Shown in pieces: positions 1 through 64,000 of a stretch of DNA of 64,000 bases. The stretch comes from Mobula hypostoma. Lineage: Eukaryota. The first letter of the stretch is position 1. Each line of letters starts with the position of its first letter. The position numbers and the translations under genes are program-made. The DNA is taken from NCBI RefSeq assembly GCF_963921235.1, contig NC_086097.1, positions 166,968,001-167,032,000 of the forward strand. The letters are read 5' to 3'. The notes beneath the pieces are model-generated. The model worked only from the letters and a program-made list of their open reading frames with translations, did no database searches and had not been told where the DNA came from.

Positions 1-2329
1 AGAATCATGAAATGGAACAGCACAGAGAGAGTTTGTTATGACGTAATGAATTCTTTCAGTTTTCCCCTTCTTTGATATTTCCCTCTTTTGATCTTCTACA
101 GATATATGTTGCAGTCTAAATAACTTTTAGTTAAATCTGGTCCCTAACCGCAACTGTTGTCTAAAGACAGTCTGACAAGTACTTGGTGAAAGATTTTCCT
201 TGGCAAGTAAAGGTCTTGCTTTTTGCTTGGAATTAATTCTTAGTTGTGCCACTGTGAAACTACCCTGGGCAGTCAGTGCAGCTGTACAGCATGGCAGTAC
301 ATTCATGATCTATTATATGTTTACATATTCACTCTGTGGGTCTCCCTTCTCAATCAGAAGCATGCTCAGAGAGAAAACAAAATAAAGCATGGTCTGAAAA
401 TGAGCACAAGGGAGCTAGAACCAACAAACAAAAATATATTCAAAGCAGGTCGTCAGAATCATTTCCCTGAAATTCAGGAAAACAGCTGGTTAAGAGTAAT
501 CAGCAGACATACTGAGTCGAATTGTTCAACTTAAAGCTTTTGGCAGAGCTTGCATTGGCTTAATAATGTATAGGATTACCAGAGCTAATTACATCAGAAT
601 GAACACGGATGGAAAAAGATAACATGCAAGTCTCGAGATCCATGCGCTTCATTCACCTGACTAAGCATAACCTAAACTGCGACATTGAGAAATGTAAGGA
701 AGGCCTTGTTAGCCTTTATTATTTTACACCCAGAATTATTGGAAATTTGAATGTGGTTACGTTCACTTTTAAGAGTCCAATTTTGTGGCCCAGTGTTTTC
801 AGAGAACATAAGAGCTTGGAATAAAAAAGCAGTGGACTCCTCACTGACCAGAAAGCCCTGGATTGCTTGTCCAACACCAAAAGATCGATAAGGATAAGAT
901 AGTTTCAGACTGGAGACCAGAGCAGTGGAGTTCCTGGGGACTGTTGTTCATCTGTGATTAGCTCCTTGTCAGCTGTGTACTGGCACTGCCCACCATCCTG
1001 TCCCACTCACCCACAACCATCATCACTGCAATGTCAGAAATTTTAACACGTAGTCCAAGAAGCATAAACAGACCAAGGAAGGTCAGCCTTAGTGACACAT
1101 GAAACTGCAGATGCTGGGATTTGCTGCAACACACTCAGCTCATTAGACTGGAAGGGAATGTACAGAAGATAGTTTGGGTCAAGACCCTTTATCTGGACTG
1201 CAAAGAAAGAGGGGCGAGAGCCAAAAAATGGTGGGGTGGAGGGTTGGGGTGGAGTAAGAGCTGACAGGTGATCATTGGATCCAGGTGATTAAAGGTGATA
1301 CACACAAAATTCTGCAGGTGCTGGAAATCCAGAACAACGCACACAAAATTCTGGAGGGATTGAGAGGTAAAAATGCTGGAGGGGCTCCGGGAACTCTTGT
1401 GTTTATGCTCATCTATTCAGGAACAGCTTCTTCCGCTCCATCAGATTTCTGAATGGTCATGAACCAATGAACGCCACCTCGTGATTTTATACATCTCTAA
1501 ATGGTCACCCTCCTTCTCCTATGCTCCAAAGAATCAACTCATAGCCTGCTCAGCCTCTCCCTTTACTTGGTTCCCTGGCAACACTCCTGTAAATCTTTTC
1601 CACACACTTTCCATCTTTCTTCAAACCCCTTAAATAAGCTCTTTTTCAGCGAGAGATAAAAGATCCCTGTGAGGTGTGGGAGTCTGTTACCTGCTTACCA
1701 CTTGGCTAAGGAAGAGAATATGATAGAAAATGATGTGTATGGATTTTTTTTTTATTTGCAAACTACCAAACATCTGTTATACAGTAAATCTAATTCTTCA
1801 CTTTGAATAATGAGATCTTGTAGAATTGTATTTCCGTACCAAACTATTGTTTGGAAGGAAGGAAATATATTTTAAATACTCTTAACAAATATAATTACTT
1901 CGAGCAAGAAATTCAACTCCACTCAATAGATAGTCAAATACTTTGAATGCATGTGGCTTTACTCACGGTTGCTGCAGCTAGCTTGTTCTTTTAAAATATG
2001 AAACTCAGATGTTCAGAATTGAAACCTTAAGTATAAGCATGACACCAGTATGTCTTTCCTTCTATTAAAATCAAATGAGTTGCTTATTATTACACTGACT
2101 TCTGCTGTGTATAAATTGCAAGCCATGTTATGGCCGTGACAACATTAAAAAAAACGTAATTGACATTAAAGCACCAAAGGATGACCTGAGTTTGGAAAAG
2201 GTGCTTCATAAACACTCGAAGGCCTTATCTCAATCTTCTTTTTACTACTAATATGGATGACAGGGATTGAATTGTTACTTTCTAGGTCATGTTAGAGTCA
2301 CAAGTCATACAGCATTACAGATCACCATT

Positions 2330-3016
2330 TCTCACTGCCCATCAATGCACTATTCCACATTGCTTGTCCTCCTGATTTTCCTATACACTTTCTCTAAGTT
2401 TGACCACACATCTCCAAACTAGGGTTAATTTACAACAGCCATTTAACCTACCAACCCATGTCATGGGGATGTAGAAGGAATCGAGAGCACAGGGGGAAAT
2501 CCACACAGTCACAAGAAAGAACATGCAAACTCCACACAGCAGACATCCCACCCTGCAAAAACTCATTTCAGGGAGGTAGCACCATCAATTTGCAGGAGAC
2601 TCCTGGAACTTCCGGGAGAGGTGGGATGTCTGCAATAGAGTAGCTCCTTAGCAGCTAGCCAGCTAGTTTAAATAACGTAGCTATGCTAATGAATGAATGA
2701 CACCTGTTAAACTCACCTCAACACGTCTTTTACAGTCTTAACCCACCATGGGCAATAGAAAAGTCACTGTTGCAAACTGCAGCGAGCAACACTGTCATTA
2801 TTTTTGACCCCTATTAGGCAGGGGTTCACTTTAGTGTAGTCTGGGGTGACGTACGTTTTATATTTTCTTTTTTTGGAACACTCTGCCATGGTGTGCTCTC
2901 TCTCTCTCGTGGTTGCCCGCATGCTCTCGCTTGCTTGCTCTCTCTCTCGTGGTCACTCTCGCTTGCTTGCTCTCTCTCTCTCTCTCTCGTGGTCGCCCGC
3001 ATGCTCTCGCTTGCTT

Positions 3017-3053
<37 letters not shown>

Positions 3054-3345
3054 AAGTCACTCTCGCTTGCTTGCTCTCTCTCTCTCTCTCTCGTGGTCGC
3101 TCTTTCTCGTGGTCACTCGCGCTCTCTCTCTTGCTTTCTCTCGTTTGCGCTCAAAAAGTTTGATTTCCGTGATATTGTATATAATTTCCTGGCATCAGGG
3201 AGCCACTATTAATATGCGGGAGACTCCCGGAACTTCCAGGAGAGGTGGGATGTCTGACACAGACAGCACCTGAGGTTGGGATTGAAGCTGGACTATTGGA
3301 CCTGTGAGGCAGCAGTTTTACCAGCTGTGCCACTGCGCCAATGCC
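2330..3345 (-). mobile_element. tRNA-derived SINE (V-SINE/HE1-like), interrupted by a DNA transposon at 2540-3256
   Basis: Minus strand has a tRNA-like head (GTGGCACAGCTGGT...GCTTCAATCCC) followed by the core GTGTGGAGTTTGCATGTTCT once the insert is removed. Related copies lie near 18975, 20740, 27600 and 48880. Ends are approximate. Confidence 0.65.
2540..3256. mobile_element. Non-autonomous DNA transposon (hAT-like) with 13-bp TIRs and 6-bp TSD; CT-rich interior
   Basis: Starts CAGACATCCCACC and ends GGTGGGATGTCTG (perfect 13-bp inverted repeat). Flanked by ACACAG at 2534-2539 and 3257-3262. Composite (CT)n repeats at about 2890-3145. Confidence 0.8.
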
Positions 3346-3619
3346 CTGGTGCATAGCTACAAGTCAACTGTATGGACTTTCTCTTGACACTTACTGCCAG
3401 ATCAAAGTATTTATCATGCATACATATATTTTGTAAATTGAAGAGCATATTCAATTATTTTATCTTCTGCTTAGACTTAGAATTTTACTTTAAATTAGAT
3501 TTTCAATTTTATTTCCTTTAATTTTTCTGCACTGTGCATATTGAGGGGCCTTAGACCACACAAATGCACAGCTCTAAGTCCTCCACCCATGTTTGGCTCA
3601 ACATCACTTCCAGAGTGAC

Positions 3620-4900
3620 AGAGTAACTGGCATGTCACTAGACACTCTACAGACTTCCACAAATTCACAGTGAAGAGTGTCCTAACTGTTGCATTATGCC
3701 CTGGTATGGAAACACTAATGCCCCCAGAAATGGAAAAGTCTACAGGAAGTAGTAGATACAGCCCGGTCCATCACAGGCAAAGCCTTCGCCACTACTGAGC
3801 ACATCCACAAGGAGCACTGGCGCAAGAAAGCAGCATCCATTATCAAGGATCCTCACAGTCCAGACCATGGCCTCTTCTTGCTACTATCATTGGGAAGGAG
3901 CTACAGAAGCTTCAGACCCCACTCTACCAGATTCAGCAACAGTTATTACCAGACAACAATCAGACTCTTGAACCAAAGTGGATAACTTCATTCATTTCAA
4001 CTCTGAACTGATTCTAAGTCCTACAGATTCACATTCAAGGACTTTACAACTCATGTCCCAGTATTATTTTTATATGCACAGTTTTTCAGGAAAGCTCACC
4101 AACATCTCTACTTTCTGAAATGGCCCAAGAGAGGTGGACTATGCACATTCTACAGGTGCACAATAGAAAGCATCTTTCATGCCGCATCACTAGATGGTAC
4201 GGAACTGCACTGAGGCAGACCAGAGGCTCTACAACAAGTAGTCAAAACTGCCCAACATGTTACAGGCACCAGCCCACTTTGCCATCAAGGACATGAACCC
4301 AGAAAGGTGCCGTAAAAGGGCCAATAATATCATGTAGGTTTCCACTCACCCTGCTCATGGACTGTTTGTCCCAGTTCCATCAGGGAGGATGCTATATAGC
4401 ATGCTTGCCTGGATGACCAGACTCAAAATCAGTTACTTTCCCAGGCAGTAAGGCTGATCAACACTTCCACCCAATAACTCACCCCACCACACCCCCCATC
4501 ACCACCACGACTTGATTATTTCTTGTTAGTCACCTTATATACAGACACTTCTATGCTTAGCGTCACCTTATGGACACACTATCTTACGTATTTATATTTA
4601 TTGTATTTTTAAATTATTGTGTTCTTTACTGTATTTTTATTGTGTGCTGCATCAGATCCAGGGTAACAATTATTTCATTCTCCTTTACACTTGTGTACCG
4701 GAAATGACATTAAACAAGGTTGAATACTTGTCTTCTTTTGCATATTGGTTGCCTATTAAGCTTTGTCAGTCTACATATAATTTTTTGTAAAGTTCTATTG
4801 TATTTCTTTTTCCTTGTAAATACCTGCAAGGAAATGAATCTAAAGGTTAAATATAGTACTGTATAGGTACTTTGATAATACATTTACTTTGAACTTTGAG
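3620..4900 (+). mobile_element. Degenerate Rex1/Babar(L2-like) LINE 3' fragments, one nested in another
   Basis: Decayed C-terminal RT-region motifs resembling the ORF at 60314-61279 occur twice, each followed by an AT-rich 3' UTR. Confidence 0.6.
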
Positions 4901-5829
4901 AGTAACTGCTCCAAAGCAGCCTGTAAACCAGCCGGCATCCAAAGAAGCAAACAGCAGAATGAGTCAGTGTCTTCAGAAACAATAGAGAAAATGATGGAGG
5001 GGAAGTAAGGTAAAATGGTTACTCATACCCAAAGGATGGCCAAAATAATAAAGCTTTTTGTATGGATTTGCATCATTAGTTGGCTGTCTTCCTGTCTGCT
5101 ATTCAATTTATCCTTTAGGGAAAGTGCTACTCTTTTACAGCTTGTCCTTGCCAAATCTAAGCTTTCAACATGGTCTGTTGCTAGAAAGGGTGCTGACGTC
5201 TGTGCATGTTACTCCAGTTATTAAAACACTACACACACGTTAACAGAAGAACAATGTACATCATGCCATCAGGACACTGCAGCAACCTTCTTACCCTCCA
5301 AATCGCTGAAAGAACGATTATCAGCACAAACAAATGTCGAAATTAATAAATTACAAATCTAGCCTGAAACAAAACTGTATTAGTCTATAGTTTGTCACTC
5401 ATCCAAACCCACCTTACAAACTGCTGGACAGTTCTATACTTGTTTATCCTCATTACATAGAACTACACAAACAAAGAATTTAATCTTTCACCCTGTTAAC
5501 AAAATCATTGATTTCCCTGAAATCATTTAAATATGTAGTTTTTTAAAAAAAGTATAATTCTGCAGCAAATGCTTATTGGACACAATGCTGTTAGTTTTCA
5601 CCCGGAAATCTAGGTGGAGATCAATACTGGGAACAGAATATTGAAATAGAAGAATGTCGGGAATGACAGATTTGTCAAACAACGGAACAAGGAGGCAACT
5701 CAGGTGACTTCCATATAGTGTCAGTCCCTCTCCCTCCTTCAAACCTCTGCCTACATGCTACATAGCTCCAGCATTTTCTGCTTTTCATTTTAAATGAACA
5801 AGTTAGAGGACTATTCACAATAGAAGAAT

Positions 5830-6340
5830 TGCTATTGGTACTGGTTTATTATCGTCTCATGTGCCAAGATACAGTGAGAAGCTGTTGCTTGTGAGCCATC
5901 CATACATATTGTAGGTGCATCAAAATAATAAGAAGGAAAACAGGGGGCAGAATACAGTGTTACAGAGGAAGTGCAGTGCAGACAATCAAATGAGGTCTGA
6001 GGGACATGACAAGGTAAATTGAAGATCAAAAGTTCACCTTTATTGTGCAAGAGGTATATTTGAGAGTGTTTTAACAGTGGAATGGAATTATACTGAGAAA
6101 CGGGTGGTACATGTTCCCAATGGCAGTGGGGGAGTAGAGGGAAGGACCAGACTGGGAGGCGTCTGATTATGTTGGCTGCTTTCCCAAGGCAGCAGGAAGT
6201 GCAGACAGAGTCAACAGACGGAAGGCTGGTTTTCGTGACAGACCAGGTTGTGTTCACAATTCTCTGCAATTTCTGTGGTCTTGGGCAACAGCAGTTGTCA
6301 TACCAGGCTGTGATGCATACAGGTAGGGATGCTTTCTAAA
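5830..6340 (-). mobile_element. Degenerate Rex1/Babar-type LINE 3' fragment
   Basis: ORF 5832-6269 begins QRIVNTTWSVTKTSLPSVDSV..CLGKAANII, like the C-terminus of 60314-61279 ([22 protein letters not shown]). Confidence 0.65.
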
Positions 6341-7661
6341 CATCAGCTTTATTTGTCACATGAACCAAGAGACACAGAGTGAAATGCATCGTTTGTGTTC
6401 CGTGTGTCTTTGGAATGTGGGCAAAAACTGGAGCACTGGGAGGACACACACACAGTCATAGGGAGTTCATATAAACGCTTAAAGACAACAGCAGGAATTA
6501 AATCCCAATCTTACAGCTGGTGGTGTAAAGCAATTGCACTAACCACTACCCTACTGGAAGATCTTGAGTTCATCTTTTAGCATATGAGACTTCAAGAGTC
6601 TGTTAGCAATGGAATAGAAGCTATCCTTCTTCTATTCAATAATTTTCTTACAAAATACATATCAATATTTTTCTTACCTCCAGACTAAGATTTTCAATAT
6701 TTCTCTTGCTAATCTCCGTTGTGCCATTATGCCAACCCTAAACTTAGACCATAAGACATAGGAGCAGAATTAGGCCATTCATCCATTAAGTCTGCTCCAC
6801 CATTCCATCATGGCTGATCCCAGATACCACTCAAACCCATACACCTGCATTCTCGTCATACCCTTTGATGCCCTGACTGATCAGGAAACCATCAAATTCT
6901 GCCTTAAGTATACCAATGGACTTGACTTCCAATGCAGTCTGTGGCAGAGGATTCCACAGGTTCACTATTTTCTGGCTAAAAGATATTCCTCCTTACCTCT
7001 GCTCTAAGAGGTCGCCCCTCAGTTTTGAGGCTGTGCCCTCTAGTTCTGGATACCCTCACCACAGGAAACATCCTCTCCACATCTGTCCTATCTAGTGCTT
7101 TCAACATTTGGTTTGTTTCAATGAGATTCCCACACATTCTTCGAAATTCCAGTGAGTACAGGCCCAAAACTGCTAAATGTTCCTCATATGTTAACCCCTT
7201 CGTTCCCGGAATCATCCTCATGAACCTCCTCTGGACTCTCTCCAATGACAATACATGCTTTCTGAGATAAGGGGTCCAAAACCGTCGATAATACTCCAAG
7301 TGTGTCCTGACTAGTGTCTTATAAAGCTTCAGCATTATCTCCTTGCTTTTATATTATATTCCCCTTGAAAGAAATGCCAACATTGCATTTGCCTTCTTTA
7401 CCACAGACTCAACCTGTAAATTAACCTACTGAGCATCCTGCACAAGTACTCCTAAGTTCCTCTGCACCTCTAATGTTTGAACCCTCTCCCCATTAGGGTA
7501 ATAGTCCACACAATAGTTCCCTTTACCAAAATGCATTATCAAACATTTCCCAACACCGTATTCCATCTGCCACTGTTTTGCACATTCTTCCAATTTGTCT
7601 AAGTCCTGCTGCAATTGCATTGCTTCCTCAGCACTACCTAACCCACCATCTATCTTTGTAT

Positions 7662-8839
7662 TGTAATGCTCTGGTTCACATCTTTACAGTTATGCTGTAG
7701 GTATTTCATTTAGCAGTTCTGTAAGAACAGTCTGTTCTGCTTTCAGCCTGTTCAGGTTACTGTTGAAGAAAAGGGATGATGTGGAATGTGTGCCATCAAA
7801 CTACTGCGAGGTTTTTCTTGGTGAGGGACAATAAGGTTGGTTTTTGGCTTTTGTTCAATGGCACATGAAGAGAGAAGACGCTGGGGAGCACTGATTGTAG
7901 CGTACGATCCGGTTGTTTGAGATGGATTGCCAGTGACATTCAGAAGGTGGTGCGCGCTTTCACGTTGACCAAGGGCCCAGCGTGCGAGTGACAGAGATGT
8001 CAAGCTGAGTTCCAACTTGTGCACATTTAACTGTTTAATTGGAATGGGCCCTTTTCTTTTTGTTATTCTTTATTAACCCTTTGTCTGATTACTTATACAC
8101 CGGTCGGGCGCCGGACGCTCGGAGAGTTTCGGCGGGGGGCAGGCGCCCGCTACTCGGCTGGGGGCCGTGGTCGAGTGGTTGGTGACCTGGGCCGGCTCCC
8201 TCACTGGACTTAGTCTGGGAGGAGGGTGTGAGGACACCCAGCAGGACTGAAAAAAACAAGACCTGACAAAGGGCAGATGAGCTCCTTGTGAGCCAACGAC
8301 CATCTTCCGTGGAAGAGATTAAAGCCTCACCATGTATCTACGAATCATATGCTATGCACCTAGTTAGAAGAGATATGATGAACTTGGGCGCTGCACCGTG
8401 TGCCTGGACCTGCCCAAGGCCACTGCCTAAAGAAAGGCCAAGCTCGAAGAAGTGGCCGCGGCTGGAAGCCGACACAGCCTCGGGCTCGAGCTCGGTGGGG
8501 GCAGCAGCAGGCAGTGCCAAGGCGGCCAGCGAGAACAAACAGGAGGAGAGACTGCACTAGGTCCTGTTGTAAGATGGAAGAAGATGGGGGTGCATTGCCG
8601 CCAACCCTGGATTCGGGACGGCACCCACTGACTGACTGACTGACTGACCCTTCAGTTAAGATTCATAAATATAATTCCTTTAATTGTAAGCAGTGTACTG
8701 TCTGTTATTTGTAACAGGGTAGTGAATTACATAACATCCACACAAAACAGGGTGGGCTTGTGCCTCAATGTCACGTGCTTGGCAGGGCCGGAAATTGTCT
8801 TCCCTTGACGTACGCAGCCGAGGAAACCAGAGTGTTTCA
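7662..8839 (+). mobile_element. Solo LTR (Gypsy-type), about 607 bp excluding its nested insert
   Basis: TG...CA termini and a 4-bp TSD GTAT (7658-7661, 8840-8843). CR1 RT sequence resumes collinearly on both sides. Shares the GAG(C/T)TCCAAC..GTGCA..GGGCCCTTTT block with the other LTRs. Confidence 0.85.
8082..8646 (+). mobile_element. GC-rich non-autonomous retroposon with (ACTG)n tail, probably RTE-mobilised
   Basis: 6-bp TSD ACCCTT at 8076-8081 and 8647-8652. Ends GGGACGGCACCC(ACTG)n. The RTE assignment is inferred from the tail only. Confidence 0.6.
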
Positions 8840-11200
8840 GTATCATCCACAATCTTTGCCACAAAGCCATCAATTCCATGATCCCAATTATCGACAAGCA
8901 ATGTGAAAAGTAGCAGTCCCAATACTGACCCTGAGGAATACCACTAGCCACAGGCAGCCAAACCGAAAAGGCCTCGTTTATTCCCACTGGCTGCCTCCTG
9001 CCTGTCAGTCATTCCTCTATCTATGCCAGTACGCATCTTTCTTGCAATACCATAGGATCTTACCTTGTTAAGCAGCTTCATGTGTGGCACCTTAACAAAT
9101 CCCTTCTGAAAATCCAACTAAATGACATCCACTGCCTCTCCTTCATCCATCCTGCTTGTTACTTCCTTGAAGAACTCTATCAAATCTGTCAGGCAGGATT
9201 TCCCTTTACAGAAACCATGTTGACTTTGAATTATTTTATCGTTAGTCTCCAAGTACTCCACAACCTCATCCTTAATAACAGACTCCAACACTTTTCCAAC
9301 CACTGAGGTTAGGTTAACTGGCCTATAATTTACCTTCTTTTGCCTTCTTCCCTTCTTAAAGCATGGAGTGACATTTGCAGTCTTCCAGTCCTCTAGGACC
9401 ATGCCAGAATCAAGTGATTTTGAAAGATCATGGCCAATGCATCTGTTATCTCTTCAGCAACCTTGCTCAGGACTCTGGGTTGCAGTCCATCTGGTCCTGG
9501 TGACTTATCTACCTTAAGACCTTTGAGCTTGCTTAACATTTTTTCCTTTGTAATAGCAATGGCACTCAGTCCTGCTCCCTGACACTCACCCCAACCTTAA
9601 CCCTGGCACACTGCTGGTGTCCTCCACAGTGAAGACAGATGCAATGTACCTATTAAGTTCATCTGCCTTTTCTTTGTCCCCCGTTACTACCTCACCAGCA
9701 TCATTTTCCAGCGGTTCAATATCAAATCTCAGCTCCATTTTACTCTTCATATAACTGAAAAAAACTTTTGGTATCCTGCTTGATATTATTGACTGGCCTC
9801 ATATTTCATCTTTTCCCTTCTTATAGCTTTCTCAGTTGTCTTTTGTTGGATTTTAAAAGCTTCCCAATCATCTAACTTCCCACTCACTTTTGCCACCTTA
9901 TATGCCCTTTCTTCAGCTTTTATACAGTACTTAACAGGTGGTTGCCTAGCCCTGCCATTTGAGAACAACTTCTTCTGTGGGACATAACTATCCTGCACCT
10001 TGTGGACTATTCCCAGAAACTTCAGCCATTTCTGCTCTGCCGTCATCCCAGCCAGTGATCCACCTGAGCAAGCTCCTCTTTCATGCCTCTCTAATTCCCT
10101 TTATTCATTGCGATACTGATACATGCAACTTATGCTTCTCCCTCTCCAAATAGGGAATGAATTCAATCATTTTATGATCTCTGCCTCCTAAGGGTTCCTT
10201 TACATTAAGCTCCCTAATAAGATCTGGGTTATTACACAACACCGAACCTAAGATAACCTTTCCCCAAGTAGGCTCAAGTACAAGCTGCTCTAAAAGGCCA
10301 TCTCAACAAACTCCCTCCCTTGCGATTGACACCAACCTGATTTTCCCAATCCACTTGCATATTGAAGTCCCCCCATTACAATTGTGTCATTACCCTTATT
10401 ACATGCCTTTTCCAGCTCCATTTGCAATCTCAATCCTACATCTTGGCTACTATTTGGAGACCTATATATGATTCCCATAATGTTTTTTTTTAACTCTTGA
10501 AGTTTCTTAACTCTGCACAAAGATTCAACGTTCTTTGATCCTATGTAACCTCTTTCTAAATATGTAATTCCATCCCTTACCAACAGAGCCACACCACCGC
10601 CGATTCTTTTGTGCCCATCCTTTCAATACAAAGTATCCTTTGATGTTAAGCTCCCAACTATTTCTTTTAGTCATGACTTTCAGCCCTCAACTACATACCG
10701 ATCAATCTCTAATTATGTCATGAGTTCGTTCACCTTATTCCGAATGCTGCACATTTAAACACAGCACCTTCAGTATGCATTCTTCGCCCTTTTGAATTTC
10801 GCTTCTGTAGTACAATTTAACTCTTTGCTCTGTCTACATTTGTACCCAGTCATTGGCTTGTTCTTCCCTACATTCATGTTACACCCATCATCTGCTTGTA
10901 AACCTACTGGCTCATCCTCAGCTCTATCATACTGGTTCCCATTCCCCTGCCATATCAATTTAAACCACTCCTGACAGCTCCAGTAAACCTGCCTGCAAGA
11001 ATATTGATCCCCCTCAGATTCAAGTGCAACCTGTCCCTTTTGTACAGGTCCCACCTGCCCAGAAGAAGTCCCAATATCCAGAAATCTAAACCCCTGCCCC
11101 CTGCTCCAATTCTTCAGCCAAATTTTTATCCGCCACCTTATTCTATTCCTGTCCTCACTGCAGAAGCAGCAATCCTGATATCCAAGGTCCTTCCCAACTC

Positions 11201-13171
11201 AAACACGAGGAAATCTGCAGATGCTGGAAGTTCAAGCAACACACATCAAAGTTGCTGGTGAATGCAGCAGGCCAGGCAGCATCTCTAGGAAGAGGTACAG
11301 TCGACGTTTCAGGCCAAGACCCTTCGTCAGGACTAACTGAAAGAAGAGCTAGCAAGAGATTTGAAAGTGGGAGGGGGAGGAGGAGATCCAAAAATGATAG
11401 GAGAAGACAGGAGGGGGAGGGATGGAGCCAAGAGCTGGACAGGTGATTGGCAAAAGGGATATGAGAGGATCATGGGACAGGAGGCCCAGGGAGAAAGAAA
11501 AGGGGGGGGGGGGAAGCCCAGAGGATGGGCAAGGGGTATAGTGAGAGGGACAGAGGGAGAAAAAGGAGAGAGAGAAAAAGAATGTGAGTTTATAAATAAA
11601 TAACGGATGGGGTATGAGGGGGAGGTGGGGCATTAGCGGAAGTTTGAGAAGTCAATGTTCATGCCATCAGGTTGGAGACTACCCAGATGGAATATAAGGT
11701 GTTGTTCCTCCAACCTGAGTGTGGCTTCATCTTTACAGTAGAGGAGGCCGTGGATAGACATATCAGAATGCGAATGGGACGTGGAACTAAAATGTGTGGC
11801 CACTGCGAGATCCTGCTTTCTCTGGCAGACAGAGCGTAGGTGTTCAGTGAAACGATCTCCCAGTCTGCGTTGGGTCTCGCCAATATATAGAAGGCCACAT
11901 TGGGAGCATCAGACGCAGTATATCACCCCAGCCGACTCACAGGTGAAGTGTCGCCTCACCTGGAAGGACTACCTGGGGCCCTGAATGGCGATAAGGGAGG
12001 AAGTGTAAGAGCATGTGTAGCACTTGTTCTGCTTACAAGGATAAGTGCCAGGAGGGAGATCAGTGGGGAGAGATGGAGGGGGGGACGAATGGACAAGGGA
12101 GTCGCGTAGGGAGCGATCCCTGTGGAAAGCGGGGGGGGGGAGGGAAAGATGTACTTAGTGGTGGGATCCCGTTGGAGGTGGCGGAAGTTACGGAGAATAA
12201 TATGTTGGACCCGGAGGCCGGTGTGGTGGTAAGTGAGGACCAGGGGAACCCTATTCCTAGTGGGGTGGCGGGAGGATGGAGTGAGAGCAGATGTGCGTGA
12301 AATGGGGGAGATGCCTTTGACAGATGGGTTTGAGAGAAGAGTTGATGGTGGAGGTAGGGAAGCCCCTTTCTTTAAAATAGGAAGACACCTCCCTCGTCCT
12401 GGAATGAAAAGCCTCATCCTGAGAGCAGATGCGGCGGAGACGGAGGAATTGCGAGAAAGGGATGGCATTTTTGCAAGAGACAGGGTGAGAAGAGGAATAG
12501 TCCAGATAGCTGTAGAGTTCATAGGCTTATAGTAGACATCAATAAATAAGCTGTCTCCAGAGATAGAGACAGAATGACCTAGGAAGGGGAGGGAGGTGTC
12601 GGACATGGACCAGGTAAAGTTGAGGGCAGGGTGGAAGATGGAGGCAAAGTTAATGAAGTCAACAAGCTCAGCATGCGTGCAGGAAGCAGCGCCAATGCAG
12701 TCGTCGATGTAGCAAAGGAAAAGTGGGGGACAGATACCAGAATAGGTTTGAAACATAGATTGTCCCACAAAGCCAACAAAAAGGGAGGCATAGCTAGGAC
12801 CCATATGGGTGCCCATAGCTGCACCTTTAGTTTGGAGGAAGTAGGAGGAACCAAAGGAGAAATTATTAAGACCAAGGACTAATTCCGCTAGACGGAGCAG
12901 AGTGGTGGTAGAGGGGAACTGATTGGGTCTGGAATCCAAAAAGAAGTGGAGAGCTTTGAGACCTTCCAGATGGGGGATGGAAGTATATAGGGACTGGACA
13001 TCCATGGTGAAAATAAAGCGGTGGGGGCCAGGGAACTTAAAATCATCGAAAAGTTTCAGACCGTGAGAAGTGTCACGAACACAGGTCGGAAGGGATTGAA
13101 CAAGGGGGGATAAAACCGTGTCGAGGTATGCAGAAACGAGTTCGGTGGGGCAGGAACAAGCTGAGACAATA
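11201..13171 (-). mobile_element. 5'-truncated Penelope-like element (RT plus GIY-YIG endonuclease, frameshifted)
   Basis: RT motifs IVSACSCPTE, FTMDVQSLYTSIPH, GAAMGTHMGPSYA and YIDD. GIY-YIG segment GVIYCV*CSQCGLLYIGETQRRLGDRFTEH at about 11835-11930. 11-bp TSD CTTCCCAACTC at 11190-11200 and 13172-13182. Confidence 0.92.
11299..11334 (-). ncRNA. Minimal type I hammerhead ribozyme motif
   Basis: Minus strand reads AGUC-CUGACGA-A-GGGU(CUUG)GCCU-GAAAC-GUC/GACU: core CUGANGA and GAAA, stem I AGUC/GACU, stem II, palindromic ACGU stem III, GUC cleavage triplet. Confidence 0.8.
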
Positions 13172-15045
13172 CTTCCCAACTCCTTGTATTCTTTTTTCAG
13201 AACTTCCTCACTTTTTCTACCCATGTTGTTGGTATCAATATGTACCACAGCTTCTGGTTGCTCACTCGCCCTTTTCAGCATATCGTGGACGCCTTCAGAA
13301 ACATTGCGGACCCTGGCACTTGGGAGGCAAACTACATTCCACGTTTCTTTTTCACGTCCACAGAATCGCCTGTCTGTCCCCCTGACAATAGAGTCCCCTA
13401 CTACTGCTGCCGTCCTCTTCAGTTCCCTACCCTTCTGAATTACAAGGCCAGACTCAGTGCCAGAGGCCTGGCTGCTGTTGCTTCTCCCAGGTAGGTCTTC
13501 ACCAAACCCCCAACCCCCAACAGTACTCAAAATGTATTCTACAGTACGTCTTTTTGAGGGGGACAGTCACAGGGATGCTCTTCACTGTCTGAGGTTCTCC
13601 CTTCCCTCTCCCAACGGTCACCTATTTATCTTTTTCCTGTAGCCTTGGGGTGACTATCTGCCTGTAGCTCCTGTCTATCACTGCTCCACTTAACAGGCTG
13701 AAGGTCATCGAGCTGCAGCTCCAGTTCCCTAACACGGTCTCTAACTTCAGCATCTTTACTGTTGTTTTATTTGTGAATTGAATTTGCTCATTCCTAGTTA
13801 CCCTCACAAAATTGTGGTGACCTGCCTTCTTGAATGATTGAACCCTACTGTAGAAAATATTTCCCGAGATTTAAAATCACGAGCTCCAAATTTTTGACAC
13901 AGCAATGTTGAAGAAACCAAGATGCTTTTCCAAATCATCGTGGCCTGTGATTGGGAAGAGAAATTTAAAGTAGCCATGTTACCATCCATGACTTTTGCAG
14001 GTTAAGATGTCTCTCTGAATTGTTTATGAATGTTGCACACTATGGTTGAAATATGTAAATATTAATATATTAATGGTGTAGATGTGTCACATTAAGAAAG
14101 ACAAGGGTTTTATGAAATCTGGAGATAGGATAATTGATCTGACAGTCCAGTTGGCCGGGATTATTGTTAATGATATATTAAATAGATACGAAAAACTGGA
14201 ATGACTCAACACCACTGGAGATGGACCAGTGGTGTGGGTTCGGTCGTCAAGGAGTTGGGGTTCAATATTATGAAAATGATAATTATAATTATGTTCATCA
14301 TTATAAATAATAATATAGTTCATTATAAATAACTAATCATTGGGAAGAAGAATTTTAAAAAACCATGTTTTTATTGACAACTTATGTAGGTCAAGATAGC
14401 TCTCTGAAATGTTTATAAATGTTATACACTCTAGCCACGGTCTGTCATTGACAGAAGTGAAAGGCTGAATTATCTGAATGCTAGTCAAACAAATAGCTTT
14501 CTTCTGGATAACGTCCAGATTCTTGAATTGTTACAGCTGCGTGAAATAGTGCAACAACTACTTACATTTAAATAGCACTTTAAATGTAGAAAAATGTAAA
14601 AGAAAAAAAAAATCGGACTCTAAGCAGTGAACCAAAAGCTGGGTCACAGAGAAGATCTTAAGCAGCAGTTCTAAGGGGGAAAGAAAGTAAAGAGGTAGTG
14701 AGAGGAAAGCAGAATGACTGCTGGAAATCTGAAATAAAAACAGAAAATGCTGGAGATACACAGCAGGCCGGGCAGCATCTGTGGAGAAACATATCCAAAC
14801 CTTTCATCAAAATAAAGGAGTGATAAGTATATAATCAGAAGTGGAGAAGCAGAGAGTCACAGACAGAGGAAATTGCAGAGGAGAAGCCCCTTAAGGATCC
14901 AAATTTTAAAAATCATGACTATGTTTTAACCAGGAGCCCTCAGGACAGGTGACCTTGTTGTGGCTGGAATTTGTCATGACATTGCCATGAAGATTGGATG
15001 GCTCCATAAACAGAGACATGAACAAGAAAATCTAGTGAGGAATTA

Positions 15046-16581
15046 CAGGTGTCCCCCGCTTTTCGAACGTTCGCTTTACGAAACCTCACTGTTACGAAAA
15101 ACCTACATTAGTACCCTGTTTTCGCTTTCAGAAGGTGTTTTCACTGTTACGAAGAAAGGCAGCGTGTGATAAAAAAATCAGTGCGTGATAAAAGGCAGCG
15201 CGTGCCCCGAGCAGCCGCTCTCCCCTGGATTCGGAACGGCATTGCTGAAACACGTTGCATTGAGCAGCCATTAGCAAGATGAGTTCTAAGGTGTCAGAAA
15301 AGCCTGAAAGAGTAAGGGTGTTACACCTAGCGTAAAACTAGACATAATTAAGCGTTTTGATCGTGGTGAACGAAGCAAGGACAAAGTGAGTTTAGCTTGT
15401 GGAAGTTGACAAAGATGATGTTGAAGAGGTTTTGGCATCCCATGACCAAGAACTGATAGATGAAGAGCTGATGCAATTGGAAGAGGAAAGGATAACAATC
15501 GAAACCGAATGCAGAAAGTGAAGCAACTGCGTGAGGTTTTCGCTGCAATGATAAAGTACGACTTTAATTTTGAAAGGGTACGTAGGTTTAGGAGATATTT
15601 GCAGGATGGTTTGAGTGCTTACAAACAACTGTATGACAGAAAAATGCACGAGGCTCAGCAGTCAAGCAAGCCTTCCACATCAGCCACAGCAGACGACGAA
15701 CCTCGACCTTCGACATCGAGGCAGGCAGTCATAGGAGAAGATGAGCTGCTTGCCCTGATCGACGATGAGATGACACCCCCATGTCTCACCACCCCAACAC
15801 CCGGGCCCCGGACAAATACTGTACCGATTCGCGAAGAACGCAGCGGTAGCCGGGAGGCACACAGCACATCTTTAGGAAAAAGCCAAAATAAACATGCTAA
15901 TTAATTAGGTGCCGCCTAGCATGTAATTGTCGGCCCAGATCAGAGGCGATGCAATCGGCAATCGCCTCTGATCTGCGCCGATGTGCTGTGTGCCTCCCGG
16001 TCACTGCTGCGTTCTTCGGGGCAATGTATCGGGTCAGCGGCCATGAGGGTGGGGGCCACTGCACCACCCAGCCTGCGACGACTCAGTCTAACACACCATC
16101 GTCAGTGTGCTCTGCGCTGTTTTCCCAATTCTGGTAAGTGATACTACACTGTTACATACATTATTTCTACTTTATATAGGCTGTGTATTTTTACGTGTTA
16201 CTTGGTAGATTTGGCAGCTTCATAGTTTAACAGCTACTGGAGAATGCGTTTATGCCAACAGCGCTTGTGTGAGATTTTCTGCTGAGAGCGCTTGCGTGAG
16301 ATTTTCACTACGGAGATCTGTGCAGGCAATCGTTGTAGAGAAGTATTTCTACTTTATACAGGCTGTGTATTTATTATATCATTCCTGCTTTTACTATACA
16401 TTACTATTATTTTAGGTTTTATGTGTTATTTGGCATGATTTGGTAGGTTATTTTTGGGTCTGTGAACGCTCACAAAATTTTCCCATATAAATAAATGGTA
16501 ATTGCTTCTTCGCTTTACGACATTTCGGCTTACAAACCATTTCATAGGAACACTCTACCTTCGGATGGCGGGGGAAACCTG
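15046..16581 (+). mobile_element. Tigger/pogo-like internally deleted DNA transposon
   Basis: TA flanks. Left TIR CAGGTGTCCCCCGCTTTTCGAA; right TIR (reverse complement) CAGGTTTCCCCCGCCATCCGAA. Remnant CENP-B-like N-terminus (TLSVKLDIIKRFDRGE) joined to an acidic C-terminus (EVDKDDVEEVLASHDQELIDEELMQLEEE); no DDE core. Confidence 0.85.
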
Positions 16582-16824
16582 TACTCCAACATCCTTGTAA
16601 ACAGTCTAAAGGTTCCTTAGTTAATCTTGAGCTAATCGTTCAAATATCCAGTACTGGTCAACAGTCACCCTCCTGATGATGACAGTCGTCTGGCAATGCT
16701 AATTCTATTGAAAATTAAGAGGAGAGCTAACACCCCTCTTCTGTTGGAGATGTTTTTGGGTGGCATCAATGACACTTGGGTTTTCACTCTGCTAACAGCC
16801 AACCCAGAGAGTTACTTTGGAAAA

Positions 16825-17138
16825 TTATGAAAGTCTCGCTCCAGAAGGCACAACCTCAGAATAGATGTCCCTTTTGCACAGTGATGAGGAGGAATTTCTT
16901 TACCCAGAGGGCGGCGAATCTGTGGAATACTTTGCCACAGGTGGCTGTGGAGGCCAAGTTATTGGGTATCTTTAAATCAGAGGTTGATAGTTTCTTGATT
17001 AGTAAAGGCATCAAAGGTTACATGCAGAAGGCACAAGAATAAGGTTCGGAGCCAAAATAAATCAGCGATGAATGAATGGTGGAGTAGACTTGATGGACCG
17101 AATGGCCAAATTCTGTACCTATGTCTTATGGTCTTATT
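16825..17138 (+). mobile_element. CR1 LINE 3' fragment
   Basis: RRNFFTQRAANLWNTLP motif followed by the CR1 tail CCTATGTCTTATGGTCTTA. Confidence 0.8.
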
Positions 17139-18278
17139 AGGCTACCATAAAGAAACTGTTGACTATTGGATAAATAGCATATTGTGATTTTCCTCACTTT
17201 TCAATCTGAGATAATATAATTTATAAATGATATGCTGTTCCATACATGAAGCAGAAACACACCCTTTTTTAAATGTCCCTTTGTTTCACCAGCTGTGAAC
17301 AAGCAAGTTTAATGACTTTGAACAGCTTTGCTTACATCACTCAGCAGTGTCAGCATTTTACTTATTAATATAGAACAGGCTGGAGAAAAATGTTTGACAG
17401 ACCACCCTAGTGCCAGGATTTCCCGAGATTATGACAGAGTTCTTCATTATATTGCTGTTTAATCGTTCCAAGGATCGATCACAAAAGTCTTTCACAAATA
17501 TTACCACAGTTTTTTCAGCAACATATAGTCAATCAAATACATCTCTGTTTGGTTAGAATCCTAAACATGAGCATAAAGTGAAGCTTATGTTCACTGTATA
17601 ATACTTAAGTTATCGAAATTACCAGAGTTTCACTTTTAAGTTTTGTCATTCAAGCTATGTGACAAAGCCAATGCCAGTGGCTGAGACTAATTTGTATGCA
17701 GATATTGTCCACTCATAGTGTCTCGCTACAGAAATTGCCCAACCTTGTTTGCTATTGGTATCATTTGTTTCCTCTGCTCTTTACATAATTCTCTGTAAAT
17801 TAAATATATATGCTGTACAATAGAGTCTTTGCTGTGCTCCATCTCTTAAACTACATTTACTGACCACTCCATTAGGTACACCTACTCATTAATGTAAATA
17901 TCTAACTAGCCAATCAAGTGGCAGAAACTCGATGCATAAGAGCATGCAGAAATGGTGAAGAGGTTCAATTGCTCTTCAGACCAAACATCCGAAAGGGCAA
18001 AAACAAAAATTGTGATCCAAGTGACTTTGACCATAGAATGATTGTCATTGCCAGATGCTGTGGTTTGACTATCTCAGAAACTTTGCTGATCTCTTGAGAT
18101 TTTCATGCACAACAGTCTCTAGAATTCAGAGTATGGTGTGAAAAACAAAACATATCCAGTCAACAGCAGTTCTGTGGATGTAAATGCCTTGTTAATGAGA
18201 GAGGTCAGAAGAGAATGGCCAGACTGGTTCAAGGTGACAGAAAGGTGGCAGTAACCAAATAACCGTAAGTACAACTCT

Positions 18279-18779
18279 AACCATGAGGAAATCCGCAGAT
18301 GCTGGAATTTCAAGCAACTCACATAAAAGTTGCTGGTGAATGCAGCGGGCCAGGCAGCATCTCTAGGAAGAGGTACAGTCGATGTTTCGGGCCGAGACCC
18401 TTCGTCAGGACTGACTGAAGGAAGAGCTAGTAAGAGATTTGAAAGTGGGAGGGAGAGGGGGAAATCCAAAATGATAGGAGAAGACGGGAGGGGGAGGGAT
18501 GGAGCCAAGAACTGGACAGGTGATTGGCAAAAGGGATATGAGAGGATCATGGGACAGGAGGCCCAGGGAGAAAGAAAAGGGGGAGGGGGGGAAAAGCCCA
18601 GAGGATGGGCAAGGGGTATAGTGAGAGGGACAGAGGGAGAAAAAGGAGAGAGAGAAAAATGAGAGACAGAAAAAGAATGTGTGTATATAAATAAATAACA
18701 GATGGGGTACGAGGGGGAGGTGGGGCATTAACGTAAGTTTGAGAAGTCAATGTTCATGCCATCAGGTTGGAGGCTACCC
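18279..18779 (-). mobile_element. Penelope-like 3' terminal fragment (about 500 bp)
   Basis: Closely similar to 11201-11685. Imperfect TSD AGTACAACTCT / AGTACAATTGT. Confidence 0.9.
18377..18412 (-). ncRNA. Minimal hammerhead ribozyme motif (stem III variant)
   Basis: AGUC-CUGACGA-A-GGGU(CUCG)GCCC-GAAAC-AUC/GACU. The core is intact; the ACGU palindrome is mutated to ACAU. Confidence 0.7.
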
Positions 18780-21700
18780 AGTACAATTGTGGTGTGCAGA
18801 AGAGCATCAGTGAATGCACAACTCATCCAGCCTTGAAGAGGTTGGGACACAGAAGCAGAAGACCACATATATACACTCAGTAGCCACTTAATTAGGTACT
18901 GAATAAAGTGGCCACTGAGCGTATATTGACTTCAATTCCTAGCAGAACTTATAGAGGAACTGCCCTGGAGCTTCAACAGTCCGGGTTCAATCCCGATGTT
19001 GTTGGTGTGGAGTTTGTACGTTCTCCCTCTGATAGCATTGCTTTTCCCTAGATGCATCTGAGCAAAGATGGTGTTCCAATGCCAGTACAGCTGAACCAGG
19101 AGTGTGGCTGGGTCACTCTGGGTGCTGAAAGGAGAACTTGGGGCCCAGATAGAAGAGATTCAGTGCCCCATACTGCTGGCCCGGATGTGAAGTTGGACCG
19201 CTCTGGACACTGAGCTGATTTGAAGTTGTTGAGAGGGGCTTCGGTCTAGGTGACGGAATCTGGGCTCGGATTGAGTTGCTGGGTGGCATGGTCCAGGTTC
19301 GGAGCCTTTCTCAGTAGCCAGGTCCTAGTATGAGGTAAAATACATTGTTCAAACAATTTAAAGGCCAACCCAGATCGGAGGCGAAAGCCAATTTCCGTCA
19401 CTCTCTGTGACCTTCACTCCTCTCTCCAGGGCACTGAGCCGTTTGCTGTTCTGTTGTTTGGTCAATTCAAATCCTGGCCCAGATTGACTGAAAAGACAAT
19501 GTGTTGGTCAAGAACGAGATCTGATTTCACTCATTCTCTGCGATGATCATCTTCATGGCACTGAGGCTATGAAAACTGCCTGGCTACTGTGCTTCGTGCC
19601 TGCTAATATGATAAACTGATAAGGGAGGCTTTGTGCCTATTCCGGGCAGTACCAGGGTTCAGATCTGAGAACTCAGCTTTGGTTCGGAACGCTGTTGCTC
19701 ACTTCAATTATTTGCATGACTTTTTTTCTTTCTCTTGCGCATCGAGTGTTGGTCTTCTATTTTTATTCTTTTTTTCTTTAATTGGGTTCTTTCGGGTTTC
19801 TTGCTTTGTGGCTACCTGTGTGCAGGCAAATCTCAAGGTTGTAAAATTTATACAGTTTTTGAGACCAAATGTACCTGAATCTTGAATTACTATAGGACAA
19901 TGCAGCACAGAAGGTGAAGCACAGTATCCAATTTGTCAACAGCAAGTACCCGTGGGTAACAATAATGACCAGATTTACTTTTTTAAGTGGCAGAAAATGG
20001 TCGGCAGCATCTGTGAAGCAAGGAGAACTGGCGTTTCAGTTTGACGATCTATTAGATTTTGATTTCTAGGAACTTAATTTTAATTCTGTCTCCAGTCTAA
20101 CCTGTAGAGCAATCTCAGCATTTTCTTTATTTAATTACAATGGAGTGCTTAACGTAAACTTCAGACAGTTTATTGTGTGCTTTGGTTAATAGTTGGAACC
20201 ACTGGAAACATAGTGCATGAGAATTTACATAATTATTTCTGCTAAAGCAATGTAAAAGCAGTTTAAGTTCTATAACTTATAAACAACATTTTTATATCCA
20301 GTATCACTTTCGTTTACTTGCAGACAGAGGTAAAAGATCTGAGAATAGATTATAAAATCAGTGTTCAGTGCCAAAGTGCCACAACATCTGGAATAAAACC
20401 ATTAAAGAAATAGAATCAGGAATAGTCTGATCCTGTACTGCAATTCAATATCATTTGCCAGTCCTCAACGCCATTTTCAACTGATCACTGATACCATTAA
20501 GGTTTGACTTGCTTTGTTCTTCAGTTTTAAAATACTCTTCTAATATGAATGCATTCTTTCTGCTTCACTGGGGTCGTTTGACAGTAGAACTCCAGGCTGC
20601 CAGTCTGGGTTTGGCTAAAAGAGAAGGAACAAATGCTGAGAGATAGGCCCTTAGTTGTAATTGTTCACTATTGCAGACTACTACAAATAATTGTGCACTT
20701 TGAATATGAAGGAATGGGCATAAAAACACATTAGCGCTCCGGGGATCTGAGTTCAATCCGGAACCTGGGTGCTGTTTGCATGTTCAATCTGTGTCTGTGT
20801 GGGTTTCTTCCAGGTGCTCCACATTCCTCCCACCTCTTGAAGATATGCCGGGAAGTTAACTGACAAGCATAATTCATCCCTTGAAGTAAATGATTAATAG
20901 AACCAAAAGAAGTTGATAGACATATGAGTTAGAATAAGTTCCAAGGCTTTAGGCGAAAGGGGAACAGAGAGAGAGAGACTGCAAATGAGTGAAGTACAGA
21001 GCAATTTAAGTGCTCTAAGGCAGGAATCATGAAGTGTTACCTAGTAGATCGAACCACGATGTTGCACATTAGCCTTTATTCCAAAGGTGTCCACCTTCAG
21101 CAGCAAGGAGGTTCTGTTATAGTTTTATAGGTGAGGTCACAGCTGGAAGGCTGTTCATAGTTTTGGTCCGCTAACTGGGAAAAAGGAGCACTGGAGAAGG
21201 TCTCAGTCTAATTCTGGGATGGAAGTGTGGCTCCAAGTAGCTGTCTGCATCTGACAGCAACCACATTCTAGTACACTGCTTCGACAGGCGGGCTAAACCA
21301 GATGAGGGCAGCTGGTGGCCTCATACCCCGTTGAGATAGGGACATGCTTGTCCAAGCTTATGAAGTCAGCTCCTGCGGACTGGGTGGATGAGATCTACAG
21401 TGAGATCCAACGACTAGGAAGGTGGTTCTGTAACGTTCCATGGAGAGAAAAGGGCATGACAAGACATAAAAAAACATCATGGTCATCTTCTGCAACCAAG
21501 GAAGACCCCAGTTTGTGACACATGTTTGTACTATTGGATCCGGAATTCTAAGGTCAAGAGAGTGGAAATGCCCCAGTGCAACAGCATTTCCCTTTTCAAA
21601 ACTCTCCTCCACAGGTTTCTTGTCATCGTTGGACACGATGGACAACCACCAAAAAAAAAAATCCAATTGTCCACCTAATTCTAGACATTACTTTGTCAAA

Positions 21701-21814
21701 ACCTGAAATTTAGAAAATATAATACTGCTGTATTATTCTACTCATTTTCTCCTCATTGGACAACTTTCTCATCCTAAGAATTAATTTAGTGAATGTTTAG
21801 ATTTGAAGTCAGAG

Positions 21815-23130
21815 TGTTATACAGCATGGAAATAGGTTCTTGGCCCCAAATGGTTAATGTAATCAAGATATCTACCTGAGATAGTTATTGTCCATCTGAG
21901 CATATTCCTACATTTCCTACAAGACCCATATCCCTTGAGGACTTTCCTATCCATGTACCTGTCCAGATGTCTTTTAAACTCTGTAATTTTACCTGCTCTG
22001 CAGCTTCTTCTGGCACCTGCTTCCACATAGCCACCACCCTGTGTCTCTCTCAGGTCGTTCTTAAATATTTTCCTTTTCACTGTAAATGTATGCCACTTTC
22101 CTAACCTAGGAGGAAGACGGTGACCATCCACCTCATCCACTACCCCCTGAAGATTTTATATGTAACCCACTCACCAGGGCTCGTATACAAACTTGGTTCA
22201 TTAGCTAATTCTCTAATAGCCACCTGACTCAGCAGTGGGAAGGCCACCTTTCATAAGCAATGTGCATCTATGGGTCGAAGTGATTTGGGGTTCAACCGAA
22301 CAGGACGGTCGTGATGTTCCAATTAAAGAACACTGGTTGTAGAAAATGCTGTGTAAACACTGCTCACACACAATTATTGGTCGCCAAGAAATGACAGGTG
22401 GTACACCAGCATAAAATTATAAGTATATTCATCAATTTTCAAATTTATCAAACAGTTAACAGGAAAAGAAAGGGAAAAGGGTCCATTACAGTTAAACCAG
22501 TTCAATGTGCACATAAATGTTTGAGCTCGTTACTGAAGTAGTCGAGTATATCATTGTACTTTCGCACTGAACCCACATTCTGCATGATAGGCACAAGCCA
22601 CAGTCCGAACTGCTCTCGAAGATCATCTCGAATGAACTGGTTAACTCAGGAATATTGGCACTTCCTCCTTGGAACCATTAATCTTTCCGCACAAAGCCCT
22701 TCTTACAACTGGGTCTCTCCTTTGGGCAGCATTCTGCTACATCGTCCCTTGTGCCCTGCTCCAGTGATCTCACCAAAGGACGCTAAACTAGACTACTGTC
22801 CTTCAAAAATCTGATTCCGCCCAGCTCTCTAGAATCTTCTCTCACATCTCACTGGGCAGAAAGTTACAACACGTACCCAGACAGTCTTGATTGGCTGACA
22901 CAACATTCCTAAGTTGAGCAACATGGCTCCTCAGCTTTAGCCAAAGCCAAAATACCATTAACTATCAGGACACTGCCAAAATAAAAACATGTAATGGCAT
23001 AGCAGTAGAAATCTTACCCAGGGCGGTACATATGTAAATCTATAAGTCACATATCAACCTCCTATATTCCAGGGAAAATGTCCCAGGCTATCCATCCTGT
23101 CCTTATATTTCCCAACTCCTCCAGTAACAT
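21815..23130 (-). mobile_element. Old CR1 3' fragment split by a solo LTR
   Basis: FKRHLDRYMDRK..GYG motif (ORF 21817-22140). CR1-like sequence resumes after 23030. Confidence 0.7.
22161..23030 (-). mobile_element. Solo LTR (870 bp, Gypsy-type)
   Basis: TGTA...TACA termini, flanks TATA/TATG. The reverse complement shares GAGCTC..GTGCACATT.AACTG..ATGG.CCCTTTT with the LTR at 7662. Confidence 0.8.
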
Positions 23131-24444
23131 TTGCATTACACCAGAAGATTTGTTGCATCCTGCAAGAGGAGTACACACCAGGACTCAAGGTGTGGAAATG
23201 CACAACAGCTTCTGCATGTGAGTTGCTTCTGCATCAAACTCTTTTCTAAATTCCTTTGAGCAACTCAATTTTGCCACATTTATGCTTTGCTGAAAAGCCA
23301 CACACAGTAATACTCTGAAACACATCCTTGATGGGAGAATAAATGCTGAGATGAACATCCTTGCAAGAGCAGGACATTCTCCTCTTCCATATGTCTCACT
23401 ATCTCAGTAAAGCAGCCAGCATTATCAAAAACCTCACCTACCCCAGATATCGTCTCTTCTCCCCTCGTCCATTGGGCAGAAGATACAAAAGACTGAAAGC
23501 ACATACCACCAGGCTTATGGGCAATTTCTATCCATTACTGTAAGACAATTGATAGGTTGCTAGTGGGATAAGACGGGCTCTTGATCTCACAATCTATCTC
23601 AATATGATCTTGCACCTTATTGTTTTCCTGCTCTGCATTTTCTCCACAGCTGATACATTTTGTTCTGCATTCTGTTATTATTTTACTTCAACACACCATA
23701 TAATCATTTGATCTGTATGTACAGTGTGCAAGACATGCATATTATATCTTGGTACATATGACAATAATAAACCAATTCCAATTCCCAAATCTTCCCAATA
23801 TCAATGCTTAATGACATCATTGCTTTGCATTCATTAGCAGCATGGCCTGGAAGATAAGAATGACTTGTTAATTGCAACCAGTGTTGGATGACTCATGCAG
23901 GAAGTTAACTGGACAAATTACAGAGGACAGCAGGCACTGAAGTACTTGTGAGTGGAAAAATCACATTTATAATCAAGGACTAATTTGACATGTCAAGAGT
24001 AAATTCATACCGCAGCTGTAGTGTTGTGCTCAGCCAGAAGCAGATATTGAATGAACTGAATTCTGTAGCATACATAGCTCATGCATGTTTATAAATATCC
24101 GCACAGCTTCAATTCTTATAATTCAGAATAGTACAGTGGACATGTGGTAACTAGGAGTACTCCACAAGGTCAAGTATCAGAATGAATGATTTTTGATCAA
24201 CATACAAATAACTGGAGACACAAAATAATACAGTTACTGGAATCTAGACCAAAAATGAAAAAAAAAAACTTCTGGAGGAAGTCAGTAAGTCAGGCAGCAT
24301 TGGAACTGAGAGCAGAGAGAGAAGATGGCTGATATTAAGAGAGGGTAAGAGCTGAGGTGAGGCCAGTGGATGTGAGGAGGTGTGAGGAGGATCGAGGAGG
24401 GGGTGGAGTAGGAAACAGAGGCAGGTGGATGATAGATAAATTCT

Positions 24445-26400
24445 ATCATATTATGATCAGTCTCCTGAGGGTTCTTTTACCTTAAGCTCACTAATCAAAT
24501 TTGGTTCATCATACAACACCCAATCCAGAATTGCCTTTCCCCTAGTAGGTTCAACCACAAGCTACTCTAAAAAAACACTTCATAGATATTCTACAAACTC
24601 CCTTTCTTGGGGTACAGCACCAACCTGATTTTTCCAATCTACCTGCATATTGATATCCCCTATGACTATCATAACATTGCCAGTTTTGTCTTGCATTGTA
24701 ATTTGTATCCCACATCCTGGCTAATGTTTGGAAGCCTGTATATCATTCTCATCAGGGTCCTTTCCCCCTGCAGTTTCTTAACTCTACTCAGAAGGATTCT
24801 ACATCTTTCTATCCAATGTCACATCCTTCTAAGGATTTTATTTCATTTCTTACCCATCAGAGCCACCCCAACCTCTCTGCCTACTCTTTGATGCAATGTG
24901 TATCCTCGGATGTTAAGCTCCTTATTATCATCTTCTTTTACCCACCATTCTGTGATGCCCACAACATCATACCTGCCAATCTCTAATTTTGCTACAAGAT
25001 CATCTACCTTATTCCATACATTGCGTGTGCATTCAAACCTAATACTTTCAAGTCCTGTATTCGCCACCTTTTCGATTTTGTCTCCTGTTACACTGCAACT
25101 CATCCCACTGACTGCAATTTTGACCTGCCATCTGCCAGTCTTTCCTGACAATCTCACAACATACCACCTCTGGTTGTATACCAACTGCTCTATCCTCAGC
25201 CCTACCACTCACATTCCTATGCCCCGGCCAAAATTAGTTTAAATCCTTCCCAACAGCTCGAACACACCTGCCCGCAAGGATATTGGGTTCAGGTGTAACC
25301 CTGTCCTTTTATAAAGGTTTGACTGGATGATCCAGAAATTATCCAGAAATCTCAAACCCTGCCTCCAGCACCAATTTCTCAGCCATCCATTCATCTGCTA
25401 TACCATTCTAAGTCTTACTCTCACTGTTATGTGGTACAGGCAGCGATACAGAGATTATTACCCTGGAGGTCCTGCTTTTCAGCTTTCTACCTAACTCCCT
25501 GTATCCTCTCTTCAGGACCTCCTCCTTTTTCCTACCTATGCTGTTGGTACAAATATGTACCACAACTTCGGGCTCTCCACCCTCCCCCTTTAGAATGTTG
25601 TCAGTCTGATCTGAGACATCCCAGTCTCTGACACACGGGCGGTACCATACTATCCTGGTGTCTCTTTCATGTCCCCAGAATCTTTTGTCCACTTCTCTAA
25701 CTATGGAATCCCCTATTATTTCTGCACATTCTTCTCCCTTCCCTTCTGAGCCACAGAGCCAGACTCACTGCCAGAGACCCAGTTGCTGCAACTTCCCCCC
25801 GCTAGGTCATCCTACTGTTGGATACCCCAACAATATCCAAAGCGGTGTATTATTGTTGAGGGGAATGGCAATGGGGCACTGTGCACTGGCTGCCTATTCC
25901 CTTTCCATCTCCCAGGTACCTGTCTCCTACCTCCCTATAGCTCCTATCTATCACATCCTCATTCTCCCATATGAGCTGAAGGACATCAGGCTGCAGCTCC
26001 AGCTCCTTAGTACGGTCTCTAAAGAGTTGTAGCTCAATACACTTTGCGCAGATGTAGTGATCAGGAAAACTGGAGGTCTCTCAGAGATCTCATATCTCAC
26101 ACAAGGAACATACCACTAACCCTCACATAAGAAACATACCACTTACTCTGGATCTATTTTCATTGCACTAGCTATGGACTAATAGACAAAGAATTAGAGA
26201 CAAAAAAATACATGCTAGAAACTTTCTTAGATCCTCTGTCTGTTCTTGTCCAATACTGTCTACATCAACAATAGCCGCTCCGCTTACACCTCGCTGCTTT
26301 TTATTGGCCTATGCCGAGTGTCTAAGAGATCGTTATGATTGCAGCTAGCTGAAAAGTTCTAGAAGGCTCCGAGCTCATTTTAAACCTTGGAGACTTTCAG
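24445..26400 (-). mobile_element. Degenerate CR1 5' portion (ORF1 zinc finger/leucine zipper and esterase; start of endonuclease)
   Basis: CSLC...YICAKCIELQL..KELEL at about 26000-26115, PEVVVHICTNSIG (ORF 25408-25692), YDVVGITEWW..ELNIRGY (ORF 24843-25208). Confidence 0.8.
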
Positions 26401-27350
26401 CTAGAAGGTGGGAGTGAAGAATCTGGAAAGAATGCCAAAAGGAGACTGGACAGAGGTAGGGACAATGGCAACTGTTTTAGTTGGAGATGAATGGACGGAA
26501 GCTGGTTCAAGGCCCATAGGTTACAGGTTTAACATTTTGGAGTGAATACATGGGCAGTAAGATAAAAAAAATTATTTTATACAGTGGGTGTTTTGACCCA
26601 GACATCATACTCATAAGAGTGCTAAGAGATAATTAATTAGGACTTTAAAGAGGGAACTGGATGGATACTAGGGAGAGAATAATTTGCAGCACCCATAGGG
26701 AAAATGTGTAGAGGAAATGCGGCTGACAGGAGTGCATAGCTAGGAGTTGGAACTTCATGATCTGATACTTAATTTTTCAGTTAATCACATATTAAAATTA
26801 TAAGTATTCCTTACAGCAGTTGCTGCGTAGAACCTGATTGATTAGAATCTGAAAAAGTATAGACAAAAGTCAACTAACACACTAAGCATGCCTCGATATG
26901 ACACAATCCACCTGCATTCTGAACTATTTTGCAACTGACCCACTACTATGAGCTCCAACTGATGCAATTTCTCAAAAGATCTTCCAAAATAAGCCAATTT
27001 AAGGAGATTGCCTTGAACAATATCAATGGTCATCTTCCACAGCTTGGGATGGGATATCTCATCTGGGAAGGAACTCATTCAGCTATGATCATATGCCACA
27101 TTTTCCATACCCAGTGGTAACTATTCCTGAGGACGACATTTCTCCAAGTATTTCCTGGCTTCTAATGTAAATATATATGGTCAAAAGGTGCACTGATGTC
27201 TTCTAATATAGTGTCTCTCAGACTCAAGTAACTTATCTAATCAGACCAAAACTAGGCTTTCATTATTGTCTCCAATAAAATCTTCAAGTTCCTGTGTTCG
27301 TCTTGATAACTCAAGAGACTTTAAAGCAAATGCAATTTCTATACTTATTC

Positions 27351-27509
27351 AAACAACAGGAATTCTGCAGATGCTGGAAATTCAAGTAACACACATCAAA
27401 GTTGCTGGGGAACACAGCAGGCCAGGTAGCATCTCTAAGAAGAGGTACAGTCGACGTTTCAGGCCGAGACCCTTCTTCAGGACTAACTGAAGGAAGAGTT
27501 AGTAAGAGA
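27351..27509 (-). mobile_element. 159-bp Penelope-derived mini insertion carrying a hammerhead
   Basis: Matches 11201-11360. Perfect 14-bp TSD TTCTATACTTATTC at 27337-27350 and 27510-27523. Confidence 0.9.
27449..27484 (-). ncRNA. Minimal type I hammerhead ribozyme motif
   Basis: AGUC-CUGAAGA-A-GGGU(CUCG)GCCU-GAAAC-GUC/GACU. The only core change is at the variable N7 position. Confidence 0.8.
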
Positions 27510-27853
27510 TTCTATACTTATTCGTTATGCAGGGTAAAAGCTGTTATTTATTGCCTTGCTCTAAATGCCCTAAAGTGTATTGGTTACGATTAAAGACTAA
27601 GACTAGCTTTAAACATTGAAACATACAATGAAATGAGTTGTTTGCATCAAATCAAACCTGCAGGATCTACTCAGCAGCCCATAATTGTTGCCGTTCTTTG
27701 GGCACCAACTTAGCACGCCCACAACTCACAAACCCCAACCCATCTTTGGAACATGGAATAAACTAGAGTACTCTGAAGAAACCCATGCAGTGACGGGGAG
27801 AAGGTGTAAGCTCCTTACAGGCAGTAGTGGGAAGTGAACCCTCATCGATGATC

Positions 27854-28242
27854 GTGTCCAAGATATCCTGAAGTGGGAGGGTGAAGAGCCAGAGGTCCTG
27901 GTACATATAGGTACCAATGACATAGGTAGGAAAAGGGATGAGGTCCTGAAAGAAGAATATAGGGAGCTAGGAAGGGAGTTGAGAAAAAGGACCGCAAAGG
28001 TAGTAATCTCGGGATTACTGCCTGTGCCACGCGACAGTGAGAGTAGGAATGCGATGAGGTGGAGGATAAATGCGTGGCTGAGGGATTGGAGCAGGGGGCA
28101 GGGATTCAAGTTTTTGGACCATTGGGACCTCTTTTGGCGCAGGTGTGACCTGTACAAAAAGGACGGGTTACACTTAAATCCTAGGGGGACCAATATCCTG
28201 GCAGGGAGATTAGCGGGGGCTACTGAGGTGACTTTAAACTAG
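27854..28242 (+). pseudogene. CR1 ORF1 C-terminal SGNH/GDSL esterase fragment
   Basis: Reads VLVHIGTND ... DGLHLN, the SGNH block III and V motifs; 5' truncated. Confidence 0.85.
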
Positions 28243-28247
28243 AATGG

Positions 28248-31200
28248 TTGGGGGGTGGGAATCAAATTAAAGAGGCTAGGTGTGAGGAGGTTAGTTCACA
28301 ACAGAGGGATGGGAACCAGTGCAGAGAGACAGAGGGGTGTAAAGTGAGCATAGAAGCAAAAAGTACAAAGGGGAAAAGTAAAAGTGGCAGGCTGACAAAT
28401 CCAGGGCAAGCATTAAAAAGGGCTAAGAGAGTTGTAAAAGAGCGCCTGAAGGCTTTATGTGTCAATGCAAGGAGCATTCGTAATAAGGTGGATGAATTGA
28501 AAGTGCAGATTGTTATTAATGATTATGATATAGTTGGGATCACAGAGACATGGCTCCAGGGTGACCAGGGATGGGAGCTCAACATTCAGGGATATTCAAT
28601 ATTCAGGAGGGATAGACATGAAGGAAGGGGAGGTGGGGTGGCGTTGCTGGTTAAAAAAGAGATTAACGCAATAGAAAGGAAGGACATAAGCCGGGAAGAT
28701 GTGGAATCGATATGGGTAGAGCTGCGTAACACTAAGGGGCAGAAGACGCTGGTGGGAGTTGTGTATAGGCCACCTAACAGTAGTAGTGAGGTCGGAGATG
28801 GTATTAAACAGGAAATTAGAAATGTGTGCAATAAAGGAACAGCAGTTATAATGGGTGACTTCAATCTACATGTAGACTGGGTGAACCAAATTGGTAAAGG
28901 TGCTGAGGAAGAGGATTTCTTGGAATGTATGCGGGATGGTTTTTTGAACCAACATGTCGAGGAACCGACTAGAGAGCAGGCTATTCTGGACTGGGTTTTG
29001 AGCAATGAGGAAGGGTTAATTAGTGATCTTGTCGTGAGAGGCCCCTTGGGTAAGAGTGACCATAATATGGTGGAATTCTTCATTAACATGGAGAGTGACG
29101 TAGTTAATTCAGAAACAAAGGTTCTGAACTTAAAGAGGGGTAACTTTGAAGGTATGAGTCGTGAATTAGCTAAGATAGACTGGCAAATGACACTTAAAGG
29201 ATTGACGGTGGATATGCAATGGCAGGCATTTAAAGGTTGCATGGATGAACTACAACAATTGTTCATCCCAGTTTGGCAAAAGAATAAATCAAGGAAGGTA
29301 GTGCACCCGTGGCTGACAAGAGAAATTAGGGATAGTATCAATTCCAAAGAAGTAGCATACAAATTAGCCAGAGAAAGTGGCTCACCTGAGGACTGGGAGA
29401 AATTCAGAGTTCAGCAGAGGAGGACAAAGGGCTTAATTAGGAAGGGGAAAAAAGATTATCAGAGAAAACTGGCAGAGAACATAAAAACGGACTGTAAAAG
29501 CTTTTATAGATATGTAAAAAGGAAAAGACTGATAAAGACAAATGTAGGTCCCCTGCAAACAGAAACAGGTGAATTGATTATGGGGAGCAAGGACATGGCA
29601 GACCAATTGAATAATTACTTTGGTTCTGTCTTCACTAAGGAGGACATAAATAATCTTCCAGAAATAGTAAGGGACAGAGGGTCCAGTGAGATGGAGGAAC
29701 TGAGCGAAATACATGTTAGTAGGGAAGTGGTGTTAGGTAAATTGAAGGGATTGAAGGCAGATAAATCCCCAGGGCCAGATGGTCTGCATCCCAGAGTGCT
29801 TAAGGAAGTAGCCCAAGAAATAGTGGATGCATTAGTGATAATTTTTCAAAACTCGTTAGATTCTGGACTAGTTCCTGAGGATTGGAGGGTGGCTAATGTA
29901 ACCCCACTTTTTAAAAAAGGAGGGAGAGAGAAACCGGGGAATTATAGGCCGGTTAGCCTAACGTCGGTGGTGGGGAAACTGCTGGAGTCAGTTATCAAGG
30001 ATGTGATAACAGCACATTTGGAAAGCGGTGAAATGATTGGACAAAGTCAGCATGGATTTGTGAAAGGAAAATCATGTCTGACGAATCTCATAGATTTTTT
30101 GAGGATGTAACTAGTAGAGTGGATAGGGGAGAACCAGTGGATGTGGTATATTTGGATTTTCAAAAGGCTTTTGACAAGGTCCCACACAGGAGATTAGTGT
30201 GCAAACTTAAAGCACACGGTATTGGGGGTAAGGTATTGGTGTGGGTGGAGAATTGGTTAGCAGACAGGAAGCAAAGAGTGGGAATAAACGGGACCTTTTC
30301 AGAATGGCAGGCGGTGACTAGTGGGGTACCGCAAGGCTCAGTGCTGGGACCCCAGTTGTTTACAATATATATTAATGACTTGGATGAGGGAATTAAATGC
30401 AGCATCTCCAAGTTTGCGGATGACACGAAGCTGGGTGGCAGTGTTAGCAGTGAGGAGGATGCTAAGAGGATGCAGGGTGACTTGGATAGGTTGGGTGAGT
30501 GGGCAAATTCATGGCAGATGCAATTTAATGTGGATAAATGTGAAGTTATCCACTTTGGTGGCAAAAATAGGAAAACAGATTATTATCTGAATGGTGGCCG
30601 ATTAGGAAAAGGGGAGGTGCAACGAGACCTGGGTGTCATTATACACCAGTCATTGAAAGTGGGCATGCAGGTACAGCAGGCGGTGAAAAAGGCGAACGGT
30701 ATGCTGGCATTTATAGCGAGAGGATTCGAGTACAGGAGCAGGGAGGTACTACTGCAGTTGTACAATGCCTTGGTGAGACCACACCTGGAGTATTGTGTGC
30801 AGTTTTGGTCCCCTAATCTGAGGAAAGACATCTTTGCCATAGAGGGAGTACAAAGAAGGTTCACCAGATTGATTCCTGGGATGGCAGGTCTTTCATATGA
30901 AGAAAGACTGGATGAACTGGGCTTGTACTCGTTGGAATTTAGAAGATTGAGGGGGGATCTGATTGAAACGTATAAGATCCTAAAGGGATTGGACAGGTGT
31001 TACGAGAATACACATAAAATTAAGATGTTTGCTGGCCTGGGCTAGCATCAGTGGCATCAGCAGTTGGTCTGCCACCTGCCCTCAGGGGAAGGAGAGATAA
31101 GGAACAATGGAGCAGCGTCTGGAGATGTGTAATGAAGGGATGTGGGAGGAAGAGCTGTCTGGAGCGGCTCCCCCCCTTTGAACCCTGAACTGTTTGAAGT

Positions 31201-32111
31201 GATGGACAGGCGATACCCCAGCAGGGGGATAAAAAGGGACAGGTTCGCTAAGACAGACACACACGCCACCCGAGGTAACGAGACCCTGGAAGCGGTGCGC
31301 TTCTCACGAGTGGGTGAGAAGTCCCAGACAACGACAAGGGTGGAAAGGTACGATCAGCGGGAACCCGGTGTGTGTCCGCCCTTGCCTGGGTGCCGGGTTC
31401 ACTGCAGAGGATCGACCGCATCTGGAGGAGGGGTCACAGTCGGTGACCTCAGGTGACATCACCAAGGACCTGCCCAAAAGCTGTTTGTGAGCCATCCCGC
31501 TGGTCTGTGAGTGAAGCTGTGCTGAATGATGAGTTGTTCCTATTCTATGTCTCTCTTCCCCCACGTTGTCCACCGCCATGGCAACGATTACTGCGAACTG
31601 AACTACTAAACTGGACTGAACTTTGAGTCATTTTGAAATTGGTCATTTACCCCTAGACAACGATAGAGCTTGATTGATGCTGTTATCTTAATTCTGTGCA
31701 CATGTGTGTTTATCATCACTGAACTGTTGCATTTATTATCCTTTCGATTACTGTGTTGCTTGTTTCTTTAATAAAACTTTCTTAGTTCTAGTACTCCAGA
31801 CTCCAACTGAGTGATCCATTTCTGCTGGTTTGGCAACCCAGTTACGGGGTACGTAACATAAGCTAGATGCGGGAAGATTGTTCCCGATGTTGGGGAGGTC
31901 CAGAACGAGGGGTCACAGTTTGAGGATAGAGGGGAAGCCTTTTAGGACCGAGATTAGGAAAAACTTCTTCACACAGAGAGTGGTGAATCTGTGGAATTCT
32001 CTGCCACAGCAAACTGTTGAGGCCAGTTCATTGGCTATGTTTAAAAGGAAGTTAGATATGGCCCTTGTGGCTACAGGGGTCAGGGGGTATGGAGGGAAGG
32101 CTGGGTTCTGA
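28248..32111 (+). pseudogene. CR1 ORF2 (APE endonuclease plus reverse transcriptase) with one frameshift and an LTR insertion
   Basis: Endonuclease motifs NARS, GITETW, GDFN, SDH; RT motifs YLDFQKAFD, GVPQGSVLGP, FADD. 1-bp deletion at about 30094 (IEFFE). LTR at 30998-31858; the frame resumes LDAGRLFP..GF* and ends at 32111. Confidence 0.92.
30998..31858 (+). mobile_element. Solo LTR (861 bp)
   Basis: Perfect 7-bp terminal inverted repeat TGTTACG...CGTAACA. GATAAAA at about 31228 and AATAAA at about 31770. Splits the CR1 peptide GLDR|LDAG. Confidence 0.88.
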
Positions 32112-32699
32112 GTTGGATGATCAGCCATGATCATAATAAATGGCGGTGCAGGCTCAAAGGGCCGAATGGCCTACTCCTGCACCTATTTTCTGTGTTTCTG
32201 TGATGATCACAGGTGCTGTAAAGTGATGCACTAACTGTTACACTAGCATGTTGCCCAATCTTCTAACGGAATGGTAGACCATCTTCTAACCAATCAGGTT
32301 GCTGAAACATTTTAGGTGCAAGCTAAGTGTTACTTGGCTCACAGGTAGGGCAGACTGCATGAAGGTGGAAATTTTTTCCTTCGCTTTAAGACGTTGAATA
32401 ATTCAGATGTGATTTTACTTCAATTTGCTTACCCTTGTAAGTGCTTTCAATTCCAGATTTATTTAAATTGAAAAATTTTACAACTGTATTTTATACATGT
32501 GATTCAAACAAATCTCCCATTCATTAGTACAGGCACCTAGATTACAATCCAGTCACTTAATTGAAATACCACTCTATCCTCCAGTAAACAGTGCCCATTC
32601 CTTGGCCTCCTTCAAGCCAAAGCTATCTGTCCCTTGCTATCAGCTGAAGAGTGTGCTCCGGGCATCACTGCAGGGACTGCATTCCAAAATATGCATGCT

Positions 32700-32709
32700 T
32701 GTGTGTTGT

Positions 32710-32748
<39 letters not shown>

Positions 32749-32770
32749 TGTCTGTCTGTCTGTCTGTCTC
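32700..32770. repeat. Compound microsatellite (GT)n(CTGT)n
   Basis: Read directly from the sequence. Confidence 0.95.
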
Positions 32771-35471
32771 TCAGCATGTTTAAAATACTACAAGAGGATA
32801 ACTGATTGGAACTTCACTGGGGCAGTTCATTTGCCCCAGGACATCACAGTAGTACTCATCAATTCAACACAGAAAACCTTTTATCTCTGTCTACTACACA
32901 CATTACATCATTATCCCTCTTTTTCACTATGTGTTTTATTTTTTATTGTAACTTATAGTATTTTTTGTTCGGCACTGTACTGCTGCCGCAATAAAAAAAA
33001 TCACAACATGCAGTATGTTAGTGTTAATAAACCTGATTCTGATTTTACTCCAAGCAGATTCAGATTAACTTATTGTCATATACACCAGGATGCAATGAAA
33101 CCCATTGCTTGCATGAAATTATATGCAAGATAATAAAATTACAACAATAAATACCATGAGAAAAGCTGCCAGAGGAAGTGGTTGAGGCAGGTAGATTAAA
33201 GACATTGAAAAGTTGTGTACATAGGAAAGGTTTAGAACGATATGGGCCAAACACAGGCAAATGGGACTAGCTTAGGCAAGATTCTTGGTCGGCATGGACC
33301 ACTCAGGCTGAAGGCCTGTTTCCATGCTGTATGACTCTATGATATGGACAAAATAGCAGAATGGTGCAAAAGTTGTCGTGCTAAATAACCAGATTATTTT
33401 GCCAATACTGTTGCTTCTATTACAGCTAGGTTAAGCATAGTCAACGGACTCAACTATGAGGACAGAACACCCAAAAAGACCCAGCAACAGTGTCATACTA
33501 GTACCCAATAATAAGGATGCCTCATTCCCTATTTCACTTTGTTTATCACCTGACACATAGATGGCTTGAAACACATTGGTATAGTTATCAATTGCAGAGC
33601 TACAGTGATGTTATCTGTATTTGCACCGTCTAATCCAGGGGACTGTCCGCGAAGAACATTTTCTGTTTGATCAAATTATAAAAAGGATCAATAAAATTGA
33701 GCCGAGCAGAGAGACTGTTATCGGGATGATGCAGGTTCCTGTAAAAGCAGAGTCTGTAATAACTATTCAGCTGGATCTCAGCACATCCTTTATTTTTTTG
33801 CACTTGGATCTGCAGTTGATTGAGGAAAGTTTGCTTCCTAGATAAGGGCCACATGAGATTTACATAAGACCAGAAAGTAACTTACTGCCTGTGACAATGC
33901 CCAATGATCTGTGTTGCCTAATCAGGAAACCAAGAGAATAGAACACTGTAATGGATTTACAAATATTTGAGTATCCATATTAATATGACAAAATGTAAAA
34001 CAGTGGGAATTTAGGATATCCTGGTCTGCTGCCAACCGAATAAAAGTCACCATAAAAGCTATATGTTTTTACCACATGTATGTGTCTGTGGTTTGTGTAA
34101 ATGTGCATGCACGATTATATCAATACTGTACAAAAATCTCGGTATCTAGTTTCCATACTAAGCACAAATCAGTCCGAATGGAGCCTGCACCTTATCTCTG
34201 CGATTTTCACAAGTGTCCTTGGACATGCTCCAGTTGTCTACCTGAATTTTTCGAATAGATATGCTATTGCTTAGTTAACCAGATATTGTTAATTTTCCAT
34301 AGTCTGAGTAGTTGGTGGGAGAATCAGGAAGGTGCTGACAGGCATGTGTGACAGAACAGATTACAGGGAAATTGATAAAATAACAGGATTGATGAAACTG
34401 TTCTAAAAGCTGGTAGAGATTCAATGGGCAGAATGGCCTCCCTCTATGTGACAAGAAACCATGAGGGTGCAAGTGCGCACAAATGTGCGTTAACTTCTGC
34501 ATACTTTGAATTCTTATTGATATGTGTTAATCTATCTGTACTTGGGTTTAAAATATCACAAGATAATTAGCACAATCTTCACCAGGAGCAGTTCATTTTC
34601 TTCAAGATGTGAAAGCAGTACCGGGGCTCCCCAGGTTATGAATGATGTGACTTTTGAAAATCCATCTTTACACAAATTCCTTCATACATTTTTTAAGCTT
34701 TTTTTTCAAAAAGATAATATCAATGATAAAATATTTCTCAGTACTATTGATAAGTGAATACAGCATACATTTTACTATTTAATTATGGGTAGTGTTAAAG
34801 TGACATGGAATCACACCTAATGCATGCAGAGATAAGGTAGTTACAGAAACAGGGCAATTCTGACTTAAGGAGAAATCAGTTTATGTACATTTCTCTGGAG
34901 CAGAACCCTTACATAATCTGGGACTGCTTGTGTTCACCGTTCCAGCACAAAAAGGAATTTATCCCCATCAAGAACCCCACACAATACATCTTCTTATATG
35001 CCATACTCAAATTGGAAGGTAAAACATGTTTTAACAAAACTTTTACTGGCTTAAAACAGATTTAAACAGTTCCCAAGAGAAAGAATGGTGAACAAGTATT
35101 CATATGCCTCTAAAAGGGGCTATTGTTTCTAAAGTTGATAATATAGGAAATATTTTCTTTAGATTTTTAATATAGCATACAGAAAAGGTTACCAAGTCAA
35201 GTTCAGTAGTTTTGAAAGTGAACTGGGTGTTTCTAAAATATTATAAAATGGAGTTTGGTAAGAGACTCCAGGTCTCTTCACCACATCAATGGATGTCTGG
35301 AAAACACTGAAGATTATAGAGAAGTTGGCTTCAGCCAAAGAAGTTTGTTTTATTTTGTTGAATAAGATCTTTCTGTAATTTCCACACAACATTTGAAAAT
35401 TTGATCTTTGTCTGCATGAGACCAGATGGGCTCATCCTATTAAGGACACAGAATAAACAGTGCCTCAAATA

Positions 35472-36007
35472 CATGCTTAGCCACTTTATTAGACACACCT
35501 CCACACTGGCTCGTTAAGGCAAATATCTAATCAGCCAATCATGTGGTAGCAACTTAATGCATAAAAGCATGCAGGTATGGTCAAGAGGTTCAGTTGTTGT
35601 TTAGATCAAATATCAGAATGGGGAAGAAATGTGAACTAGGTGACTTTGAGCATGGAACAATTGTTGGTGCTTGATAGGGTGGATTAAGTACCTCAGAAAC
35701 TGCTGATCTCCTGGGATTTTCAAGCACAACCATCTGTAGAGTTTACAGAGAATGGGGAAGGTACAAAATGCATCCAGTGAGTGGCAGTTCGGTGGGCAAA
35801 ACACCTTGTTAGTGAGTGAGGTCGGAGGAGAATGGCCAGACTGGCTCAAACTGACAGGAAGGCGACAGTAACCCAAATAACCACACATTACAACAGAGGT
35901 GTGCAGAAGAGCATCTCTGATCACATTGAACCTTGAGGTGGATGGCTAAGGGTTCAGAAGACCACGCTGGGCTCCACTCCACTACTTAATAAATTGGCCA
36001 CTGAGTG
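35472..36007 (+). mobile_element. Tc1-like non-autonomous transposon
   Basis: Decayed transposase HTH (MGKKCELGDFEHGTIVGA..SETADLLGFSSTTICRVYREW). Right TIR TGGCCACTGAGTG-TA. Confidence 0.8.
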
Positions 36008-39000
36008 TATATCGTCTGAAAGGTATCTGTAACTGCTCTAAGTAATCATTATCCCTTCAGATGATTTATCAGATAACAAGGAGTAAAGAAGAAGAGAGGA
36101 AAAGAGGTACCTGCATTTCCATAGCACTTTTTACACCCTTGGATGTCTCAAAATGACTTACTGTCACTAAAGCAGTAATTTTGCAACTTTGGAAAGCTGT
36201 GCCATAAATTATTCACTATTTTTTCACTAGTAGCTCAAACACTCTGGTCACCACCACAGTCATTTCCTCAACTTCCCTTGAGGCTGTAAACCCAGAAACA
36301 TAGGAAATACCGCCAGGGGCTTGTCAATGATATGAACATAGGAAATGAGGGCAGGAGAAAGCCATACAGCCCCATTAGTCTGTACTGCTGTTTAATAAGA
36401 ACTTGATTGTTCCTGTGCCTCAAATACACTTCTCAACATAATCTCTTGAGTTTATAATCTCCATAAATTCTTGCTGAAAAAATCTATTCATTTCAGTGCT
36501 TAAAATATTCTCAACAGGGCATCCAATGTCTTGGAGAGGAGAGAATTTGAAAGTTTCACAATCTTCCTCATTTCAGGCTTATATCCCTGCCTGGATCTAT
36601 GTCTCTTACACTCAGTTCTCTGGTTTCAGTAGTCAGAAAGTCAATACTTCTCAGAAATTTACAAGTCTATGCTTATTTTAAATTCCAAAAGCATTGCCTG
36701 ATTGCAGTCCCAAGTTTTCAATGCAGCACAAAACATTTGTGATGAACTCCATTTTGAAAATGCAGTTCCATTTGCCTTAATGCATGCAACATATATGCAG
36801 ACTGAATGCAAATGAGCCGGGCCCTGAAGTTCCACTAGTGTTAGTGTGCAGGCACATGCCACAAAGGCTGCAGGGAAATTTGCCCTTCATGTCAAGGGCA
36901 GCACAGTGTACAACAGTTGGTGATGCTGTCCTCTTGCTCCAGGGACCCCTCAGAGATGAAGGTGCAGAGTTTGGATGCTCTCCCTGTGAGCACATGGGTT
37001 TGGCCCAGAGGCTCCAGTTTTCTTGCAGATTCCAAGCTTATGCTGATAGGTGAATAGACCAGTGTAAATTGTCCCTTAGATAATCTATCAGATAATGGCA
37101 AAATGATTTAAAGGAGAGTTGATTGCATGTGCAAGGGAGAATACGTTGAGTGGTAAGTAGAGGAGGAATGGAATCAACAGGATGAACTTGATGAGCTGAA
37201 TGGTCTCCTTTTTGTAAGGAGAGGACAGAGAGAAAAACAGAAAATAGAAGTATCACTTATGAGCAAAGTACAAAGAGCAAGTTCCCTAAGTCACTCTAAG
37301 CAACACCACAGCAGAATCAATGGTAGGTTAAATTGTTAAAATGTAAAATTGTTAACATGATCAACTGTGTTATCTGTGTTAACTACTACATTTTCAACAT
37401 GTATTTGATAACAACCACAAAATCCAGTATTATCTATTTCTCCATGTAAGCCTTTCAAACAAATTATGGCAATATATTGCAAAGGACAGATTCAGAATAT
37501 TCCTCAAGCAGGACTTCTTCCAAATAAAGTAACTAATACTTGCTATAGTCCTTTTCCAACTGGAAAACAGAACACTGGCCTGTATTTATCCAACAGGCAG
37601 TTACATGGTGCAGTATTGAGTTTGCAAAGTTCCAAACAAGGGTAAACAGGATAATTAATGCTCTTCAGTGCTTTTTTAGTAATCTTTATAGTTGGTCAAG
37701 TAGGAACAAAAAAAAACAATTGGACATTGATTGGACAGAGTTTTGGGATGAACTGAGGTTTGAAAGACCAAAGCTCTGTCAAATTAATTTACGATCATGA
37801 TGATAATGCAGGAAATGTGGCAGTAAACTTGCACAACAGCTCCTGCAAATAACAGTGTAATACTGACTTGATCATCTGTTTTCACGATGTAAATTATGAG
37901 ATAAATATTAACAAGGACACTGCTTTACAATTGGACAATAGCATTTCAATTAGAAACTGGGACGTACACATGGCACAGCTTTCAACAACCCGGCTAAAAG
38001 GGAGCAACTCTGACAGTGTAGCACACTTTCAGTTTTGATAATTCATGGTCATATCTCTGGAAATTTGATGTACTCAAAGAGGACAGCAGTAAGGAGACAC
38101 TGGCCACAGCTGTGAGAGACACTGCGCTCTTGGCAATGTGGCAACAGGCATTTTGTTAAATATCTGTCTTTTAATTCCTCATTTAAAGTTCAAAGTAATT
38201 TTATTATCAAAGTACACATATGTCATATACAACCCTGAAATTCATTTTCTTGTAGGCATGTTCAGTAAATCCAATGACCATAATAGAATCAATGAAAGAC
38301 TGCACTAACAGAGCAGACAACCAATGTGCAAAAGACAACAAACTGTGTAAATACAAAAAGAAAGATAAAAATAAAATAATAATAATAATAAATAAGCAAT
38401 AAATATCAAGAACATGAGAGGAAGAGTCCTTGAAAGTGAGTCTATAGGTTGTGGGAAGAGTTCAGTGCTGGGGCATGTGAAGTTATCCCCTCTGGTTCAA
38501 GAGAGGTAACAACTGATCCTGAACCTGGTGGTAGTGATGCACTTGGCCATATCCACGATTTTTTGTAGGACTTTCCATTCATGGCATTACCAGTACAAAG
38601 GTGCCAAGACAATGATTAATAAATGACATCATTTATTGTTTACTCTACAAGTTTAAATCTGGACTTTACCCCACAATTTTATTATACAAGACATGGAATC
38701 TAATTGATACGTATATACTATATTCCACTACAGAGACTCCCAATACAACTGAGATTCTTGTACATTCTTTGACACTAACTACAGAGTTACCCTTTTAATT
38801 GTATCTTAGTACGGGTGGTAATCTGAAATGCAGCATTTATACTTTCCTGAACCATGCCCTATGATTGATGCTTCTTTTTCGATACTTGGATTACACTCCT
38901 TGGTCAGTTCCATCAGTTGAACTGAAGACACCAGAGACAGCAGAGGCTGGAATCTGGAGCAACAAATAATCTGCAGGCGGAGCCCCATAAGTTGAGAGGG

Positions 39001-41009
39001 GAAAATAATTGTTTATGTTTTGGATCAAATCCCTGCATCAGTTAACTAGCTTTTGAATCTCATAGTGTTCAGCCACTGTCCTAATTTTTATCCCCAGCTA
39101 TTTGAGTGACTTAATTCAGCAAAGATTTTGACTCTGGATGAGGTGAGACATGTTTGCCTATACTGCCAGTCAGGTGGTCTCAATTTAAAATAGAAACATT
39201 AAGACACTATTGCTCTTCAAGGCAGGAAATGTACTATGTCTGGCCTACACATGACTCCAGGGCCACAAAAATGTGGTTGATTCTGCAATGCCCTCTGAAA
39301 TGACTCATCAAGCCACTCAGTTCAAAAACCATTGAAGATGAACACCAAGTGCTGTCCATACTAAATCAAAAAAAAATTATTATAAAATCCAACATGTTTA
39401 TCTTTTTTCCCCAAGCAACCTGTGCTCAAACTATGTAATGGACCTCATTAAGCTCCCAGAGACAAGGTGGAAAACTGTAGGACAGTTTTTAAAGGAAGGC
39501 AGATCTATGATCTGCATCTCCAATAAAGTGCAACCACTAAATTCTCAGCTTCCTTTTTAAAGAACTCAGAACTGGTACTTAAAGTTATTTGGTTATGGGC
39601 TTTTAATTTGTTAAAGACTGACAGAAATATCCATCTCCTTTTCCGCTGACAATGGGCTAAGTGCTTACTTCCTTTTCTGTGCCTCTCACTTTGCATCTTT
39701 TAGATCTTGGTGTTGATTTGACAGCTTGTCAACTCTTCATACCAGTTTTGCAGAACAGTTTCCTCATTTTGCAGCACTTTGTGGGGTGTTAATGTCAGCA
39801 CAGGTGTTCCATCTGGCAATTGGTGAGTGACACTGAAAACAGAGTCACATTTTATATTGTACTCTAAATATCAGATCTTCAATTTCTGTTATAAGGTTAC
39901 TTGTAAAGACAATGAACAGCACAAAAGGCAGGCCTCAGAGCTTGAGTAGTCTTGATGTACGTCTCTTCTCCCAGCTCACTTTGTCTCACCCTTCCATTCC
40001 TATCTCCCTCATGAGATAATAAAGAATAGATTTCCCTGATTCCTTTAGAGTTAAAATAAATGAGAAGTGGACATCATCTGATAGGAGAGAGAGATCTGCT
40101 CTCCCACTCTACCATTCCAGGGTAAAAGGTGAAAATTGTTATCTTCTATTAACTTTATAATGTCAGTTAGAACATAGAACATAACAGCAAAGTACATGCC
40201 GTCTGGCCCATGGTGTTGTACCAGCCTTTTAAATGCTCTGAGATCAATCTAGCTCTTCCCTCCTACATGGCCTTCTATCATCCACATGTCCATCTAAGCA
40301 TCTCTTAAATGTCCCCGGTATATCTGTCTCTACCACCTTTTCCACCCACTCATCATCATCTCTGTTAAAAAAAAACATATCTATAATATCCCCTGCTTTA
40401 CTTTCGTCCAATCTCCTTAAATTTATCCCTCTTCATATTTGCCATTTCTGACCTGGAGAAAAGTCTCCAGCTATCAATTCGATCTATACCTCTTTTCATC
40501 TTGTACACCTCTATCAAGTAACCTCTCATCCTTCATCAAAGAGAAAAGCCATGGTTGCCTCATCTCAATGATGCAGATCTTTATCTTAACAAGTACATGA
40601 ATAAAAAGGCAGGTGGCTGGAAATAACCATCATCACATTTAATGACAGATCAGTTCAGATGCTGAATGGCTACTTCGAAGTTTTAAAGAGTGTCATTGGG
40701 TCAGATGTTTATCATCACGACAGAGGCAGCAATCTTGCTGAGCGTATCGATTTTTTTTGTGTGGTATTGCAAGGACTTTACCACTTTCAGCATTAAAACA
40801 AACAAGGCGTGTGTAGGCTGGTGACAAGTTTGTTCTTTAGAATTATATCTTCCCTGATTACAATGAATTACCTGAACAAAAATAACTGGATCCAAGTGAT
40901 TGCTGCTTCACTGTATCTACCATTATTCACTTATTATCTTATTCCTTTCTCTCCCACCAGCTTCCAAGGACATCTGCTTTACAGATGTAATAGATGTTTA
41001 TTCATGTTC

Positions 41010-42072
41010 ATTTCTTAACTTCCTCATTGGGAGATCACAGTCAGTGCGGATCAGAAATAGTATCTCCTCTTCCCTGACAGTCACACTAGCAAAACACAAG
41101 GATGTGTGCTTAGCCCACTGCTTTGTTCTCTCTACACCCATTACTGTGTTGCCAGGCACAGATCAAATGCCATCTATGAACTTGCTAATAACATCACTAT
41201 TTTTGGTAGAATTTCAGATGATGATGTGGAAACGTACAGGACATTGATCAATCAGCTGGTTGAGTGGTATTGCAACAACAACCTTGCACTCAATGTCAGT
41301 AAGACCAAGGAATTGATTGTGGACTTCAGGAAGAGGAAGTCAAAGGAACACACAACAATCCTAAGTGAGGGATAGCAATGGAAAGGGTGAGCAGTTTCAA
41401 GTTTCTGGGTGTCAACATCTCTGAAAATCTATCCCGGAGTCAACATATTGATGGAATTATAAAGAAAGAACGACAGTGACTTTATTTCATGAGGAGTTTG
41501 AGGAGATTTAGCACGTCACCAAAGATTTGAGAAAGTTTCTACAAGTGCACCATTCTAACTAGTTGCAACAGTGTCCAATGTGGAGAGGTCACGGCATAGG
41601 ATCGGAAAAAGCTGCATAAAGTTGAAAACTCAGTCAGCTCCATCATGGGTGATAGCTTCCCAAGCATTGAGGACATCTTCAAAACACAATATCTCAAAAT
41701 GGAGCTGTCCGTCATTAAGGACCGCCATCACCCAGGACACACCCTCTTCTCACTGCTCAAGGAGGTGGTACAGGAGCATGAAGACACACACTCAGTGTTT
41801 TACGAGCAGCTTCTTCTCTTCTGCTATCAGATTTCTGAATGGACAATGAACCATATACACTACTTCACTATTTCTTCCCTCCTTTTTTTGCAATACTTAA
41901 TTTCATATATATATTCATTACTGTAATAGCTTATATATATATATATATATAGTATACATACACATACATTACTGTAATTTACAGTCTTTATTATGCATTG
42001 CACTACATGTACTGCTACTGGAAAACAACAAATCTTACAACATATGCCAGTGAAATTAAACCTGATTCTGAT
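41010..42072 (+). mobile_element. Rex1/Babar-type LINE 3' fragment
   Basis: LSPLLCSLYTH..LVEWYCNNNLALNVSKTKELIVDFR. Tail AAACCTGATTCTGATTC. Confidence 0.8.
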
Positions 42073-42109
42073 TCCAACTGTGTGTCATAGGAAGGGATAT
42101 ATAACACTA

Positions 42110-42718
42110 CAAGGGGTGATTGATAAGTTCATGGCCTAAGGTAGAAGGAGTCAATTTTAGAAAACCTAGCACATTTATTTTTCCTACATTTACACACTTA
42201 GTCCACTGGTCGTGGAGCATATAGATCCCTTCTCTGTAGAAGTCAGCGCCTTGAACCTCAAGAAAGTGGTCCACAGCAGGGGTGATTGATAAGTTTGTGG
42301 CCTAATGTGCAAGGAGATGAGTTATTAACTTCAAACTTTCTGCATTATCACTCAAAGGGTTGAACTGCACGTGCATGTGCATGTAACAAGAGCTGTATAA
42401 CTTGTCTCTATCTACCTTAGGCCACAAACTTATCATTCACCCCTGCTGTGGACCACCTGGATGTGTAAGATGCTCTCGTTAAATGCACGTGCAGTTCAGC
42501 TCTTTGAGTGATTATGCAAAGTTTCAAGTTAATAACTCATCTCCTTCTACCTTAGGCCACAAACTTATCAATCTTCTACAAAGAAGGGATCCGTATGCTC
42601 CATGACCACTGGACTAAGGTGTACATGTAGGAGGGGACTATGTTGAAAAATAAATGTGCTAGGTTTTCTAAAATTGACTCCTTCTACCTTAAGCCGCGAA
42701 TTTATCAATCAGCCCTCG
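42110..42718. mobile_element. Fold-back mariner-derived MITE
   Basis: TA flanks at 42108-42109 and 42719-42720. About 130-bp inverted arms starting CAAGGGGTGATTGATAAGTTC. Both arms carry a mariner-like C-terminus (FYKEGI.MLHD.WTK); the right arm ends GDYVEK*. Confidence 0.85.
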
Positions 42719-42869
42719 TAAATACTGGACCTTAGCTGCCGATTCCAAATCTACTATCCAGATCAAGAGCCATAACATGAACTCTAACTCACCTGTAACT
42801 AAAAATAGTTAAGCTAAAGAAGGTGTAGGTTTTCTATATTTCTAAAAGTAACAAAAACTGTATACTTAC

Positions 42870-42995
42870 AATTGAATCCTGGCTTGATTTTCCTATTAAC
42901 CTGTAGGCTATATATGGTAATTTGAAACAAGGCATGAAGCAGCAGAAAGGTGAGGCTTGTGAAACACAGGGTTTTCAGTAAGCGGCCTGTATGTC
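42870..42995 (-). CDS. PIEZO2: Internal coding exon (exon 3 equivalent) of mechanosensitive ion channel PIEZO2
   Basis: Acceptor TTTTTATTCCAG|, donor |GTAAGT, 126 nt, phase 1/1. Translates (G)HTGRLLKTLCFTSLTFLLLHALFQITIYSLQVNRKIKPGFN(C), versus recalled human PIEZO2 GHTGRLLKSLCFISLSFLLLHIIFHITLVSLEAQHRIAPGYNC. Missing from the ORF track. Confidence 0.9.
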
Positions 42996-45900
42996 CTGGA
43001 ATAAAAAAGATCGATAATTAGTTCCTATGCAAGAAATTATAATTAAATTAAATTAAAATAGCCAGACAAGTGTGATATTGACATTGCAGACAGGAACACT
43101 GAATTTTGTACTACTTAGCTTTGCTTTCTTCTAGTAAAGGTAACAGACTTTTACTCGGTCTGTCATTAACATTTTCCTGATTGACATTTTCCCCCATCTC
43201 ATTTTGTATGTACATGATAGAGAATTTTTTTTTTTTTTTTTAGTAAGTATGACATTGGCAAGGCATGTGTTTATTGGGTCTTGCTAGACATTTCAGGCAT
43301 CCTTCATTAAGCAGTGACTTATTTAGTTACAATCGGCTGGGTTTCGTAAGGCTGACACACTTCTATCCTAAAGCATATTAGTGAACCAGATAGTTGACAA
43401 AGTAACCCAAACCTTCCATAGTCTGTGTGGTGTCTGCAAATGGCTGAGGACCCAATGAGGAGACATATTTATTATGTTGGCTCCATTATTCCAATCCTTC
43501 CTCTAACAGTATCTACAATATTTGGCTTCTCCAGCCACAATTCCAATATTGTTTATTTTCTCTCTCCCTTCCAATTTCCTCCATATAAATTATCTGCAAT
43601 TAACAATCCCTCAGCAGCCTCTTTCAGCCAGCACCACCAACACTTGCATCATTCAGATCATAAAGTCTTTCCAAGACTCCCCCTCATTCCCCCAACTGCA
43701 CCTTTCTCGCGTGCCTCAGCTCCTCTGCAATTTTAAACATGTTTGATTTCCAACTTCTCTCAGTTTTAATGAAAGATGCCCTCCAGTCAGTAAGAGGACA
43801 TCTGTGGAGAGAGAAACAAAGTTAACAGAGCTAATGGTTTAGGGTGATGTTTGGATTTTCCAGTTAAGATTAACAAATCGTCATTCACTTGAAATGCTAA
43901 CTTTATTTCTTTCTCTCCAGATGCTGCTTGATCTGCTGAGTGTTTCCAGCACTTACCACTTATATCCCAGACTTTCAACACCCGCCAGTTTTTGAATTGT
44001 CAACATGAAATATTAACTGTTTCTTTATCCACAGAATTTGACTGACCTCTTGAACTCTTCCAACATTTTGTTTTCCTTACCAGAAAGTATGATAAATGTA
44101 GCTCTAATTGTGCCTTTTAAAATAGAATTTGATAAATATTTAAAGGAAAGAGAACTGTATAGGGCTATAAAGAGGTGAAAATGGATCTAACTGGATTGAT
44201 CTAAAATGGCTGTTACGTAACAGTAGAAATTACTTCCTTTCTGTAATAAATCTGCTCCTAAATCAGCAATCCCTGATCTTAAAGAGGTTTATATGGAATA
44301 ATGGGACTATAGAGAAGCAGGACTGTTGTTGGAGCAGAGATCAGAAAGGCATAGCAAGACCCTGAGTGAAGCTAATGAAGAGGAAATCTTCCCATGTCAC
44401 AAGCAACAGGAAGCAAAGGACAGAGATTTTAAAAAATAAAAAAAGAAACAGAGAAATTATTTTTGGTTGCAAGTTTTTATGCCTTCGATCGTAGAGTCTG
44501 CAAAGGCAGCCGAAGCAGATTCAATAGTAACATTGAAAAGGGAATCAGATTAATAATTGAAAAAGAAAATAAATGAGAAAAGGGTAAGGGAGTGATCCCA
44601 TTTGGAAAGCTTTACCAGAGAGCTGGCACAGAATAACAATCTTCGGTGCTATCTGATATTTATTATCTCTATGATTCCAAAACATGGAACATATCATTTG
44701 ATTTTTACACAACTTTAATGAGGTAAATTTTGAATATAAATTCCTAGTCAAAATTAAAAGTTGTTTGTCATGGCAGCTCAAGGTATATCACAGGAAACCA
44801 GAATGACGGAATGTGTATTTTCTTTTCATTTTTTTTCTCTATCAACGTAAGAAACTAAAGAAACAATTTTGTCGGAAGAGAAACACTTGCTAGTTTCTTC
44901 AGAAATTAAAAGATCAGAATTGGTCTTTGTCCCTTGGTATGCATGGATAAGAAGACCTCAAGCTGACTTTTTGAATTATGACCCTATTTGAAAATCAGTC
45001 TGTAAATAAATGAACTCAGGAGAGGAATGGATCTCAGTATGATGACTTCTGTAGTTCAATAGTTGCTTCTCCACTTTCTTGGGCTGACATATCAAGGTTA
45101 TCTAATTGGCTAAATCCCTGGAGCACTGCTCACCTATGTCAGGTCATCAAAGGTGCAAAATAAACATAAATCTTTCTTTCTGAAAATGGCCAATCTTTTG
45201 GCTTGGTATTTAAGAGAGGAATGTTGGCCAGTAAATCAAGCCGAAGTTATTCTTAGAAGACTGCCAACTGAATCAAATATGACATTTATTGCACACTTTC
45301 CTCTTTGATGATACAGTCTTGCACTGAAATGTCAACCTAGCTTTGGCATTCAGTTCCAGGGCTGTGTTTTACCAATGGAGCCAAGAGATGTTTTCACAGC
45401 TGCCTTAAAGTTATCTATATTTTTTTTCTCTAAATAGGAAGGCAAGGTATTCATATTTTTTAATTATTATTTTACATCAACTCAAAAGCATTTAGTAAAT
45501 ACAAATTTGGCAGAAGTATGTCTCACACAGGTACTACTATGAAGGATTAATTGGACCATACAAGTTAACAAAACGAGGTAGGGTTATGTCAACTGGAAAC
45601 TGCTAGATTTCTCAAGCTTGAGATTTCAGATTTTCACCTCTTTAGGGATCATTTCCTTTTATTACTTAATAGGTTTTGTTTGTATGTTTCACATATCTTC
45701 TTAGGACACAAGGCCATTTGGTCCATTCCTGCTATGTTGGCTGTCAGCACAATTCTGTTGGTTCCATTGCCCTACTTATTTTCTTGAAACCTATACCATT
45801 CTCACATGCAGGTCCGCTCCAACTCAATACTTCAGGCACCCACCTACACTAAGGGTAGTTAACATTGGCCTGGTACTCAGTGCACCTGAAGAAAACCAGT

Positions 45901-46750
45901 ACAGACACATGGAAATGAACTACAGTAGCTCTATACAGACAGCATCCAAGGTCAGGTCTCTGGAACTGTGCCATTTTGCTTCCATTGTTTCCATTCTCTG
46001 GTGTTCAACAGAATGAAGGAAGATTTTATAGTGGTATATAAAATTACAAAGGGCATAGATGCACGCAGTCTTTTTCTCCTTGGGTTGGGTGAGACAAGAA
46101 CTAAAGATAATAGATTTGGGGTGAAATGTGAAATATTTAAGGGGAATCTGAGGGGAAATTTCTACACTCAGACATTGGTGTGTGTGTGTGGAATGAGCTG
46201 CTAGTGGAAGTGGTAGTTGTGGGTTCAACTGTAACATTTAAGAGGAGTTTGGAGAGGTAGGTGCATAGATGAGAGGGATATAATCCATGTGCAGATGGAT
46301 GGCACTAGGCAGAAGACCAGGCCAGCATGGGCTAGATGAGTAGAAGGGATTGGTTCTGTGCTCTATGATTCTGAGTACTCTACCATTGGTATCTTTTGGG
46401 CTATCACTGGCCAAAAGCTCAACCGTGGCCACAAGAGCAGGTAAAAGGTCAAGTCAAGTTTATTCTCGTATGCACAGGTATGATTAGTTTCAAGCAAAAC
46501 CAAAGAAATCACTTTCATAGATTCAGACAACACAACAGAACATAAATCATAAAACAAAACATATATTATACAACACAGTGAAGAAAAAGACCATACAAAA
46601 CAATATATTCATGAGAAAAATATAGAAACCAAGCTCACGATAGTGCAAGAGCGGGTCCCTAGTGTTCTGTTGCTGAGGTAGGTAGGATTAGGAATGTGCA
46701 AGTCAGTTCAAGAACCCGATGGCTGGAGGAAAGAAGCTGTCACTGAACAT

Positions 46751-46954
46751 AAACAAGAGAAAACCTGCAGATGCTGGAAATCTGTGCAATATACTCAAAA
46801 TGCTGGAGGAGCACAACAGGCCAGGCAGCATCTAGGAAAAGGGTACAGTCGACGTTTCAGGCCGAGACCCTTCTGACGTTTCGGCCTGAAACACCGACTG
46901 TACTCTTTTCCCAGATGCTGCCTGACCTGCTGAGTTCCTCCAGCATCTTGTGTG
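46751..46954. mobile_element. Inverted pair of Penelope terminal-repeat fragments
   Basis: About 65-bp inverted arms centred near 46870. 13-bp TSD TGTCACTGAACAT at 46738-46750 and 46955-46967. Confidence 0.85.
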
Positions 46955-47589
46955 TGTCACTGAACATGCTGGTGTGGAATTTCCAGCTTCCATACTACTA
47001 CCTTCTGAAGGATAATGAGGTTCAGGGCAAAAAGTGCTGGGCATTCCAGCAATGCAGAGATCTTTTAATAGAAGTTAGAAAGAAACAATATAGTGTGATT
47101 GAATTCCAAGCCAAGAATGGCTTGTGAAATATAAATTGAAATGTTGAAAATTAAATTGTAATTACTTTGAAGATATTAAGAGGAGCTCACAGGGTACATA
47201 AGAACTCGAAGTAGACACTAGAGTAGGCCAATCAGTCCCATGCTCTGCTATTCAATAAGATCAAGGCTGTTTTTCTCTATCTCAGCACCACTTACACGGT
47301 AACTGCTTCACATATGACCACAAGAAACTGCAAAGAGTTGTGACACAGCTCAGCACATCATGGGAACCAGTTCGCCGTTATGGACTCTGCCCATATTTCT
47401 TGCTGCCTCAGTAAATCAAATAGCTTAAAGCTCCTAGCCACCCCAAACATCCACTCTTCTCATCAGGCAGAAGATACAAAAGCACATACCACCAGGCTCA
47501 AGGACAGCTTCTATCCCACTGTTACTGGTATCTTGTACAATAAGATGAACTCTTGACTTCATAAGCTATTTTGTTACGATCTTGCACTG

Positions 47590-48253
47590 AGGAGAGGAGA
47601 AGATGGCGGTGTGATGCAATGTGCAGCAGCCACTCCGGTGGTGATGTCTGTTAACTGTCAAGTAGGGTGCCGTGCACAATCCTGATTTGATGGAGACAGA
47701 CGTGAGAGCACGGAGGAACATCTGGTGAAACTTCTGAAATGCCTGCTTCGCTGCTGCTGCTACTGTGTGATCCAGAATCTCCAGAGGGGAAGGCCCCGAG
47801 TCCTCGGCTTTGCTTGTTGCTCGGCGGCCGGGGCGGGGTCGAAGCGCTCGGCAGAGATGGTGCTCTGTGCTCGGTGTCGGAGACTCTAAGTTTTTGGGCG
47901 GACTCAGAGTCGGCTGTGGTCGGGTGCTTCCAATGCATCGGCAAGTTTGCGGCGCTGGAGGTTCATGGCAGGGAGAGTTTCTCCCTTCTACTGTCTGCAT
48001 GAGATGATGGGGCTATCGGGACTTTGAGACTTTTTTTTTTACCGTGCCCATGGTCTGCTCTTTATCAAATTACGGTATTGCTTTGCACTGTTGTAACTGT
48101 ATGTTATAATTATGCGGTTTTTGTCAGTTTTAGTCTTGGTCTGTCCTGTGTTTCTGTGATATCATACTGGAGGAGCTTTGTATCATTTCTTAATGCATGC
48201 ATTTCTAAATGACAATAAACGAGGACTGAGTGTCCTCATAATCTAATCTAATC
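47590..48253 (+). mobile_element. About 660-bp non-coding retroposon (non-autonomous LINE-like), copy 1
   Basis: GC-rich 5' end AAGATGGCGG; 3' AATAAA then (CTAAT)n tail. An inverted second copy lies at about 50000-50800. Confidence 0.7.
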
Positions 48254-50148
48254 ATCACTTACCTGCACTACTTTTACATTTTATTCTGCAATGCTATTAT
48301 TTAACCTTATTCTACCTCAATGCACTGTGTAATAATTTGTTCTGTATGAACAGTACACAGTACTTTTCTTGATACATGACAATAATAAACCAATACCAAT
48401 ACATACACTAACCTTAATGTCTAAAGATCACTGTCCTTAGCAACAAACTCCCTCCACCTACAAGATGACAAGATTTTGTCTCATCTCTTTGCTGAATGGC
48501 AGTTTCCCCTTATTTTGACCATATAACCTTTACTTTGTACACCCCAGCCATAAGGAACAATGCTAAAGCTAATTGTGCCTGTCAACACTTTAAGATTTTT
48601 GTATATTTCAGTGGATTAATTTTCATTCTTCTGAACTCATGAGCATAACAAGGTTAGAGTTGTACAGCGATAGAAATAGGCCCTTTAGCCCATCACATTT
48701 ATGCTGACCATCATATCTATCTATATTAAACCACTTGCGTGCAATAATTCCATATCCCTCTGTGCCTTGCTCGTCAAGTATCTCTACAGATGCCTCCCAA
48801 TTGTGGTTACTGTTCCTGCCTCCAGCACTTCCTCTGGCAGTTCATTCCTGATACCAGCTACACTTTGCTCGTAATGTTGCAGTTAGCATAACGCTATTAC
48901 AGCACGGGTGACCTGGGTTCAATTCTGCCGCTGTCTGGAAGGAGATTCTATGCCTCTCCATGACTGTGCAAGTTCCCTTCCATTGCTCCAGTTTCCTCCC
49001 ATATTCCAAGATATTTAGGTTAGTAAGTTAATTAGTCACAAGGGTATAATTTGGCAGTAGGGCTAATTAACTGTATTGTAACTCTAAGAAGTAAATAAAT
49101 TTCCTTCCTGTCATATATACCCTCAAGTTTTAGATACCTTTACCATAGGAAATAGACTTTGGCCTCTATCATGTCACCTCTCATCCACCTTTTGCTACCA
49201 ATTCTAACCAACCTCTCCTGATAAGTCAAGCTCTATAGGCCAGGCACCACCTAACTGAAACTTTTCTGTACCTTCTCTAGCTTAATCAAATCTGACCTGA
49301 AGAGTGGCTGATGATGACGAGACAACATACAGAGAGGAGTTGCTTGTAGAATGGTGTGAGCAAAGCAACTTGAGTCTCAGTGTGGACAAGACCAAGGAGA
49401 TGATTGTGAACTTTAGGAAGATGCAGTCTCACTCGACGCAAACGGCTCTTCCATGGATAGTGTTAGGAGCACCAAGTTTCTGGGAGTGTACACAATGTAT
49501 GATCTCACCTGGTCCTTCAACACCACCTCTTTAGTCAAGAAGGCACAGCAGCATCTCCACCTTCTGAGGAGATTGGGGTGAGAAATGCTCCCCATTCCCA
49601 CCACCTTTGCTATCCCAACCAATTTTATTTATTTAACTCAATTTATTTATTTATTTTTACAGGAACCCCGTCAAGAGTGTCCTGACCAGCTGCACCACTG
49701 CCTGGTACAGGAATTGCTAGATATCTGACTGTGAAGGCTGCTGAGAGGATCATCAGGGTCTCTCTTCTACTCATCCAAGATACTTATCAGGAGTGCTGCT
49801 TAGCATTGTCAAGAATCACTCCCATCTGTCCCACAACCTCTTTGATCCCCTACCATCAGGCAGAAGGTATCACAGCACAAGTTCAAGGACTGTTAAGATA
49901 GGAAACGACTTCTTCCCCCAGGCCATGAGACTATTAAACTCCCTGTTATCACCCCACCCAGGTTTCATCATGTATTAAGTTCCAGCAGCATTTTTTTTAA
50001 GATTATGAGAACATGAGAGTCCTCTTATATTGTCATTTAGAAATGCATACATGCATTAAGAAATGATACAATGTTTCTCTGGAGTGATATCACAGAAAAC
50101 AAGACAGACCAAAGACTAACACTGACAAAACCACATAATTATAACATA

Positions 50149-50280
50149 AACAACAGGAATTCTGCAGATGCTGGAAATTCAAGCAACATACATCAAAGTT
50201 GCTGGTGAACGCAGCAGGCCAAGCAGCATCCATAGGAAGAGGCGCAGTCGACGTTTCAGGCCGAGACCCTTCGTCAGGAC
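50149..50280 (-). mobile_element. 132-bp Penelope-derived mini insertion beginning at the hammerhead
   Basis: Perfect 13-bp TSD TAATTATAACATA at 50136-50148 and 50281-50293. Matches the PLE terminus at 11201-11333. Confidence 0.9.
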
Positions 50281-50281
50281 T
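50246..50281 (-). ncRNA. Minimal type I hammerhead ribozyme motif
   Basis: AGUC-CUGACGA-A-GGGU(CUCG)GCCU-GAAAC-GUC/GACU; all core positions intact. Confidence 0.8.
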
Positions 50282-50964
50282 AATTATAACATATAGTTAC
50301 AGCAGTGCAAAGCAATACCCTAATTTGATAAAGAACAGACCATAGGCACAGTAAAAAAAAGTCTCAAAGTCCCGAGTAGATCGACTCCCGAGTCCCCGAT
50401 AGCAGGCAGCAAAAGGGAAAAACTCCCTGCCATAAACCTCCAGGCACCGTCAACTTGCCGATACCTTGGAAGCAGTCGACCCAGAGTCCATCCGTCCGAA
50501 AACTCCGAGCTTCCGACCAGCCTCCCGAGCACCATCTTCTGCTGAGCGCCTTCGACCTCTCCCCGGCCGCTGAAACACACAAAGATGAGGATTTCGGGGC
50601 CTTCAGCTCCGGAGATTCCGGTTATCACACAGTGGCAGCGGCAACAAAGCAGGCATTTCAGAAGTTTTCCAGATGTTCTGCTGTGCTCTCACGTCTGTCT
50701 CCATCAAATCAGGATTGTGCACAGTCCCCTACTTGACAGATAACAGATATTCATCACCCAAGTGGCCGCACACGCTGTTGCCGCGCCACCATCTTCTCCC
50801 CGCTCCTGGGAGGATTTTTTTGTTTACTTTTTAAATGCACCTTATGTTAAAAGTCAAACTTCTGGAATATATTTTACTATTTGTTAATTTATTTGTGATA
50901 GTATTACTTTATTTTGTGAGTGAGTTTGATGAATGTTTTGTGCAGTTCAGTCTGGAGGAACATT

Positions 50965-51535
50965 GTTTCGTTTGGTGAGGCCTAATTTGGATCATCGTGT
51001 GCAGTTTTGGTCATCTACCTACAGGAAAGATGTAACAAGATTGAAAGAGTACAAGAGAAAAATTTACAGCATGTTGCTGGGTCTGGAGGACCTGAGTGAT
51101 AAGGAAAGATTGAATAGGTTGGGACTGTATTCCTTAGAATGTGGAAGATTAAGAGGAGATTGGACATACATATACAAAATTATGATGGGTATAGATAGTG
51201 TAAATGCAAGCAGGCTTTTTTCCCCCACTGAGGTTGGGTGGGACTACAACCAGAGGTTATGAATTAAGGGTGAAAGAAGTTTAAGGGGAACATGAGGGGA
51301 AACTTCTTCACTCAGAGGATCGTGAGAGTGTGGAATGAGCTGCCAGCACTGGTGGTGCATGCAAGCTTGATCTCAAAGTTTAAGAGAAGTTTGAATAGGT
51401 AAATGGATGGTAGAGGGTATGGACAGCAATGGTCCTGATGCAGGTCAATGAGAGTAGGAAGCTTAAATGGTTTTGGCATGGACTAGATGGGCTGAAGAGC
51501 CTGTTTCTGTGTTGTATTTCTCTATGATTCTATGG
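50965..51535 (+). mobile_element. CR1 LINE 3' fragment
   Basis: LVRPNLDHRVQFWS..ERLNRLGLYSLE motifs and a CTATGATTCTATG tail. Confidence 0.8.
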
Positions 51536-52266
51536 TGGTCTTGAACTTATCCCTAATCAGTCCTTGCCTTTCTAAATGTAAATAATTCCTATCACGCAGA
51601 AGCCTTTCCAGTAGCTTTTCCGCTACTGTGGTAAGTGTGTAGTTGCTGGTTTATCCCTGCTGCTCTTCTTAAATCATAGCACAACATTAGTTACTCTCTG
51701 GTCTTCTGATGCCTCCCACAAACAGACATTTCTTTAGCTGCAAACAGCCTCTCTCCACACAGAACAAACCCACCATCTCATGAACGAATGTAGTGAAACT
51801 TTACTGCTTTTGCTCCATTGCAGTTAAGTCCTTTTTGAGCAAGGAAAACTGGACTTGTACACAATAATCTCGATGTCATCTTATCAGGGCCACATACAAT
51901 TGGAACAAGACACCTTTATTCTTCTGTTAATGTTTTTCTGCCATGAAGACCAAAGTGCCATTTGCCATCCTGACTGCTTGCTGAACCTTATTGTTAACTT
52001 TCAGTGATTCATCTACAAGGTCCCTCTGAACATTGAGAAACTGTTCAGAAACTGTTTAATCTTTCAATATTTAGAAATGGTTTGCTTATTTTCCTTCTGT
52101 CAAAATGGATGACTTCACATTTTTACATCTTATATTCCTCATCATTCACTCAGTCTGTTCACATTCCCCTTGGAACTTCTCAGCATCTTCCACATAGCCC
52201 ACACTGTCTCCCAGTTTTGCACCATAAATAAACCTGAATGTGTTACATTTGATGACTTAGATTAAG

Positions 52267-52862
52267 TGTAAGGGGTTTCTTCTTTTATGTTACTGCGTAT
52301 GTTAATCAAAATGGCTTCTTTGTTATGTTAAATGCTGAGAAGGTTCTCTCGCTGCAGCTTGTTTGGGTTATCTTATTGATAAGAGTGTGAATGAACTAAT
52401 GGGTGCCCGTGTTATTCTTTTTTGGGGTGATATTCTGTCTCATATGGCTGGGAAATGACATTTTTGGCGGGCTTTTGGAGGAGAGACCGGGAGTAAGACG
52501 GACGTGCTGGAAGCGCTCTGCTCGATCACTTTGGGTGGTCTGGAGCTGCGAGTCGAGGGGGTCGGCGTGGATCGCAGGGTGAAGAAAGGTGGTCCCGGGT
52601 ATTTGAGCTCCAACTGTGTGCATGATAAGTCTGGCGCCTTTTTCTTTTTCTTTTTCTTTTATATTGTATCTCTATTAATCTCATAGTCGTAGTAAGATTT
52701 ATAAAGTGTAATGTGTAAAATATACATTGTGTGCTGGCTGATGATTGATGTTTGAAGCTGAATCAGGTGGCATTGCAGCAACCGACACAACCGGGAGACA
52801 CAGTTGGGCGGCGGACGGGGTTTCCCCTAGATAAATACGAGCCGATACAGCTGAGCGTTACA
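52267..52862 (+). repeat. 5' LTR
   Basis: Direct repeat of 57353-57947 with scattered substitutions. Confidence 0.95.
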
Positions 52863-52866
52863 TTTG

Positions 52867-52886
52867 TGGGGGCCGACGTCCGGGAT
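52867..52886 (+). promoter_or_regulatory. Primer-binding site, tRNA-Pro type
   Basis: TGGGGGCCGACGTCCGGGAT, 4 nt after the LTR. The canonical tRNA-Pro PBS is TGGGGGCTCGTCCGGGAT; this copy differs by a small indel. Confidence 0.85.
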
Positions 52887-52933
52887 TGAATTTTCGATAA
52901 GCTGTATAAATCACCACATTAAGTAGTGCGGAG

Positions 52934-54327
52934 ATGGATCGAGATAAGATTGTAAGCTGGTGTGAGTTAGAGGACGTACCGGTTAATCATGCATGCATGT
53001 TAAGTGGGGTGGATTTCTGCACTTCCAGAGATGTATTAGTGCGGGGGTTGAGTTTGATCAAAGGTATCAGGCAGGTAGAATTGATAGCTAGAAGGTGCGG
53101 TAAAGAAGTGGAATCCAGCTGGGTGTTGGTTTGTACGAGTGCTGACATCATGACATTGGAACTGCCAGCGACGGTCAGTGTCCAGGGGCAGGCGGGACTG
53201 TGGAGCCTCCACACCCTCCCAGAGGAAGAAAGTGAGGAGATACCGGAGGAGGAGCTAGATGAGACCCCAGGGGAGGTACCAGTAGCCAGTGGTGGGGGTC
53301 AGAGTGGGAAGGCTTGGCCAGGCCCCGTCCCCCAGCTAGAGGTGAGACTTTCGAGTTAGCAGCTGTCATTACCTCCCTGGTGAGAAGCGTCGAGAGGCCA
53401 CACCCAAAGCTGAGAATTTTCTCAGGAGCCATGCCCACCGCGGAGGGGGAGGATGACTATGATACATGAATTGAAAATACGTCACAGTTGTTAGAGGAGT
53501 AGCCAGGCTCGGATGAGGAAAAGAGACAGCGATTGGTGGAAAGTTTGAGGGGAGGGGCGGCCGGTGTCGTCCAGGAGCTGAAAGCTGAACAGCCCTTGGC
53601 TTTCCTGGCGGAGTATCTGGAAGCTTTGGAGGAAGCGTTTGGAATGTCGGGAGATTCCTGGGAGCTTTTAGCGGAGTTTCACCACATGTGGCAGGGTGGA
53701 GGGGAAAAGCTCTGAGAATACATTTTTCGGCTGGAGTGAATGCTTACTGGGTTGCGGCGCCGAGGGGTAGTGAAGGCAGATGAATTGGCGAGGTTGAGGA
53801 TGAGTCAGATATTTAGTGGTTCCCTGGAGGAGGACAAGGTGGCTTGGAGTCTCCAGCAGTCCTATAAAAGGAGCCCCCCTCCATCATTCGGGCAGCTGAT
53901 TAGAGAGGTGCGGGAGGATGAGAGCGCGTTGGGCCAGAAAGGGGGCTCTGGTCACCGGGGACGATCCTCAGTGGTACAGGAGGTGGTGGCTGGGTTAAGA
54001 ACTGAGAAACCCAAGGGGTCTCGGGGGGTAGGGGCCCCTCGCTTGAGAGAGTGGACAGGGAGAGTACCTCCTTTGAGGGACTGCCCCCGCAGTGGGCTCG
54101 GAGTGGCGGGCGTCTCGGGAGGAGAGGGGCGGGGGGGTAGCATGTGTTATAATTGTGGGAAAGAGGGGCATTTCCGGCGGGAATGTGAGCGGCCGGGGGT
54201 GTGCTACAGCTGTGGGGAAGAGGGTCACTTTCAGAGGGATTGAGAGAGACAAGGCGCCCCGCGGAGGGCAAGCCCCCGGGTGACTAAGAAGGGAGAGGTG
54301 TCGGGAAACTTAGGAGAGACTCAGTGA
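52934..54327 (+). pseudogene. PNMA-like Gag with two CCHC zinc knuckles (stops and frameshift)
   Basis: N-terminus IVSWCELEDVPVNHACMLSG; capsid block KLRIFSG..GEDDYDT*..EEKRQRLVESLRG; knuckles [14 protein letters not shown] and [13 protein letters not shown]. Confidence 0.85.
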
Positions 54328-54347
54328 GGGAACGCACTGGAGCCTCT
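54303..54347 (+). promoter_or_regulatory. Candidate -1 ribosomal frameshift signal (gag-pol)
   Basis: Slippery heptamer G GGA AAC in gag register, a 5-nt spacer, then hairpin AGAGACTCAGTG..CACTGGAGCCTCT. The -1 frame is open into the protease. Confidence 0.75.
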
Positions 54348-57187
54348 GGAGGAACACGTTCCCAGAAATCAGCCAAGAGTCCCCCGAAAGCCCAAGCCCT
54401 TATTCTGGATGGATTAGTGGGACCCCGTTCCAACGTGTCCCTACGGATAGAGGGAATCTTTGCAAGAACCATCCTTGACACAGGATTGCCCGCTACCTTA
54501 TGGTACCGGTCGTTCTACAACAAATATCTAAAGCATTTGCCAGTAACCCGGTTTAATGCCCTGGAGATTTGGGGTATAAGTGATGGGTACCTGTCAGTGA
54601 GATTGTAATTCTCGGAGGGTGATGTGGGAGTGTCTGAAGCCCTTGAGACGTTGGTGTTGGTTTGTCCGGACCCGGTGGAAACAGGTGGCGCTGCCCTCTT
54701 GTGCGACGGCTCCTGGGAGCCTGTAAGGAGAAGGCGGGGGAGAACTTTCTGGAGACCCTCTCGGTACACCCAGTGTTTCGAGCGGTGTTCAAAGAAGCAG
54801 GTGGCCACAGGGGGCTGGATCCTGAGTTCAAACGAGGGACGGTGTGGTGTACTCAGGCGAGGCCTAAAGTGATATGGCCAGGGGAGGTGGCACTAGTGAT
54901 GGGGACCCCCAGATTTCCTGGAGTACCAGCGGGCGAGGCCCTGTAGTGGACGCCCCGGAAGACCTTGAGGGGGAGTCCTGGTTCCCGGCTGGGGTACTGG
55001 TGAGACCTGAATTGCAGAGGCCCTCAGCTGTACAGGCACGGTGGATGGGGGTAATTGTAAGGAACACAATGGAGAGGGAGATCACCTTTAAGCACGGGAT
55101 GCCCCTCGCGCACTTGTTCCTACGGTGATGTCTAGCGCCCCCGTGAGGCTCACTGGAGGAAAACTATTGGAGAACAGGGGGCAGCTGACCAAGGAGGCCT
55201 TTAATTTTGAGGACTCCCCTGTACCGCCAGAGTATAAGAGCAGGCTGGTGAAGAAGATGCTGAAGCTAGGGATGTCTTTTCTCAGGGCGAGTTTGATGTG
55301 GGATGTTCCAAGAGCACTCGTCACACTATCCGGGTGACAAATGACACCCCGTTCAGAGAAAGGTCGCAGCAGTTGGCCCCAGCAGATGTGGAAGATGTGC
55401 GCAGTTGAAGGATGCAGGGATTATCGAGAAGTCCCGGAGCCCCTACGCGTCCCCCATAGTAGTGGCTAGGAAGAAAAATGGGAAGGTACGCATGTGCGTG
55501 GACTATAGGACCCTGAACCGGCACACTGTCTCCGACCAGTATATGGTCCCGAAGGCAAAGCACGCCTCAGTGCCCCTACTACTGAAAGAGTGGCCTTGGT
55601 TGAAGCTGAAGAACGAAATCTTGGTATCGGGTCACGTCGCCCCTGGACCACCCCCGGCGCTGGCAGCTGGTTATGCCTGAGAAGTATTGGAAGACTGTGC
55701 TCCAGGCACTACATGATGATTCTGGGCACTTGGGAGTAGTGAAGACCTATGGATTACTCAAGGACCAGTTTTACTGGCCCTGGATGAAGGGGGGAGGTTG
55801 AAGAATACTGTAAGAAATGCAGTCGCTGCATCCGGAGGAAGACCCTGTCTGCGCAGGCGGCTCCTTTGTCCCACTTGCAGAGTGCGGGACCCATGGACCT
55901 AGTGGGTATGGATTTCCTGTCTATTGAGCCAGACATCAGCAACGCTGTGAATGTCTTAGTCATCACGGATCACTACACTACATATGCTCAGGCCGTTCCC
56001 ACTAAGGACCAGAAAGCGACTACAGTGGCGAAGGTGTTATGGGAGAAGTACTTTGTTCATTATGGCCTCCCCATGCAGATCCATAGTGATCAGGAACGGG
56101 ACTTTGAGAGCAGGCTTATCCATGAATTAATGGGTATGCTTGGGGTCAAGAAATCCAGGACCACACCCTATCACCTGCAGGGTAATCCTCAGCCCAGTAG
56201 GTTTAACCGAACCCTGTTGGACATGCTCGGGTCTCTGGAAATCGGTCAGAAGAGTAAGTGGAGTCAGCACAAGGGGCATTTGGTTCACTGTTACAATTGT
56301 ACTCGCAATGACGCTACAGGGTACTCGCCTTATTATCTGACATTCGGGCGGGAAGCGAGATTGCCCATTGACCTTTGTTTTGGGACTGAAGCGGCTGAAT
56401 TACCTTCGAAGCCCTGTCTGAAGTACGTGTCCGATATGAGGAGAGAGTTGAAAAGGGTGTACAAGTTGGCTGAGGTGGCGACCACCAAGTAGAATCAAAG
56501 GAATAAGAGGAGGTATGATCAGAAAGTGAAGTTCACCCAACTATTGCTGGGAGACCGGGTCCTTATCCGGAATTTAGGACTACCTGGTAAGCACAAGTTG
56601 GCGGATCGCTGGGCGGCCACCCCCTATGTGGTGGAGAGTCAGACACCGAATCTACTCGTTTACCGGGTGAGACCCGAGGATGGGAAGGGGCCTGTCAAGG
56701 TACTCCATTGGAACCACCTGTTGCCTCTGGGTCAAGAGGTGCAGGTAGACCAAGAGCCCGAATGGGAGTTTACGCCTAGTACGAGGATTCTGCGAGGGCG
56801 CGGGGCGAGGGAAGAACCCGCTGTGAAAGACACGGGACCGTCCCCACCCCGGAAAGGGACACTGCTTCGGAAGACGATGATTCGGATGTGTGGCACCTGT
56901 TTCCTTTCGCTAATTCCCCGGTACCGGAAGAAGAGGCTCCTGGCCCTTCCCCCACTGAGTTAGGTGAGAGGAGGGAGGGTGTTGAGGAGCAGCCTGAGAT
57001 ACAGCTGGCATTGGGGGGAGAAAGGATGGAACCAGAACCCGAGACAGAGGGCTCACAGGTGCCGAGTGGTCCCAGTGAGGGAGAGGGTGAGGGTCCGACA
57101 GGCAGGCCCGGGGTGTCACCCGTGGTGTCTGAGCCAGAAGGGTCAGCAGAGGAGGTACAGAGGTCTCAGAGAAGTAGGCACCCCTGA
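54303..57187 (+). pseudogene. Gypsy pol remnant: protease, RT N-terminus only, integrase
   Basis: Protease ILDTG; RT SPYASPIVVARKKNGKVRMCVDYRTLN; integrase HHCC (HDDSGH..CKKCSRC), core (GMDF..IHSDQ..RFNRTL) and GPY/F-like KLADRWAATPYVV. Confidence 0.9.
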
Positions 57188-57338
57188 GAGAGATTGACCT
57201 ATACAGCGCCGGGAGAGCAGGGTGTGATCTCTACTGCCCTGGGAAGTTATGTCACTGCTTTATGCACCAGGGTTGGGTTTTGTGTTTTTCAAGGAGAAAT
57301 GGTGAACTCTGTTAATGTCATGAGAGCATGACTTATTT

Positions 57339-57352
57339 GGTGGGGGGAAGAG
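57339..57352 (+). promoter_or_regulatory. Polypurine tract
   Basis: GGTGGGGGGAAGAG immediately before the 3' LTR. Confidence 0.85.
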
Positions 57353-57947
57353 TGTAAGCAGTTTCTTCTTTTATGTTACTGCGTATGTTAATCAAAATGG
57401 CTTCTTTGTTATATTAAATGCTGAGAAGGTTCTCTCACTGCAGTTTGTTTGGGTTATCTTATTGATAAGAGTATGAATGAACTAATGGGTGTCCATGTTA
57501 TTCTTTTTTTGGGTGATATTCTGTCTCATATAGCTGGGAACTGGTGTTTTTGGCGGGCTTTTGGAGGAGAGACCGGGAGTAAGACGGACGTACTGGGAGC
57601 GCTCTGCTCGATCACTTTGGGTGGTCCCGAGCTGCGAGTCGAGGGGGTCGGCGTGGATCGCAGGGTGAAGAGAGACGGTCCCGGGCATTTGAGCTCCAAC
57701 TGTGTGCATGATAAGTCTGGCACCTTTTTCTTTTCCTTTTATATTGTATCTCTATTAATCTCATAGTCCTAGTAAGATTTATAAAGTGTAATGTGTAAAA
57801 TGTACATTGTGTGTGGGGGTCTGATGATTGATGTTTGAAGCTGAATCAGGTGGCATTGCACAGCAACTGACACAACCGGGAGTCAAGGTTGGGCAGCAGA
57901 CGGGGTTTCCCCTAGATAAATACGAGCCAATATAGCTGAGCGTTACA
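57353..57947 (+). repeat. 3' LTR
   Basis: Direct repeat of 52267-52862. Confidence 0.95.
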
Positions 57948-59109
57948 TAAGTTATTGCTATAGTTTGCAAACAGCTGGTGTTCAAGCATGAATCTCCATG
58001 GAAACTCTGGTCTCATTTCTAACCTGATACCTCCTGTTTCCCAATTGTTAACGAGAATATTATCCTCATTTCATGTGCTCTATTTAGTTTAATATTCTCT
58101 TCTGGGATTCCTTATTGAATGTCTTCTTAAAGTCTGTACTGGTTCATCTTTACCTAATCTACTTGTTACAATCTTGAATAACATCAGTCAGTAATTGCTT
58201 TATTAGTCTGCTTTGACTCTGCCTGATCCTATCTTCTTACTGACTTGTTACCACTTCTTTAATAATAGGTTCCAGCATTCTTCCTACTTCTGAGCAGACA
58301 AACTGCTGTATAGTATTTTTTTATTTATTAGCTTTATATGTCAAATGAACATAGAAAGATGTAGGGAAATGTGTTGTTTGAATCCAATCGAATTAGCGAG
58401 GATTGTGCTGGGTAGCCGGCAAATTGAGCCCTGCTTCTGGTTCAGACATAGCATGCCCACAACTCACTAACCCTAACTGGTGGAAAATCTAAGATTCAGA
58501 AGCAGAGTGAAGTTGGGAAGCATGAAAAAACTTTGATAGAAAGATGGGACTCTCTTCCACAAACAGCTGATAGCATGTCCATCATTCACACTAAGATTAA
58601 CACCAACCCTCTTGCTTTAAATCTCCTTCATAACAACTCAGAGATCTCTATACCCAATGGTGTATGGCAAAGCAGGACAATTGTGAAACAAAAATAAAAA
58701 CTGGTTTTGGAAACACTCTGCAGGTCAGGCAGCACCTGCAGGAAGAGAAGCAGAATTCATATCAAACTGATCTGTACAAAACGAGCTCTTGCTAGACACA
58801 ATCTGATAATGACAAGATTCACACTGATTAAGGGAAATTACTGGCCAGGACACTAGGGATGGATCCAAACTAGTATCCTTTTGCTATCACTGATAAAGCA
58901 GAGGAAACTTTAGTTTAATGACTCATCTGAAAAAAAAGGCACAACTAGTCATGTAGCATGCCCACAAGACCTGGAAAATGACCTGTTGCTATATTCAAAC
59001 ACATTTGGTAAATGGCTTATTTCTATGGACTACTTTTTTTTTCCAGACATTATTTGTAATTATAATGGATGTTAGCAAGAAAGGGAGACAATGACATTTC
59101 AAGACTCTT

Positions 59110-59645
59110 GTAGAGAGTTGGATGTTACATCTGCACAAGTCATTGGTAAGAATACTCTTGGGGTATTGTGTTCATTTCAGATTGCCCAGCTTTTGGAAGA
59201 ATGTCATTAAGCTGAAAAGGTGGCAAGGAAGGTTCACGAGGACATCGCCAGGACTAGAGGGTTTGAGTTATAAGGAGAGAATAGATGGGCTGGGGACTTT
59301 TTATCCCCAGAGCATAGGAGGCTGAGGGGTAACAGTAGATATTTATAAAATCACAAGGGGTATAAGACCATAAAACAATGGAGCAGAATTAGGCCATTTG
59401 GCCATCAAGTCTGCTACCTGTTCATAGCTGATTTATATTCTCTTTCAACCCCTTTCTCCTGCCTTCTTCCTGTAACTTTTGACAACTTCACTCATCAAGA
59501 ATTTATCAATCTCCATTTGAAATATACCCAATGACTTTACCTCCACAATTGTCGGTGGCAATGAATTCCAGAAATTCACCATCCGCTGACTAAAGAAGTT
59601 CTTTTCTGTTCTAAAGAAATTCTTATCTGTTCCAAAGGGATGCCT
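59110..59645. mobile_element. Two abutting CR1 fragments in opposite orientation
   Basis: Plus strand LHKSLVRILLGYCVHF..; minus strand KNFFSQRMVNFWNSLP with a CR1 tail at about 59365. Confidence 0.7.
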
Positions 59646-59649
59646 TTTA

Positions 59650-60138
59650 CACTCAGTGACCACTTTATTGGGTACAGAAATAGAACGGTCTTCTGCCGTT
59701 CTAGCTCATAAACTTCAGGATTTGACTTGTTGGGCGTTAAGAGATGCTCTTCTGCACACCAATGTTGTAACAAATGGCTGTTTGAGGTACTGTCACCTTG
59801 TCAGCTTTAACCAGTGTGGCCATTCTCCTCCAACTTCTTTCATTAACAAGACACTTTTGCCCATAAATCTGCCCCTCACTTGATGCTTTTTGCTTTTTGA
59901 ACCTTTCTCTGTAAACTCTAGGGACTGCTTGTGCATTAAAATCCCAGCAAATCAGCAGTTTCTGAGATATTAAAACACCCAGTTTGGAACTTAGATCACA
60001 TTTCTTCACCATTCTGATATTTGGTCTGAACAACAAATGATCCTCTTCACCATGTCTGCATGCGTTTATGCATGAGTTGCTGCCACATGATTGTCTGATT
60101 AGATATTCACATTAACAACTACATGTACAGGTGTACCT
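59650..60138 (-). mobile_element. Tc1-like non-autonomous transposon; other TIR lost at the LINE junction
   Basis: TA-CACTCAGTGACCACTTTATT TIR. Reverse complement is homologous to 35472-36007. Confidence 0.75.
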
Positions 60139-60139
60139 G

Positions 60140-61325
60140 ATTAGATTCAACTTTGTCATTGCACCGACTACAGATACAAAGCCAATGAAATGCAGTTAGC
60201 ATCTGACCAGAAATGCAAAGAATAGTGTTATTTACAAAATAACTGCAAATAAAAAGTGCTACAGCACACAAATATAAAAGTACTGAGTCAGTACAATATG
60301 GATGCAATACTGCTTAGCGCTGTGATGTGAGGTTCAGCAGGGTCACAGCCTCAGGGAAGAAGCTCTTCTTGTGCCTGCTGGTGTGGGAGTGGAGGCTCCT
60401 GTAGCATCTACTGGATGGGAGAAGAGTAAAAAGTCCATGGTTAGGGTGAGATGCATCCTTGATAATGCTTTTCGCCCTGCCCAGGCAGCGCTTATGGTAG
60501 ATGTTCTTAATGGTGGACAATTGGGTGCCGATAATCCGCTGGGCAGTTTTCACCACACACTGGAGTGCTTTGTGGTCCGATACAGGACAATTGCCATACC
60601 ACACTGAGATGCAGTTGGTGGGTAAGCTCTCAATGGTACAGCGGTAAAAGTCCATTAGTATCCTGGGACAGAAGTGAGCTTTTTTGATGCTCCGCAGGAA
60701 ATAAAGGCTCTGTTGCACCTTTTTGACCAGGATGGAGGAGTTCAGGGACCAGGTGAGATCCTCGGAAATGTGGACACCAAGGAATTTGAAGTTTGATACA
60801 CGCTCCACTACAGCTCCGTTGATGTAGATGGGGACATGAGTGTGGTTCCTAGCATGCCTGAAGTCCACAATGATCTCCTTGGTCTTCTGGGTGTTAAGGG
60901 CCAGATTGTTGTCGGCACACCACGTGGCCAGGTGCTGGACCTTGTCCCTGTAGGCCGTCTCATCATCCCCTCTGATCAGGCCAACCACCATGGTGTCATC
61001 TGCGAACTTGATTATGGAGTTAGAACCATGTACAGGAACGCAGTCATAGGTGAAAAGGGAGTACAGAACAGGGCTCAGCACACAGCCTTGAGGCATGTCA
61101 GTGTTCAGGGTGAGAGTGGAGGAGGAGAGGTTGTCTAACTTAACTGATGGGGGTCTGTTAGTCAGAAAGTCCAAGGTCCAATTGCAGAGGGATGAGCTGC
61201 TACCAAGCTGGTGAAGTTTGGCGATCAGCTTGGAGGGGATCACAGTATTGAATGCTGAACTGAAGTCAATGAACAGCATTCTGAAGTAAGAGTTGGAGCT
61301 GTCCAGGTGGGTCAGGGCAGAGTGA
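60140..61325 (-). mobile_element. 5'-truncated Rex1/Babar-type LINE with an open 321-aa RT C-terminal frame (60314-61279)
   Basis: [53 protein letters not shown]. Uninterrupted to the stop, followed by a 3' UTR. Confidence 0.9.
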
Positions 61326-62231
61326 CCCTCAAGTCCCTTTGCAGGGACAATTACAATGTTTAAATGACATTTGGATAGGTTATTGATAGAAAAGGTCTAG
61401 AAGAATATGGGCCAAACAAAGGCAAATGGCTCAAATCACGGTAGACATGGACAAGTTGACTGAAAAGCCTGTTCATTACTGTACAACTCTAAAAATCAAC
61501 TACTCTGTATTTCTTAAGACATTAAGGGCAATTCAGCCCATTGAATCTATGCTGGCTGACAGCCTGAATTTCCCTTCACATGTCCAACACTCCACACATA
61601 CTCTATTGCCAACCACCTACACTGGTGATCACTTACCTACCAAATGATCTACCCAAGAGCATGTCTCTATGATGTGGGAGGAAATTGAATCACTGAGAGT
61701 TGAAAACACACAAAATGCAGGAGAAACTCAGCAGGTCAGGCAGCATCTATGGAAATGAATAAAGAGTTGATGTTTTGGGCCAAGACACTTCATCAGGGCT
61801 GGGAGTTACAGGTTGAGTTGGAAGGAAAGCAAATGCAATGCTAGAATCTATTTCAAGAGGAATTAGAATATATAAGTGCTGGGAGTTACCCCACCAGGTC
61901 ATGGGGAGAACAGAAAAACCATGTACCTTCCAGAACCTAAAGTTAAGATTGAACCGGGAGCCAAGTGGTAGCAGTACAACCTGCTTTGCCAATGTGAAGC
62001 TTCATTCAAAAATCACCATGCATGACAAGCACACTCAGACGGAAGCTGCAGGCTACGGCCATCTGGAATTTCCTAAATCTTGGTGGCAGGCTAAAATTCA
62101 AAAGTTAATATTGAATAATACATTTTCAAAACACAATTGGCTTCTGAGAGGGGGAAATACTGTCTAATGGACATAGCAATTGTAGGGTGTATTATTCTAT
62201 GTCAACATCTCACATGTGTCAGTAATTTTAT

Positions 62232-62799
62232 TGCAACGTGCTGTAAGGTTTCACTGCTAATGTGATGGCTTCTTTGTAATGTTCACTGCTGAGGTAACGG
62301 TTTCTCTGTAGCAGCAATGTTTGGATTACGGCTGGAGATAACAGGATTCATGTTAGCCAATAAGAGATTGTTGCTGTGTCTTGTGAAGCTGGAAAAATGC
62401 TTTTTTGCGGTCTTTTGTCAAGGAGAGGTGAAGAGAGAGGACACGTGTGGAGAGAGCTGGTAGACCACCAGATGCAGTGGACTGGGATCTGAGGATCAGA
62501 AGGTCGGCGATGCTCGGAGGAGATTGATGGTGGAAGAAAGGCTACGGAGTGAGCCCCAACGTGAACTTTTGACTTGACTTGGGCCCTTTTTTAATTTTCA
62601 TTATGAATCTTAATCTGAATATAGGGTTAGTAAATTTCAATCATTTAATTGCATATGGTGTACTGTCTGATATTTTGTGTTTGCGTTTGTAACTGGGGGT
62701 ACATTACATAGCATCCACACAAACATGATTTCCCAGTTTGGCGGGGCGGAAGGCTTTTTTCTCTAGACGAACACGAGCTGGGCGAGCCTGCGGGTTACA
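62232..62799 (+). mobile_element. Solo LTR (568 bp) related to the Gypsy LTRs
   Basis: TGCAAC...GTTACA termini, flanks TTAT/TTAC. Shares ATGGCTTCTTTGT, GAGC.CCAAC and CTAGA...ACGAGC with 52267-52862. Confidence 0.8.
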
Positions 62800-63809
62800 T
62801 TACGATCCTACCCTGACAGGCACTTCAATAAAGTAAGCTTAGCATGCACATTTTCTTTGCTCCAGTTTCAGTGTGTGCATCATTCTGGGGCCTGTACCTG
62901 CTCAGAGTGATATGAATCTGACTGCACTGCATTTTACAGCTGGCTCCTTTATTTCGCTCCATTCAAACAAAGCACAGCAGAGTGTTTGAGGCTCACACAC
63001 ATGCACAGTACTCTCCGCGCCAGCATAAAAGTATCAGTTACATTTTTTCACATTAGCCGCAGAGCCAACAAAACTTGCAGCTCTGCCAAAACTTAACGGT
63101 TGCAGAATGACCTTTCTCTAAATCCCAGGCAAGCCCAACCTTGCCAAGGTTTGTTTTATGATGCTTGCAAGGACAGTCAGTGAAAAATGGAGGTAATTTT
63201 GACCTGGAGGCCATCTCGCATTGTTCTCCAGAACTCAGCTGGCCTCTTCACACCTTACTTCCCCAGCAATCCCATTCCCCTTGTAACCTCACCCTACCCC
63301 ACCAATTTATCCTTTGTGATCTTCCCTAACACTGACAAAGAGGTTTCAGTGACATACTCAATACGAACGCTGACAAGTACAGCAGAGTAACATAAAGAAC
63401 AATACCTTGTCGATCCTTTCTTGGGCAATAATCACAAAATATGCTGTGATCACAAAAAAAAAACACTTGTGTAAGAACTGTGAAATAAAAAGCAGATGTT
63501 TTGGATTGTGTGGCTATTGATGACAGAAAGTCTGTAGCAGAATAAACAGTTAGAAAATATATAGCACAGTAGCTCTCTTCAATTCTCATACTGCATTCCT
63601 ACACGTTCAATATAAAGGCCCAGCAACATAATGACATCTAATATTTTGCATTTATTGTCATTATAGTTCATTTTAGTTTTCAGAAGTTTAATTTTCCATG
63701 TTGTCATGCACAACCTGTAATACAGATCTGTATTTCACAATTTTTGATGTTGAGAGCAAGTGGGGAGAGAGAAGAGGGAGCAGAGGCTGAGAATACAGTG
63801 TTGCCCATT

Positions 63810-64000
63810 TAATAGTGAAATAAGGAGGAATTTCCTCTCTCCCAGGGTCTTGAATCTTTGGAATCCTTGATCTCAACAGCTGTAGTGTCTGAATCACTGA
63901 ATACATTCAAGTTTATGCTGGACAGAATTTTGGACTGTAAAGGATTTAAGGGTTATGGAGAACTGGCCAAAACTGAAGGTGGAATTGAAGCCAAGACTAG
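63810..64000 (+). mobile_element. Old CR1 3' fragment running off the window
   Basis: Decayed EIRRNF.SPRVLNLWN motif. Confidence 0.6.

Follow-up and report, generated by a model that had tools for sequence, protein, structure and literature searches.

Hammerhead motifs in PIEZO2 introns of Mobula hypostoma as end pieces of an abundant Penelope-like element

Hammerhead-bearing insertions at the PIEZO2 locus

The window, a stretch of 64,000 nucleotides analysed as a whole, holds a PIEZO2 coding exon on the minus strand (42870..42995, 126 nt, AG...GTAAGT borders). Read from 42995 to 42870, it matches PIEZO2 residues 55-95 with an E-value of 2e-10, compared to 6 for PIEZO1, and would be exon 3 by mammalian numbering. 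Piezo domain matches flank the window on the same strand and the next PIEZO2 exon lies ~41 kb past the window's start. An initial annotation had noted four hammerhead motifs on the minus strand, all of which were recovered by motif match: copies 1 (11299..11334), 2 (18377..18412) and 3 (27449..27484) in the intron after the exon, and copy 4 (50246..50281) in the intron before it. Since the exon and the flanking Piezo matches also lie on the minus strand, all four face in the sense direction of the PIEZO2 pre-mRNA, as annotated.

On the minus strand, the 36-nt motif reads AGUC CUGANGA A GGGU-CUYG-GCCY GAAAC(G/A)UC GACU in all four copies, with the core formed by CUGANGA and GAAA, and with helix I (AGUC/GACU) and the hairpin helix II (GGGU/GCCY) able to pair in each. 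The NUH cut site is GUC in three copies and AUC in copy 2; for copy 1, the scissile bond is predicted between 11303 and 11302. Position N7 is A in copy 3. Residues A15.1, C, G and U16.1 are adjacent and leave no stem III loop, so that the motif needs a partner and stem III can form in a dimer only. The palindrome ACGU (15.1-16.1), which would build helix III of the dimer and through which the copies had been proposed to pair, is intact in copies 1, 3 and 4, but copy 2 reads ACAU due to an exchange of G16.2 to A, which breaks it. The conserved closing pair G10.1-C11.1 is kept in copy 2 and replaced by G10.1-U11.1 in the other three; the latter, present in 26 of the 43 intact cores sampled, is a variant and the fold is not lost. 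The topology, as read from the sequence, agrees with the earlier attribution to minimal type I hammerheads (min-HHRs) of Penelope-like elements (PLEs) with a dimer-dependent stem III, and we classify the four motifs as such.

A search with Rfam models, proposed earlier as a check, gave 13 matches at E<=10, none of them to a hammerhead family. A loose core pattern matched four times, compared to a mean of 1.36 in shuffled sequences, 7 out of 100 of which reached four; chance is not at issue for the four motifs, because all are copies of one repeat, 87-91% identical to one another over 135-510 bp.

Each motif ends its own 5'-truncated PLE insertion on the minus strand (135-1,971 bp). The one with copy 1 (11201..13171, 1,971 bp, 11-bp target-site duplication) sits inside a decayed LINE and comprises a broken reverse transcriptase (RT), a Cys linker, a GIY-YIG-type coding region, the 3' UTR, the hammerhead and a tail; its protein is 91-92% identical to its best relatives in the genome. 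The insertion with copy 2 (18275..18781, ~505 bp) has the last codons, 3' UTR, hammerhead and tail, and only a 7-bp candidate duplication. Copies 3 and 4 lie in stubs, at 27351..27509 (159 bp, 14-bp target-site duplication) and at 50149..50283 (~135 bp, beginning at the hammerhead front edge, 13-bp duplication); for the latter, an empty paralogous site of its host repeat is found near 48100-48112. Every copy in the window retains a tail of ~100 nt downstream of the cut site. They are single stubs, 7-23 kb apart and with their own duplications, not a tandem array of short units.

The decayed or broken copies annotated near 1170, 46850 and 61770 were found as well. Motif and profile matches identified a heavily decayed hammerhead with tail (1104..1201, minus strand) and a decayed one of an older subfamily (61705..61801, minus strand). 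The copy at 46850 belongs to a head-to-head fold-back of two PLE ends (46747..46990), with a minus-strand arm at 46747-46874 and a plus-strand arm at 46878-46990, both truncated inside the hammerhead and without a complete core. A further, weak plus-strand fragment lies at 43918-43951, and in all 2 of the 13 profile matches in the window are on the plus strand.

The element across the genome

Over both strands of the genome, we counted 32,886 exact copies of the 36-mer, to which copy 4 is identical, and 52,767 copies with an intact core (control 0). In full-length copies, an ORF for the RT and a putative GIY-YIG endonuclease is framed by two hammerheads with a spacing of 3,515 nt, one per pseudo-LTR; in 6 of 10 loci, chosen for long open frames, direct pseudo-LTRs flank the ORF on both sides. 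Many copies form head-to-head pairs. Contigs from four sequencing runs presumed to be RNA, a presumption made for 18 of 24 runs that all consist of contigs, cover the hammerhead of one full unit (L215) but cannot reveal RNA ends. In X9, one adapter-flanked fragment starts at the motif front edge, a single molecule and uncounted.

A first look yielded ~47,710 RT candidates, some with open frames of >1,000 codons. At locus L211, an open frame of 1,043 codons contains DKG, DVQSLY and YIDD motifs, recognized by eye, and matches Pfam RVT_1 with an E-value of 5e-5, under the curated cut-off; judged by these motifs, the element has a single ORF with a PLE-type RT. Translation probably begins no earlier than an ATG ~170 nt past the motif start, the first likely one. 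GVIY...LYIGET motifs together with Cys and His residues, also read by eye, suggest a putative C-terminal GIY-YIG endonuclease, for which Pfam gave no match; a PDB search with the intact ORF gave none at E<=1. Between RT and endonuclease, the CX2-5CxxC linker (CKRNKCYTC in P0001) fits the definition of the endonuclease-positive PLE clade Neptune in the available text of Craig et al. 2021 (PMC8557442), and would place the element there by motif.

Orientation, decay and predicted folding

The description of the motifs as all sense holds for the four in the window, but not for the whole of PIEZO2 (464 kb), where 8 intact cores are sense and 8 antisense, with 5 of 13 sense outside the window. Across 11 genes (1.864 Mb), a sample in which a small bias would escape detection, 24 intact cores were sense and 19 antisense (p 0.54, sense fraction 0.40-0.71). 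Solo intact copies numbered 16 and 13, and all profile matches 191 and 179 (n=370), respectively. Sense matches of the degenerate motif in introns amounted to 15, compared to 14.15 expected from the genome average, which served as density control in place of annotated intergenic sequence. In the intron holding copies 1-3, each of the four intact cores is sense, and they belong to a series of five consecutive sense cores; a run of at least four sense among 16 cores has a probability of 0.40. In the literature searched, we found no report of a strand bias of Penelope hammerheads in introns.

The hammerhead core decays at a neutral rate. Genome-wide, 215 copies differ at the catalytic U4 only and 220 at the loop U only (p 0.85), and changed non-CpG sites amount to 11/623 in the core and 39/2,795 in the flank (p 0.46). 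The core thus mutates as fast as the non-core, which the initial annotation had named as an outcome that would speak against its proposal. The intact fraction is 21/36 for sense and 19/30 for antisense copies. These comparisons test the family as a whole and do not judge single copies individually; family-wide, the core is not kept above the neutral rate, as it would be in a domestication of the RECK type. For CpG sites, a first tally had the core better kept (29/287 versus 69/435 in the non-core, p 0.027), an effect that was gone (37/285, p 0.30) once a subfamily-variable CpG in model columns 135-136 was dropped.

Contigs of four related genomes, compared to the interval 17700-27800, were swamped by repeats and gave no empty-site joint among the 15 entries listed of 3,063. 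One X20 contig ends at the copy 3 edge (27350) and leaves 121 letters unplaced, a weak hint that the insertion of copy 3 is absent there.

In nearest-neighbour folding predictions, which leave out Mg2+ core contacts and proteins, the isolated motif forms a rod in which the core GACG pairs with CGUC. Over 20 copies, the median probability of stem II is 0.04 with the native upstream sequence, 0.90 without it and 0.49 with shuffled upstream sequence. According to the predictions, a hairpin further upstream traps the core of copies 1-3, whose helices I and II would not form in native context; copy 4 lacks this hairpin and its stems I and II are predicted at ~0.55 in one context. The predicted energy of the active dimer exceeds that of two monomers by 4-12 kcal/mol, and that of an inactive duplex by a wide margin. 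A flexible-tether estimate gives effective concentrations of 0.1-0.4 uM for copies 7-16 kb apart. We dropped distance as an argument against dimers, as going from the 3.5 kb of the element itself (1.1 uM) to 7 kb (0.38 uM) costs only a factor of ~3.

Interpretation and comparison with known systems

We consider it most likely, with a probability of roughly 0.88, that the motifs are end pieces of an abundant PLE, inserted independently into PIEZO2 introns, and that they are inert, being transcribed uncut and spliced away. Introns in which a slow hammerhead cuts have been reported to be spliced nonetheless (PMC2995048). Judging from the literature, the ribozyme would serve the element's own RNA and need the element's protein. 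By folding prediction, the lone motif would form a rod and, joined to upstream element sequence, have its core trapped in a hairpin. The annotation's caution that the copies may be neutral relics agrees with the neutral core decay and the balanced orientation.

That sense copies are occasionally cut, when the element's protein is expressed and binds the stem-loop tail or when two copies meet in a nascent intron, seems improbable to us. Such cutting would be slow and tolerated by splicing, and would come at little cost; harmless cleavage is also compatible with neutral decay. The hammerhead of an anole PLE is protein-assisted (PMC11167929), the tail past the cut site is retained here, RT candidates are plentiful, some with long frames, and the effective concentrations are those given above. 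Against this stand the predicted energy of the active dimer and the predicted sequestration of the core in copies 1-3. Moreover, protein binding to the tail of this PLE family is an analogy, and none of the anole RNA-seq reads terminated where that ribozyme would cut (PMC11167929).

A bolder form of this idea, in which tens of thousands of latent intronic ribozymes would be held off by the upstream hairpin until PLE protein binds the tail, opens the core and cuts PIEZO2 and other pre-mRNAs, strikes us as very unlikely. If true, nascent transcripts throughout the genome would be nicked whenever the transposon went through an active burst, which would be a new route for a retrotransposon to damage or regulate host transcripts.

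We rank somewhat lower still the idea that any host effect of sense copies is on splicing rather than cleavage. Branch point-, pyrimidine tract- and CAG acceptor-like sequences lie just upstream of the hammerhead, with an acceptor-like AG at 11337, 18415 and 27487, and copy 2 has a donor-like GTGAGT at 18322, 92 nt downstream, so that the two sites would yield a frame-shifting cryptic exon. In Penelope of Drosophila virilis, an intron extends up to the 5' boundary of helix I (PMC4209133). However, acceptor-bearing copies are not depleted in sense (17 sense, 10 antisense, p 0.25), no GT..AG joint occurred among the 15 of 295 joints listed between contigs and a full unit, and the pyrimidine richness may belong to the element's 3' UTR.

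Least credible is the proposal of the initial annotation that sense copies pair via ACGU and cut introns co-transcriptionally, shaping PIEZO2 processing under selection: it could draw on the local run of sense copies and on the precedent of amniotes, in which RECK and other genes harbour conserved type I hammerheads in their introns (PMC6155905), but orientation is 8:8 over the gene, the core decays neutrally, copy 2 is already broken, the insertions are young and multi-copy, and, unlike the canonical, conserved motifs of amniotes, those in the window lack helix III and tertiary loops, leaving an effect on processing unsupported.

For PIEZO2 itself, the motifs matter little as the evidence stands. 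More generally, a vertebrate genome tolerates intact-looking hammerheads at a density of ~15 per Mb. The sampled introns show no trace of selection in either direction, in line with ribozymes that are inactive except within the element's own RNP.

Members of this motif class have been described before, as min-HHRs in pseudo-LTRs of metazoan PLEs, inactive as monomers and low in activity as dimers (Cervera and De la Pena 2014, PMC4209133). In the available text of that study, these share with our motifs the type I topology, a 4-bp helix I, the missing loop 3, the palindromic 15.2-16.2, one additional nucleotide between A9 and 10.1, and one motif per pseudo-LTR ~3-3.5 kb apart, with copies mostly solo or in opposite-strand pairs. 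They differ from ours, which have a 4-bp helix II and the frequent G10.1-U11.1 pair, and the copy number here exceeds the values of 4,000 for the coelacanth and 9,000 for Xenopus in that study. As far as its main text was searched, it makes no mention of cartilaginous fishes, and the literature searched gave no PLE hammerheads in sharks, a 'shark' match being the name of a ribozyme.

The element resembles Poseidon PAc of Anolis (Frangieh et al. 2024, PMC11167929) in that the hammerhead lies close to the beginning of the ORF, that genomic copies span the cut site and that there are two 3' end points ~38 nt apart. PAc is a member of the Penelope/Poseidon clade with an ORF that begins within stem II, compared to a first likely ATG well downstream of the motif start here, and its hammerhead showed no cleavage without protein. 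The amniote hammerheads of RECK, CTCL and DTNB (PMC6155905, available text) are likewise of type I, in host introns and thought to be retroelement-derived; they are canonical, few and conserved, whereas those described here are minimal, neutrally decaying members of one family of >50,000 copies. Non-LTR retrozymes (Li et al. 2026, bioRxiv 10.64898/2026.07.22.740005) also carry PLE-derived type I hammerheads, and one of nine natural dimers tested showed cleavage. These form short tandem arrays, reported to be excluded from Xenopus introns, in contrast to the dispersed truncated PLE ends of our genome, for which the sampled introns show no depletion.

Hammerhead motifs and the elements that they terminate

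All four motifs that the initial annotation reported on the minus strand were recovered from the sequence, at 11299–11334, 18377–18412, 27449–27484 and 50246–50281 (copies 1 to 4), as were its decayed or broken copies near 1170, 46850 and 61770. They read AGUC (helix I), CUGANGA, an extra A, GGGU-CUYG-GCCY (helix II), GAAA, C(G/A)UC and GACU (helix I), with helix II closed by G-U in copies 1, 3 and 4. A15.1, C15.2, G16.2 and U16.1 are contiguous, so that helix III has no loop and is possible only between two molecules. The proposed pairing through ACGU may apply to copies 1, 3 and 4 but not to copy 2, which reads ACAU and has lost the palindrome. Pairwise identity among the copies is 87–91% across 135–510 bp. 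By itself, a loose core pattern is little above chance (4 matches against a shuffle mean of 1.36, with 7 of 100 shuffles reaching 4), and the suggested Rfam check gave 13 matches in the window at E ≤ 10, none to a hammerhead family.

Copies 1–4 are the ends of inserted Penelope-like elements (PLEs). Copy 1 terminates a 1,971-bp insertion (13171–11201) whose coding region comprises a broken reverse transcriptase (RT), a linker rich in Cys and a putative domain of GIY-YIG type. Target-site duplications accompany copies 1, 3 and 4 (11, 14 and 13 bp), copy 2 having only a 7-bp candidate. This context, and a motif class matching that defined in PMC4209133, bear out the assignment to PLE minimal type I hammerheads.

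Genome counts of the exact 36-mer are 16,386 forward and 16,500 reverse (control 0); a degenerate 34-place pattern that requires an intact core has 52,767 matches. A search with the RT fragment yielded 47,710 first-look candidates; 150 were scored, and ten of these, selected for long open frames, were fetched. In six of the ten, a hammerhead-bearing repeat flanks the open frame on both sides in direct orientation. At one such locus, L211, the two repeats lie 3,515 nt apart, and a 1,043-codon frame contains DKG, RT and CX4CxxC motifs with a weak RVT_1 match. A CX4CxxC-type linker between RT and endonuclease is a Neptune-type mark in the definition quoted from PMC8557442; by this motif the L211 element would be of Neptune type.

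The window also contains a decayed Ty3/Gypsy-type LTR retrotransposon (52265–57950, plus; LTRs 91–97% alike, zinc knuckle, integrase core), a nearly full-length LINE (27838–31045, plus; endonuclease and RT domains, one frame break) with decayed relatives near 6750–11160 and 24440–26020, and a LINE fragment (60314–61396, minus) with 360 open codons, in which a Pfam ALKBH8_N match comes after the RT. A short near-perfect hairpin (18869–18926; mir-9256 match in Rfam, weak and below threshold) and a set of nested inverted repeats immediately 3′ of the PIEZO2 exon (42108–42720) are probably small transposon remnants.

Orientation and decay within host genes

The 126-nt exon at 42995–42870 corresponds to PIEZO2 residues 55–95 (E 2e-10; PIEZO1 merely E 6), and Piezo domain matches from C1:167.12 to 166.65 Mb enclose the window. 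Both are on the minus strand, which confirms that all four copies are sense to PIEZO2; copy 4 lies in the intron preceding the exon and copies 1–3 in the following one. The genome has three Piezo paralogues (C1:166.65–167.12, C2:226.13–226.34 and C55:46.42–46.64 Mb).

The sense bias within the window disappears at larger scale. Counting as intact those motifs with core, ACGU and at least three helix I pairs, we found 8 sense and 8 antisense over the 464 kb of PIEZO2 (5 and 8 outside the window). Across 11 gene intervals (1.864 Mb; three Piezo and eight spectrin-repeat genes, strand from Pfam matches) there were 24 sense and 19 antisense (p 0.54; sense fraction 0.40–0.71). All 370 matches to a profile of the PLE end divided into 191 and 179, solo intact copies, after removal of 86 loosely defined head-to-head pairs, into 16 and 13, and the degenerate motif into 15 and 12 (14.15 per strand expected from the genome average). 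Against balance, the intron with copies 1–3 holds four intact cores, all sense; a run of at least four sense among 16 is expected in 40% of random draws.

After insertion, the core decays neutrally. In the 77 young matches among the 370 (≥100 bits), non-CpG differences affect 11 of 623 core and 39 of 2,795 flank sites (p 0.46), and genome-wide single-site variants of the common 34-mer number 215 at catalytic U4 only and 220 at a loop U only (p 0.85). Core and flank thus mutate equally fast, an outcome that the initial annotation had listed among its refuting observations, and inserted cores are neither preserved nor preferentially destroyed. Copies still intact are equally frequent in sense (21/36) and antisense (19/30). 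An apparent protection of core CpGs (29/287 changed against 69/435 non-core, p 0.027) fell away when one subfamily-variable CpG was excluded (non-core 37/285, p 0.30). The motif persists in older subfamilies although the sequence on either side diverges, which points to selection on the motif in the source elements.

Predicted folding and probable fate of intronic copies

Copies 1 and 4, taken alone, are predicted to fold as a rod through pairing of core GACG with CGUC, at −10.0 kcal/mol compared with −6.0 for the open form. When 60 nt of upstream and 100 nt of downstream sequence are included, the predicted probabilities of helices I and II are ≤0.05 in copies 1–3, because an upstream pyrimidine stretch would pair with CUGA and GAAGG; for copy 4, which lacks this stretch, they are about 0.55, and 0 once the upstream part is extended to 150 nt. 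In 20 copies matching a pattern with the upstream junction, the median predicted probability of helix II was 0.04 natively, 0.90 with the upstream part removed and 0.49 with it shuffled, a result close to a single observation since the copies are related. The active dimer is predicted 4–12 kcal/mol above two monomers in all ten pairings. Since Mg2+ contacts and proteins lie outside the model, and PLE dimers are known to cleave weakly, folding is supporting evidence only. Distance would not in itself be a barrier to dimers by a rough polymer estimate of effective concentration (0.38 µM at 7 kb and 0.11 µM at 16 kb, against 1.1 µM at 3.5 kb).

On the best reading, element RNA would be copied from a start about 100–140 nt downstream of the hammerhead and through the uncut motif, mostly ending early and leaving stubs in either orientation. 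Copies 1–4 all cross the scissile bond, as must be the case if the template was uncut or re-joined. Within a host intron a stub would be folded shut, as predicted, with no near partner and probably no element protein, and would be destroyed along with the intron. We infer that the copies are not cut in vivo; rare, harmless cutting is a much less probable alternative. The proposed effect on PIEZO2 processing is unlikely as a selected role, given balanced orientation and neutral core decay, both of which fit the alternative of neutral relics.

Of the young matches in the gene intervals, 43 have their 5′ end inside the profile; 26 of these begin within 14 nt around the hammerhead front edge, where copy 4 also begins (50283), and 4 near the cut site.

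Comparison with known hammerhead systems

For minimal PLE hammerheads, PMC4209133 describes no monomer and low dimer cleavage, and solo copies numbering in the thousands in both coelacanth and Xenopus. The anole PLE hammerhead, according to PMC11167929, is inactive without the element's protein and dispensable for insertion in vitro, with zero RNA-seq ends at the cut site. One of nine natural retrozyme dimers cleaved in a 2026 bioRxiv preprint, and PMC2995048, itself relaying other work, has splicing surviving a slow intronic hammerhead and blocked by a fast ribozyme.

G10.1-C11.1 is described as highly conserved in PLE minimal hammerheads, whereas the most amplified Mobula subfamily has G10.1-U11.1 closing helix II (26 of 43 intact cores). 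The PLE 3′ ends in the fetched loci and gene intervals fall at either of two positions some 38 nt from each other, near columns 165 and 203 of the profile, in agreement with the 30–40 bp tail of PLEs. A branch-point-like sequence (TACTAAC in copy 3), a pyrimidine tract and CAG lie 2 nt ahead of helix I at 11337, 18415 and 27487 (minus); in older subfamilies, helix I's own AG directly follows the tract. At copy 2 (18414–18323, minus), the acceptor-like CAG and a donor-like GTGAGT, 92 nt apart, possibly delimit a frame-shifting cryptic exon enclosing the entire hammerhead. The acceptor-like CAG of copies 1–3 echoes Drosophila virilis Penelope, whose intron ends at helix I.
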